From assembly GCA_965655095.1 (NCBI GenBank), contig OZ296652.1, positions 55,552,001-55,616,000 on the forward strand: 64,000 nt of DNA. Direction: 5' to 3'. The position numbers were made by a program, and so were the translations under genes. Below the pieces are notes generated by a model. The model saw only the letters and a program-made list of their open reading frames with translations, made no database searches and had not been told where the DNA came from. This document shows positions 1 to 64,000 of this stretch, piece after piece (position 1 is the first letter of the stretch; every line of letters starts with the position of its first letter). Origin of the DNA: Haplodiscus bocki (lineage: Eukaryota).

Positions 1-769
1 CATTTTTGCATATTTTTGGATTTTTCTCGCCAACGGTTGTGTTTAGAGGGTCGAGTGTGGAGTGCAAAAACGATCAGCGTCGGCCAGGGGTTACGGGGGG
101 TATTTTTGTTTTGGGCCACATTTTCCCCCCTAAAAGTTCACTCCCAGCTCACGCCCCCTATAGGGGTAAATGTCCAAAAAGTCGGTGAAGGAGTGCTCGT
201 AGCGTGTCCATGCATAAGGGATGATTTGCATGACTACTGGAGTGCTTTCCAGTGATATAGTTGTTTTGTGCATCGGTTTTCCCCCCTGGGAGACTATGCC
301 CGAAATGTAGTTTTTTGGGCAGTTAGACTGTTTTTTGAGGGGAAGTGAAGGGGTTTGGAGGCATGGATCGTATAGGCAATAATATGCGGCGCGTGCAGGC
401 GAATCAGGGGAACCCATTTACGCCCTCTGTTTATGCCCGCTACGCAACATTTTTGCCCGCTGCGCAACATTTTTGCCCGCTACGCAACATTTTTGCCCGT
501 TTTTCCGATTTTTGGTCCAGAGTCAGTATTTTACCGCAGATTTGCGCGCTTTTTGCGCCAAATCTGCGGTTGGACCACTCCAGTGGGCCTTCCTTGCTGC
601 TACGACAATTCCTGCCACCAACCAGAAATCCCCCTCCGGGTGGGGCACTCGCCCGGTTTCATCGTTCCCACTGTGTTGAGCCACACACGAAAGTCCGTTG
701 GCGCGCTGTCGCGCGCCGATCGTCTCAACTAAAGCCCTACTTGCCGGCAGGCGCCCCCATTCCCTCTAG

Positions 770-1763
770 GTGGGCGGGGGCCTCATTCCCCTCAGTATTT
801 GGGCAAGCGGGTAGGGTCCTGATTGCCCTCCTCAGTACCAGGTTTACGGATACAAAGCCCGGAGCTCAAAATGCTAACTTTTAAACTAACCGTAAGATTT
901 TGATGAGCGAGCGGCCCCCACCGTTTTTTTGGACGCTGATTACGATGGTAGCGGTCAAATTTTGATTGAAAACTCTGGGATCCCCATTTTTGCCCCTTTT
1001 TGGGGTAAAAACGCCCTTTTTTGCATATTTTGGAATTTTTCTCGCCAACGGTTGGTTTTAGCGGGTCGGGTGTGGAGTGCAAAAATGATCAGCGTCGGCC
1101 AGGCATTACGGGGGGTATTTTTGTTTTGGGCCACATTTTCCCCCCGTAAAAGTTCACTCCCCAGCCCACGCCCCTTTTAGGGGTAATTGTCCAAAAAGTC
1201 GGTGAAGGAGTGCTCGTAGCGTGTCCATGCATGAGGGATGATTTGTAGTATTACTGGAGTGCTTTCCGCTGATATCCTTGTTTTGTGCATCAGTTCCCCC
1301 CCCTCGGAGACTATGCTCGAAATGTGGTTTCTTGGGCACGTAGACTGTTTTTTGAGGGGGAAGGAGTGCGTTTAGAGGCATGGAACGTATAAGCAATGAT
1401 ATGCAGCGTGTGCAGGCGAATCAGGGGAACTCATTTATGCCCTCTGTTCATGCCCGCTACCCAAAGTTTTTGCCCGCTACGCAAATTTTTCGCCCATTTT
1501 TCCGATTTTTGGTCCAGAGTCACTTTTTTACCGCAGATTTGCGCGCTTTTTGCGCCAAATCTGCGGCTGGACCACTCCAGTGGGCCTTCCCTGCTGCTAC
1601 GACAGCAGTTCCTGTCACCAATCAATCCCCCCTCGGGGGGGGGGCACTTCCGGTTTCATCGTTCCCACTGTTGAGCCACACAGGAAAGTCCGTTGGCGCG
1701 CTGTCGCGCGCCGATCGTCTCAACTAAAGCCCTACTTGCCGGCTTTGCCGTCATCTTTTCTAG
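770..1763 (+). mobile_element. Representative ~1 kb non-autonomous unit (type A), an internal-deletion-type relative of the 13.7-kb element
   Basis: The first ~800 bp are homologous to 20195-~20990 and the last ~90 bp match 33831-33920. About 15 complete copies of 848-1019 bp lie in the array. No credible coding capacity. Confidence 0.85.
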
Positions 1764-2611
1764 GTGGACGGGGGCCTCATTCCCCTCAGTATTTGGGCAA
1801 GCGGGTAGGGTCCTGATTGCCCTTCTCAGTACCAAGTTTACGGATACAAAGCCCGGAGCTCAAAAATGCTAACTTTTAAACTAACCGTAAAATTTTGATG
1901 AGCGAGCGGCCCCCACCGTTTTTTTGGACGCTGATTACGATGGTAGTGGTCAAATTTTGATTGAAAACTCTGGGATCCCCATTTTTGCCCTTTTTTGGGG
2001 TAAAAACGCCCATTTTTGCATATTTTCGAATTATTCTCGCCAACGGTTGGTTTTAGCGGGTCGGGTGTGGAGTGCAAAAATGATCAGCGTCGGCCAGGGG
2101 TTACGGGGGGTATTTTTGTTTTGGGCCACATTTTCCCCCCTAAAAGTTCACTCCCCAGCCCACGCCCCCTATAGGGGTAAATGTCCAAAAAGTCGGTGAA
2201 GGAGTGCTCCTAGCGTGTCCATGCATGACAAGCAATGATATGCAGCGTGTGCAGGCGCATCGGAGGAACCCATTTCCGCCCCCTGTTCATGCCCGCTACG
2301 CAAAGTTTTTGCCCGCTACGCAAAATTTTCGCCCGTTTTTCCGATTTTTGGTCCAGAGTCACTTTTTTACCGCAGATTTGCGCGCTTTTTGCGCCAAATC
2401 TGCAGCTGGACCACTCCAGTGGGCCTTCCCTGCTGCTACGACAGCAGTTCTTGTCACCAATCAATCCCCCCTCGGGGGGGGGGGGGGCACTTCCGGTTTC
2501 ATCGTTCCCACTGTTGAGCCACACAGGAAAGTCCGTTGGCGCTGGCGCGCTGTCGCGCGCCGATCGTCTCAACTAAAGCCCTACTTGCCGGCTTTGCCGC
2601 TTCTTTTCTGG

Positions 2612-4034
2612 GTGGTCCGGGAGCGTCCCCCTACCTCATCCGGCCGCCTGGGGAGGGTCCCAGATCCGGCCCCCTCTTTCTGAATTTTGATAGATGAAAT
2701 TTCGAGGGTATAATTGCGATTTTGGAAACTAACCCGCCGATTTTTTTAATTTTTTGCATACGGCCAGATATGACAGATCTAAGAACTAATCCCTACTGGC
2801 GTTTTTCCGAAATATGAACCGAAGTTGGTTTTTTGGCCATTTTTTGGTGCAAAAATGACGTTTTTTCGAAAAATTGGCAGTTTTTCGCCTCAAAGTCCAA
2901 TTTCGTCCACACAACTAGATTAGCAAGTGCGTGCATGCGAAAAGTACGTCAACTGGCAAGAACAATAAGCACTAGAACGCTGGTCTACGACAAGTTTGCG
3001 TGGACTTATGATATTTTGAATGTGTGCAAAAAACGTGCGAAAAGCGTAATTTGCAAACATAACGTCACATAACTCGATAACAATGATGTTTAGCGGTCCA
3101 CTGTGGGAGCACTTTTTTGTTGCCAATCTATAGCGGAACAAATGTTGTGAACAAAAAGTTCCTTAGAAAATTCTACGAAAAAAGTTATAACCGTTTTTTT
3201 GGGCGAAAAACCGACTTTTTTCGAAAATTTTCGCAAAATAGTCGAAGTGTTTGCATTTTTTCGCAAACCTAGATATGGAGACCACCATAATCGCATTAGG
3301 CAGCCCAAGGGCAGCACTACACCAGGGTTAGACAGTTTTTTCAAAATTAATTTCAAGATTTTGATTTTTTCGGCTGTCAATTTTGTCTCGAGAGAGAAAA
3401 AACAAAAAAGACAATTTCGTCCAAAACCCACCATAACTTCTTTCAGCGGCTGTTTGGCTGCTAAATTCATCTTTAACAAAACGTTTGGCACATAACGTGA
3501 AAGCCGGCCGCAAGTTTTGAGGTTTCTTTGATTGGCCAAAAAAAAGTAAATTCATTTCAATTACTGATTTTTTGACCCTTGGCGAAAATTGTGGGAAGAG
3601 TTCAAATACAAATCGAAGTAAAACTTTCTTGGCCAACAAAATACGTCTTCGCAGGATCACAGAAGCCTCCAACAGAAGCTCTGGAGGTTGGTGAGCCGTT
3701 TCCCATCGACCCCAGGGCGATGGAACGGCGAACATATATTAAAAAAGGAAGCGAAAACAAAAAAATTTTTCACCTCTGTGTGGTTTTGATGGTAACCACT
3801 GATTCGAAAACGCCGTTTAGGCCTTGCAGTCGGCTGCTAAACTACACCGTAGGTGTTGAATTGTTCACCGGGACCGGGCTTGAATGATGTAGAGGGAGTG
3901 CGAAGGCACATTTCGTACAGTTTTCCAGTCGACCGACGAAAGTCGGTTATACACAATTGTGTAAAAGTAAATCAAAAACTGTCTGAAATGCACCGTGCAA
4001 GCGGCCCTAGTGTGAGTTCAGCCTCCAGCGCTAG
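2612..4034 (+). mobile_element. Divergent 1423-bp unit (type B) with diverged but structurally equivalent termini
   Basis: Starts GTGGTCCGGGAGCG and ends GCCCTAGTGTGAG...GCGCTAG, flush with its neighbours. The internal part (from ~2880, GTCCACACAACTAG...GCATGCG) is homologous to ~14960-15830 and ~19400-19910. Confidence 0.75.
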
Positions 4035-7000
4035 GTGGGCGGGGGCCATATTCCCCTCAGTATTTGGGCAAGCGGGTAGGGTCCTGATTGCCCTTCTCAG
4101 TACCAGGTTTACGGATACAAAGCCCGGAGCTCAAAAATGCTAACTTTTAAACTAACCGTAAGATTTTGATGAGCGAGCGGCCCCCACCGTTTTTTTGGGC
4201 GCTGATTACGATGGTAGTGGTCAATTTTTGATTGAAAACTCTGGGACCCCCCCTTTGCCCCTTTTTGGGGTAAAAACGCCCATTTTTGCATATTTTTGGA
4301 TTTTTCTCGCCAACGGTTGGGTTTATCGGGTCGGGTGTGGAGTGCAAAAACGATTAGCGTCGGCCAGGGGTTACGGGGGGTAATTTTGTTTTTGGCCACA
4401 ATTCCTCCCCTAAAAGTTGACTCCCCAGCCCACGCCCCTTTTAGGGGTAAATGTCCAAAAAGTCGGTGAAGGAGTGCTCGTAGCGTGTCCATGCATAAGG
4501 GATGATTTGTAGTACTACTGGAGTGCTTTCCAGTGATATAGTTGTTTTGTGCATCGGTTCCCCCCCCCCTCGGAGACTATGCCCGAAATGTAGTTTTTTG
4601 GGCAGTTAGACTGTTTTTTGAGGGGAAGTGAAGGGGTTTGGAGGCATGGATCGTATAGGCAATAATATGCGGCGCGTGCAGGCGAATCAGGGGAACCCAC
4701 TTACGCCCTCTGTTTAAGCCCGCTACGCAACATTTTTGCCTGCTACGCAACATTTTTGCCCGTTCTTCCGATTTTTGGTCCAGAGTCACTATTTTACCGC
4801 AGATTTGCGCGCTTTTTGCGCCAAATCTGCGGTTGGACCACTCCAGTGGGCATTACTTGCTGCTACGACAATTCCTGCCTTCACCAATCAATCCCCCCTC
4901 AGCGGGGGGCACTCCCCCGGTTTCATCAATCCCACTGTGTTGAGCCACACACGAAAGTCCGTTGGCGCGCTGTCGCGCGCCGATCGTCTCAACTAAAGCC
5001 CTACTTGCCGGCAGGCGCCCCCACTCCCTCTAGGTGGGCGGGGGCCTCATTCCCCTCAATATTTGGGCAAGCGGGTAGGGTCCTGATTGCCCTTCTCAGT
5101 ACCAGGTTTACGGATACAAAGCCCGGAGCTCAAAAATGCTAACTTTTAAACTAACCGTAAGATTTTGATGAGCGAGCGGCCCCCACCGTTTTTTTGGACG
5201 CTGATTACGATGGTAGTGGTCAAATTTTGATTGAAAACTCTGTGACCCCCCCTTTTGCCCCTTTTTGGGGTAAAAACGCCCATTTTTGCATATTTTTGGA
5301 TTTTTCTCGCCAACGGTTGGTTTTAGCGGGTCGGGTGTGGAGTGCAAAAATGATCAGCGTCGGCCACGGATTACGGGGGGTATTTTTGTTTTGGGCCACA
5401 TTTTCCCCCCTAAAAGTTCACTCCCCAGCCCACGCCCCCTATAGGGGTAAATGTCCAAAAAGTCGGTGAAGGAGTGCTCGTAGCGTGTCCATGCATAAAC
5501 GATGATTTGTAGTACTACTGGAGTGCTTTCCGCTGATATCCTTGTTTTGTGCATCAGTTCCCCCACCCCCCCTCGGAGAATTTGCCGGAAATGTGGTTTT
5601 TTGGGCACGTAGACTGTTTTTTGAGGGGGAAGGAGTGCATTTAGAGGCACGGAACGTATAAGCAATGATATGCAGCGTGTGCAGGCGCATCGGAGGAACC
5701 CATTTCCGCCCCCTGTTCATGCCCGCTACGCAAAGTTTTTGCCCGCTACGCAAAAATTTCGCCCGTTTTTCCGGTTTTTGGTCCAGAGTCACTTTTTTAC
5801 CGCAGATTTGCGCGCTTTTTGCGCCAAATCTGCGGTTGGACCACTCCAGTGGGCCTTCCTTCCTGCTACAACAATTCCTGCCTTCACCAATCAATCCCCC
5901 CTCGGCGGGGGGCACTCCCCCGGTTTCATCAATCCCACTGTTGAGCCACACAGGAAAATCCGTTGGCGCGCTGTCGCGCACCGATCGTCTCAACTAAAGC
6001 CCTACTTGCCGGCTTTGCCGTCATCTTTTCTAGGTGGGCGGGGGCCATATTCCCCTCAGTATTTGGGCAAGCGGGTAGGGTCCTGATTGCCCTTCTCAGT
6101 ACCAGGTTTACGGATACAAAGCCTGGAGCTCAAAAATGCCAACTTTTAAACTAACCGTAAGATTTTGATGAGCGAGCGGCCCCCACCGTTTTTTTGGACG
6201 CTGATTACGATGGTAGCGGTCAAATTTTGATTGAAAACTCTGGGACCTCCATTTTTGCCCCCTTTTTGGGGTAAAAACGCCCTTTTTTGCATATTTTTGA
6301 ATTTTTCTCGCCAACGGTTGGTTTTAGCGGGTCGGGTGTGGAGTGCAAAAATGATCAGCGTCGGCCAGGGGTTACGGGGGGTATTTTTGTTTTGGGCCAC
6401 ATTTTCCCCCCTAAAAGTTCACTCCCCAGCCCACGCCCCCTATAGGGGTAAATGTCCAAAAAGTCGGTGAAGGAGTGCTCGTAGCGTGTCCATGCATAAG
6501 GGATGAATTGTAGTACTACTGGAGTGCTTTCCAGTGATATAGTTGTTTTGTGCATCGGTTTCCCCCCCTCGGAGACTATTCCCGAAACGTGGTTTTTTGG
6601 GCACTTAGACTGTTTTTTGAGGGGGAAGGAGTGCGTTTAGAGGCATGGATCGTATAGGCAATAATATGCGGCGCGTGCAGGCGAATCAGGGGAACCCACT
6701 TACGCCCTCTGTTTAAGCCCGCTACGCAACATTTTTGCCTGCTACGCAACATTTTTGCCCGTTCTTCCGATTTTTGGTCCAGAGTCACTATTTTACCGCA
6801 GATTTGCGCGCTTTTTGCGCCAAATCTGCGGTTGGACCACTCCAGTGGGCATTACTTGCTGCTACGACAATTCCTGCCTTCACCAATCAATCCCCCCTCA
6901 GCGGGGGGCACTCCCCCGGTTTCATCAATCCCACTGTGTTGAGCCACACACGAAAGTCCGTTGGCGCGCTGTCGCGCGCCGATCGTCTCAACTAAAGCCC

Positions 7001-10000
7001 TACTTGCCGGCAGGCGCCCCCACTCCCTCTAGGTGGGCGGGGGCCTCATTCCCCTCAATATTTGGGCAAGCGGGTAGGGTCCTGATTGCCCTTCTCAGTA
7101 CCAGGTTTACGGATACAAAGCCCGGAGCTCAAAAATGCTAACTTTTAAACTAACCGTAAGATTTTGATGAGCGAGCGGCCCCCACCGTTTTTTTGGACGC
7201 TGATTACGATGGTAGTGGTCAAATTTTGATTGAAAACTCTGTGACCCCCCCTTTTGCCCCTTTTTGGGGTAAAAACGCCCATTTTTGCATATTTTTGGAT
7301 TTTTCTCGCCAACGGTTGGTTTTAGCGGGTCGGGTGTGGAGTGCAAAAATGATCAGCGTCGGCCACGGATTACGGGGGGTATTTTTGTTTTGGGCCACAT
7401 TTTCCCCCCTAAAAGTTCACTCCCCAGCCCACGCCCCCTATAGGGGTAAATGTCCAAAAAGTCGGTGAAGGAGTGCTCGTAGCGTGTCCATGCATAAACG
7501 ATGATTTGTAGTACTACTGGAGTGCTTTCCGCTGATATCCTTGTTTTGTGCATCAGTTCCCCCACCCCCCCTCGGAGAATTTGCCGGAAATGTGGTTTTT
7601 TGGGCACGTAGACTGTTTTTTGAGGGGGAAGGAGTGCATTTAGAGGCACGGAACGTATAAGCAATGATATGCAGCGTGTGCAGGCGCATCGGAGGAACCC
7701 ATTTCCGCCCCCTGTTCATGCCCGCTACGCAAAGTTTTTGCCCGCTACGCAAAAATTTCGCCCGTTTTTCCGGTTTTTGGTCCAGAGTCACTTTTTTACC
7801 GCAGATTTGCGCGCTTTTTGCGCCAAATCTGCGGTTGGACCACTCCAGTGGGCCTTCCTTCCTGCTACAACAATTCCTGCCTTCACCAATCAATCCCCCC
7901 TCGGCGGGGGGCACTCCCCCGGTTTCATCAATCCCACTGTTGAGCCACACAGGAAAATCCGTTGGCGCGCTGTCGCGCACCGATCGTCTCAACTAAAGCC
8001 CTACTTGCCGGCTTTGCCGTCATCTTTTCTAGGTGGGCGGGGGCCATATTCCCCTCAGTATTTGGGCAAGCGGGTAGGGTCCTGATTGCCCTTCTCAGTA
8101 CCAGGTTTACGGATACAAAGCCTGGAGCTCAAAAATGCCAACTTTTAAACTAACCGTAAGATTTTGATGAGCGAGCGGCCCCCACCGTTTTTTTGGACGC
8201 TGATTACGATGGTAGCGGTCAAATTTTGATTGAAAACTCTGGGACCTCCATTTTTGCCCCCTTTTTGGGGTAAAAACGCCCTTTTTTGCATATTTTTGAA
8301 TTTTTCTCGCCAACGGTTGGTTTTAGCGGGTCGGGTGTGGAGTGCAAAAATGATCAGCGTCGGCCAGGGGTTACGGGGGGTATTTTTGTTTTGGGCCACA
8401 TTTTCCCCCCTAAAAGTTCACTCCCCAGCCCACGCCCCCTATAGGGGTAAATGTCCAAAAAGTCGGTGAAGGAGTGCTCGTAGCGTGTCCATGCATAAGG
8501 GATGAATTGTAGTACTACTGGAGTGCTTTCCAGTGATATAGTTGTTTTGTGCATCGGTTTCCCCCCCTCGGAGACTATTCCCGAAACGTGGTTTTTTGGG
8601 CACTTAGACTGTTTTTTGAGGGGGAAGGAGTGCGTTTAGAGGCATGGAACGTATAAGCAATGATATGCAGCGTGTGCAGGCGCATCGGAGGAACGCATTT
8701 CCGCCCCCTGTTCATGCCCGCTACGCAAAGTTTTTGCCCGCTACGCAAAAGTTTTGCCCGTTATCCCGATTTTTGGTCCAGAGTCATTATTTTAACGCAG
8801 ATTTGCGCGCTTTTTGCGCCAAGTCTGCGGCTGGACCACTCCAGTGGGCCTTCCCTGCTGCTACGACAGCAGTTCCTGTCACCAATCAATCCCCCCTCGG
8901 GGGGGGGGGGGCACTCCCCTGGTTTCATCGTTCCCACAGTGTTGAGCCACACACGAAAGTCCGTTGGCGCTGGCGCGCTGTCGCGCGCCGATCGTCTCAA
9001 CTAAAGCCCTACTTGCCGGCAGGCGCCCCCATTTTCTCTAGGTGGGCGGGGGCCATATTCCCCTCAATATTTGGGCAAGCGGGTAGGGTCCTGATTGCCC
9101 TTCTCAGTACCAGGTTTACGGATACAAAGCCCGGAGCTCAAAAATGCTAACTTTTAAACTAACCGTATGATTTTGATGAGCGAGCGGCCCCCACCGTTTT
9201 TTTGGACGCTGATTACGATGGTAGCGGTCAAATTCTGATTGAAAACTCTGGGACCCCCATTTTTGCCCCTTTTTGGGGTAAAAACGCCCATTTTTGCATA
9301 TTTTTGGATTTTTCTCGCCAACGGTTGGTTTTAGCGGGTCGGGTGTGGAGTGCAAAAATGATCAGCGTCGGCCAGGGGTTACGGGGGGTATTTTTGTTTT
9401 GGGCCACATTTCCCCCCCCTAAAAGTTCACTCCCCAGCCCACGCCCCCTATAGGGGTAAATGTCCAAAAAGTCGATGAAGGAGTGCTCGTAGCGTGTCCA
9501 TGCATACGGGATGAATTGTAGTACTACTGGAGTGCTTTCCGCTGATATCCTTGTTTTGTGCATCAGTTCCCCCCCCCCCTCGGACAATTTGCCGGAAATG
9601 TGGTTTTTTGGGCACTTAGACTGTTTTTTGAGGGGGAAGGAGTGTGTTTAGAGGCATGGAACGTATAAGCAATGATATGCAGCGTGTGCAGGCGCATCGG
9701 AGGAACCCATTTCCGCCCCCTGTTCATGCCCGCTACGCAAAGTTTTTGCCCGCTACGCAAGATTTTCGCCCGTTTTTCCGATTTTTGGTCCAGAGTCACT
9801 TTTTACCGCAGATTTGCGCGCTTTTTGCGCCAAATCTGCGGTTGGACCACTCCAGTGGGCCTTACCTGCTGCTACGACAGCAGTTCCTGTCACCAATCAA
9901 TACCCCCTCGGGGGGGGGCACTCCCCCGGTTTCATCGTTCCCACTGTTGAGCCACACAGGAAAGTCCGTTGGCGCGCTGTCGCGCGCCGATCGTCTCAAC

Positions 10001-10039
10001 TAAAGCCCTACTTGCCGGCTTTGCCGTCATCTTTTCTAG

Positions 10040-13000
10040 GTGGGCGGGGGCCGTTCCCCCCATTTAAATTTGGGCCGACGGGTAGGGTCCTGTTGGCCCT
10101 CTTATTGCTCATAGCTTACGCTTAAAAATCGTTTGACAAAAATCACGATCTCAGAGTTGGACCATACGATTCGCCTCAAATTTTGCATGCGGCCACCAAA
10201 TGATGATATAAGAAGAAGTCCCTGCTGATGTTTTTCGATTGAAACATTTTTTGTTGACCAAATTGACGATTTTTGGTCCCAAAATTGGTGTTTTTGCCGT
10301 TTTTTGACTTTTTATGGCCCATATCTCTGTGTGGGTGACTCGCAGCGCTTCCGCACAGGACTGCAATATTGTCGAGCATTGTCTGGTGCTTCTGTAGAGG
10401 GGTCAAGTGTGGAAATTGGATGAAAAGTCTTGGAAAAATTCATGTTTTTCTTCGAAATTTTTGAATTTCGATGCTGAGTCTCTGCCGTTTTCGCTAATTT
10501 TTTTCAAAGTGACACTCACAGGGGGCAACCCCTGCCCAGATTTCCTCCCGGAACTTCCATTTGGCATGTTTACAAGCATTTTTGGTTTCCCAGGTACTTT
10601 GAAAAAATTTTAGTCAATTGATAAACTTTCACTGTGTACATTGACCGAAGTTTTGTACTGATAATGAAGACTTTGCAGGTAACCCATTTTGGTGTCGGAA
10701 GCAGATTGAGGCATACCGTATGCCGTTTCAGGGTGCATCGTGTAGTTCAGGCTCGTTTTTGAGCGAAAACTCTGGAGAAATGGTTTTTTCTTGTCTTTGT
10801 CACATGTTTTATTTGGTAAAGTTGTCCGAAGTTTTAAAAAATTAAGTTATGTTAGTATTGTTGTTATTTGGCATCAAGTACACCAGAATAGTATAAAATT
10901 AAACCACCAGCCTTAGCTAACCACGAAACGTTGGATCAGAACTATGTTTGAGTATTAGAACAAAATTATCTGTAAATATCGATATGCCTAAGCACAATAA
11001 GAAGTTAAAAATGAATTTAGCTTTGGCGGTTTTTGTTGATTCAAAGCTGTGATAATCGGGGTTAGCTATGTCATGTTGTTGTACACTACGTCATCTCCTT
11101 CCCCAGAAGTTGCTTGCTTGTTGTTGTTTTCAGAAAAAAACTGAATTTTCGATTTGCGAGTCGGTATCTTGTCTCAATTTCGTCTGACAATGGGCCGAAA
11201 ACAAATATTATCGATTTTGAAAGTTTTCCAGGGCATATGAAACTTTTTTGAGATCTTTCTGCGATTGTGCTTTGCTTTTTGGTTCCTTTCGATAACTGAT
11301 TTATCAAAAAAGACACGTTTTGTGCTCTTGACTATGTTTAGATATTCCTTTGAAATTTGGAAAAATTATTCACTGATGGAATCTTTCATTCATTTTCCAT
11401 GAATGCTCTGATTTCATCACAGCCCGGAAATTCGAACAATTCTCCAATTTACCTTCCATTCAATTTCCTCAAGACTTTTGAACCTCCTACAAGGCAAAAA
11501 CTTTTTGGTGCTCTCTAGCAGTGTCGAAAGGTATTACAAAACTGAATTTCTAATCTTTCTTGCGGACGTAATAGTGAATAGTGGGTTCCCTAATTTTACG
11601 GACCAAAATAACAGCAGTGATTTGCTTCGAAAAGTAGACACCTTGGAGGAAGGTAAAAAGAATAGAAAAGATTATTGTTTTTTTGTCGTCTTAATCACTA
11701 ATCTTTTGCTGAAACTTGTTAATTTTTTTCCAATTACATTGTCTTAGGACCATAAACGACAAGTTACCACAAAAACATGGCCATTACCTATCTCCATAAA
11801 TGTCTCAAGCCTACGCCATGCCACATTGATACTGGCGAATGTAGTTTTTATTACAAAATTGTGAGAAAAGCGAAGTGTTTACTGAGTTTTACCCAATCAC
11901 ATCTCTACCGTAAGGGATGAGCCATTAAGTAACAGAACCGTTTCCTCTGTATTCAAACCACTGAAAGATCTGAACCTGAAGTCTTTTAGCACCAACAGTT
12001 GTACAACAGTTTAGGACAAGTTAGATGTTTATTCCGGTACTCAATTTATTAGCAAATGTTTTTAACTTTCAATCAATTTGTGCACGAAGAAAAATGGAGT
12101 AAAGGTTCGTTATGTGCAAAAATCTTTGCAAGTGCACAGTAAAGGATTGAACGAACTCATGTTTTTCGGTGAAGTCAGCTTATTTGTTTCACTACCTCAT
12201 CGTAGAGAGGTTATCTTCTGATAGATTCAAAAGCAATCTTTCTTTTTCATTGTAATCTCCCGAACAATATCATTTGTCGAACTTTGCAATTAGAGCTTTT
12301 GATAATTGTTGACGTCGTTCATTCAGATAAATTTATACAAAGCTTTAAGTGAGACAACTGATCTTAATCTGTTTCTCTAGTGAAGTTTTTCGAGATTTTC
12401 TGCAATTGTAAGTGGTACAAATCTCGAGATTGTGGCGACAGCCAACTTTTTGAGGAAAAGCTGCTAGTGTTAATTTGGGGGATAGTATAATTCTATAGGG
12501 AAGGCTTAAAAAATCACATTCCTTCTTAACTTGGCCGTTATCATGAATATGCACTTTATATGAAATCGAAAAGACGATTGCTGCTTCCAGTTGACCCTCT
12601 CAAAAAAGTTTCGTAGAACATGAGTTCAAGGGAAAGTTGTTTTCTTCAGGATTGTTGATGAAAGTTTCCCTGGAAACTTGTTACAAGAAAGCACACGGAA
12701 ATCTTGCTAGCGAACTGTGTAAAAATATCTATCATTTGTAGAGAACATCTTGATTGGAAACAAAGTTTTTCAGTTTTTGTTGCTGTTCTTTCACAAAGTT
12801 GCATGCCCTATTGCACTTCCATTTGGCATGTTTGCAAGCACTTTTGGTTTCCCAAGTACTTTGAAAAATGAAAAAATTTTCACTGTTTACATTGATCGAA
12901 GTTTTGTCTGCCAAAGAATGCGTTGCAGTTCACCCATATTGGTGTCGGGAGATCAGTGAATCTTTCTAAAAGCAATATCAAGGCGTGTTAAGAGGTTTGA

Positions 13001-13693
13001 GTTGGTTTATTGGCGCAAAAACAGAGAAAATGACTTTTTTGACACTGTCGCATGTATTATTTGATAACGTTGACAGAAGTTTTTGAAAGATAAATTACGT
13101 TAGTTTTGTTAATAATTTGCATCAAGTAGAGCAAAGCAGTGTATTTTTGTGCTACTAAATTGAGAGTAAAATGGATGGAACCTTGGATAGAAACAAAGTT
13201 TGAGCCTTGGAACAAAATGATCTCTCAATATCGTTGTGTTTAACCACATTAGAATTGTAAAAAATGTGTTTTGCTTTACCGGTGTTTGTTAAATCCAAGC
13301 GGTGATGATCGGGTGTCACTTGTGTCAAATTGTTAAAAACCAGATCATCTGTCTCCAAAAGTAGCCTTGTTGTCGTTGTTTTCTTAAAAGACCGAGTTTT
13401 TCATTAGTGAATGCGAATTTTGGTACGAGGCCGTCTGTTGAAAAGATGAAATCAAAGCTTATCAATCTCGAAGTTTTTCATTGGCAATTGAAACCTTTTG
13501 GGAGATCTATATGTAGTAGTGCATTGCTCTATTGTTCCTATGGCAGCTAATCAATCCCCCCTCGGGGGGGGGGGCACTTCCGGTTTCATCGTTCCCACTG
13601 TTGAGCCACACAGGAAAGTCCATTGGCGCGCTGACGCGCGCCGATCGTCTCAACTAAAGCCCTACTTGCCGGCTTTGCCGTCATCTTTTCTAG
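10040..13693 (+). mobile_element. 3654-bp unit with a diverged 5' terminus, ~3.4 kb of AT-rich cargo and a type-A 3' end
   Basis: 5' end GTGGGCGGGGGCCGTTCCCCC...GGTAGGGTCCTG. Rejoins type-A sequence at ~13548 (AATCAATCCCCCCTCGGGG). Confidence 0.7.
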
Positions 13694-14693
13694 GTGGGCG
13701 GGGGCCTCATTCCCCTCAAAATTTGGGCAAGCGGGTAGGGTCCTGATTGCCCTTCTCAGTACCAAGTTTACGGATACAAAGCCCGGAGCTCAAAAATGCT
13801 AACTTTTAAACTAACCGTAAGATTTTGATGAGCGAGCGGCCCCCACCGTTTTTTTGGACGCTGATTACGATGGTAGCGGTCAAATTCTGATTGAAAACTC
13901 TGGGACCCCCATTTTGCCCCTTTTTGGGGTAAAAACGCCCCTTTTTTGCATATTTTGCAATTTTTCTCGCCAACGGTTGGTTTTAGCGGGTCGGGTGTGG
14001 AGTGCAAAAATGATCAGCGTCGGCCAGGGGTTATGGGGGGTATTTTTGTTTTGGGCCACATTTTCCCCCCTAAAAGTTCACTCCCCAGCCCACGCCCCCT
14101 ATAGGGGTTAATGTCCAGAAAGTCGGTGAAGGAGTGCTCGTAGCGTGTCCATGCATACGGGATGAATTGTAGTACTACTGGAGTGCTTTCCAGTGATATA
14201 GTTGTTTTGTGCATCGGTTTCCCCCCCTCGGAGACTATGCCCGAAATGTGGTTTTTTGGGCACTTAGACTGTTTTTTGAGGGGGAAGGAGTGTGTTTAGA
14301 GGCATGGATCGTATAGGCAATAATATGCGGCGCGTGCAAGCGAATCAGGGGAACCCATTTATGTCCTCTGTTTATGCCCGCTACGCAACATTTTTGCCCG
14401 CTACGCAAAAGTTTTGCCCGTTACTCCGATTTTTGGTCCAGAGTCATTATTTTACCGCAGATTTGCGCGCTTTTTGCGCCAAATCTGCGGTTGGACCACT
14501 CCAGTGGGCCTTCCCTGCTGCTACGACAGCAGTTCCTGTCACCAATCAATCCCCCCTCGGGGGGGGGGGCACTCCCCCGGTTTCATCGTTCCCACTGTTT
14601 TGAGCCACACACGAAAGTCCGTTGGCGCGCTATCGCGCGCCGATCGTCTTAACTAAAGCCCTACTTGCCAGCAGGCGCCCCCATTCCCTCTAG

Positions 14694-16105
14694 GTGGGCG
14701 GGGGCCATATTCCCCTCAGTATTTGGGCAAGCGGGTAGGGTCCTGATTGTACTTCTCAGTACCAAGTTTACGGATACAAAGCCCGGAGCTCAAAAATGCT
14801 AACTTTTAAACTAACCGTAAGATTTTGATGAGCGAGCGGCCCCCACCGTTTTTTTGGGCGCTGATTACGATGGTAGCGGTCAAATTTTGATTGAAAACTC
14901 TGGAACCCCCATTTTTGCCCCTTTTTGGGGTAAAAACGCCCTTTTTTGCATTTTTTTACGGTTTTTGGCCAAAAAGTCTAACTTTGTCCACACAACTAGT
15001 ATTGCAAGTGGCTGCATGCGGAAAGTGCGTCAATTGGTGGGAATAATCAGCTAAAGAACGCTGCCGTACGACAATCTCACGATGACTTATGTTTTTTTGA
15101 AGATGGTCCATAAACGGGTCTGAGACATGTTTTTCAAGTTAAAGGTCGCATAACTCGTCACACACTGGTCGATACGGTTTCAAGGCGGTGCTACCCCTTG
15201 TTCCCCGTCCACAGGTTAACAAATGCTTAGCAAGAGAAAAGTCCATAAAACCAAGTGGGAAAAAGTAATGACCCCTTCTTTGGAAAAAACGACACTTTTC
15301 CGAAATTTTGATATCATAAAATGCAATCTGTCGGCATTTTTTTTGTACAAAAGTTATGGTTTCATTCTGTGTTGCAACAGTTAGCCCATTTGATTTAGTT
15401 AGCTGGTGTTTTTTTGCTTTTCCAAAAATTTTCGTTTTTTTGTCTTGTTTCAGGCCACGAATTTTGACAAACCTGACAAGATTTTCAACAGAAGCCTTCT
15501 GATTTAAGTCGCCATAACTTTTTTCTGGTGCACTTTACGGATCATTCTTAGTGGCAATAAATGGTTCCTCTGGTGTGCAGAAAGGCGCATGTGAAGTTTC
15601 AAGTCAGTAGAAGCAGTTTGTCAAAAAAAACTTTGCGCTCAATTTTCCAAACTTCACTACCATTGAAAAAGGTTTTCAAAAAATTCAAATTTTTTTCAAT
15701 TTGACAACTTTTTATCTCACGGCTGGTTCAAATAAAGTTGCAAGACTTCCACAACAATACCTAGAGTACTTGAAACTAAGTCCCTCAGAGTGACGCCGTT
15801 CCCATTCGTCCGCAGGGCAAGGGGAACGGCGAACTCTTTTTTGCCCCTTATGTCAGTTTTTGGTCCCAAATCACTGTATTACCGCAGATTTGTGTGCTTT
15901 CAGCGCCAAACCTGCGGCTGGACCACTCCAGTGGGCCTTCCTAGATTGCACTACATTTCCTGCCGCCACTCAATCCCCCCTCGGGGCACTTCCGGTTTCG
16001 TTATTTTCGACTCTTAGCAACACTCGAAAGTCCGTTGGCGCGCTGTCGCGCGCCGATCGTCTCAACTAAAGCCCTACTTGCCGGCTATGCCGTCATCTTG
16101 TCTAG
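14694..16105 (+). mobile_element. Chimeric unit (type-A termini, type-B interior), 1412 bp
   Basis: Type-A 5' ~260 bp, then B-like interior, then a diverged type-A 3' part. The related chimera at 19128-20194 is 1067 bp. Confidence 0.75.
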
Positions 16106-19100
16106 GTGGGCGGGGGCCTCATTCCCCTCAATATTTGGGCAAGCGGGTAGGGTCCTGATTGCCCTTCTCAGTACCAAGTTTACGGATACAAAGCCCGGAG
16201 CTCAAAAATGCTAACTTTTAAACTAACCATAAGATTTTGATGAGCGAGCGGCCCCCACCGTTTTTTTGGACGCTGATTACGATGGTAGTGGTCAATTTTT
16301 GATTGAAAACTCTGGGACCCCCATTTTTGCCCCTTTTTGGGGTAAAAACGCCCATTTTTGCATATTTTTGGATTTTTCTCGCCAACGGTTGGTTTTAGCG
16401 GGTCGGGTGTGGAGTGCAAAAATGATCAGCGTCGGCCAGGGGTTACGGGGGGTATTTTTGTTTTGGGCCACATTTCCCCCCCCTAAAAGTTCACTCCCCA
16501 GCCCACGCCCCCTATAGGGGTAAATGTCCAAAAAGTCGATGAAGGAGTGCTCGTAGCGTGTCCATGCATGAGGGATGATTTGTAGTACTACTGGAGTGCT
16601 TTCCGCTGATATCCTTGTTTTGTGCATCAGTTCCCCCCCCCCCTCGGAGAATTTGCCGGAAATGTGGTTTTTTGGGCACGTAGACTGTTTTTTGAGGGGG
16701 AAGGAGTGCGTTTAGAGGCATGGAACGTATAAGCAATGATATGCAGCGTGTGCAGGCGCATCGGAGGAACCCATTTCCGCCCCCTGTTCATGCCCGCTAC
16801 GCAAAGTTTTTGCCCGCTACGCAAAATTTTCGCCCGTTTTTCCGATTTTTGGTCCAGAGTCACTTTTTTACCGCAGATTTGCGCGCTTTTTGCGCCAAAT
16901 CTGCGGCTGGACCACTCCAGTGGGCCTTCCCTGCTGCTACGACAGCAGTTCCTGTCACCAATCAATCCCCCCTCGGGGGGGGGGGGGCACTTCCCACTGT
17001 TTCATCGTTCCCACTGTTGAGCCACACAGGAAAGTCCGTTGGCGCGCTGTCGCGCGCCGATCGTCTCAACTAAAGCCCTACTTGCCGGCTTTGCCGTCAT
17101 CTTTTCTAGGTGGGCGGGGGCCATATTCCCCTCAATTTTTGGGCAGGCGGGTAGGGTCCTGGCTGCCCTCTATGTACCTAAGTTTACTGTCTCCGAGCTT
17201 GGGGTAAAAAAATGCTAACTTTTAAACTAACCATAAGAATTTGATGAGAGAGCGGCCCCCACCGTTTTTTTGGACGCTGATTACGATGGTAGTGGTTAAA
17301 ATTTGATTGAAAACTCTGGGACCCCCACTTTCGCCCCTTTTTGGGGTAAAAACGCCCATTTTTGCATATTTTTGGATTTTTTCTCGCCAACGGTTGGTTT
17401 TAGCGGGTCGGGTGTGGAGTGCAAAAATGATCAGCGTCGGCCAGGGGTTACGGGGGGTATTTTTGTTTTGGGCCACATTTCCCCCCCTAAAAGTTCACTC
17501 CCCAGCCCACGCCCCTTTTAGGGGTAAATGTCCAAAAAGTCGGTGAAGGAGTGCTCGTAGCGTGTCCATGCATAAGGGATGATTTGTAGTACTGCTGGAG
17601 TGCTTTCCAGTGATATAGTTGTTTTGTGCATCGGTTTCCCCCCCTCGGAGACTATGCCCGAAATGTAGATTTTTGGGCAGTTAGACTGTTTTTTGAGGGG
17701 AAGTGAAGGGGTTTGGAGGCATGGATCGTATAGGCAATAATATGCGGCGCGTGCAGGCGAATCAGGGGAACCCACTTACGCCCTCTGTTTATGCCCGCTA
17801 CGCAACATTTTTACCCGCTACGCAACATTTTTGCCCGCTACGCAACATTTTTGCCAGTTTTTCCGATTTTTTGTCCAGAGTCACTATTTTACCGCAGATT
17901 TGCGCGCTTTTTGCGCCAAATCTGCGGTTGGACCACTCCAGTGGGCCTTCCTTGCTGCTACGACAATTCCTGCCACCAACCAGAAATCCCCCCTCCGGGT
18001 GGGGCACTCGCCCGGTTTCATCGTTCCCACTGTGTTGAGCCACACACGAAAGTCCGTTGGCGCGCTCTCGCGCGCCGATCGTCTCAACTAAAGCCCTACT
18101 TGCCGGCAGGCGCCCCCATTCCCTCTAGGTGGGCGGGGGCCTCATTCCCCTCAAAATTTGGGCAAGCGGGTAGGGTCCTGATTGCCCTTCTCAGTACCAG
18201 GTTTACGGATACAAAGCCCGAAGCTCAAAAATGCTAACTTTTAAACTAACCGTAAGATTTTGATGCGCGAGCGGCCCCCACCGTTTTTTTGGACGCTGAT
18301 TACGATGGTAGTGGTCAAATTCTGATTGAAAACTCTGGGACCCCCATTTTTGCCCCTTTTTGGGGTAAAAACGCCCCTTTTTTGCATATTTTGCAATTTT
18401 TCTCGCCAACGGTTGGTTTTAGCGGGTCGGGTGTGGAGTGCAAAAATGATCAGCGTCGGCCAGGGGTTATGGGGGGTATTTTTGTTTTGGGCCACATTTT
18501 CCCCCCTAAAAGTTCACTCCCCAGCCCACGCCCCCTATAGGGGTAAATGTCCAAAAAGTCGGTGAAGGAGTGCTCGTAGCGTGTCCATGCATACGGGATG
18601 AATTGTAGTACTACTGGAGTGCTTTCCAGTGATATAGTTGTTTTGTGCATCGGTTTCCCCCCCTCGGAGACTATGCCCGAAATGTGGTTTTTTGGGCACT
18701 TAGACTGTTTTTTGAGGGGGAAGGAGTGTGTTTAGAGGCATGGATCGTATAGGCAATAATATGCGGCGCGTGCAAGCGAATCAGGGGAACCCATTTATGT
18801 CCTCTGTTTATGCCCGCTACGCAACATTTTTGCCCGCTACGCAAAAGTTTTGCCCGTTACTCCGATTTTTGGTCCAGAGTCATTATTTTACCGCAGATTT
18901 GCGCGCTTTTTGCGCCAAATCTGCGGTTGGACCACTCCAGTGGGCCTTCCCTGCTGCTACGACAGCAGTTCCTGTCACCAATCAATCCCCCCTCGGGGGG
19001 GGGCACTCCGCCGGTTTCATCGTTCCCACTGTGTTGAGCCACACACGAAAGTCCGTTGGCGCGCTATCGCGCGCCGATCGTCTTAACTAAAGCCCTACTT

Positions 19101-21944
19101 GCCAGCAGGCGCCCCCATTCCCTCTAGGTGGGCGGGGGCCTCATTCCCCTCAGTATTTGGGCAGGCGGGTAGGGTCCTGTCTGCCCTTCTATGTACCAAG
19201 TTTCCGGATACAAAGGCAATAGACCAGATTTTCGATTTTCTAAACTAACCTATAACTTTTGATGAGCGAGCGGCCCCCACCGTTTTTTTGGACGCTGATT
19301 ACGATGGTAGCGGTCAAATTTTGATTGAAAACTCTGGGACCCCATTTTTTGCATTTTTTTATGGTAAAATCGCCCTTTTTTGCATGTTTTTACGGTTTTT
19401 GGCCAAAAAGTCCAACTTTGTCCACACAACTAGTATTGCAAGTGGCTGCATGCGGAAAGTGCGTCAATCGGTGGGAATATTGAGCTAAAGAACGCTGCTG
19501 TACGACAATCTGACGTTGACTTATGTTCTTTTGAAGATGGTCAATGAACGGGTCTGAGACATGTTTTCGAAGTTAAACGTCGCATAACTCGTCACACACT
19601 GGTCGGAGCGGTTTCAAGGTGTTATTACTTCTTGTTGCCCATCTATAGGTCAACAAATGCTTAGCAGGAAAAAGGTCCACAAAACAAAGTGGGAAAAAGT
19701 TATGACCACTTTTTTCTAAAAAACCACACTTTTCTCTAATATTTCATCATAAAATGCAATCAGGCGGGATTTTTTTCGTGCGAAAATTATTGGTTTATTC
19801 TGTGTTGCAATAGTTAGCCCATTTGATGTAGTTTCCTGGTGTGTTTTTGTTTTTCCAAAAAATTTTTCACTTTTCTGACATGAAATTTTGGGGCCACGAA
19901 TTTTGACCTACCTGACCGGTTATGTGAGTTTTTGGTCTGAAATGACTTTAGTACCGCAGATTTGTGCGCTTTCTGCGCCAAATCTGCGGTTGGACCACCA
20001 GTGCTTCTAGTGGGCCTTGCTAGCTTCCACGACATTCATTTCCTGCCACCACTCAATCCCCCCTCGGGGCACTTCCGGTTTCGTTATTTTCGACGCTTGG
20101 CCATACTGGAAAGTCCGTTGGCGCGCTGTCGCGCGCCGATCGTCTCAACTAAAGCCCTACTTGCCGGCGGCGCCACTAATGCGGTAGCCGCTAGGTGGGC
20201 GGGGGCCATATTCCCCTCAATATTTGGGCAGGCGGGTAGGGTCCTGGCTGCCCTCTATGTACCTAAGTTTACTGTCTCCGAGCTTGGGGTAAAAAATGCT
20301 AACTTTTAAACTAACCATAAGAATTTGATGAGAGAGCGGCCCCCACCGTTTTTTTGGACGCTGATTACGATGGTAGTGGTTGAAATTTGATTGAAACATT
20401 TGGTACCCCCCCTTTTGCCCATTTTTGGGCTAAAAACGCCCATTTTTGCATATTTCGGGATTTTTCTCGCTAACAGTTGAGTTTAGCGGGTTGGATGTGG
20501 AGTGCAAAAATGATCAGCGTCGGCCAGGGGTTACTGGGCGTACTTTTGTTTTTCACCAACTTTCCCCCCCCCCTAAAAAGTTCACTTTCCAGCCCACGCC
20601 CCCTTAAGGGGTAAATTTCAAAAAGTCGGTGAAGGAGTGCTCGTAGCGTGTCCATGCTTATAGGATGATTTGTAGTACTAGTGGAGTGCATTCAGGTGAT
20701 ACAGTTAGTTTGTGCATCGGTTTCCCCCCTGGGAGACTTTGCCCAAAATGTGGTTTTTTGGGCACTTAAACCGTTTTTTGAGACGGAAGGAAGTTGTTTA
20801 GAGGTATGGAACGTATAGGCAATAATATGCAGTGCATGCAGGCGAACCGGGGCAACCCATTTGTGCCCTCTGTTTATGCCCTATACGCAAAGTTTTTGCC
20901 CGCTACGCAACATTTTTGCCCGCTACGCAACATTTTTCCCCGTTATGTCTGTTTTTGGTCCAAAAACACTATATTACCGCAGATTTGTGGGCTTTTAGCG
21001 GGCACCGTTGTTTTTGAAACGAAGCAGTCATCGGAGCTTCGGCATGCATGAGAATGAATTGTAGTACTAATCGAGAGCTTTCCAGTGGTACTTTTGTTTT
21101 GGTGTTCACATTCCCCCCTCGGAGTTTTTGCTTGTTCTGTTAATTTTCCTCTAACAAAGCCTAACTATGACCGCGAATGGTTTTGTCTCGGGGTGACTGG
21201 AACGTGTGCAAAAATCATTGGCCTACAGAAATTGTATACAACATGCGAAAGAGCGAATATGCTGAATATTCCATTTGAATTTTATCGATTTTTTGTTTCC
21301 TCCTTTCAACGGCGTAAATATAAACAAAACTAGTCTAGTAAATTTTTTGTCAAATTCTCTCAATTCTTTATTTTCAATTTCTTCATTGAACAGATGGACT
21401 CAAATGATAATCTACAGTCATTCATCATTTTTCATTCAGATCATTCTTTTTCAGCTACATCGAGTCTCTATAAAGTGCAGGATTATGTAAGTTTTTGCAC
21501 CTCAACCTAAGTATAAAGCCATTGTTTTTTCTATCCAGTATTATGTTTCAGTGCAACGATCTCGTCTCCCTTTGAAGTTTCTGGAAATTTGTAAATTTTT
21601 GTAATCAGCTGTTCTCTATTGTTGATACTACGATTCGTGACAGAAAATTTAACCAAAACTTTTTCTTGATTGCAGTTATCCTCCCGGGTTCAAGTTTATA
21701 ATGACGAATATTTTGGTTAATGTCAGCATGTGATTCTGTACACCATTTTCAGACAGCACATGATGATGATGAAATTGCACAAGCTGCTCTCTAAAGTTCA
21801 TCCCCTCTGTTGAAAGCTTTGTCGAGGTTAGACATAGTATTTCGACATCCTTTATTTTTCATCTAATCTTTGTTTGAAAGAAACAATTTATAGGATATGA
21901 TAGCATGGTACAAGCTACGATCACATGATATAACATGTGAAATG

Positions 21945-22048
21945 ATATGATAAGATAGGATAAAGTAAGATAGGATAGGATAGGATAGGATAGGATAGAA
22001 TAGGATAAAATAGGATAGAATAAGATAGGATAAGACGATACGATAAGA
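21945..22048 (+). repeat. Imperfect (GATAG/GATAA)n pentanucleotide microsatellite
   Basis: GATAAGATAGGATAAAGTAAGATAGGATAGGATAGG..., immediately upstream of the Rep-helicase ORF. Confidence 0.9.
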
Positions 22049-22086
22049 TTGTGTAGTATTAAATCAAACTGTTTGTTAATTATTAT

Positions 22087-25000
22087 ATGTCTTTATTGAA
22101 GTTTTCATTGTTAACAGCTGCGATGGTCCGTAGATCGAAAAAGAAGTCGCGATCCCGAAGTCGGAATACTAGAGGTGAATTCTCCAGGACTACAACTGAC
22201 ATTGACAATTTTCTGGTTGATGCAAACTACGAATCACAAACTGATGTTTTCACTGTTGAGGCGTCTGTCGAATTTGAAGCACTGGACTCATTTGACGACC
22301 GAATCATCGATTCTCGTAATTCATCTCAGGAAGAACCGGTCAACATTGACCAAGAACATGAAGCTGCTTTCTTTGACTGTTTTGATATCAGTTCCCAATT
22401 CGATTTAGCTAGCTCGTCTGGAACTGAACTTCCGGGTGGTGAACTGTCTGAGCAAGAGAAATTACCTGACTGTGTCGATGAAGTTTTTGAAAAGTTTGGT
22501 GATACCATGAATGTTCTGAAACGTGTAGATACTAAAGCTCTGTCTGAGAGAAAACGTTTTCTCGTCGATCCTAATGTCCTTGTTAACACATGTGACAAAT
22601 GCTATCGAGAGTCAACTGATACGTATCCGCTTGATATTCAACCGACTAATACTCTTAATGTAAACAACAATTTGTATTTCGGAGCTCCTCTTGTTAATAA
22701 TTCGTCGTCTAAAATCTGTTCACTCTGCACGCGATATCTGTCTTGTCGGCAGTGGAAATACGCTTGGGCTGCTGTTCTCTGCACTCTTCTGTTTTTCGGT
22801 TCCCATCTTGGTTGTAACGGAGAATACTTCTTTTCTCTTTTACCGTGCACATTTTCAAGTTCATGGCAGTCAGCTGCTGTAAATGCCGGTTTCAATGACA
22901 TGTCTCTACCTCTTTTCAACGACTTCACGGTTATAGAGCATGATTTCACTGTGTTAATTGAACAGAAAAAAGCAAAAGCTCTGAAGTATGGGTTGAACTT
23001 TTTCACGTTCCCCTTTGTTAAATGCCCCTATGGATGCTCCGCGCAAGTCTCAGCTGTTGGTCAGACTACATTTAAGCACATGCTGAACTTCTTATTTCCG
23101 CTCTTCACTGCTTTCAAGGCAAACCGAAGAAGACTAAGAGGCATGAGACAAGATTTTTTGACAGGGATTCTTCATTTAAAATTGTTCATGTCTTCCCCAT
23201 GTCTAGCCGTCGACGATAACGGCCTCAATTTAGTGACGTGCTCCTTGCATAATAATGCAATCAACAAAAGTTTCATTCACATTGCTTCGTCTCCTTTCGG
23301 AAATCTCATTCATCCGCATGCTGACAGGCTAGGACTTATAGGAACGAAACTACGTTCAGTAACTCCCAGCAAAGTCGGTGTTTTTTCCAACAGCTACACA
23401 ATGGCAACAAGCGTTGGTGGAGCCGAAGGTATTAGTGCAGTTCAACTCAGCAGCTCGAGACTGCTCAATATAAAAAGTCCACAACTCCTTCCTCAGACAG
23501 AAAGTTTGTTTGTGAACTATAGAGTTGATTTGCATAATTTTTTGAGGAATTTGCAAAATAACCATGAAATTGATGAGAACTTTGTTCTGTCTTTGTTCGA
23601 TTGTTCTGATCTACCTTCAGTCAGCAACGTTGAAACGCATATAAAATCGTCTACTTACATAACACTTTTTTCAATGCTGTCACTTCATACGTTTCTGAAA
23701 AATACAACATCACTAAAAACTTGCATACCGCCGTCACTGATTATCAGCCACAACCCAGATTCCTTTGGAGCCAAACCATTCTTTCCGCCGGCCTCATTTC
23801 TGCGAAAAAATATTAGCTTCTTTGTCTTATGCCAGTGGTTCACGAATTTCGAGTTTTTCGGACACATGCTGCTGAATATATGTAACACTCATCAGTTTCT
23901 GTTTTCTTACCTGTCAACACTGTTCAAAGGATATCCCGTGCCATTGACACGTGGAGTGGATCTTACATGTAAAACGTTCAGTTTAGCACCACATTCGTTC
24001 TACCAAGATACCAACTTCAATTTGTTGGCTCAAGTTGTAGAGAGCCTGCCCTTTTGTGAATTGGTTTACTGTCCCACACGTAGCCACATTCTTCAAATTG
24101 ATACACAATCAGGTATCACATCGTCAAATGTTAAAGTTCATGCCATAGTCATTGTTTGCAATGAAGGTTGGTCCCGCCCATTCGATGTTCCAGAATACAT
24201 TTTACTGTTTGGAAAAAATTACCGTCTTGTAAATGTAGGTGGACAGGATCTGAATGAAATCTTCTTACGATACGGTGGTTCTTTTGAGCATTGGTGGCAA
24301 TTCACTGTGAGTAATCATGTTTGCACGAAAACTTCACCTGGGTTTGTTTTTCCGCCAAATTTGAAACGTAACTGGCGTTTTCTCTTGTACTTGGACAACT
24401 ACCGCCAATTGCTTGACCAAACGTCATGCCTCCAATTCTTTTCCACGCAAGATTTTGTGCATTGCACAGAGCACTCCGTGCCTTTGTCGACTGATTTGAA
24501 TGACACGCTCTACAAGTGTTCTGTAAGTGGCTGCTCAAGGAAGTCGCGATGGCGGTGTCCAAAAGTTGATTGTAGTGCTTGCTGTTGTTTGAAGCATTTT
24601 AGAGCCTTCAGTGGAAGAAATCAAGTTGTTTTCGTGTCACCTTCAGATTTCGTAGATTACCAACGTGATTCTGCAGAAAGTTCAAGCTCGCTTAGAAGCG
24701 ATGGTAACTTTGTAGAAAAGGCTGATTATGAAGAATTTTCCTTCGAGGGTTTGAATGAAACAGGATTGTTTAATGAGCCACTACTGCAAAGTGAAGCCAC
24801 CTATAATACACCTTTGACTGAAAATGCTTCTTCTGAGAATGTTGTACCCCTCCATATTCTGTTCAACAAAGCCTTACCGATCTTTAGACGTTCCGGCGGT
24901 AAACCTGATACTTTATCTAAAAAATTTTTGAGGTTCTTTCAGAACTTTGTTGCATCAAATCCAGGAGAGATTGTTTCATTCCTTCAAGTAGAGTCTCTTC

Positions 25001-28000
25001 TCTGTCCTAGTCTTTTTTATTACCAGCTGAGTGAAGGAAATTTCGGTGGAGCACTTCCCTACTTTTTGTACAACAACACGCGCTTCAACAGTCAGTTGAT
25101 GTTTGCTAGCTTGTATGAACATATTTTTGCTCGCATAACAAATATGGAATTACCAGTAGCAGGCAACATTAAATACTTGTTCATGTTAACCGACGCGTTA
25201 TTGAACGTTAATTTACATCAGACAGTAACAAGTAGTTTTTTTAAAAGAGGTGTACAGAATATAGAAATAGCTGGTCAAAAAATGAATTCGTTCAGCGACT
25301 CAATCAAATACACTTTAACAGACTCTGAAAAAAATGTCAAAGAGTTGGCTGCAGCTATGAGGGACAACAAGCCTACGCTTTTTTTGACTTTGACCCTAAA
25401 TCAGAAAGAGCACTTTGGCGTGTCGCCGTTGATAAAGGCCATTGAGTCCTTGTTTCCCGACAAGACGTCTGAAAAATATAGAGCTTGCATGCAGACCTAC
25501 ATGCCTGTAATCCTACGCATGTGGAGTTTAACAGTAGACCATTTGATTAAGTATCTGTTAGAGTCTGGTGAAAATCTTCTTGGTGAAATTGTGAACATTT
25601 GGGGGCGCACTGAATTTCAATCACTAATAGGAAACCTTCCACATTATCACTTACTTTTGTGGCTGGAAAACATTGCGCTTGAGGAACTTCAGGACCTAGT
25701 AGCTTCAACTAAAAAACATCTGAGGTTTAAATTCGATGAGTTATTCCGTTCTGAATTACAAATAGTAAAAAACACCCAAGACATGGAGCGTATTTTTGAA
25801 AGTTTCGAGAAAATACATACTCACACATGTGAGAAAGGAAACAACCGTTGTATGAAAAAGGTAGACGCCCAGGGAAATAAAGTTTGTCGTTTTCCTCCAT
25901 ACCAACCCTCCAACATTACATGGCTGAAAGAGATTCCGCAAAGCTTCTCTGATGAGGCGATGAAAATTTTGCTAGAAGTTGGACTAGCTGAGGGCGATAT
26001 GGATGATTTTGAGCTGGTACAAGAGATGAAATGTCACAAATTTTCTTATCCTGCAACAAATAAAGATCATATAATGCCTAATTCGCCGAGACTTTTTGCT
26101 CTAACTTTGTCAAGTGGAAACGTTTTACTGATTACCGAAAAAATGGCCTCCAAGTACCTTAACAAATATGCAGCTGGTAAGGAGGAACATGCAGAGGTTC
26201 TGGTCAGTGCAGGAACCAGTGAGAAAAGAATGAAATTTAATGTTGGCCTGATTGAAAATAAAAAAATCACTGGAGTGAGTATCAACAGTGAAAAACAAAA
26301 AAGTTCCGTCAGACAAACAAAAGGCATCAGCGCTCTTCACGTTTCACAAACTGAATTTCTATGGTGGACCCTCAAACTGCCATCGGTGATAACAACTTTT
26401 GATTTTGTACACGTGCCATCAGTAAGTCTTGAAAACAGAGGAGCTATTTTGAAAAAAGGTGAAAAAATTGACACAGTAGAAACAACTAGTATTGCTCCTT
26501 TTCTCATTGTTCGTGAATCTCTGAATTTACCTGCTGAATGCTGTTTTACTTCTAACCAAAAGACTGTCATTGAGGACATTGAAAAATCAATATTAACTGT
26601 TGACAAAGTCACCAAGTTTTCTGTGAGGCCACCTCAATTACTTTTTGTTCGACAGCTCAAACAGTACTACTCTTTTTTCCTTGTGGCTAAAACTCTTAGG
26701 TCGAAAACGGAGCTGGTGGCTTCTTTGACCAAAACGCCAATCCCGTGGGTTGATGGCTTAAACGCAATGATTAAATTGCGGCCAAGTTCCGTTGACGAAA
26801 TGCGGAATTTTGTCAATGAAGCAATCGGAAAGGGAATTGCGACTGCTGATGTTTTCCTTTTTGAGCAAGTTTTGGACAACTTGCACGTTGACGCTTACCG
26901 AAAAACTTTTCTGTATATCAAGAATGACATTTCCAGAAGTCCTGCTGTCGTCGTTTTTTCTGATGTGAAGCCCACTCTTTGTTTCAAGTTTCTCTTGCAC
27001 TTGCTCTACACAATGGGAGAGTTCTCGACAGAAATTGATCTTTTCAATGAAGTAGATTTGAGAGGTTGCTTTGTGAAAGCCAAAATTTTGCCGGCAGGTC
27101 AATTGTCAAACGTAGACGCTCTGAGTCTTTTAAAACGTTACATTAGAGAGCAACTGTTTTTTCTTCCTGGAGGAAACGTCTCTTTCTCAAACAAAATTGT
27201 TGCTGCCCACGATGCGATAAAATCGTTGGTACTGGATAATTGTGTGGAACCATTGAAGTTTCCTGCTGTTCTTATGCAGACTTTGACTGAAACACTCGAA
27301 AGTAACATTCAGTCAACCTTTCAACAAGCGCAAGAAAAACTTTTCGATTCCATTAGGCCAAAGAACGTCAGCAATTTGCCCTTAAACAAAACATATCCCT
27401 TCCACAAGGTGTGGTTTCCCGATTTCAACAAGATGCGAATACAAACGGACCGGTCTTTCCACGAACAAGCAGCTATTCTCGACAATGTTTTGACAGCAAT
27501 GACAAAGTTTTTGAAGAAAAGGTGCTATAATTTCACAAAAAATCACGTAATTATGGGTAAACCAGGGGCTGGTAAAAGTCACGTGTCGGGCGTTTGTATA
27601 TTATTTGGTCTGATGAATGGTCTCAATTGTTATGTAACGAGCCTTGCCGCGCGGCGAGCAGCCATGTTCAATTGCGAACATATTCACCGGCTCTTCTGCA
27701 TTGGTATTAACAAGAACTATGATGTTGCATCCGAATCTGAAAAAGCCTTAAAAAAATTGTCAAACAAACCTGAGAAGAGAGCCTTGCTAATGTCACTGGA
27801 CGTTCTGCTGATTGAGGAGATTGGTCTAGTCAGCGCCGAGCTTCTGACTGTAATGGATTTAGTACTTCAGCGACTGAGAGACAACAACACTTTTTTTGGT
27901 GGGCTTTTTGTTTTGGCAAATGGAGACACAAACCAGCTGCCAACAATTGAAGGCACTGATGTTTTTTTGAGTCCAACATTAATTTTTCAGTTTAGATGTC

Positions 28001-28803
28001 ATTTTCTTCAACATTTCGTTAGAATGTGGGATACTGAGGGTAAAGAACTTTTGGAGAAAATGTCGTTAAAACCCATTTCACATCAAGATATCACCTGGAT
28101 AAAAAATGTCATTAGCAAACGCTGCACATTTGTTGATTCCTGGAAGGATGTCACCGACTGCACTTGCATGAAAGTGTTTGGAAAAAAAGAAGCTGAGCGC
28201 GAAGCAGTCAATTTGTTCCGCCAGTCCCTAGTCTCAAAAGGAACAACCTTTGTGGAGCTTTCAGCTGAAGATGAAATGTGTCCTCGACTCTCTAATACTT
28301 GGCTACCAGCTGATCAACGTTCATCTGAGTTTTTAGATAATCACTGCAGAGAACCTCGAAAAGTAATACTGACTGCAAATTGCTTGTTAAGATTGACTGT
28401 GAACACTGAGAATTTGTGCCAAGGCCAAATACTGATCTTAGCGGAAATGCCATCACCAGGTGATAAATGCATCGTTGTCTTCGTTGCTCCAAGTCTGGAA
28501 GCCGTTTCTGACCCAAGTCTGTTCACATCGTCTAAGTTTAAGTGCTGGCGTAAAACACGAATCAACACAACGATTGGTTTCGCTTTTGCAAAAGGTGATG
28601 TTTCTGTTCGACGTACCCAACTACCTGTGTCGAACTACGTTGCTCTCACATGTCACAAATTAATGGGAGACACGTTCGTTAAAATTGCTACGCAAGTCTC
28701 TTTGGTAGATCGGAAGTACAGTCTCTGGATGGCGTCGCAGCTCTATGTGATTATCAGTCGCGTCAACGATTTGAAAAACGTCACTTTCGTGGGATGCAAG
28801 TAA
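22087..28803 (+). CDS. Helitron-like Rep-helicase transposase (HUH Y2 endonuclease + PIF1-family SF1B helicase); start may be the ATG at 22123
   Basis: 2238-aa ORF. Rep motif 1 TLFLTLT (~25375), motif 2 GRTEFQ..GNLPHYHLLLW (HYH at 25642-25650) and motif 3 YLNKY (26155-26169). Helicase Walker A GKPGAGKS (27556), Walker B LLIEEIG (~27810), FGGLFVLANGDTNQLP, ALTCHKLMGDT and YVIISRV. Basic N-terminus (MVRRSKKKSRSRSR) and several Cys/His clusters. Confidence 0.95.
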   Translation: MSLLKFSLLTAAMVRRSKKKSRSRSRNTRGEFSRTTTDIDNFLVDANYESQTDVFTVEASVEFEALDSFDDRIIDSRNSSQEEPVNIDQEHEAAFFDCFDISSQFDLASSSGTELPGGELSEQEKLPDCVDEVFEKFGDTMNVLKRVDTKALSERKRFLVDPNVLVNTCDKCYRESTDTYPLDIQPTNTLNVNNNLYFGAPLVNNSSSKICSLCTRYLSCRQWKYAWAAVLCTLLFFGSHLGCNGEYFFSLLPCTFSSSWQSAAVNAGFNDMSLPLFNDFTVIEHDFTVLIEQKKAKALKYGLNFFTFPFVKCPYGCSAQVSAVGQTTFKHMLNFLFPLFTAFKANRRRLRGMRQDFLTGILHLKLFMSSPCLAVDDNGLNLVTCSLHNNAINKSFIHIASSPFGNLIHPHADRLGLIGTKLRSVTPSKVGVFSNSYTMATSVGGAEGISAVQLSSSRLLNIKSPQLLPQTESLFVNYRVDLHNFLRNLQNNHEIDENFVLSLFDCSDLPSVSNVETHIKSSTYITLFSMLSLHTFLKNTTSLKTCIPPSLIISHNPDSFGAKPFFPPASFLRKNISFFVLCQWFTNFEFFGHMLLNICNTHQFLFSYLSTLFKGYPVPLTRGVDLTCKTFSLAPHSFYQDTNFNLLAQVVESLPFCELVYCPTRSHILQIDTQSGITSSNVKVHAIVIVCNEGWSRPFDVPEYILLFGKNYRLVNVGGQDLNEIFLRYGGSFEHWWQFTVSNHVCTKTSPGFVFPPNLKRNWRFLLYLDNYRQLLDQTSCLQFFSTQDFVHCTEHSVPLSTDLNDTLYKCSVSGCSRKSRWRCPKVDCSACCCLKHFRAFSGRNQVVFVSPSDFVDYQRDSAESSSSLRSDGNFVEKADYEEFSFEGLNETGLFNEPLLQSEATYNTPLTENASSENVVPLHILFNKALPIFRRSGGKPDTLSKKFLRFFQNFVASNPGEIVSFLQVESLLCPSLFYYQLSEGNFGGALPYFLYNNTRFNSQLMFASLYEHIFARITNMELPVAGNIKYLFMLTDALLNVNLHQTVTSSFFKRGVQNIEIAGQKMNSFSDSIKYTLTDSEKNVKELAAAMRDNKPTLFLTLTLNQKEHFGVSPLIKAIESLFPDKTSEKYRACMQTYMPVILRMWSLTVDHLIKYLLESGENLLGEIVNIWGRTEFQSLIGNLPHYHLLLWLENIALEELQDLVASTKKHLRFKFDELFRSELQIVKNTQDMERIFESFEKIHTHTCEKGNNRCMKKVDAQGNKVCRFPPYQPSNITWLKEIPQSFSDEAMKILLEVGLAEGDMDDFELVQEMKCHKFSYPATNKDHIMPNSPRLFALTLSSGNVLLITEKMASKYLNKYAAGKEEHAEVLVSAGTSEKRMKFNVGLIENKKITGVSINSEKQKSSVRQTKGISALHVSQTEFLWWTLKLPSVITTFDFVHVPSVSLENRGAILKKGEKIDTVETTSIAPFLIVRESLNLPAECCFTSNQKTVIEDIEKSILTVDKVTKFSVRPPQLLFVRQLKQYYSFFLVAKTLRSKTELVASLTKTPIPWVDGLNAMIKLRPSSVDEMRNFVNEAIGKGIATADVFLFEQVLDNLHVDAYRKTFLYIKNDISRSPAVVVFSDVKPTLCFKFLLHLLYTMGEFSTEIDLFNEVDLRGCFVKAKILPAGQLSNVDALSLLKRYIREQLFFLPGGNVSFSNKIVAAHDAIKSLVLDNCVEPLKFPAVLMQTLTETLESNIQSTFQQAQEKLFDSIRPKNVSNLPLNKTYPFHKVWFPDFNKMRIQTDRSFHEQAAILDNVLTAMTKFLKKRCYNFTKNHVIMGKPGAGKSHVSGVCILFGLMNGLNCYVTSLAARRAAMFNCEHIHRLFCIGINKNYDVASESEKALKKLSNKPEKRALLMSLDVLLIEEIGLVSAELLTVMDLVLQRLRDNNTFFGGLFVLANGDTNQLPTIEGTDVFLSPTLIFQFRCHFLQHFVRMWDTEGKELLEKMSLKPISHQDITWIKNVISKRCTFVDSWKDVTDCTCMKVFGKKEAEREAVNLFRQSLVSKGTTFVELSAEDEMCPRLSNTWLPADQRSSEFLDNHCREPRKVILTANCLLRLTVNTENLCQGQILILAEMPSPGDKCIVVFVAPSLEAVSDPSLFTSSKFKCWRKTRINTTIGFAFAKGDVSVRRTQLPVSNYVALTCHKLMGDTFVKIATQVSLVDRKYSLWMASQLYVIISRVNDLKNVTFVGCK

Positions 28804-28869
28804 GCCAAAGTTTCTTAGGGTATAAGATGTTTTCCAAATTATGTCTCCTAACAGTTCTAATAATTTAAG
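28800..28869 (+). other. Predicted 70-nt spliceosomal intron fusing the helicase to the downstream ORF
   Basis: The GTAAGC donor overlaps the ORF stop, with CTAAC branch-like motif at 28848-28852 and TTTAAG acceptor. The splice gives ...GGA TGC AA|G CAG GAA in frame. An alternative acceptor at 28854 is also in frame. Confidence 0.7.
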
Positions 28870-29389
28870 GCAGGAAACCCTTGCTGCTGTAGAGCAAATA
28901 CTCCAAAAAACAACCCCGAAGGAACTCCAAGTTCAGGAACGATTTCAATTTTTGAAGAGGATGAGGTCTAACAATGGTGTAACCATCGACATAAACGACG
29001 TTTCATACATTCCCTATCGGGTTGATGTTCCTTTAGTGCCTCTTGGCTTCGTCTATCTTCTGGTTAGCGTTAAGCACGGACGTTTCAACATATGCTTTGT
29101 GGACGAAACTGAGGGGAACCTTCTGGCTGATTTAAGTAGACATAGTTCAGGACAATTTGACTGTTTAACACAACGGAAAGACTTGAGGCCTTGGGCTGTT
29201 GCTGCCTTCTGCTACGGTTTTGAAGTTGAACATCAGCGTGAGGACTTGAAGCAACAAATTGAAAGCGTTCTACATTTAGGTTTCCGCGTCGATACAATAG
29301 TTGATGAATTCGAGAAAAATTGCAAAAGCGGAAATTTTGGCGTTCTAACCTTTGTTAAATGTGGTTCCTTGATGACATATTACAACTGA
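28870..29389 (+). CDS. SLX1-like GIY-YIG nuclease domain, probably the C-terminal exon of the transposase; degenerate active site
   Basis: GFVYLLVS...CFVDETE..LLADLSRHSSG...T...LRPWAVAAFCYGF follows the SLX1-type pattern YxLxS...YIGxT..xxRLxxHNG...RPWxxxxxxxGF. Confidence 0.7.
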
Positions 29390-29901
29390 GCAGTGGAAAC
29401 TGATTTAAAAATATTTCTTCATTTAAAATGTTGTAGAGATTTAAACTGAAAATGACTTCTGTTTCTGTAATGTTGAAAATTTGAGTTTTGATGTTTAAAT
29501 TATGTGACTGAAAATGAAAGAAATTTGCTGCATGTATATACAAAACCGGAATTGTGGCATTTATTTTTCGTGCACTGAAGAAGGGACGTATTCCGCAAAA
29601 TGTGTTTTCAAGTGACATCATGTCATGTCAAGAGGTTGAATGAATGTTCGGTTATTTGTTCGTGCATTCTCGAATGCAAAACTTTGTTTTGCAGCTCTTC
29701 TTAATGTATTTGAAATTTCCATCCAAATCTTCATCGTAAACAGCTTCCGGTGCAATTGAAAGTTTATTTCTTGGCTACAACGAAAACATCAATGTTGACC
29801 TTTTTTTGAATATTTAGTTGTTTTCTGCGGTTGAAAAATGATGATGACAACAGTTGAACTTGGTCCTGCTTCAACTGGAACTCAATTTCTTAGACGAAAT
29901 A

Positions 29902-30984
29902 ATGCCTGCTGGTTACATTAAAACTGGAAAAAGTGTTGATGCTGTTCTACATGAAGTGGAGACGAAATTCGAGGAGAGGCAAAATAATGAAGTTATTGAC
30001 GATGAAATTTTTATTCCCAACCGCTTTAAATTGAAGTGTGTATTCTTATATTCTACAGCCGGGCAAAAAAAAATTAGTTTCTTCAAATCAAATAAAAACA
30101 ACTCCAAAATCCGAAGTCAGGAGGTTTCTAGTTACGACCGCTTCGTAGTTCTTGGGGTCGATGGCACCCAACATGTGTTACTGGCTTTGACCAACAGCTC
30201 TGAGGAATCCAGCAGACTACTGAATTTCAAAACCTTGAAGCCGGGCCAACCTGTCTGGATTCTGAGCCCGAAAGTGATAGGTTACCTGAAAGGAACACAA
30301 AATCCCCTAATTAGAACAGGAGATCCGTTGGTACCTTGTCCGCGGTCCAACCAATTTAGTTTGTCGCCCAGTGACGTTAATATCAGCAATTATGTGTTTT
30401 TCGATTTCTTGGCAACAAACTTGAGAGTCACACAGGCAGTGCCGCTTGATAATGTCTGTCGAGGGAAGCTTTGCGACTCGCAATGTAAGCCAACCAACTG
30501 TCCATGTCTTGTAGCAGAAACAAAAAAACATTGGGCACTTTCAGTGACTTTCAGCTGTGACGAGTTCAGCGAAGGTTTAGAGGAAGAGGAAGTTACCATC
30601 ACTTCCATGCAGCTGACGAAAGCTCTCATACACAGTTCTAAGAAATCGCATCAGCTAGTAAATGAAGAAATAGACACTTATGAGATGGAGGATGCTGTTT
30701 GTCGCCTCTGCACTTCCATCAACGCTGAACAAAAGTTCAGGGTTATCGGTTGGTTCAAGCCAGCGCAAACGGAGGAGGGGACAGTAGCCTCGGGTCACTT
30801 TGCATACCATATCTGCTCGTTAATTCCGCACGCGGATTTGAATGATAATCAGCAAGCACTTATGTACGGAGCGCCCGTGACATTTTTCAACGCGGCTACT
30901 GTGGATGTTGGATGTGTCAACCGTACCCCTTCTGGAGGGGTGATTGTGCCCGCTGGTCCGTCGTCATCTACAGATGGGTGTTAG
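29902..30984 (+). CDS. Hypothetical ~360-aa element-borne protein with a Cys cluster (CRGKLCDSQCKPTNCPC)
   Basis: Long uninterrupted ORF inside the element with protein-like composition. The ATG at 29902 is preceded by TTTCTTAG. Family not recognised with certainty. Confidence 0.8.
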   Translation: MPAGYIKTGKSVDAVLHEVETKFEERQNNEVIDDEIFIPNRFKLKCVFLYSTAGQKKISFFKSNKNNSKIRSQEVSSYDRFVVLGVDGTQHVLLALTNSSEESSRLLNFKTLKPGQPVWILSPKVIGYLKGTQNPLIRTGDPLVPCPRSNQFSLSPSDVNISNYVFFDFLATNLRVTQAVPLDNVCRGKLCDSQCKPTNCPCLVAETKKHWALSVTFSCDEFSEGLEEEEVTITSMQLTKALIHSSKKSHQLVNEEIDTYEMEDAVCRLCTSINAEQKFRVIGWFKPAQTEEGTVASGHFAYHICSLIPHADLNDNQQALMYGAPVTFFNAATVDVGCVNRTPSGGVIVPAGPSSSTDGC

Positions 30985-31252
30985 ACATCTGCAATGCCTC
31001 AGAGCCGTGGTTGCCGCCGTTATTGGAATTTATGAAAACACAAAACAACAACCAATCACTGAAACATGTCGCTCTGAATGATTCAACTTTTCTAATCAGA
31101 CACTTTAATTTTCCTGTTGCCTATTCCATTCTCTTTAAGCGTTAAATAGGAAAGTTCTGCAAGACGCAATTCCTTACGTGTCAAAACTTTTCGTACCACA
31201 TTTGGTAGTCGTAAAAGTATTCACAGCTCTATGTGAAGTGCTTGGTAATCAG

Positions 31253-31289
31253 CAATATCCTGGCTGTATAAGATACAGCCAGGATATTG
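31253..31289. other. Perfect 17-bp inverted repeat with a 3-nt loop
   Basis: CAATATCCTGGCTGTAT-AAG-ATACAGCCAGGATATTG. Confidence 0.95.
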
Positions 31290-32511
31290 ACTGCATCACT
31301 GTTGTCATCAGCTTTTTGTGTCGACACAGTTAAACTTTAGACGTGTCCATTAGCCACTTGGCGCCGGCAGATGTTTTATATAGATGAAATTTTTTTGAGC
31401 GCCTCACTATTTTTTGCCTTGTTTTGGAACTACTACACGCAATGTTTTTTGACGAGGAAAAAGTTTTCCCATCTGGCATGACGGGGAAGTGGATGATGTC
31501 TTGGAGTTTTTTTGTTGAGGGCCTTTCAACTCCAGATTGTGGCCAGATATTTGTAGCCGTAGAGAAATGGAAATTTCACTGAGCAACGATTATCTTTAAA
31601 TTCGCGTAAGTTTCACAGTTGCACCCTGAGTTGATGAACTGTTGATACAATCCGATATTTTTGCAGAATAACCTAACTCTCAACTTGTTGCAGAAAATAC
31701 TATTTGAAGGTTGTTCGAAAATTGTGTGGTAATTCTGTTGTGAAACACTTATCCAAAATTTTTTGTCTTCAAAAATGTATATCTATGTAAAACTCGATGA
31801 TCGAATGTATGTCAAAGCAACAGTTTCAACGAAATATTGAGACAGGGACAGAAGGATGAAATACACCTCACATAACATTGCAAGCTGTTTAGCTCAATCC
31901 AAAAACAACGCTGTGGTGTTTTAAGGAAATCCTCATACATGCAAGCATGAGGCAAGTCTGTACACGTAAATTGAATTCTGAATTTACAATTATCAACAGT
32001 TTGAGTTGGCCATGGAGAAATCATAAGTGCAATTTTTTGAGAAAATTAATTTCTGATACAGCTGATATGGACCAGTGGCTAAAGTGACAAGACATTGTGT
32101 TCGACATCTTGTTCTTAACTTTGGTTACCCTTCTCATATGAGCGCCAGCTTTTTTTTAGTTGCACCCTGCGTGACTTCAATGTTGAAAAATGATTCAAGT
32201 AAAGCATTGAAACTTTTGAAAAAATCCCGTAGGATGTTTTCTGTCGCATTTGAGAGCAAAAAATTGAAATTAGGGTTAGTCTTTAGGCTGTGTTAACGTT
32301 AATAGAAAGAATAATCAATAACCAAGCGATAACGTGACTAGCTGTGTTCGAAAAATCAGCGAATAGTAGTCTTGAAAACACATAAACAATTTTTCACATT
32401 TGAATGGAATTTTCTAATTCCATTAGAATTAAAAGAACGTAGGTTCATGAATTGTTGATATATTCTACTCAAACGCAAAGGCTCGAGCCATTTCGAAAAC
32501 TTTAAACATGT

Positions 32512-32790
32512 GAGGCTTGTCTGTTAGAGGCAGCATGCCTAACAGATGAAACGCTGCTTTTGGCTTGTCTGTTGGAAACAGCTTGCCTAAGACATGCAAG
32601 GTTGCGGTTGGCTTGTCTGTTGGAAATAGCATGCCTAAGTTTTGAGAGTTTGCATTTGACTTGTCTGCCCAAAGCAGCTAGTCTAAAATATGCATTTTTA
32701 ATGTTGGCTTGTCTGTTCGAAGCAGCATGCCTTAGTTTTGAGAGTTTGCATTTGACTTGTCTGCCCAAAGCAGCTGGTCTAAAACATGTT
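32512..32790. repeat. 48-bp minisatellite, ~6 copies
   Basis: RCTTGTCTG anchors at 32515, 32563, 32611, 32659, 32707 and 32755. Open on both strands as 16-aa repeats. Confidence 0.9.
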
Positions 32791-35700
32791 GGACATGAGC
32801 AGCTGGCCACAAACGGTGTCAAATTTTGGGCACACCTATCGTTACCTTCAGTCAATCCACTTCACCGGCAGACAAATGGTTCCTAAGGGCGAAATGCTGC
32901 AGGACGACGGGCGCCATATAGCGTGTTGAAAATTTACAAAACTGAAGACAATATCCCATGTGGTTTGTACATGAAATATGTTTTGAAATCTATGAAATAA
33001 AAGAGCATCTGTGAAACAGTCCCTACTTGTTCAACAATTGCAGGTCTGAAAAAAATATGCTCTGTAAAAGCAGATTAGATTAAGTGTTGTGTGATTTCTT
33101 CATTGAATTAATTAGACTCGATTGAATTAATGGTGTATCAGTAATTATGCGAGAACAATCTAATCCAGTGTGTTTATAGACCTGTTCTCCCAATCTCCTA
33201 ATGGAAAGTAAGGTATTCAAAAGATTTACTGCGTGGTCTCCTCCCACATCCGGAATCGATGCAAGTTTCGACATATTCACAAGGTTAGTTGTCTTTCATC
33301 GAAATGTGCAAACGTTAGTCAGTGCAAGCTGCTTCATGTTTGTGATCAAAAGAAACTCTCAGCTGATATTTCTTCTCGTAAATTTTACAGGTGATTAGAA
33401 ACCTCGATTGATACGACACAGTCCTTAATCCGAATAAAGATTATTGACAGAAGGTTGTCAGTTGAAGTTCAACGAAAACTTTAGTCGCACAAGTTCATTT
33501 GCTGTGTCTGGAAGAACATGAAATTTTTATTAAACATCTATTTGTTCTTTTATGATCGATCGACTGGTTGGCAAAGACCAATTGGAGAAGTGATATGGAG
33601 TTTATGCCTATCAAGGATTGGTTAGTTTTGCGTACGATATACAAAACTTAAGATTCCATCAATGAAACAAAAAAATGATTTCGAAACCCAAAGGTTTACT
33701 TTTTTAAAACCATTTCGTTGACTGAACTCATCAAGTCTACTCCATTATGTAACATTGATGGCAGTGATTTCAAAAAACTTTTGGGTACAGGAAAAACAAA
33801 TTTTTGTCAAGACGTGCGCCCTAACCTTATGCCACACTCGAAAGTCCGTTGGCGCGCTGTCGCGCGCCGATCGTCTCAACTAAAGCCCTACTTGCCGGCT
33901 ATGCCGTCACGCCCCTCTAGGTGGGCGGGGGCCATATTCCCCTCAATATTTGGGCAAGCGGGTAGGGTCCTGATTGCCCTTCTCAGTACCAGGTTTACGG
34001 ATACAAAGCCCGGAGCTCAAAAATGCTAACTTTTAAACTAACCGTAAGATTTTGATAAGCGAGCGGCCCCCACCGTTTTTTTGGACGCTGATTACGATGG
34101 TAGCGGTCAAATTTTGATTGAAAATTCTGGGACCCCCCCCTTTTGCCCCTTTTTGGGGTAAAAACGCCCATTTTTGCATATTTTTGGATTTTTCTCGCCA
34201 ACGGTTGGTTTTAGCGGGTCGGGTGTGGAGTGCAAAAATGATCAGCGTCGGCCAGGGGTTACGGGGGGTATTTTTGTTTTGGGCCACATTTCCCCCCCTA
34301 AAAGTTCACTCCCCAGCCCACGCCCCTTTTAGGGGTAAATGTCCAAAAAGTCGGTGAAGGAGTGCTCGTAGCGTGTCCATGCATAAGGGATGATTTGTAG
34401 TACTGCTGGAGTGCTTTCCAGTGATATAGTTGTTTTGTGCATCGGTTTCCCCCCCTCGGAGACTATGCCCGAAATGTAGATTTTTGGGCAGTTAGACTGT
34501 TTTTTGAGGGGAAGTGAAGGGGTTTGGAGGCATGGATCGTATAGGCAATAATATGCGGCGCGTGCAGGCGAATCAGGGGAACCCACTTACGCCCTCTGTT
34601 TATGCCCGCTACGCAACATTTTTACCCGCTACGCAACATTTTTGCCCGCTACGCAACATTTTTGCCCGTTTTTCCGATTTTTTGTCCACAGTCACTATTT
34701 TACCGCAGATTTGCGCGCTTTTTGCGCCAAATCTGCGGTTGGACCACTCCAGTGGGCCTTCCTTGCTGCTACGACAATTCCTGCCACCAACCAGAAATCC
34801 CCCCTCCGGGTGGGGCACTCGCCCGGTTTCATCGTTCCCACTGTGTTGAGCCACACACGAAAGTCCGTTGGCGCGCTCTCGCGCGCCGATCGTCTCAACT
34901 AAAGCCCTACTTGCCGGCAGGCGCCCCCATTCCCTCTAGGTGGGCGGGGGCCATATTCCCCTCAATATTTGGGCAGGCGGGTAGGGTCCTGGCTGCCCTC
35001 TATGTACCTAAGTTTACTGTCTCCGAGCTTGGGGTAAAAAATGCTAACTTTTAAACTAACCATAAGAATTTGATGAGAGAGCGGCCCCCACTGTTTTTTG
35101 GACGCTGATTACGATGGTAGTGGTTAAAATTTGATTGAAAACTCTGGGACCCCCCCTTTCACCCCTTTTTGGGGTAAAAACGCCCATTTTTGCATATTTT
35201 TGGATTTTTCTCGCCAACGGTTGGGTTTAGAGGGTCGAGTGTGGAGTGCAAAAACGATCAGCGTCGGCCAGGGGTTACGGGGGGTATTTTTGTTTTTGGC
35301 CACAATTCCCCCCCTAAAAGTTGACTTCCCAGCCCACGCCCCTTTTAGGGGTAAATGTCCAAAAAGTCGGTGAAGGAGTGCTCGTAGCGTGTCCATGCAT
35401 AAGGGATGATTTGTAGTACTACTGGAGTGCTTTCCAGTGATATAATTGTTTTGTGCATCGGTTTCCCCCCCTGGGAGACTATGCCCGAAATGTAGTTTTT
35501 TGGGCAGTTAGACTGTTTTTTGAGGGGAAGTGAAGGGGTTTGGAGGCATGGATCGTATAGGCAATAATTTGCGGCGCGTGCAGGCGAATCAGGGGAACCC
35601 ACTTATGCCCTCTGTTGATGCCCGCTACGCAACATTTTTGCCCGCTACGCAACATTTTTGCCCGCTACGCAACATTTTTGCCCGTTTTTCCGATTTTTGG

Positions 35701-36952
35701 TCCAAAGTCACTATTTTACCGCAGATTTGCGCGCTTTTTGCGCCAAATCTGCGGTTGGACCACTCCAGTGGGCCTTCCTTGCTGCTACGACAATTCCTGC
35801 CACCACCAATCAATCCCCCCTCGGGGGGGGCTCTCCCCCGGTTTCATCGTTCCCACTGTGTTGAGCCACACACGAAAGTCCGTTGGCGCGCTCTCGCGCG
35901 CCGATCGTCTCAACTAAAGCCCTACTTGCCGGCAGGCGCCCCCATTCCCTCTAGGTGGGCGGGGGCCATATTCCCCTCAATATTTGGGCAGGCGGGTAGG
36001 GTCCTGGCTGCCCTCTATGTACCTAAGTTTACTGTCTCCGAGCTTGGGGTAAAAAAATGCTAACTTTTAAACTAACCATAAGAATTTGATGAGAGAGCGG
36101 CCCCCACTGTTTTTTGGACGCTGATTACGATGGTAGCGGTCAAATTCTGATTGAAAACTCTGGGACCCCCACTTTTGCCCCTTTTTGGGGTAAAAACGCC
36201 CCTTTTTTGCATATTTTGCAATTTTTCTCGCCAACGGTTGGTTTTAGCGGGTCGGGTGTGGAGTGCAAAAATGATCAGCGTCGGCCAGGGGTTATGGGGG
36301 GTATTTTTGTTTTGGGCCACATTTTCCCCCCCAAAATTTCACTCCCCAGCCCACGCCCCCTATAGGGGTAAATGTCCAAAAAATCGGTGAAGGAGTGCTC
36401 GTAGCGTGTCCATGCATACGGGATGAATTGTAGTACTACTGGAGTGCTTTCCAGTGATATAGTTGTTTTGTGCATCGGTTTCCCCCCCTCGGAGACTATG
36501 CCCGAAATGTGGTTTTTTGGGCACTTAGACTGTTTTTTGAGGGGGAAGGAGTGTGTTTAGAGGCATGGATCGTATAGGCAATAATATGCGGCGCGTGCAA
36601 GCGAATCAGGGGAACCCATTTATGTGCTCTGTTTATGCAGGCTACGCAACATTTTTGCCCGCTACGCAAAAGTTTTGCCCGTTATTCCGATTTTTGGTCC
36701 AGAGTCATTATTTTACCGCAGATTTGCGCGCTTTTTGCGCCAAATCTGCGGTTGGACCACTCCAGTGGGCCTTCCCTGCTGCTACGACAGCAGTTCCTGT
36801 CACCAATCAATCCCCCCTCGGGGGGGGGCACTCCCCCGGTTTCATCGTTCCCACTGTGTTGAGCCACACACGAAAGTCCGTTGGCGCGCTATCGCGCGCC
36901 GATCGTCTTAACTAAAGCCCTACTTGCCAGCAGGCGCCCCCATTCCCTCTAG

Positions 36953-36983
36953 GTCCACAACGGCGTTACCAATGGACTTAGAG
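36953..36983 (+). CDS. Putative 31-nt exon of the sialyltransferase (VHNGVTNGLR-G)
   Basis: Bounded by the array's final ...CCCTCTAG and by AG|GTAATT. Its phase-1 end joins 37296 in frame. VHNGVTNG occupies the position of the MNxAPTxG segment of sialylmotif L. Confidence 0.55.
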
Positions 36984-37295
36984 GTAATTTTCGAAGATAA
37001 TTCGAATTTCCCAAAAAGTCCGACCCAGATTGTAGGAAAGCTTCAGGAAACCTGAACTCTAGGACCAAATTTGTTCTATTACTAAAAAATACTAAAAATC
37101 TCAAGGAGAAAACGTTATTTTGCAGAAAATTCGAATTAAAGTGGTGAAGTAAAATAATTTTGGTCTTTGGATTCAAGTAATGACATGGAAATTGATCACT
37201 GCTCATTCCTTGGTCGATCATTGAACTATAATTGATTTATCATTCCATAATCGTTGATTGACTTCCAATAAATCCTTCATTGAATACCCCTAAAG

Positions 37296-37843
37296 GTCAT
37301 GAACTTTTTGTGGGGTCAAGAACCACAGTCCGACTTGTCTCTCATTCGATGAATTTCACTACTCTGACAAAAATATTGCAGCAAGAATCACCAAATATTC
37401 CGCAGTCTGTTTTATTTTTCTATCCACCGAGACGGCAAAAATCGATTATGAATGTGGCCAATAAACTATCAGCCACTCTGAAAAACACGTCAATCCAAAT
37501 TTATTTGGGCAAAAAGGAAAATGTTGCATATTTCCAGAGGTATTTCACCGCTCAAACTGGGCGAAACTTGGGTCCAGAACATATTTGGATGACAACTGGT
37601 TTTGTTGGAAACGTTATTGCTTTGAAAACATGTGATTCGATCTACATTTACGGTGCTGTGAGTAAGCAAGATTGTGACTCAGGAGTTATATCGAAACAAG
37701 TACCTTATCACTATTACGGAAGCCTGAACAAAAAATTGTGCAAGTACATGAGTACCAAACCTTATGGGCACTCATTTTTCGATGAACATCAAATTTACGA
37801 TGATTGGTCGAAACAAAGGAAAATTGAGTTGCTGCATACCTAA
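37296..37843 (+). CDS. GT29 sialyltransferase (ST6GalNAc-like), 3' exon
   Basis: End of motif L (GHELFVGSRTTVRLVSH), motif S (MTTGFVGNVIALKTCDSIYIYG), motif III (PYHYY) and motif VS (HSFFDEH). The only AG acceptor in the open frame before motif L is at 37294-37295. Confidence 0.85.
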
Positions 37844-40800
37844 GAGAATTAAACATCTCCCAGTTGACAAACTTCTACACATTCACCTCGTGTTTCGTCA
37901 ACAAATTCTGTGGAACCCAAATCTAATTTCATAACTCTTGAACATTCCGAATCTGCAGATTGTCATGTACAAGTTCTATATATTTTTGCTTTTCTTCAGA
38001 ACTCCCCGGTGCTCGAGTTATCTTTTCAGTGTTCAATCTTCAATCAGTCAGCTTTCTGAAGGTTACAAAAACCAGAATACATGTATTTACAACTCAAATG
38101 GCAGTCCATGTATGGAGTTAGAGTTTTTTTGAGTCAATCTTTTTGGTGTGTGATAGGTCCAGTAAACACCATTGAACTACGTTGCCATCTCAAGTTAAAT
38201 ACTCCAAAAGGTTTTGTATAAAGTAATTCCATCCTGTTCTCAATCTTCGTGAATTTTATACTTTAAGACGTTTGAATCCAAACACGTCCTGCAAGATAAC
38301 AGCTCCTACGACGTCAGACAGCGTTCTTCCTTTTAGTTTGTTTCCCAAATGAATATTAATTTTGCTTAATACGAAATTTAACCAAAAATTCAAAACAGTA
38401 GTTGGTTTTTCTCTTCACTGTCCTGCCAATTGCTTATTCTAGCCAGCAAAGATGAGGTAGCAGCATGACATCGCTTGACAGATGTCAGTCAAAAGGTCAT
38501 TGACGTCAGTTGTGATGGAACTGTTTGTTAATACTAAGTTTACTGAGACATTTACTATATTCGAAATTTTGGGTTGGGATGAAAAAAAATTCGTCAGCGT
38601 CTGAAAAAGTCCGCTTTGGCTAAAAAAACTCGAAAAACTAAATAATTTTCCTTGAAACTTTTGCTCAAAACTGTTCTTTTAAAAATGTAGAAGTGATTTT
38701 TGATCAGTTGAAGCATCTTGCCATTGATTCTGATTGATTTCTTTGGCGGAGTTCATTTTTAGGTGAAGTTTTCAAAGAAAATTCAAAAAACTTGGTTTTC
38801 TTGCAAAAAATTCTCAAATTTTCCCCCATTGACAACTATACTATTCGTCACATCGGTTTTCCACGAAAAATAGCGATCAACGAACTAGGACAAGGGAACT
38901 CAACTTTAGACTTTGAGAACTATCCAAGACAATCAAAATGTATTAATTTATTTTTTCATTTGGAGAAACCTAAAAATTTCCGACACCTATCACTATTTGT
39001 CAAAATTTGAAAACAGTATACTCCGCCAGTTGAAGATTTTTTGACACCCACAAATGATTGAACCATAAAAAGAAGGTTTTCTTAAAATTCAGTTGCATTT
39101 CTGTAGAGGTGTGCTTGAATTCTTTTGCCTAGTTTTTCCAAAAGTAATTTTGAAAAAAAGGGCTTTTCGTCAAAGTCGTCAATTTTTCGCCTTTACAGCG
39201 GTAAACAGTCCTCCGTCTTGTACAAGGATACAAGGATATCAATTATCGTGTGAACTGGACGAAAGGACCGGAATGTAATTGTTGAGAGGTATCACATATA
39301 TTCTACGAATAAGTTTTTTCCCTGGAACAGAATAAAACGAATGAGATGCAACCACTGGTTTCTAATCTAAAAATCGTTCTATCCCAGTCAAAATCTTTGG
39401 CTTTTTTTCTTATAAAAGGGATCCAGTGATATCTCTGCAATTTTTGAATATAAATTGATCTTTTTTTCTTTGCCGAAATACTCACTGGAAATAATGCAGT
39501 GCCACTGCCCCTCCCCTCTTGTTTATATTTTCTCCTCGAAAATTGCCGTGGAATGTTCTTGTGTACCGGAAACCATCAGAAAGCTTTTTTGACAATAGGA
39601 AACTGTCATTTCGTCTGAAATACTTGAAGTGACCAATCTGAAATTTGTTAAAATGCGAGGTAGTCAGATTAGCAAAATCAAATCATAATGGCGGGAAACC
39701 AAGACTCCGAGCCGCCTTCCTCTGGCTGAGATAGAAAAAAAATATTTAGAATTATCTAAAAGACAGCAGAAAAAAACTCATTTTTTGCATTGTTTAGTTA
39801 CAATTATGGGCTACATATCACTCAAAAAAACCTGAAAAAATACTTTTTTTTGCCTCTGACTGAATTCTTACTTCAAAAGGTTTCTGCCCCCATTCATTAT
39901 ACGTCACATCAGTAGATTCTTGGGAGCTGTACACTCAGCTTAAATATTGTGGAATGTCATCAATCTTTTATGAATTCTTTCCTTTCCCTCTGGAACCTAG
40001 CATGGAATGTTGCACCTCAAAAGTACAGATAATCCGAAGAATTTAGTATTTTTTGTGATTCAGGGCCGGATCGTTTGTTCTACGCTTTTGTGTCAGCAGC
40101 TCCTCTGAAATGTTTCTATCAGAGAAAAATGCATTTGAGATCACCCTTTTATCGAAGAGAAGCTTTTTCATGAGGAATGGAAGCTGGAGAATCATTGATC
40201 GCATCCATGCTAATTGGTACCCAGAAAGAGAAACTGCGTTTTCCAGCTGTTCTTAGGTCTCCTGATGAAAACAAAACCATCCAGGCTGTCTCATGACACG
40301 GTTCCTGGTGGCTGTTGAGTAAATTGGGACACTTTCGAAGGAAAATCTTGTATACTTATTTGAATATTTTCGGTATGTCAGGGTAATCAGCAGTAGTTTT
40401 TCGTAAGTTATACATTCAAGCTGATCGCGACGTTTGTTCTATCTAGTTTCAACTCAGTTTGGTTTGTTTATTTTATATTTTACATACATATAATGTTTAT
40501 TTAATTTTACAACATTAAATTGTTAATAGAAAAACTGTCGTTTCTGAAAAAATCTGATCAAGTCTTCATTTTTCGGAAACTTGTTAATGTTCATTTTGAA
40601 AACCTTTTACAACTGAGGTTTGATAAAATTGTTCCCAGCCAAGGTGATCAGAAAAATATAAAGTGATCAAAAGGGGCATTACAAAGTGTTTGAATTCAAT
40701 GCGTGTTGCAAGACCGATTCACAACGACTCAAACGGCCATTTCCCACTACTTAGAAACAGAAGTGATTTTTTTACTTACAAGATCAAACCCCTCAAGCTC

Positions 40801-41499
40801 TGTCGGGCTAATGTTCAATGGAGTTGAATTTTTGGTTCGGTTTTTTGGCCTGAAACTGAATGGTTTCTGACTGATCGCGTCCTGACTGTTTAGTTCATTT
40901 AGGTAGAATACTAACGATGTTAAAGCTGAATAGCTGGTCTTCGGTGGTCTTGCTCCAATTGGTCTTCGGTCGTCTTGCTCCATAGCGTGTTGTTTTTTGA
41001 TCTTAGAGAGAAATACAAATATCACTCGAAATTGGTTTCTGAGTCGTAATAAAATGCTTGACCAATATCAATGGTGCAAATTCATTAAAGTGGAGACTAT
41101 TGATTAGATCGTAGACGTGTAAGGGAAAGTTTCACTTCTCCTCCAAACCTGAACTTTCTTTTGAACGATTTGGCCCTAAGTCATCAACTCCACGAACTCT
41201 TAAAAAGTCCGTCATCAAATTTGCGATGACCAAAACAAGCTCTTTGCATTCTCTAAGAGCCGCAGCAGCTCCAAGAGGAAATCATCTCAAAAGGACGGAA
41301 AGCTGAAGGTGGCTGGGAACCAAATTTTGACAACAGTTGTAAACTGAAGGTCAAATATTTTGCTCTTCGAGCCACGATCGCTTTGGTCACTACACGATTC
41401 AATCAATGTCCTATCAGGCGTACACTGAAAAGATGTGAAATCCTTCTTCTTGGTTCATAAGCGATTGACACACAGCCAGTTGTCATGTCTGCCGCAGAA

Positions 41500-44400
41500 G
41501 ACACTGAAGCTACTCAACAATCACTAAACAGAAAAAACTGACGAAAATCAGATGCGGACTCGAATTTGCCATCTCTGGATCAAAACTAATGTAACTGATA
41601 TATTTGGCACACCCATGGAGACGCGAATGAGACTGCTTCATGTGAAGCAGAGTTCAAAAAGGTGCAAGTTGAAACTGCTGTAATACAGAGAGTCGATAGT
41701 GAAATTGAGTTTTTGATTGATAACCACTAGGATATGAAAAGTTAGATAGACTTATCAGCTGACTTTCATAATTTCGAATGAGAAGCAACCTTTCGTTCAT
41801 TGGCACTGATCCAAAACTAGTAGGACGTTATTGAAAAGTCTCAAAACAGTATACCGACAAAATGAAATATCTATAGTGACCTAGTTTTCTTTGAAATGAA
41901 GTCTTACAGCTCCAAATACCGACTTCCACAGGATTCTATACAGGACGGAAAAGGTTTCATTCAACAGTTCACTTCAATTCACATACGTCAAACTCTGAGA
42001 ATCTGAAATGCTCTGCAGCTAAAAACAGAGGAGGCTCATCTGATCATGACCAAATTGATCTCAACCACTACTTCCAAACACAAAGGTGCCATATCACTTT
42101 TGGAAGACAGGTACGAATAAAATTAACATCTCACATGCTCATCCGACATCTTACAGCATCTTACAGCTAATTAGCAGCCAATTAGCTACTAGTAAAATTA
42201 GCATCTTACAGCCAATCTCAATTGTAACTCAAGGTTCGATCATCGGGGGGTGCAAGAAGGTGTCAAGAACTGACAAATGTGCTTCTCAGTTCTGGTATTT
42301 GTTTTGTCCGAGAAAATGGATCAACAAACGCAAAAGCGGCGGAAATTGGAGAATCTAGGAAGTAACAAGCTGACTTGCAAACAAATGTCAACTTTCCTAG
42401 CACAACAAGGCACGGGATCAGAACAGTTGCCGTGAATTTCGACCCGAAAGCAAATGTAAAACTAGCAAACTTGAAAATAATAGAATATTCCAGCTTGCTT
42501 TCAAATACGCTGTCCGCATGCCTCATGCATTTCTCCAGTTTGAACTACTGTCGTTTGCGGACATACACCAATAAGTGGAAAGCAAAAAAGCTTTTCTTCA
42601 ATTATTTTCCGAGCGGATAGTCACCGATTGCATGAGATCCCGACTTCATATACAGTAAACGTTAAATAAAACACCACTCTTAGCTTTGTGGATGTTTCAA
42701 GGTTCATAGTGCACCTAAAAGCATTGACAGTCAAGAAAGTAATGAACAATATTCTCACAAAACTTTGAAGTCCATAAAAACGAATTAGAGCAAGAAGTTC
42801 ATCGGTCGACAGCGAATTCATCACAGTGCTGCTCTTTGTCGCACTTGTATCAATACAAGATTAAACACCCTAGCTCTGTTCGAAATACATTGATAGGTTT
42901 TTATGTTGTCTACGAGAGACATCAAGTAACTGTCGAGGAATTAGCCCATCTTAGAAGTCTCGTTGACTGGACCCCTTAGTGTTGAACGAAATACATCACG
43001 TGACAACAAGCAACACCATAATCGTTGAGGGCAATTATAGACAAAAAGATAAATATGTTACCAAGGAGACATGCACAAAACCTAAAATAAGGTTCTCTTA
43101 AATTCAAAAGCTAAAAATTGAAAAACTACGGAGACAAAAATTGATGAAAAAATTATGTTTGACAAAAAACTATAGTTCTATCTTTTGAGTTACAATTCCT
43201 GACTGGATACTTTCTGCCGCTGCTGCAATAACTGATGCTAAAAGCGTCGAAGCAAATCCGACATGAGCAACACATGATGTCTCGTCTCAGACCGTCTTCT
43301 TTCGATTTTTGGCATAAAAGAATAATTACCTGAAACCACACAACCAACTGACGGAAGGACTTTTTACGAGCAACAATATAACTCCAGGGCGCAATATAAT
43401 GATTGTAAACATGTCGTTGTCCAAATGCCGTTCAAAAAAGACCTAATCAACCAGGTGTAGTCACTTCGATCTCTAATTGAAAGATCAAAGTGCGAAAATG
43501 TCTCAAACCAAGTCCAAAGAGCCCTGCAACTGAATATTTTAGATTGACAACATACTCACTGGAGCTAAGCCAGAACCTTTCAGCAAACCTCCTGCAGAGC
43601 TAACTCACAGAAATAATCAAATCTGAAAAATTGTCCGTGGCGTAGGCAGTTGAAATGACGAATCAAAATTTCTCTAAAGTCAACCAGAATATCAAGAAAG
43701 GAATGGAAACTGACAGTTTCTCATTTCAGAGCACGAATACTTGGCACCGTCTGGAAACACAGTCATGACATTTTTTTGAAGTGTGCTGATTTGTATGAAA
43801 TCAATTTTGAGAATAATTCAGTTGCAGACAGACAAACAGTTGGTGAGGAATCCTAAACTTTTCACATTTAGGTTGGCTGTAACCTATAAGTGTGCCGCTT
43901 AAGCAACTCGAACGAAAAACACGAGGAACTGGTGTTAAGTAAAATGAAAGCCCCACCATCAATAAGTCAATTTCTTTATCAGTTTGAGACCTAACTGAAC
44001 CCGTTTGAGCGAATTAAAGATTTAGAGCAGGCCATTCTGTCCACGAAATTAGATTCAGTAGCTACAAATGGTTTCGTCGCTTTATCGTTCCGTCAAAAAA
44101 GCATATGTGCTTTGCGTTTTTGCTCGTGGCTGGCGGAAACTTTCACTATTTAATGCTAAAAGGGAAGTAATGTCTTTGTTTTTACCATATGTTCCAAGCA
44201 CAGATGTATGTATCACCCTTTTAACCGATCGTCTCCTAAAAAAAGAAATAATCAAGGAGTAATACGCTTGGCGAGTTCGACAAAAATTTTGCGCTAATTA
44301 TCCAGAAGATCTCTTTCCTGGTTAACGTTTCTTTCGAATCGTGAATCTAAAACACCCGGTAACTGCAATATAAATTGGATTCTTGTCTCTCCGTAACTAA

Positions 44401-44950
44401 ACGCAGCAGATCTTGCCACTATAAAATTAATTCCAATTGAAATTCGAAAACGCAGCCTCTAGTGAGATGGTTCCGGATTGCTCCTCAATGGAGATTTTCC
44501 ACACACTGTGTAACCTACAAAAACTTGTGACTTGTGAAATAAAACATAATCAGCTCTAAAATCTAGTTTATCTGGTTTTCATTGTTTTTTCAGAACTCAA
44601 AGCTCTAAAGGTGACCGTAAAGATAACTTCGAACAAACCTCACGTAATCTGTTTTATAAAACCTAATGGTGAACGTCTCATATCAAAACTGAGAACAAAG
44701 GAGAGTTTTCCGAGCTACATAACAGCGCCCTAAGTGACTAATTCACCACTGGCATTGCCTTGACTTGTTCAAAAAAGACATTATGAGGACAACAAATTTC
44801 CCGGAAAACAACAAGAGTAGAACTTACTGCAAGTAGCTGCATAAATGTTTGAAAACCCAATCAAGTGATGCTACTCTTTTCAAACAGGTTTTTTAAAAAT
44901 TATTGCTCAGCTTGCAGATAAGTGTTGGTTTGACGATATATTCAAAGTTG
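41500..44950 (+). mobile_element. Highly degenerate BEL/Pao LTR retrotransposon remnant (boundaries approximate)
   Basis: RT-like IDNILTGA (~43542), LGWL.P-like segment (~43868) and RNase H-like KKAYVLCVF...LFNAKREV (44068-44262). Many stops and frameshifts. Confidence 0.5.
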
Positions 44951-46018
44951 TAATGTCCTGAACTTTAATTCATCCCGTTCAAATGAAGGTCTATTTTCGA
45001 ATCATCTTTTTTTCTGAAGTGAGATAACCTGTAAATTGCCTGTTAGAAAAAAGAAACCTTATTGATGACGTTTGCTTTTCGGCAGTTTCCCAATTTGTTG
45101 CTCGAATGAGTTTTGAAAGCTCTCCTAAGCGATTTTCTTCCTTTTTTTGCGTTTGCATCCTAACCGAGTATGAAAGTTCGCCTTCAAATTAGTTCAATTT
45201 TTAATCGTAGCTCTGAAAACAAGCAATTGCTGAATCACTTGAGAGCCTCGAGGTACCAAATACACGTACACTGCAAATAGAACACGAAAACACCTAGTGG
45301 CAAAAAGTGTATTTTCAGGTACGAAGGGTTCTTCTGCGCGAGAAAAAAATCGCAAATTCTGGTTCCCTCCTGCATTTCTCAGGTAATCGAACCAATTTAT
45401 ATTGGAAATTGTCCAGAGTGAGTTGCGTTCATCCGTTTCAACTGTTTCAACTCTCTCTCCGTTTGCAAAGTCTTTGAACACTTTGTTCCATCAAAGAAAA
45501 GGAGGAAGGAAATCACATGAATTTACTTCGGAGACTTGTCAATTAAAATTCCATATTAGTCATCATCCTTCAAAAACATTTTGAGTTCCTAGGTTTGGTA
45601 CCCACTATGTGCACTTTGCTTTTGATGTAGAGCCACAAATGACGACCTTTTTCAGTAGTTATTTAGCACAGGAAGCAAATTGGTGCTTGTCGTGTCATCA
45701 TTTTGTAGTAGATCAAACAGTTGGACTTCAACGACTCCATTTGAATTCAACCATCACCTTCTTCGTACCTGCTTCTGAACACCAATTTTTTCAGAACGAC
45801 AGCACTGAATCATTCACAGACCTCACGCTGAGCAGGAAAACGGGGTTGATGCAAGTGATTTCTCTGACTGATAGGTTTAGTAACTGGAATTAAATTAACG
45901 GCCAATCATCCAGCTCCAACAAGAAATAATTTTTTTAAAAAGGTGGACATCAACTAATTAACAGGATTAAGACCACCACTTGGAAAAAAATGGCCGAATA
46001 TAATCAGAAATACACTTC

Positions 46019-46190
46019 NNNNNNNNNNNNNNNNNNNNNNNNNNNNNNNNNNNNNNNNNNNNNNNNNNNNNNNNNNNNNNNNNNNNNNNNNNNNNNNNNN
46101 NNNNNNNNNNNNNNNNNNNNNNNNNNNNNNNNNNNNNNNNNNNNNNNNNNNNNNNNNNNNNNNNNNNNNNNNNNNNNNNNNNNNNNNNNN
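46019..46190. other. Assembly gap (172 N)
   Basis: Run of N. Confidence 1.
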
Positions 46191-46329
46191 CCCAGGTCAA
46201 TTATTCGAAATTTGTGTTTTCAAAAAAAATTCCTGCTTTGATTCCGCCGGAATTGAATCAGTTTATCAAATTTAGCAGCTTTCAACAGTTTTCAATTCAG
46301 GAACTGTTACCCAGCTGAAACTCAACTTG

Positions 46330-49300
46330 AATTTACTGGAGTTCCAAATATCGGCGTCAATTGATTGAGCTTGAAAGGTTTGCATAAATTATGAGACGGC
46401 CGTCTATTGCTTATATCCACTGGTCTCACATTCAAGGCCCTTAGAGATTTATATAGGCCACTATAAACATAAGGGGAATCTGGCAACTGGCCTTCGAAAT
46501 TTGTGAATGATGTCGGGTGTTTTATACACATTGTCTTAACCTTTAAACGGGATAACTATTTTTTCCATTAATTCTTCTCCTAGAGTCATGTTACTTGTTG
46601 CTTTACCCACTTTTTTCAGAACAAAAAAACATGTTTGGTATTTGAATCCACATTCTCGCGAAGGGCCAAATGATTTCCACTGGAAGGCAGAAGATGCTAA
46701 GTACTTTCTCTAATTGTTAATGTCTCCACTTTGCCAACACAACAAAAAAGGCAACTTTCATCATTAGGATTTTCTGATCAAGTCGAACAGGCCGTGACGT
46801 CAAGATCAATTCTCTTTGTTGAAGCAGAGTGTATAATTTCTCAGATGCGAAGATTTTCTTTCCGATCATTTTTTCTATATGAAGATTTGCACTTCTCATA
46901 ACAAACTCAAAAAAAAACACCAAAGTATGTGGTCCTTGGAAGAGGGAAGTATCATTCAGTTTTCAGGTCCGCAGCTTCAGCTTGTAGAGAAGTGTCTTGT
47001 TCAGTTTTCAAAGTCTGTTGAAATGTCAAATTTTCGGTCTAAGATTCAATGAAATTTCTGTCGTTGTCAGTGTATATGGTTTTAGTAGAAGCTCGAATGG
47101 AGACAAACCTTTTCATTGCTGCAATAATTGCTGGTGTAACAAAATCTGAAGATAAGTCCAAATACACAACTTTGACGGTAAAACAGACGACGAGGCCAAC
47201 AAGTGACTATTCAACTATCCGGGGCTTTTGCTGTTCTTTTACGGAAAAAGTTCCAACCAAATTACTTCCAGTAAACTCAATTGACCCTGGAAGAATAGTA
47301 AGCTGGGTTTCAGGTAAGTCCGCCACTAGCGGGTATATTCGTATTAAGATTAAACCAAAGACATCTCAAACAGTTTACAAATATTTTTCAGACAATATAC
47401 CGATAGCTCAAGATCCGAAAGTTTCTTATATTGTAGGTAAAGACTTAGTTGCTGAATCAAAGCCATGTTGACTGATGGGCTGGTATTAAAACTAGACCCG
47501 CCAGAAGGCTTCTTTGTGGGGTATATCTCAGATGCCTGCTCCCGTAAGGAAGATTTGCTTTTGCTAATCTGCTTCCCTACGACCCCATTTAATTCACTTG
47601 GAGACAATTTCAAAAATATGCCATTTTGTTTTGTTTTTGTCTCATTTCGACGGATTTCAACCTTCTCACAATAAAACTTCACTTGCTCCTGCTGGAGAAG
47701 CATCATTGATAGATCTATCAATCGCACGTCGTTATGTAATTTCAAATTTTCTTAAAGTCTTTCCTCAAAATTGAAATAGAAAGTTTAACAAAAGCAAGTG
47801 TGCTGAGAAACTGTCAAAAAAGCTTATGTTGGCAAAGATCGACACCGTCCTTGTTAGAGATTCGAGCTTTGAAAAAGGAAAACAAACCAGTTATGGCAGT
47901 TGTTTTAATTTAATTCTCCGGAAATTTCTGTTGGTAGAAGCGTATCTATAAATACTCCCATATTCAACCTTCTTTACATTTCCGCCTCAGACCCTCATTT
48001 GGAACATAAATGGGAAGAAACTTTCTAGAAGCAGGATCTTTTGGGTTTTGCTCCAAAGACATAAGATTCTAAGGTATAATAGAGTCACCTTGGATCACAG
48101 AAAGACGCTTCAAAACATTTATTTATCAACAAAAAGTTTCTCCTGTCAATCAACATAAATAAATTGTCAGCTCAGTCAGTCCAAATTTACCTTTCAATTA
48201 CTGTTATGCCAGATTGAGATACTGTTTTGCATACACAACTTCTAGAACAGCTACTCAAAAATTCCGCACAAACTTCTATTTTTGGACTGCATATTGACTT
48301 CAAGGTTGCTAGCTTTGTTTTAGCGACAACCTTCCACCTGCCTTCAAAAGTAGTGGCAACAGCAAATACACAAGCAATATAGGCTTTTTTAAAGCATAAA
48401 GAAAAATTCAAGTTCGATTGAGTCGAAGAATCTCTCTATTGAGGCAAAATGTAACAATTGCAGTTCTCCCAGGTGGTTTAGTTTTGATCGCTAAGTTTAG
48501 TAGACATGAGCAAGGTAGAGGTGTCCTACTCATCTATTCTAACACCATTTATTCGTGCTTTTTGATTGTGCTGTTTAAGATAAACAGTTGTTGTTTAAAA
48601 ATGTCAATAAGCCTTTTTCTTTTTGTGATTGCTTAGTTCTCGGAATTTCTCTATCCAAATAAAAAATTAGGAACACAAAAAAGTCTTGACTGGCTTTGCC
48701 GAAGATACCGAGTGTCCTTAATATGTGGTATGTGTTTATAACTTCAATCTTTCTTTTGCCTCTTCACCTTTTTGTGGAAAGATGGACGGTTAATGGGTTT
48801 TCGATTGAGTTCCACTTTTTCAAGCCAAAGTTTTCCTGTTTTAGTATTTCTATTAATTGGTTTTGCAGGAGTTTTGCCTGTGCATCTGAAAATTCTCCGT
48901 TGAACATGTGGTCTACGTAAAAATCCTGTTGTATTTCTCTTCGAACTTCAGTTGAAACTTTTCTAAATTGTGAGCAATCAAATAGCGACCTTATTGAATG
49001 ATTTGATGAAGAGACCTCGCCTTTTCTGATCCGTTTCTTGTTACATGTATTGTTCGGTTGACACGTGGCGAGGCGCCAAGAAATACGATAAAATTTTCCG
49101 TCTTTTTCGGGATACTCAACTAACCCATATATATTTTTTACTCCGATAGAAGATGATCCCATGTAGATTGATACTCTTAGGAGACTGCTAAAATGTTTTT
49201 TGAGGCTTCGTACCCACACTTGGATAGTCCCTTTGAAGAAAAATGATGCAGTTGCCACGGCTGCATCAAAAACAACAAGATTTTTGTAGTTGAGGCATCC

Positions 49301-51300
49301 TCTTGCATTAAACAGTGGTAAAGACAGTAGAGATGCGGAATCTTCAAAAATCTAAGGTCAATAAACTAATAACTAAAAGCTGAGTACAGCTGGTATGATG
49401 TTCCATTGCAACAAAGAGACCTTTCAAGATTGTAGAGACCTTTGATTGCGTTTGCTAAAACTTAACTGATGATGTCCTTCCTTTCCTTGAAAGTCCAACG
49501 AAAGAGGAACCAAGCCCTGTCATTACGTTCCGTTTTGCTGTCAAAATGTTGCTCGCAGCCACGCTTGACCATAGTTACGTTTGATGTTTAAGGATTGTTG
49601 TCAACTTCCCAAGAGTTGAGAAGAAGCTGATCCCAATCAGCTAGTGTTGCCAAAACCAAAAGTGTTCCGACGCTATCACTATCAGCGGTGACAACAAGAT
49701 CGGAAAAGCCCATCTAGGAAACGTTTCGGGAAACTCAGGCCAATGTCTTCAATTTAATTGCGTAACAAAGCGTCTTTAACTACTTGTGGGTCCGATATTA
49801 GGTCAATTTTATCTAAAGGATTGAAGCTAAGTTTTGACCTTGTCCATGTTTGAGCTGAGAAGTAACTATCCGTTTGTCTGATTCTGCAATTTTTCGATAC
49901 GAGATTCAGCGTGACATCAAGTGCATAACTCATCAATGCAGACGCTATTCCACAAGTTTCCTCAGAAAAAGCAGAGCCCAATGTCCTGACAGCGACTACG
50001 TTTTATATCCTGGGGAGCATGAGAGTTTTAGCAGTCTCTTCTGAAATGAAAAGCCTGTGAGCCAGAATCAAGAGGAACGCGAGGCTTTCGGCGGGTTCCT
50101 ATTGAATTTGGGTCTAAAACAATTCCGGTAGAGAGCAACACTGTGTTGAGTTTGTTATGGGCAACGCGATGTCCATTGGTGGACTTCAAGGGAACCCGAT
50201 CTGCAAGACTTCGAATTTTTGCTTGATTGGTCATCATCAAATTCTGCGTCGTCAAATTTATGTATTAAATTGTAACACCTGGAACCCCAAAAAAGCAGCA
50301 TTTAGTGCTTCAGTTTTACAATCACGAAATCGGAGTTTTGAAGGACATGCACTTCATGAATGGCAACATTGAAAACAATTGAAACAGAGCTTTCTGTATT
50401 TTTTTGTAGAAACTGATTCATGTTCGTTGAAGACAGTCTTTTGAAACAAAAACATGCGAAAAGACGGTGATCATCCTAGCAATCATTGCTTGATGTACGG
50501 GAGACAGCGTAATTTTGAATACGTCTGGGTATGATCTGAATACATTGGTTACTAGTATTTATCGCACTCACTTGCGGTGAGACCTTCACAACACCCGTTT
50601 CAAGTGAGGGGGTTCTTGTTTCTGAAAAGCTGAAAAGTTTTGCCTATTTCAATACAATAATTCAAAGATGGTCCAGTCGCCAATAATTTTGTGACTCTTG
50701 AACCCTGTTGTTCGATAAAACGAAGACCAAGAAGGAGTCTCAGTTATGACGCTGTTGGAATAGTTCAACGAGCGCTCCAAAATGCTCACTTTTTAATTCC
50801 GACAACTTCACCAGACCACCTGAAGTGTCAAATTTGATTGATGCTCGAGACGAAATTGTCTGCAGTTAAACCTGGTTGCTAAAGTTTTTCGTTTTCGTAC
50901 CTGTCTTTCGAAAGTGTCATAGCAAGGTTGTATTTAAAATCGATTTTTGATATTGAGCCTAATAAGTTACTTGTCTCTCCTTTCGCACAAGTAAAGCAGT
51001 TTCTCAAGATTAAATAACTGCAGATTGGAAAGACCTGATGCAATCAAGAGATCCGAGAAAATCAACCAACCAAAATTAGATTTCGTAAAACTCGATGATT
51101 GGAGCTCCGGAATTCTCAATTGAAACGAAGTTGTTCAGGTTTGACTTATTGATTGTGTTGATATGATGCTCTCAGTTTTTTAATAGACCTTCTTTTAGTT
51201 TTTGATAAGTGCTGACAAACGTGCTATTGCAATGCTAGCAGAAACCTGAAATGCATTTGACTGATGAAGCTGATTTTTTAGTCCCTCCTATAAATTAATG
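46330..51300 (-). mobile_element. Degenerate BEL/Pao LTR retrotransposon (gag-PR-RT-RH-IN order)
   Basis: Protease VLLSTGIV...RVPLDSGSQ (50028-50255), RT FYVDHMFNG...FGLKKWNS (48764-49258), RNase H KKAYIACVF...AKTKLATLKSICSPKIE (48187-48411) and integrase VVCFTVKVVYLDL...KRFVSIRASTKTIYTDNDRNF (~47050-47190). Confidence 0.8.
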
Positions 51301-51899
51301 GACCAGTAAATTTGAGCATAGACGCTAAGTTTTGCAAGAGTCTTGTTTTGCAGGGTTTTAGTCAATGCTCCAGATTTGGTCAGTTTACTTGGCATAGCTT
51401 TCGATGTGCCAGTACACCCATCTAATTTTTGTTTCATTCTAGTGGAGGCATCTTTCTGCCTGCCTCTCATCTCAATTTTGTTTGCTTACTTTTTTTCAGT
51501 GGCAGGTTCGAGTAGTTTTAATGCCAAATAGTTTTATTTATTTGCTAAATCTTGGATCACTGGACAAATAATGGCATTAGGAACAAGAGATGAAAGAAAA
51601 ATTTAATCTCTGAGCCAATCGTTAAACTACCACATCGAACGAAACTCAAAGAACGAGAAATTTTCAGACATGGTTTTCCTTGAGACTGTTTCTTGCTTGG
51701 ACTTATTGTGTTCTGACAAGGGGCCTCGAGAATGTTCTGCTGATCCAAGACTGTGAAGAGACACTTTAGTTCGAGTTCGTTGTGTCGAAGAAGCTCAACG
51801 TATTCATTCGAAATAGATGTGCAGTTCTGGTATTGCGGAGATATCAGTTTTTCAGTCAGGCGAAAACAAATCAATCTCTATTCTCGGAGAACGCAAAAG

Positions 51900-54800
51900 G
51901 TGTCTGTGGCACTATTTCTTTCACAATACATCATTGCTGCCATTTTTTATTTGTATTTAGAGGGGGCTTCAAATTTTTTTGAGAAAAATGGGGTTTGGTT
52001 TCTCGTGTGAAATGCTCTGAGAAAAGTATTTAAAAGCTCTTGTAAACTGAAAAGATAATTTTTTTTCTCAAAGGGTAACAAAACAGACAATTTTTGACGG
52101 GTTTAGTTAACGTTGGATTTCAAAAACCCGCAAAAAGTGGCTGTAACAAATTTTTTCAGCATCTGCTGTTCCTCGAAATCTAAAATCTGTTTTGCTCGCC
52201 TCAGTGACGTTGCACCCAAAACAATGATCATGGGTTTCAAACTCATAGAAATTTTGATTTAGGCAATTTCTTTGCTTCTTGTAGTAGCAAATTTGTTTCT
52301 TCGTACCGGCGATACTGAAAACTGGCTATATATCCTGCAAATTGACTGTTTACACATAGTCCGGAACAATGTTCTGTACCCATTTATTCAGATGCTCTTT
52401 AGTTTGAACACAAATGGCCAAGACGAGACCAGTTGGTTCCCTATCAATAAAAAAGTCAATGCTACACTGTAGAACAACAGGCAATGTTGTTTTTGTCAGC
52501 CTATAGTAGTTGGACTACGACGGGTTGTCAACGCTTGAGTCAAATGATCCTATGAAAAATGTTTGCGGTCCAGCTTTTTCGTAAGCAGCTTAAGCGGTGA
52601 TGCCAAGATTCATGGAGGCGTATCCTTTAGCTATGAATGTCTACACGTTCGTTCGGGAAGATGGCAAGTTGGACATACCAGTGAGCCTCAAAAATAACTC
52701 TGTCGAAAGCTGTCAAAAAACAGTTTCCAAGTTTTGCAAAGCTTGCAGGTGTATCAGGCGACTGTAGATATGACTCGAGCAACTGAGATGTTCAGTGATT
52801 TTTTAAACTCCCAACCAATAGATGATACCATTGGACACGTAATCATTGCTAATAACGCGCCATGTTAGTTGCTAACATTACCAACGCTCTTCTGATTCAG
52901 TCAATTTGCCAGTTGTGTCTGAAGGACGACTGTTCCGAGAATCCGACAGGACTCATTCAATCTTCCGTGGACCAATTCAAATACTGAGATGAGAACAAGT
53001 CAGTGATGACTTTTCAAGGGAACAAGATACATTCGTTCAGGGAACAAGAAAAAATTCGGAATCTGGCTTGAAAATCCCTTCTTCTGCAATCAATTAAACT
53101 ACTCATACTACACCAATCAGGAACTGAATGTGTTATTGAATGGCTATAAGATCTAAAATGCACGAAGATTTAAAAGGAAAAGGATCTAAGCTTGACCAAG
53201 ATGCAAGACTGGGATCCAAGTTTTTACGTAATTGGAGGTCCGAGACAACAAAAATAGCTTTTCGTACAGAGCTATTCCGAATAGATTTTAATCATTTTTG
53301 CGTACAAAGAACCGTCTTTAAAACGCCTCGAACTGTTCCTATAGTTAAATTTCCTCCATTTTTTCCAGAACAATCCAACAATACTTAATTGTTGTCTGGT
53401 ATAGCAGTAATCAAAATCATCGACGCCTTCGTCAAAGATGTCACATCCATAGGTTCCGCAGGGCATAAAGATTGACTTGAGGAAGCGATTGTATAAAATT
53501 AGAGAAAACCTCGAGAGGTAAGGTTCCACATAGAGCGAAATATTGGCCTTGAGTGCTCTCGCCCTTGTGTGTTGTAAATGTTGCCTCGCAGAGAGCGTTG
53601 CTGATAACAGAACTCCGAGATCGGAGAAGTTGTTCAATGGCTCGAATTTTTGACTGTTGTACCGGAGTCGTTTTTTTCCGAGTTTGAAATTTTCAGTCTT
53701 GACTGACGTGTTTTTCAGACCAGTACTTTTCCAATACTCTCAAAACGTGCTGTGCATTGTCAAAAACCGTTTAAACAATTGCTAAGTTGTCCATCTTGAA
53801 AAACTTTCTGCATTCTGTTTTGCTTAGGAGGCTTGCCATATTCGCAGGAAACACTAGAAATGACGAAGGTGAGAGTTTATCCTCCTGTGGTACAGCGAGA
53901 CCAGTTGATTTTTCTCCGGACAACAGTGTTCTAACAACAGAATTCTAATAACAGTGTTTTCTAGCACGGAGAGCTTGGCCCACTTCAATTGTTCTCCGAA
54001 TCCAACTGATAATAGTTTTGTCAACAACTCTTTTTTACAAGAGCTATTGAAAACTAATTTGAAGCCCGCAAAGAAAAAATAGTATGAACCCGAAAGAAGA
54101 AGTTCTTCAGATATGACATCCTCGAATGTGGTGACAACTTGTGAACTGGATTGCCCTCTGAACCACAACTGTTCCAGAGCAGTTACCTTACAGTATTTTG
54201 ACCAAAAAAAAATAGATTTCACTCATGAATGCATTGTATGCTTCGTGGCTGTCTGTTTGATGTTTGAAAGACTAAATGATCAATTAATGCAAACACATTG
54301 TTCTAACTAGTTTGGTTGATTTTGGTTGCTCGAAGAACCCGGTTTTTTGTACCCTTCAGGGTGTGTTGTTCATGTTTTTGCTCCTGGAGGGGAGTTTCCA
54401 GTTGTCTTTGAGGTTTACATAGGTTTTGGTTGAACCAGGATTTGGATTCGAGGAAATTTCGGTTCAGTTGGCACATTTTCAGTTGTTTATACAGAGTTTG
54501 GCATCCGGTTTTCATATCTGATTTTGGTGCGCATTCATCCAGATTCCGAAATGATATTTCAGCTTCACTGTGTGCAACCGTCTTAATGCAGATGTTCCGG
54601 CAACCCATTTTTGGAACATTTGCAATTGTTAAAGCCAAAAATCGCTGAAGTTTCCGAAAATTCGATAATTACACCGATGATTCCGACATTTTATTTAAAT
54701 CGAGAGTCACATACACGAGGTCAATTACATTTTTGCCATTTGGTGCACTGTGCGTATGTGCATTAGTGTACAGTCCAGGCCATGGTCCAAAGTGGTGGAG

Positions 54801-55760
54801 CTTTTCTATTAATTGCCTTCCACTGCCATCGTCAAAATCTATTTGGCACTTGAGGTACCCTCAACGGAGACTTCGGGCATTCAAATATGGAGTGGTAAAG
54901 TCTAATCTGTCGCTCACGTGTGTTTGTGGAGAGAAGTACCTTGCTGTGAGGAAATTGATGATTCCCGAATTTGTAGTGTGATTGAAAGCATATGATCTGA
55001 TTTCTTGACGCTGTTGAATTTACAACAGGTCTTGAGTCTTATCAGGGTGACAGTAGGTCTTCTTACAGGCCTTTACTTTTCTCAGCTTTTCTGCTCAGCG
55101 GTTGATCTGATATTTGATTCTGACATCTGCCATTTGTACAAGAAGCATTTGGCTGCCAACTTCTCTTCGCTCTGAGGAAACGTGATGGGTTGATAGTTGA
55201 TCCCAAGCTCCGTGATAACCTTTTCCGCGACCTCTTGCTTTGCTAAAGTTTCGCTTCTAGGGGGTTGACAATCAGAGTGCACTCTTTAAACTTTGGCTTC
55301 TTTCCAGCAGTGTGAATTTCATTCAAGATTTTTGCTCTGTTTTCCCCTTCCACTCTGACTTCATCCTGTCGATTCTGGAAATATTCTGTGAACAAAAAGT
55401 CCACAAATACAGTTCAACCCATGATTTTTCTGTACTTTCCCAGAAATATAGGACATTTGCAATTTTTGAGATTATATATGTTTTGGACAAAAGTAACTCT
55501 TTCTCTTCGATAGGATGGGCCAGTTTCATGTTCGCAAATCTTTTCAAATTTCTTCGACACGCTACAGAAAAAAACTAAAGGCTGGAGACATTGTGTATCG
55601 GAAAGGCAATACACGCTCACTTCATTGGCAACTTGACAGACTGTGTTGTATCCACAGTGCCTCATATAACTTCGTTAGAGACAGGAAAGTGAGAGAATTG
55701 AATGGGATCTGCAATCAACCTGTTCAAAAACTGCAGAACGCCTTGGAAGCCTAAACAAGT
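51900..55760 (+). mobile_element. Degenerate BEL/Pao integrase region, interrupted by a LINE
   Basis: Integrase-like LDYDG (~52512) and later core remnants to ~53050. The BEL C-terminal tail LKAGDIVYRK...WQL...VR...G...PVQKL is at 55515-55754. Confidence 0.6.
53200..55300 (-). mobile_element. Degenerate non-LTR retrotransposon (APE-RT LINE)
   Basis: APE end VIDLVYVT (~54705-54728), WFNQNLC linker, RT remnants FRGQSS...ELLTKL (53854-54222) and thumb region SDLGVLLSATLS..QHL...ALKA...PCGTYG (53272-53637). Confidence 0.65.
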
Positions 55761-57597
55761 GATGCTTCTGAGTCGGAACTATTGTTTCTGAAAATATTCT
55801 CTACAATGCACAACGCTTTGGTTGACTAGCTGTTGAACGTTGTTAGTTTCTTTAGTTTGACTACTTCCCTGCGAAATCAAGGCATGGTTTATGTTCAAAC
55901 TTTTTGTTCATCGGGAACTGAACTAACCTTCATTGTCCGGAAAAACAAACATTCTTTTCATGACGTGTGTCTGTTGGTATTTTCCCATTTCCATGCTCAA
56001 GTCAGCTTCGAAAGCTCCCCTACTCGATTTTGTTTCTTTTGAGTTTACATTCAAACGGATTAGGAAGTTCCGCATTAATTAAAGTAAATAGATTTGTCAA
56101 CCCTATCCGCGAAGACCGCTTTCAAAGCATAATTGATCAATCACTTGATAGACTTAAGGTACCAAGAAGATGAACGCTGGAAAAAGAATAAGAAGATACT
56201 GTCATGTACTGAAACATTGCTTTAGTTGAGGACAGATGAACTTGATACTTAGACTCAGAATTTCTTGTGATTTTATTGAACTTCAAATCATTTTAACTCT
56301 TTAAACCATCTTAAAAATTTATTCACCATGTTTATTTAATATTGATGAGAGCTGATCTCAAAATTAACAGCTCAGAAGAGTAATAAATGAAATATGGAAA
56401 AGGTCCTCTCACCTAACCGAAAGAGGATTGTGATCCATGCATCCAAGATTCTTTTCCGCTCGCCAAAAAACTGCTGTCTCCTATAGTGGAAAACATAAAT
56501 TATTACCTGAAAGAAAGGTTTAAAACTTAGTGCCAGCTCGGAAACAATCCAAGATGCAATACAGAGAAGAACTATCTTTTATGGGCTAAAAAGCCCGCTT
56601 GTGCTCCTTACCAGCCACCCACTGCGATCTGTTCACGTCATTCACCAAACCCAGCCACATCATTCATGTCCAGATCAAGTTCCCCGCTGAAGTTCAGTTC
56701 CACATCCACAAGGCTGCAAAACTAAAACAAGAAAAAGATCGGCAGTATCATCGAACTTTGCTAAACACTTCCAAATCATTTGCTTTGTGTCTTGGACAAC
56801 AATTTTAAAATCATTGGACGCTTCCTTTCAATGTCTGGATTGTAGAAATTTTCCTGGAGGAAATTCTGAATTGATTGTGGAGCAGCAACATTGAGTCGCA
56901 AAAAGTCGCAATTCAACACTGCTATTACGAATTTCTTTCATTGTTGTTCAATTAAGGTTCAGTTTGAACAACACGACGACACGACATTCGGATTTCAATT
57001 TTCATTCAGATGTTTGACGTGATGCTCCAAAACAATCACGAACAGTCAGTAGTGTTGGTTAGTTAAAAACCAATTTAGATGTTGTAATTTTTATGAAGCT
57101 ATAAATGTTTCATTTTTGTTCCAACTGCTTTCATTCAGCTTGATACGCCCTTTTCTTCTAATTTTTCGCTTTCAAACTTGTTTTTCTTTCAATCACTCAA
57201 ACTTTAACCTTGTTTCTTGTATTTTTTCTTATTTGAAAGTTTTGAAACTTTCCATTTTAAAAAAATTGCTTCGTAAACAACTCTGAAATTTTGAAATAGT
57301 TTTCTTGGTTAGGTGACGCTGCAGTTGTCCTCTTCGTTTCTTCTTCATCTGTTGATCTTTCCACGGTTTTTACAAAAAACTGATTAGAAAACTCGTCAAA
57401 GAACTTTCTGCAGCAACCTTTATTTTCGGGAACTTCTCTCTTGGCAAATTAACAATTTTGTTTCACAAAGAAGTTTTTTTACGATAATTTGTCGCATATT
57501 TTTCAATTTTCGCCGCTAACTTACTTAATTCAACCTATACTAACTTAATCTTTAAACCCCTCAACTTCACTTAATCTTAACTTCAAAGCTCTATTCA

Positions 57598-60500
57598 AGG
57601 CGCAACCTCAACTTACGTTTAATCCGTTTTCTGGTTCAGAAAAAGAAAATTTTCGTGAATTTGAACTCCCCGTCGAATTATTTTGGCGGTAGCTGCGCTT
57701 CCAGCCAATCAGCAAGCGAAATTTTTACAATTGCATCTCCGAGATGCCGCCTTACGATTTTTTCAAACCTTGCTTCTGGCAACATGTCAAAATTTGGAAC
57801 TCTCAATAACAGCTTTTCGGGATCGGTTTTGTATTGCTCAATTAGAAGAACCTGATGTCCTCAAACTCGAAAATATGAAATTTGAATCAAAAACAGACAC
57901 GCCTGAAAATTTTTTTGGTCACGTTACAAACAAAAGCAACGGAAGGCTATCTGGATCCAGATCCTCCAGCTGTTGCTCCAATTGATCCGCATTCAGCAGA
58001 TGCTGCTGTTGAACAAACTCGGTTTGACCAAGATGCAGCGCGTCGCACAGAAATAGTACGTTCTGCTCAAGAAGCACGTTCAGTTCAAATTAGACGTCAA
58101 TTTATCAAAAATATGCCTGGATGGCTACGTGCAAAGTCGCCCGAGCAACCCGAAAATACTACAGTAGAAGATTTATGTATTTTTGCGCGAAAACAATTGT
58201 CAATTCATAATCTTTGAAAAACAGACGATACTGTCATGGACCCATTTAGCGAAATGGGACCTTCGGTTACAGATACATTTGTTAGCGCTTTAACAAAAAT
58301 GAGTTTTAGTTAAGAAGCAATGGACATTAGACTGAACGAACTGTCAAAAAATTTCGACAAGCAAAACGCTACCTTAACGAACCATATTAGCAATTTCCAG
58401 AAAAATCAATCGCAACAGCCACAGAGAGGCTCTTTTTCGCAAAACTCTGGTCAAAACTCAAATTTTCCCAGAAGTAAAAATCGCGGAAGCTTTAGAGGCC
58501 AATTCTGAGGTACTACTCGAAGATTCAGAGGACCTCGACTAAACTAGCAACGACCTCATTGGCTGAATCAGAAACAAAGTTCATAAACGTCACGACAACA
58601 ATCATATCAAAACAATTTGCAGCAAAAATTAAATTCCTTTTTCAGCCGCAATTTCAGTATTTTGAAAAACAAAACTCACAGCCTCAGAATTCAACTTTTC
58701 AATCGCAACCATCGTTCGAAGTCTTCACTCCAGATCCTAATTACATGCCTTATACACAACAAACTCAGATTACTTGCCATAAACCACTTAGCGACAAATT
58801 GTATGGTACGAAAAAATCCTCCGCGTCGTGGAGCACAAAATTCTTTTAATCAAAATCCAAAACAACTAATTACGCAGCATAAGGATCAAAAGCCCAAACA
58901 TGTAAAGAAAGTCCAATTGCAAGAGCGAGACACATGTAATAATTTTTCACACATAGATTCACCGGAAATGTGTGCCGTTCTTCCTTTAGAGGGAGAAAAC
59001 TTCTCCTATGTTCGTATGAAAATTTCTAATCAAGTCAAACGAAGAGCCTTAATTGATACAGGCTCTTGTGCTAGCGCTTTACCTGAATCTTTATATATTG
59101 ATCCTAACTTAACTAATCCTAAATCTTTAACTTTAGAAAAACCTTTCCTTAGTTCTGTTAGAATGGCCTCAAAGAGTTCCGGTGGATAAACAAGCAAACG
59201 TTTCATTCCAGATCGGAACTCACTATTTCCAAGACAGTTTTTCGATTTTACCGACTATGAATTGCGGTATTCTTGGAAACCCTTTTATCAAAAAACATAA
59301 TATTTCAATCGATCCAAAAAGTACTTTGTTACAATTACCAGATCTAACAGTACAATTAAATCAAATCTCGCCTGAGAAAGGTAAAGAACGTTTTTACACG
59401 AAAAAATTACCAAAAATTCCTCTGATCTTGACCAAGAACATACAAATAGCGCCTCAGTGACAAGTGCTTTTAGAATGTAGTTTTGCGAATTTATCTGACC
59501 AGTATCAATCTTGTACTGGACTAGTTATTCCTAGCGACCGCCTCGAAGATAAATGCAGTATTTCCCTTACTTCGTCTCTGAACAAAATTGATGATACTGG
59601 TAAAGTCTTTGTTTCAGCCATGAATCTTTCTAATAATCAAATTACGTTAAATAACCAAACCGAAATAGCGCATTTCAAATTTTTGAACGAAGCACAGGCT
59701 GATAACCCGATTGAAAATCACCCTCAATTGATTTCATTACCAAAAATGCGTAATCTGGATGTGTTTGAAGACGAACTGAATCAGTTGATTCAAGATTCTT
59801 ATTTTAAGAAAATTTGACAAACCAACAGGTCGCCCACCTCCGGATTACTCGAGACTCTGGTTTCCAAATCCCGAGACCTACAATGATTTCTCTAACCTGA
59901 CGCCTCTCCAAAGAGAAATTTATGATCAAATTTTGCAACTTCAGAGACAGGAATAAATGGATCCTAAAAATAATGAAGCCGATAAACTGGAATTTTTGAA
60001 ACATTTTTCATGGGCCACTCGTGTCCTAAATGCTGACCAAAAAAAGCAACTTGAGGAATTTCTGGTTGAAAACGACGATGTCTTTCCCAAACATCGCTTT
60101 GATGTTGGTTATAACACAGAGCTAAAGATCAAACAAACACCCCAACACCCACCTCCAGTGTATGTTCAATGTCCACCAGCTCCAAATCACCTACGTGATG
60201 AAATTTTTGGTTGAGTTGGCTTTTTTGCAATATCGTAACAATATAACAACGCTCTCACATTCCAAATACAGTAGTCCGATATTTGTTCATCGCAAATCAT
60301 ATGGTAAACTGAGTATTCTTATTGAATTACGCCGCGTGAATCATCTCCTACGCCATGAGTTTTCAAATAGTAACTTTCCCATTTCAAGTATGACGGATGC
60401 CACAAATAGCTTCGCCGGGAAAAAATTGTTTTGTAAACTAAATTGTTCACAAGCATACCATTGTGTTCAAATGGCAGATGACTTTTCAGTCCAGATTTCG

Positions 60501-63500
60501 GCATTTACCTTCGCATATCAAACATTCGCCTACAATTGCCTAGACCAAGGCTCGAATAAATCTGTCACGGCCTTTATTTCATTTGTCAAGCACTATATTG
60601 ACCCCCGCCTAGCCGCAAATGTTTGTACAGAACTCATGGATGATATTGCTGCTGGAGAGCATATTTTTGATGAAATTATTCCAGCACTGAGGAAAACTTT
60701 TGATTGTTTGAGAGAATCGGGTTTGAAACCTTCAGCGCATGTGAATTTGGAACGACAAAAATTGACTTCATGGGTAATACAATTACTCCGAAAGGAATAT
60801 CACACGAAAGTGCAAAAATTGAGAATTTTTTGGGACAAATTAGAATGCCAAACACAGTGAAACAAGTGAAACACTTAATTGGCTGTGTGCAATTCTTCCG
60901 AAAGTTTTTTCCTCATCTTGGACAAAAACTTTTGCCATTTTACAAACTTTTAGGCATAGAAAACGTTTTTACAGCTACGAATGATCATCATGAACATTTT
61001 AACACTTTAAAAGCTGACTTAACACGTGCTACAGTTTTAACGTTACCTTTAGCTAAACCAGGCCTACAGTATGTCATCCTTTGTGATGCTAGTTTTCAAG
61101 GCACTTGATTTGTGTTAATGATTGAAGATTACTCGATTGATCAAAAAAGTAAAACAAAGAAAACTTACGCTCCAGTATCTTTTGAAAAGCGACGTTTTGC
61201 AACAACGCGATTGTAATTTTCAGTCTATTAGAAAGAATTTATAGCCCGGTATTTTGCCTTAGACCATTTTGCATACTTCATTTGGGACCCACAAGACTTG
61301 TCCTAGTTTGAGCTGACAATAGAGATCTGGCGCAATTTTTTCAGTCTAAATGCATTCATCCATCTCTATGGAATTGCCCGGACAGAGTTTTGTCTCTCAA
61401 TATTCTTCTTGCGCATATTCCCGGAAAAGCAAAATCTCCTGCTGATTTTCTGTCGCGCATGCAAACAGATCCTAACTTAACTTTACAGATACAACTTGCG
61501 GATCACGTACCTATTCGTGAAAGTGAAAAAGGAACGGAAGCAAAAGCACCAACTGTCTCTTTGTCGAACATTAATGAACTATAACCTGCAGTCGATGAGC
61601 AAATCATCACCCAATTGAAGGCACACGGCCTCTATGACCAATTTATAACAAAACAAACTAGTGACGACCCGGGTATTTATGAAACGGGCTTCTTCTCTCT
61701 TTCATCAATTCCGCAAGTAAACTTGATTGAAAGTAACGATTTTGAAGACATGTTGAGCGATTTACCGAATCGAACACAACCCCCTCGACTTATTCCAAGA
61801 ACAACAAAATGATGAAGTTATCCGAGAGGTGGCTTTATGGAAAGATCGGGGCAACCATGATGAATTGCCCAGTTTGCCGATAGCATTACGAAAGTACCAA
61901 AAACATTTTCACCGCCCAGTTGTTCAAAATGATAATTTATATCGTTTATTTTACGATGACTGTGGTAAAGTCAAATGCAAACAATTCTGTGTACCAAAAT
62001 CGTTTTGGCGTGAAGTTGTCTGCCGCCTTCAAAATTCAAAAACTGCAGGACTTTTTGGCATTGCCGAAATAGTTGAAGAATTTCGAAAAAGATTCTATTT
62101 TCCAAATTTTAGTGAATTTTTCATTTCTTCAATTAAAAACTGCCTTACTTGTTCACAGCCCAGAGGCGTGCGGTCAAACTTTTTGAAATCCCCGTTGCAA
62201 CAAGTATCGTCCCTAATTTTGTATCCTCGTGAAACACTTGAAATTACTCTTCTTGGACAACTAAAATCACCAGTTCACCGTAATATGTTGACAGCTATTG
62301 ATGTCTTTACAAAACACTTGTTCGCTGTCCCTTTGACAAATGTCAGTGCAGACACAATTGCGTGTGAACTTACATCAATCTTTTTCTGACATTGCTATTT
62401 ACCAAAAACAAGTCTTTCTGACCTGGGGGCTTCCTTTGTTTCTGAACTTTTGCATGATATATAGAAATTGCCTGAAATTCAACTAGAGCATGCCAGTTTA
62501 AAACACCCACAAACGGTGGGCGTTGGTGAACGCTCTCCTAGCAAACTTAAACGTATTCTCAAGTTGAATACTAAGGCACAATGGAACGATTGGCTTAAAT
62601 ACGTACAATTAGCTACTTATATCCATAACACGTCCTATCACTCAGCGATTGGCAGTAGTTCTATAGTTATTTTTCACGGACGTGAACCAATAAAACCCTT
62701 AGACCTCAGAATCAATAACACTTTCATTGAACGCTTTTCTCCGAATAGTGAATACGTTATCGCAATACAAGATTCACTGAACAAGAAGTTTTCTGAAATA
62801 AAATTCAAATTGACAGGAATGTACAACAAGTACCGTGCCTACTATGATTGCAAAGCGGAAACCAAGCCGTTGGCTTTCTTCTGCTACTGTCTTTTACTTA
62901 ACCCAAAACTGATTACAGTCTGATTTTACGAGTAAATCGGTGCCAATTGGACTTCGTCTCTATCGTATTGAGAAAATTTTAACAAATTCTATTTACATCG
63001 TTCCAAGTTCGCAAAGTTGCCACGAAATACGCACAATGTGTCCACAGAATTCGCTTGAGACCTGTGATTTCGCAAGGTCGCATTGATGCTCAAACGGTCA
63101 TTAATTTCAAAAATTTTCAAAGAGACTCATCGTTGGGCCACAATCGTGCTGAACCAACGTTGTTTGATGAAAGTATTCCTCCTTTGTTGGAACCTCCCAC
63201 CACAGTGGTTGCTACACAAAATGTGACGGAAGACCCGCCACCTGTAACTGTCAAAATCCGTTTTCCGATCGCTCCAGCCGCTGTACCAGTCGGACTGGCA
63301 GCTGTACCAGCTCCATTGCCTGCACGTGCTGTGGCAGCGCCCTCAGCTTTGATGGCCCCTGACACCGTAGATGTTGAAGTACCCGAGCCGCAAGTTTCAG
63401 AGCGACCTTACCTTCCTACTCAGGATGTTCGATTTTTTGATCACTCAGGTGATTTCTCTACTAATGACGCTTCATTACAACCTAGAACGTTACTGGACAC

Positions 63501-63879
63501 TCCTACTTACATGAATTCAGGCGAGCAAAATCTACCAGCCGAGTTAATACCTACTGACCGGCAACCTCCACTGCGCCCTCTTTCACGTTCGCGAACTTCC
63601 CATGCAATTAGCGGCGCTCGCTCAAACAACTCTTCGAATGACTCCTTGAGAAACCTTTCTATTGCATTTGAATTTGAGCAAGGACCATTCCTGGCACCTC
63701 AGTTCAGAGAGGCCATGCCTACTGTTGATCAAGGCACCCCCAGAGTTTCCCAAGCTCGTTTTATTCATAATGACGATAGCGATAGCTCAGTAGATACTTC
63801 GCGTGAAAATTCCTTTTACCTCCGTAATACTCATACTACTGTTACACCTGAAAGCCAACAGGCGGAGTTTTCTGATTAG
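57598..63879 (+). mobile_element. Degenerate Ty3/Gypsy LTR retrotransposon internal region (frameshifted gag-pol)
   Basis: Gag fragments 57598-58860, protease RALIDTGSCASAL (~59040), RT YSSPIFVHRK...IELRRVN...LMDDI (60162-60860), RNase H VILCDASFQG (~61070) and integrase LTAIDVFTKHLFAVPL, HPQTVGVGER (61829-62923). Order is PR-RT-RH-IN. Confidence 0.92.
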
Positions 63880-64000
63880 GACTTACCAAAATCTTATGAT
63901 CTTCGACCGAGACTACCACCGCGGGATTATCATGAGAAAGTCATTCAAAACAAAATACTGCCCAAAACATGCTGTATTCCAATTAGTGAGCCAGCTGCCT

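Follow-up and report, generated by a model that had tools for sequence, protein, structure and literature searches.

A Helitron-like family group that probably starts, stops and inserts at one hexamer builds a mixed tandem array in Haplodiscus bocki

Introduction

Tandem arrays of Helitrons have been described before; for plants, bats and cnidarians they have been explained by the formation of concatemers combined with recombination (PMC5148889, PMC12001565, PMC11934779). The closest described elements are those of the HLE1 type (Helraiser/Helibat) and the HLE2 type (Helitron2/Helentron, "HLE2-reverse" and proto-Helentron; PMC3627910, PMC11417382), and telomere-capping Helitrons have been described in Paramecium (PMC13085455). 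At plasmid and virus origins, the use of one nick sequence for both start and stop is established (PMC5714925, PMC10288648). Here we analyze a stretch of 64,000 nucleotides from Haplodiscus bocki (the window) that holds much of a gap-free array of transposon units. Sequence comparisons suggest that in this Helitron-like family group the initiation site, the termination site and the integration target are probably the same strand-specific hexamer, CTAG|GT.

Results

Array structure and junctions

The array consists of 27 head-to-tail units over 43.3 kb, all on one strand. It starts 6365 bp to the left of the window (at position 2256 of L005), and the window contains its right-hand 37 kb (Table 1). 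Units of 0.85, ~1.0, 1.07, 1.41, 1.42, 3.65 and 13.7 kb abut at CTAG|GTG with zero spacer bases and with no target-site duplication beyond the common hexamer CTAG|GT. A first-pass annotation had reported gap-free units without target-site duplication and 21 unit ends, and our counts agree: CTAGGTGGG occurs 18 times on the plus strand of the window (0.21 expected by chance) and CTAGGTGG 19 times, to which the degenerate junction CTGG|GTGG at 2611|2612 and the array edge with the host at 36952|36953 are added. Eight stretches of array DNA, 135 kb in total, contained 68 plus-strand copies of CTAGGT, of which 67 were unit starts and one was the host edge. Internal to units, the hexamer was found 0 times on the plus strand versus 7 times on the minus strand. 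All 67 unit starts read GTG, and every unit ends with CTAG except for one CTGG. The same annotation called these GT...CTAG termini non-canonical, which is right for the start, where the TC of HLE1 is absent, and wrong for the end, as CTAG is a form of the canonical Helitron CTRR.

Table 1. Coordinates of features in the window (unless another contig is given).
Feature	Position	Strand
Right-hand 37 kb of the 27-unit head-to-tail array	1..36952	+
Example junction hexamer CTAG|GT	766..771	+
Junctions, first half	after 769, 1763, 2611 (degenerate CTGG|GT), 4034, 5033, 6033, 7032, 8032, 9041, 10039	+
Junctions, second half	after 13693, 14693, 16105, 17109, 18128, 19127, 20194, 33920, 34939, 35954	+
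Host edge of the array	after 36952	+
0.85-kb internal-deletion derivative of the 1-kb unit, terminating at degenerate CTGG|GTGG	1764..2611	+
1.42-kb unit, other non-autonomous family	2612..4034	+
Reference ~1-kb non-autonomous unit	4035..5033	+
Conserved 5' stem-loop of unit	4066..4093	+
3' subterminal GC hairpin GGCGCGC-TGT-CGCGCGCC	4964..4981	+
Inverted repeat, at the 3' side, of the 5' terminus of the same unit; similar to an asymmetric terminal inverted repeat (ATIR)	5015..5024	+
3.65-kb unit, deletion derivative of a 6.2-kb non-autonomous family (L008-L011)	10040..13693	+
1.41-kb unit with 1-kb-family termini and a different interior	14694..16105	+
1.07-kb unit, same interior family as 14694-16105	19128..20194	+
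Autonomous 13.7-kb unit	20195..33920	+
Intact 2238-aa ORF, zinc-finger/HUH-Rep/Pif1 protein	22087..28803	+
ORF2, 182 aa, homologue of the C-terminal GIY-YIG domain in related Rep-helicases	28841..29389	+
ORF3, Met at 29902, predicted RPA-like	29854..30984	+
Internal 48/96-bp tandem repeat, autonomous unit, 3' non-coding region	32514..32788	+
Host intron flank right of the array, starting with GT	36953..37279	+
Host sialyltransferase exon, Pfam Glyco_transf_29 positions 90-269	37280..37843	+
Preceding sialyltransferase exon, Glyco_transf_29 positions 35-92, left of the array	L005 1269-1940	

Unit families and their termini

At least five unit families were present within this one array. The ~1-kb family accounts for 14 units in the window and 21 of 27 in the whole array; its members are 90-100% identical over their full length. 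Each unit joins ~730 bp from the start of the autonomous unit to ~70-270 bp from its end (the first 728 bp and the 3' end of the autonomous copy are common to the 1-kb units), and the family is a deletion derivative of that copy. The earlier claim that units share only or mainly their termini was therefore overstated for the 1-kb units, which are homologous throughout; the unit at 14694-16105 has their termini and a different interior. In the 1.42-kb unit the 5' end (GTGGTCC...) and the 3' tail are different and the GC hairpin seen in 1-kb units is missing, but the last four bases are again CTAG.

The 1-kb units dominate the array and look like satellite repeats, which would fit a satellite that was there first, with an unrelated Rep-helicase element landing in it by chance. 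The homology between the 1-kb units and the autonomous copy contradicts this, as do 1-kb units at several loci adjoining other families. Moreover, CTAG|GTG termini, 5' stem-loop and a 3' hairpin are also found around a Rep family of 39% identity from this genome, and the same termini and architecture flank Rep families of 50-57% identity in a second sample. The first-pass annotation had held that Rep-helicase copies with different termini would speak for such a chance insertion; both sets of families keep the termini, and we regard the explanation as hardly credible.

The 5' stem-loop is conserved as a structure. Its stems covary between families around a loop of G(T/G/A)(A/C)GGG, pairing was found in 91% of cells versus 71% in shuffles (0 of 500 shuffles reached 91%), and the covariation score was 0.57 versus 0.24. 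The GC hairpins near the 3' end are family-specific. In the 1-kb units 52 nt separate the hairpin from the 3' terminus, close to the ~50 nt first estimated, and the other families that have a hairpin carry it ~50-55 nt before the end, not at the ~10-15 nt of HLE1. The inverted copy of the 5' terminus lies ~7-23 nt before the unit end, varying by family, and follows the 3' hairpin, an order reversed relative to HLE2. Together with the next GTGGGCGGGGGC it can pair into a hairpin whose loop has CTAG on its 3' side. These copies covary with the 5' ends (GCCCAC/GTGGGC, GCCAC/GTGGC, TTGACC/GGTCAA, CAACC/GGTTG, GCAC/GTGC); the terminal-inverted-repeat signal was modest in size, at 4.71 versus 4.27 paired bases, and exceeded all 200 shuffles.

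Autonomous unit and its relatives

The intact HUH-Rep/PIF1 helicase noted at first pass was confirmed in the 2238-aa ORF of the autonomous unit. A Cys-rich N-terminal region of ~950 aa is followed by a Y2 HUH Rep domain (approximately residues 990-1400) and a Pif1-like SF1B helicase, with HUH (H-Y-H), two-tyrosine Y-x3-Y and Walker A motifs; little or no variation was seen in the HUH and Y-x3-Y residues. Pfam matches were Helitron_like_N (weak, 4.6e-7) and PIF1. The Rep structural model had a sole significant match, the Helraiser transposase (7lcc_A, E = 6e-6), and the helicase profile matched Pif1 structures, the Helraiser helicase more weakly than bacterial Pif1. ORF3 is predicted to adopt an RPA-like fold with several OB domains and shares 57% identity with its positional counterpart in the second sample. 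None of the autonomous unit's three ORFs showed a recombinase domain, by which an integron cassette array proper was rejected; the resemblance to integrons is functional only.

The clade comprised 376 cluster representatives at E ≤ 1e-30. DUF6570, whose presence upstream of Rep is a proposed HLE2 marker (PMC11417382), had no match in 39 proteins (21 relatives and 18 more distant members of the clade), and the N-terminal 959 aa gave none either, even with E values of up to 10. No Exo_endo_phos match, which would indicate the AP endonuclease that follows the helicase in Helentrons, was found in clade relatives. GIY-YIG domains were detected in 7 of 21 relatives and in 16 of 18 more distant ones, C-terminal in 16 of 18. 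In ORF2 the second motif (YIG) is degenerate, and this tyrosine motif has been lost both here and in the second sample.

Insertion at pre-existing junctions

Units were found to be gained or lost exactly from junction to junction. In four comparisons of filled and empty sites within the same genome, a foreign unit lay precisely at a junction, and not one base had been added or removed: a 990-bp unit within an array of 3.5-5-kb units (L006), a 2492-bp unit by which L008 and L009 differ, a 1435-bp unit in L011 at the junction that is empty at 10039|10040 in the window (flanks 98-99.9% identical), and a 1.43-kb unit within a 1255-bp array (L012). By sequence, such pairs may reflect gain or precise loss alike. 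The L009 and L011 pairs involve related inserts beside the same 6.2-kb family and may not be independent events, and L011, with its low coverage (11.8x), could be a minor haplotype or an assembly variant.

In the tree, 1-kb units from other contigs interleave with those of the window, and units of L008 and L009 nest within window clades with 97-100% support. Adjacent units were 93.4% identical versus 93.0% for all pairs (permutation p = 0.24). Similarity was raised at lag 2 and lag 4, a four-unit block duplication is present, and units U12 and U14 are identical; block duplications and recombination also shape the array and add to its growth. With at least five families, neighbors no more alike than random pairs, and units interleaved between loci, an ordinary satellite kept by unequal exchange only was rejected. 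The annotation's view that unequal crossing-over is not the whole explanation thus stands, with block duplication as a further contributor.

The published account of tandem Helitron arrays would have concatemers, produced when rolling-circle termination fails, integrate once, after which recombination between CTAGGTG repeats (unequal crossing-over, gene conversion, microhomology-mediated deletion) reshuffles them; the hexamer would then be merely the joined ends, and no junction would be targeted. The lag-2 and lag-4 similarity, the block duplication and the identity of U12 and U14 fit this account, and the filled and empty pairs are equally readable as precise loss. Concatemers are born identical, however, yet neighbors are no more alike than random pairs, and the arrays combine families whose interiors are unrelated and whose hairpins differ. 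Recombination over 6-8 bp would also need to have been exact four times. Zero plus-strand copies of CTAGGT inside any unit and hexamer halves at both host edges, the latter unexpected from random integration, argue further against it, and we consider it unlikely that concatemers account for the array.

GIY-YIG homing endonucleases are established enzymes. A GIY-YIG or other nuclease could cut double-stranded CTAGGT and repair could then copy a unit in, with the Rep-helicase acting in replication only. The C-terminal GIY-YIG domain in 16 of the 18 more distant relatives, and its homologue ORF2, lend themselves to this idea. Yet near-identical variants differing by one unit exist although ORF2 has lost its second tyrosine motif. 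Homing also depends on homology in the flanks, whereas all that foreign units have in common with adjacent units is the hexamer plus a few bases. The strict strand orientation is also better suited to a single-strand HUH reaction, and we judge nuclease-driven homing to be very improbable.

Host gene and array edges

The array sits inside an intron of a sialyltransferase gene. Its host edges read ...TTCCTAG| on the left and |GTCCAC... on the right, and the left host edge of a second array reads ...AAACTAG|. These edges, CTAG| and |GT, match neither the A/T insertion site of HLE1 nor the T/T site of HLE2. From them, the empty host site would equal the hexamer CTAG|GT; one right-hand and two left-hand edges were seen, such that the GT requirement is a single case (chance 1 in 16). 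The window includes 27 kb of host DNA with five unoccupied copies of CTAGGT, so either the hexamer alone is insufficient or insertion is rare.

Termini, host edges, filled and empty junctions, tree and neighbor comparisons agree with the first-pass proposal of site-specific self-insertion as opposed to a plain satellite. That proposal placed the target at the element's own junction. Insertions at junctions are supported, and the target is more accurately the hexamer itself, host copies included.

Discussion

We propose that the Rep nicks the plus strand at CTAG|GT, somewhere inside CTAGGT(G), that the helicase peels off the nicked strand 5' to 3', and that the second tyrosine would cut at the next CTAG|GT to be recognized. 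Joining of the ends would yield a circle, on which a junction hairpin may display the hexamer, and the circle could then be pasted into another CTAG|GT in single-stranded DNA. Each insertion would rebuild the hexamer on both sides. With the hairpins that flank each junction presumably binding the Rep, existing junctions would therefore be the best targets, and unrelated non-autonomous and autonomous units would stack gap-free and co-oriented. A skipped terminator may move several units at once, and ordinary unequal exchange may later duplicate blocks.

The elements are Helitron-like: a Y2 HUH Rep and an SF1B Pif1-like helicase are joined in one protein, insertion is orientation-specific without target-site duplication, and non-autonomous copies carry the autonomous termini. 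It is quite possible, if short of probable, that they represent a deep unclassified lineage (zinc-finger, Rep, Pif1 and GIY-YIG domains with an RPA-like partner) in which one hexamer is origin, terminus and target, and which forms integron-like arrays mixing Rep lineages 39% identical. The locus suggests one way in which a transposon can build tandem DNA, with unrelated copies stacking into satellite-like arrays. If the deep-lineage, single-hexamer reading is true, transposons could turn into satellite DNA by a direct enzymatic route, and eukaryotes would have a natural system that inserts single-stranded DNA at specific sites.

With HLE1 these elements share the Y2 HUH Rep fused to a Pif1-like helicase, with a Rep model matching Helraiser 7lcc, as well as a CTAG end fitting CTRR, a 3' hairpin, orientation-specific insertion without target-site duplication, an RPA-like accessory gene, non-autonomous derivatives with common termini, and reported tandem arrays. 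They differ in the 5' end (GTG versus TC), the target (CTAG|GT versus A|T) and the hairpin position (52 nt from the end versus ~10-15 nt), and in having a 5' stem-loop, short terminal inverted repeats, a weak Helitron_like_N match (4.6e-7), a Cys-rich N-terminal region of ~950 aa and a clade with GIY-YIG. Points of likeness with HLE2 are a hairpin close to the 5' end, a nuclease domain following the helicase (here in the clade), tandem repeats inside or around elements and, in proto-Helentron, a CTAG end (PMC3627910, PMC11417382); the short inverted repeat of the 5' terminus close to the 3' end also recalls HLE2, although its overall statistic here is modest. In contrast to HLE2, the target is not T|T, the inverted copy lies after and not before the 3' hairpin, DUF6570 had no match in the 39 proteins, and GIY-YIG takes the place of the AP endonuclease. 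The telomere-capping Helitrons of Paramecium (PMC13085455) are likewise a divergent clade that belongs to neither HLE1 nor HLE2. They keep a strict orientation, are associated with satellites and have been proposed to target a specific sequence, the telomeric repeat found at the ends of chromosomes; here, by contrast, the target is an internal hexamer and the array lies in a gene intron.

IS200/IS605, IS91 and rolling-circle origins also use short specific targets cleaved on single-stranded DNA beside hairpins. IS200/IS605 and IS91 have no fused helicase, and copies of IS608 do not stack because its right cleavage site differs from the left one, which serves as target. In integron arrays, too, circular units with unrelated contents are inserted serially into a short core exposed on folded single-stranded DNA, giving gap-free, co-oriented arrays with one core at every boundary. 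The integron enzyme is the tyrosine recombinase IntI acting at attI/attC, whereas the candidate enzyme here is an HUH Rep-helicase, the host is a eukaryote and the units are non-coding transposon derivatives.

Results

The first-pass annotation had described a gap-free head-to-tail array of a rolling-circle transposon family with 21 unit ends. Units, the array members running from GTG to CTAG, were defined by motif search and BLAST. The motif search of the window yielded 18 copies of CTAGGTGGG, all on the + strand (0.21 expected), and 19 copies of CTAGGTGG; together with one degenerate junction and the right array edge (see the table), these counts reproduced the 21 ends. The observation of the array was confirmed, with corrections. 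When one unit was compared with the window by BLAST, the ~1-kb units proved 90-100% identical with full-length homology. The earlier statement that units share only or mainly their termini is correct for a minority of units and wrong for these. The 1-kb units have their first 728 bp and their 3' end in common with the 13.7-kb autonomous unit and are therefore deletion derivatives of it. In the first 37 kb of the window, G+C content was 51% within the ~1-kb units, against about 40% in the remainder. Tandem Repeats Finder missed the array because its longest period was 500, and Rfam and tRNA scans of the window gave no matches.

Coordinates of features in and beside the window (L005 is the stretch left of the window)
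Feature	Position	Remark
Degenerate junction CTGG/GTGG	2611/2612	
Right array edge	36952/36953	
Two units	14694-16105 and 19128-20194	1-kb-family ends kept, a different interior common to both (BLAST)
Two units	2612-4034 and 10040-13693	Belong to other families
Autonomous unit	20195-33920	
Rep-helicase ORF	22087-28803	
ORF2	28841-29389	
ORF3	29854-30984	
ORF left of array	L005 1269-1940	Sialyltransferase (GT29) domain positions 35-92
ORF right of array	37280-37843	Sialyltransferase domain positions 90-269
Run of 172 N	46019-46190	
LTR-retrotransposon-like stretch	57800-64000	Degraded, + strand, ORFs broken
Reverse-transcriptase match	60162-60860	Within the LTR-retrotransposon-like stretch
Integrase zinc-binding domain	61829-62389	Within the LTR-retrotransposon-like stretch

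The left array edge and the other array loci were reached by homology searches with spurious unit ORFs; the exact product of ORF 345-884, used as query for the leftward extension, matched no record. The window matches an ENA metagenome contig (99.94% identity over the 26.7 kb compared), and the adjoining stretch of that contig has the array start 6365 bp beyond the left end of the window, giving a whole array of 27 units and 43.3 kb. The left host flank ends in TTCCTAG and the right one begins with GTCCAC, and removal of the array would therefore leave CTAGGT in the host. The left edge of another array reads AAACTAG. Judged from their sequence, the flanks are true host DNA. Consecutive sialyltransferase exons lie on the two sides, and the 43-kb array therefore fills an intron, in the orientation of the gene. 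Only ~320 bp of ordinary intron is left on each side. Going by coordinate offset, the end of the 98.7-kb ENA contig would fall about 45 bases ahead of the N run, so that the window seems to consist of two contigs joined in a scaffold.

Site-specific insertion at the element's own junction had been proposed in the first-pass annotation, and this interpretation was supported, with corrections, by the host edges and by four filled/empty comparisons. In all four, a foreign unit lies exactly at a junction with 0 bases gained or lost, the breakpoint placement being ambiguous within the shared CTAGGT(G). The locus L006, an array of 3.5-5-kb units, shows the junction CGACCGCTAG/GTGCGCGGGG four times, and once a 990-bp unit of the 1-kb family, the main non-autonomous family, exactly between the halves CGACCGCTAG and GTGCGCGGGG. 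A 2492-bp unit is present in locus L009 and absent from L008 (flanks 92-94% identical), a 1435-bp unit is present in L011 and absent from window junction 10039/10040 (flanks 98% and 99.9% identical), and the array of 1255-bp units at L012 has a 1.43-kb unit within it. Gain and precise loss would both fit each case, and in both the event indicated by the sequences runs from junction to junction.

The hexamer CTAGGT was examined in 135 kb of array DNA. On the + strand, the 5' stem-loop motif follows 67 of 68 copies, the remaining one being the host edge; internal copies number 0 on the + strand versus 7 on the - strand. CTAG alone as the target was rejected, as 35 internal CTAG in the array are unused. 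The window's 27 kb of host DNA contains five unoccupied hexamers.

L011, an 11.3-kb contig, is nearly identical to window 6178-13551 apart from its one extra unit, and its 6.2-kb unit is full-length, the counterpart in the window being a 3.65-kb deletion form. Its coverage is 11.8x, versus 37-80x in the other seven contigs of the sample, and it may represent a second haplotype or subpopulation.

Kinship among units was assessed with a maximum-likelihood tree of 30 one-kb units, in which units from two other contigs nest among window units, the clades having 97-100% support. Neighbouring units resemble each other no more than random pairs do (93.4% vs 93.0%, p = 0.24). Similarity is raised at lags 2 and 4, and the block U16-U19 (units counted from the left array edge; window 9042-16105) resembles U20-U23 (16106-20194); on such patterns, recombination is also at work in the array. 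We rejected a simple duplication of a 2-kb dimer with alternating tails for 4035-10039: U12 equals U14, but U11 and U13 fall in different clades. The 1000-bp units 5034-6033 and 7033-8032 are identical, and their neighbours 4035-5033 and 6034-7032 differ by 4%.

The intact Rep-helicase ORF of the autonomous unit encodes 2238 aa, with weak Pfam matches to Helitron_like_N (4.6e-7) and PIF1 (1.2e-5) and with H-Y-H, Y-x3-Y and Walker A motifs. Alignment with 21 full-length relatives spans the whole protein, including its Cys-rich N-terminal ~950 aa, and the residues of these motifs show little or no variation. For the Rep region, the AlphaFold model (mean pLDDT 68) had a single significant match among structures, to the Helraiser Helitron transposase (7lcc_A, E = 6e-6), and Pif1 helicases were matched by the family profile. 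In pairwise comparison, ORF2 proved a homologue (E = 2e-23) of the GIY-YIG domain found at the C terminus of relatives; its second motif is degenerate, the second tyrosine motif being lost. ORF3 is 57% identical to the gene at the equivalent place in a second sample, and the fold predicted for it is RPA-like and includes several OB domains. Pfam, at E up to 10, had no match in the N-terminal 959 aa, ORF2 or ORF3. A Rep-domain profile recovered 376 cluster representatives at E <= 1e-30; GIY-YIG is carried by 16 of 18 more distant members, and neither DUF6570 nor AP endonuclease was found in 39 scanned clade members. A stop codon plus 37 nt (window 28801-28841) splits Rep-helicase from ORF2, and the split may reflect an intron, readthrough or real decay. 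The second sample shows a similar split with a ~285-nt gap (L003 16702/16988), and the two parts are fused in more distant relatives.

Across 16 families from the two samples, covariation supports a 5' stem-loop at unit positions ~32-59. Paired cells amounted to 91%, versus 71% in shuffles (0 of 500 shuffles reached 91%), and the covariation score was 0.57 versus 0.24; structures shifted by 1-3 columns scored far lower. The 3' hairpins differ from family to family. The "variable tail" before CTAG is non-random: it contains the 5' end of the same unit as an inverted copy, the two changing together (GCCCAC with GTGGGC, GCCAC with GTGGC, TTGACC with GGTCAA, CAACC with GGTTG, GCAC with GTGC). In single-stranded DNA, the tail is predicted to pair with the 5' end that follows it, giving a hairpin whose loop has CTAG on its 3' side. 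Overall this pairing is modest, at 4.71 versus 4.27 paired bases, and above 200 of 200 shuffles. By eye, the two main 3' tail variants (e.g. 5013-5033 and 6014-6033) look homologous, the "B" tail TTTGCCGTCATCTTTTCTAG resembling a version of the "A" tail, AGGCGCCCCCA(C/T)TCCCTCTAG, in which several C residues have become T; such changes would preserve pairing with the G-rich 5' end through G-T pairs. In the 5' stem-loop, the conserved loop GGGTAGGGTCC (window 4076-4084) includes TAGGGT, a sequence similar to the junction TAG/GT that may act as a decoy or as an additional site of recognition or cleavage.

Rep copies with other termini would, according to the first-pass annotation, mean that the Rep-helicase had merely inserted into a pre-existing satellite. 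Related Rep families have CTAG/GTG termini, and the comparison therefore does not refute the proposal. In the second sample, Rep-helicases 50-57% identical to that of the window are flanked by CTAG/GTGCGGGGGGG; their elements share the 5' stem-loop, whose loop is GGGTAGGGTCC, have a 3' hairpin that lies ~55 nt ahead of CTAG, and are likewise joined head-to-tail to other units. In the same genome as the window, a 39%-identical Rep family with fused GIY-YIG has CTAG/GTGCC at its start and CGTCTAG at its end, and lies within arrays made up of its own 1255-bp derivatives and of other families. The second-sample elements contain tandem repeats of ~503 bp, located after the 5' end and ahead of the Rep gene (L003 2449-4139; L002 3737-6922). 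They were rejected as mini-units, being without a junction and inside the element.

Discussion

The simplest reading of these sequences is a rolling-circle element that would use one nick site for both ends and the target. By analogy with Helraiser, IS608 and rolling-circle origins, the nick would fall at the hexamer, a circle would be the intermediate, the hairpins would be Rep binding sites, and junctions would be favoured over bare host hexamers. With a target equal to the joined ends, each insertion would make two new targets.

If true, this would explain the origin of mixed "satellite" arrays with transposon-like units and why assemblies break. In two assemblies, related autonomous elements (L002, L003, L004 and L012) lie at or near contig ends, suggesting that long-read assemblies break at arrays of this kind. 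It would also add to Helitron-like elements a lineage that carries a GIY-YIG module and targets six bases, and offer a compact test system (hexamer, two hairpins and Rep-helicase) for site choice by HUH transposases.

The element group is clearly Helitron-like; judged on features, however, it fails defining features of both canonical Helitrons (HLE1) and Helitron2/Helentron (HLE2). The internal satellites of the second-sample elements are like those of Helentrons. Known Helitron-like targets are A/T for HLE1 and T/T for HLE2 (PMC11417382), and telomeric repeats are the proposed target of Paramecium Helitrons (PMC13085455). In the limited literature searched, we saw no account of a six-base target that equals the joined ends, none of cassette-like arrays mixing families, and none of a Rep-Pif1-GIY-YIG lineage. 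Tandem arrays of Helitrons are on record from bat, Drosophila, rice, maize and cnidarians, and the usual cause given is (runaway) rolling-circle amplification (PMC5148889, PMC12001565, PMC11934779). The arrays described here point to a second cause, a target identical to the joined ends.

Follow-up and report, generated by a model that had tools for sequence, protein, structure and literature searches.

A candidate transposon-born intron in an ST6GalNAc-like sialyltransferase gene, enlarged by a chain of Helitron-like elements

Introduction

Introners derived from DNA transposons with terminal inverted repeats (TIRs) were reportedly described by Huff et al. 2016 in Nature. Such introners carry inverted repeats and a target duplication within a coding exon and are absent from homologous genes; their splice sites come from the duplication and the element end, and their removal restores the open reading frame (ORF) exactly. 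The derivation of introners from TIR DNA transposons was documented by Gozashti et al. in 2022 (PMC9860276) and 2025 (PMC12130899), and TIR elements account for about 82% of the classified introner families (PMC12130899). Helitron-derived introners are also on record, e.g. family 5 of Suillus subalutaceus (PMC12130899). These are rolling-circle elements without target duplication, which lie in sense orientation in the intron and have GT...AG termini.

Here we describe a sialyltransferase gene of Haplodiscus bocki, the second exon of which lies in a stretch of 64,000 nucleotides of contig OZ296652.1 (hereafter the window). Its putative 717-nt intron resembles TIR introners in all features named above. 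It differs from them in being a single copy, in an imperfect duplication with 4-5 spacer bases on one side, and in having been expanded about 60-fold by other transposons; moreover, its splicing is predicted from the sequence. A likeness to hAT-type MITEs is seen as well: the ends TAGGGG of the window insert and CAGGGG of an insert in the paralogue L001 are like Ac-like ends, and the L001 insert is flanked by an exact duplication of 8 bp, whereas the window duplication, 8-10 bp long, contains one mismatch and is shifted by 4-5 bases on its left side. The chain of elements found inside the intron shares all of the listed features with Helitron-derived introners. In contrast to them, it is nested in a pre-existing intron and enters CTAG^GT (^ marks a joint throughout), not between T and T/C or A and T. 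It is not a Helitron-derived introner, because the ends of the chain are not the ends of the intron.

Results and Discussion

A GT29 gene in two distant exons

The gene encodes a GT29 (ST6GalNAc-like) type-II membrane sialyltransferase of 386 aa and consists of two exons, separated by about 44 kb, on one strand of the same contig. Exon 1 lies left of the window and exon 2 (37296-37840) within it:

L004:10001-10613: exon 1 of the GT29 gene
37296-37843, plus strand: last coding exon of the GT29 gene, residues 205-386 plus stop, by Pfam and homologue alignment

Since L004:17352-20672 corresponds to window positions 1-3314, exon 1 ends 6,738 nt left of the first base of the window. This exon was recovered by an exhaustive profile-free search with P0002 as the ORF P0017 of 223 aa (record positions 45409-46080, corresponding to L004:10001-10672), which matches the N-terminal half only, up to ...RFNDAPVKG, and continues with 18 unrelated residues and a stop. 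Exon 1 carries sialylmotif L as far as this peptide, reaches Gly-205 and ends in phase 1. At 37295/37296, an AG^GT opens a frame of 181 codons which is closed by a stop at 37841-37843. Exon 2 matches the Pfam family PF00777 (Glyco_transf_29) over profile positions 96-269 of 272 (E 9e-10, 38.8 bits) and exon 1 over positions 35-90 (41-45 bits), both above the gathering cutoff of 23 bits; with this complementary coverage, the two halves of the gene abut.

The end of exon 1, ...GTC AAA G^GTCACG, and the start of exon 2, ...CCCCTAAAG^GT CAT GAA, were joined to a protein reading ...ILRFNDAPVKGHELFVGSRTTVRLVSHS..., which has a membrane anchor, a stem and all sialylmotifs and aligns without gaps across the joint to five homologues (P0005, P0006, P0002, P0007 and P0009). 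By alignment, the sialylmotifs L, S, III and VS are all intact and the anchor is N-terminal. Neither of the two halves (205 and 181 codons) contains a stop or a frameshift. Apart from the intron that splits motif L, the gene has no coding intron, and in the tree its branch does not exceed those of the paralogues in length. Among named proteins, vertebrate ST6GalNAc enzymes come closest, with about 33-40% identity; the gene is a divergent ST6GalNAc-like member of GT29. The closest database proteins, P0002 and P0003 (57-60% identity), are encoded in the assembly ERZ26859043 (ENA), which also holds the contig of the window (ctg81233), and are thus paralogues. Word-based searches with both gene halves found no close orthologue, either with or without the intron.

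In the window itself, neither of these paralogues revealed an upstream exon, and tblastn with P0002 detected none on the plus strand. Two weak matches on the minus strand at 26191-26492 (E 0.25) were judged to be due to chance, and in a leftward walk by exact look-up the ORF at 345-881 was not on record. At window position 37311, the contigs from two of the three runs of sample S1 show C instead of T, probably a heterozygous single nucleotide polymorphism that would change Val to Ala in the motif L peptide ...ELFVGS....

The initial annotation had considered the array of repeated units left of exon 2 to be the intron itself, with the CTAG at 36952 as acceptor of a 31-nt coding exon that is spliced on to 37296. 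The segments in question are:

36949-36952, plus strand: terminal CTAG of the chain, not a coding acceptor
36953-36983, plus strand: 31-nt host segment right of the chain insertion point, intronic, without GT29 similarity

The letters that prompted this reading are all present: a unit ends at 36952 with a pyrimidine tract and TAG, 31 nt follow up to AG^GTAATT at 36983, and AG^GT is found at 37295/37296 after 312 nt. The units are of the form GT...AG, and introners derived from Helitrons have been found in a fungus (PMC12130899). As had been predicted, an exon with motif L is located to the left of the window on this contig and strand, but it ends in phase 1 after ...APVKG and not in phase 0 after an Arg codon. 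Exon 1 by itself extends through motif L to Gly-205. Addition of the 31 nt shifts the frame and leads to a stop after 8 codons (codon 213), which refutes a coding role of this segment and of the CTAG at 36952 as its acceptor. The direct join is free of gaps against all homologues, whereas the peptide VHNGVTNGLRG, proposed as motif L, finds no support by homology and with canonical spacing misses R, N, A and P. Furthermore, the borders of the chain are located 374 and 343 nt inside the intron, the junctions of which restore the frame and possess direct and inverted repeats of their own; the termini of the rolling-circle elements are therefore not those of the intron, and neither the role of the array as maker of the intron nor its description as introner-like could be upheld. 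The proposal that the array lies in motif L proved right insofar as the array is wholly intronic and the gene is split in this motif, although eight residues past the conserved Arg. Taken together, we regard an intron formed by the array itself as extremely improbable.

A chain of Helitron-like elements within the intron

The array is part of a one-way chain of about 43.3 kb in total, which is located entirely within the GT29 intron. A blastn map of the units places all copies on the plus strand. The chain starts at L004:10988, i.e. 6,363 nt left of the window, and comprises the following features inside it:

1-36952, plus strand: part of the chain in the window, with non-autonomous units of about 1 kb, other derivatives and one autonomous copy
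20196-33921, plus strand: autonomous element, first ~800 nt and last ~90 nt like the 1-kb units
35955-36952, plus strand: last complete 1-kb unit, starts GTGGGCGG... and finishes ...CTCTAG
36883-36900, plus strand: G+C-rich hairpin with a 7-bp stem in the shared 3′ module, 52 nt upstream of the terminal CTAG, read directly

All 20 unit joints in the window show CTAG^GT(G/...), in the form ...CTAG^GTGGGCGGGGGCC, which bears out the earlier observation that the units begin with GT and end with AG. The tail of the last unit, ...CCCCCATTCCCTCTAG, stops at 36952. In the autonomous element, blastn matches to the unit cover 20196-21000 and 33831-33899. Its ORF of 2,238 aa (22087-28803) matches the Pfam families Helitron_like_N (E 4.6e-7) and PIF1 (E 1.2e-5); the chain thus contains a protein with Rep (HUH) and PIF1-type helicase, as is typical of Helitron-like elements. 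At their 3′ end, CTAG, the chain elements conform to CTRR. Their 5′ end GTGGGCGG and their host site CTAG^GT depart from canonical Helitron insertion with its A/T site and 5′-TC.

Both outer borders of the chain lie in unique host DNA, a rare view of a Helitron-like chain. On the left, a complete unit begins at L004:10988 straight after host ...ACGATTCCTAG, so that L004:10987/10988 reads host CTAG^GTGGGCGG. On the right, a complete unit extends to 36952 and is followed by host GTCCACAACGG, giving CTAG^GTCCAC at 36952/36953. The reconstructed host site without the chain, ...TTCCTAG^GTCCAC..., has only CTAG^GT in common with the unit joints. Accordingly, the first Helitron-like element entered the host DNA at CTAG^GT, the hexamer also seen at the unit joints, and the two borders suggest this hexamer as the minimal founding target of the chain family.

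Read depth was taken from four DNA-like runs of two samples; it was flat and single-copy over the gene and 100- to 1,400-fold over the unit. In DNA contigs, the 3′ hairpin module (36809-36909) reached about 1,400 times the single-copy depth and the remaining unit about 20-200 times, so many more elements share this 3′ end than the rest of the unit. In all four runs, the joint of chain and host was spanned from 36925 on, and no allele with an empty chain site was seen among them.

The units at 5034-6033 and 7033-8032 are 100% identical, as are 6029-6552 and 8028-8551, while neighbouring units differ by 4-8%. This identity points to a recent duplication of a block of about 1.5-2 kb, to gene conversion within the chain or to an assembly effect, and it marks the chain as young and still changing.

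Some variation was noticed at the ends of the units, where 15-25 nt of at least four unrelated versions separate the conserved core ...CTACTTGCC(G/A)GC from the final CTAG. Two of the tail versions alternate along the chain (example tails at 36932-36948, 1743-1759 and 20170-20190). The stretch 2593-4034 inside the chain is unlike the 1-kb unit, yet ends with ...GCTAG right before the start of a unit; it may represent another element family or captured DNA. An Rfam search of 33500-38500 gave no match.

Repeats at the ends of the 717-nt intron

Removal of the chain leaves an intron of 717 nt, 374 nt of which lie on the side of exon 1 and 343 nt on the side of exon 2. Its parts and terminal repeats are as follows:

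L004:10614-10987: left intron part, 374 nt, A+T-rich DNA unrelated to the chain
36953-37295, plus strand: right intron part, 343 nt, single-copy (depth equal to that of flanking unique DNA), contiguous with L004:10614-10987 after removal of the chain
L004:10610-10619: left copy of the direct repeat, AAAGGTCACG, contains the donor AG^GT
37292-37301, plus strand: right copy of the direct repeat, AAAGGTCATG, with the acceptor AG^GT at 37295/37296
37276-37292, plus strand: right terminal inverted repeat, TTCATTGAATACCCCTA, pairs with TAGGGGTTTTCGATCAA at L004:10624-10640

A direct repeat matching at 9 of 10 positions, AAAGGTCA(C/T)G, is located exactly at both ends of the intron and holds both AG^GT splice sites. 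The terminal inverted repeats match at 14 of 17 positions and start with TAGGGG at the very ends of the insert. An inverted-repeat score as high as theirs was reached anywhere in the tested stretch by 56 of 2000 shuffled sequences. The RNA duplex formed by the intron ends has a calculated energy of -22.4 kcal/mol compared to -11.6 ± 2.8 in shuffles, and none of 500 shuffles was as low. Between the left direct and the left inverted repeat there are 4-5 extra bases (TTTC), which means that the target duplication is not a textbook one; the inverted repeats are also short, and 4 of the 27 positions of the flanking repeats have diverged. Its bases at +3 and +5 make AAG^GTCACG a weak donor.

The intron site is uninterrupted in all four homologues compared, L001 and L002 of the same assembly and L005 and L006 of the assembly ERZ25074608, the latter two being single ORFs. 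At this site they read GTC/GTT/GTG AAA/AGA GGT/GGA/AAT TTY/TAT GAR in a single copy. The intron ends coincide with those of the putative element plus its target duplication, and removal restores the ORF, as in introners. This uninterrupted state of the homologues, together with the repeats at the intron ends, points to a small transposon with TIRs and target site duplication (TSD) as the source of the intron. We consider it fairly probable that such a transposon made the putative 717-nt intron, which the chain later bloated. A search of the window and of six loci brought up no further copy of the 717-nt element, and its right half has single-copy depth, so that it is at most a candidate member of a transposon family. 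No transposase relative was identified.

Vertebrate sialyltransferase genes often split motif L, and one may ask whether the intron is ancestral to GT29 and was lost from the paralogues, e.g. through retrocopies, with the direct and inverted repeats being due to chance. The homologues are indeed almost free of introns, as retrocopies would be, and the splice consensus alone accounts for 4 of the 10 repeated bases. Against this, the repeat runs 5-6 bases past AG^GT, the pairing of the ends is far above that of shuffles, the intron is absent from 4 of 4 nearest homologues, no further coding intron is present in the window gene, and a comparable insert, flanked by an exact 8-bp duplication, occurs at another site in L001. 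An ancestral origin therefore appears very improbable. Our literature search on intron positions in motif L of ST6GalNAc genes found nothing usable.

The read-through peptide ...LNTPKG directly upstream of 37296 resembles NxAPVKG and was considered as a trace of a longer ancestral exon or of a decayed pseudogene. This idea was dismissed, as the Smith-Waterman score was below the mean of shuffles; the likeness arises from the duplicated AAAGG together with the end of the inverted repeat. Comparison of 36953-37282 with the paralogues by Smith-Waterman alignment in three frames detected no GT29 homology upstream of 37283.

Related GT29 loci

In the paralogue P0002 (L001:10846-11208), a 347-nt insert is located in the coding sequence at ...VVSK^EVPY..., a site different from that of the window intron. 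It is flanked by an exact 8-bp duplication, GTCCAAGG, and has hAT-like inverted ends, CAGGGGTGTAAAA and TTTTACACCTCCG, starting with CAGGGG. In L001, the 8-bp duplication directly abuts inverted repeats of the YARNG type; the window insert has TAGGGG ends, but 4-5 extra bases separate its left end from the left direct repeat. The L001 insert is a putative second case of such an insertion in the GT29 family. Its exact removal would require a GC-AG intron, and a GT-AG alternative would add two codons. The locus of P0003 (L002:9699-10425) looks like a pseudogene: its frame is shifted between about 9977 and 9995, and the C-terminal part is interrupted by in-frame stops.

Proposed layered history and splicing of the intron

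We propose the following history, which replaces the model of a rolling-circle array acting as introner. Small hAT-like TIR elements would have inserted into coding exons of the GT29 family. In the window gene, an element some 700 nt long and bounded by terminal inverted repeats would have entered the coding sequence ...GTC AAA GGT CAY GAA... and duplicated its target, by chance in a frame-restoring register. Of the two target copies, the left one would provide the donor (AAAG^GTCACG), and the last A of the element together with the right one would provide the acceptor (...CCCCTAAAG^GTCATG). With donor and acceptor drawn from the two copies, splicing would remove the element along with one copy and restore ...RFNDAPVKGHELFVGSRTT... 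exactly. Later, a rolling-circle Helitron-like element would have entered the intron at host ...ATTCCTAG^GTCCAC, a site mimicking the CTAG^GT joint of its family, and the chain would have grown to 43.3 kb in sense orientation by further insertions at joints or by duplication. In this view, a small TIR element would have given an otherwise intron-free animal sialyltransferase gene its intron, with both splice sites supplied by the target duplication, and the Helitron-like chain would then have inflated this intron from 0.7 kb to 44 kb. On balance, the locus is more probably than otherwise a further candidate for a transposon-born intron that arose by the already known mechanism of TIR introners.

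Whether the gene is alive has to be weighed separately. If the small insertion or the 43-kb chain had disrupted the coding exon, splicing would not occur and the two halves would be those of a young pseudogene. The donor is weak, the paralogue at L002 is clearly a pseudogene with frameshift and stops, and the identical units 5034-6033 and 7033-8032 indicate a young and dynamic chain, so that intact ORFs are no proof of function after its arrival. On the other hand, all 205 and 181 codons are intact and the catalytic motifs are kept, while divergence of the repeats around the insert has already reached 4 of 27 positions; GT and AG are found in exactly the register that restores the frame; and the branch of the gene in the tree is not accelerated. 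A dead gene is accordingly an unlikely explanation, albeit one with appreciable weight. We favour a functional, spliced intron at least before the arrival of the chain, as the stop-free exons next to diverged repeats, the kept motifs and the branch length suggest. Today, a 43-kb chain in sense orientation with genes of its own may well abolish correct splicing, and it may have killed the gene recently.

One can speculate that the joints of the chain serve as zero-length recursive splice sites, a possibility we rate as highly doubtful. Each joint has the layout of such a site, a pyrimidine-rich tail and TAG next to GTGGGC. Exon 1 would be joined to each CTAG in turn and thereby regenerate a donor AAAG^GTGGGC, which is closer to the donor consensus than the native GTCACG; after the last joint, CTAG^GTCCAC, it would be spliced to 37296, yielding a correct mRNA without a mini-exon. 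If this were true, Helitron-like elements with GT...AG termini would be self-cleaning in sense orientation and huge chains would be tolerable inside genes. The exact removal put forward in the initial annotation would then also be feasible wherever else a unit inserts into an exon.

Right of the gene, the region 60162-62386 on the plus strand contains ORFs with RVT_1 and integrase zinc domains, a retroelement fragment which is unrelated to the intron described here.
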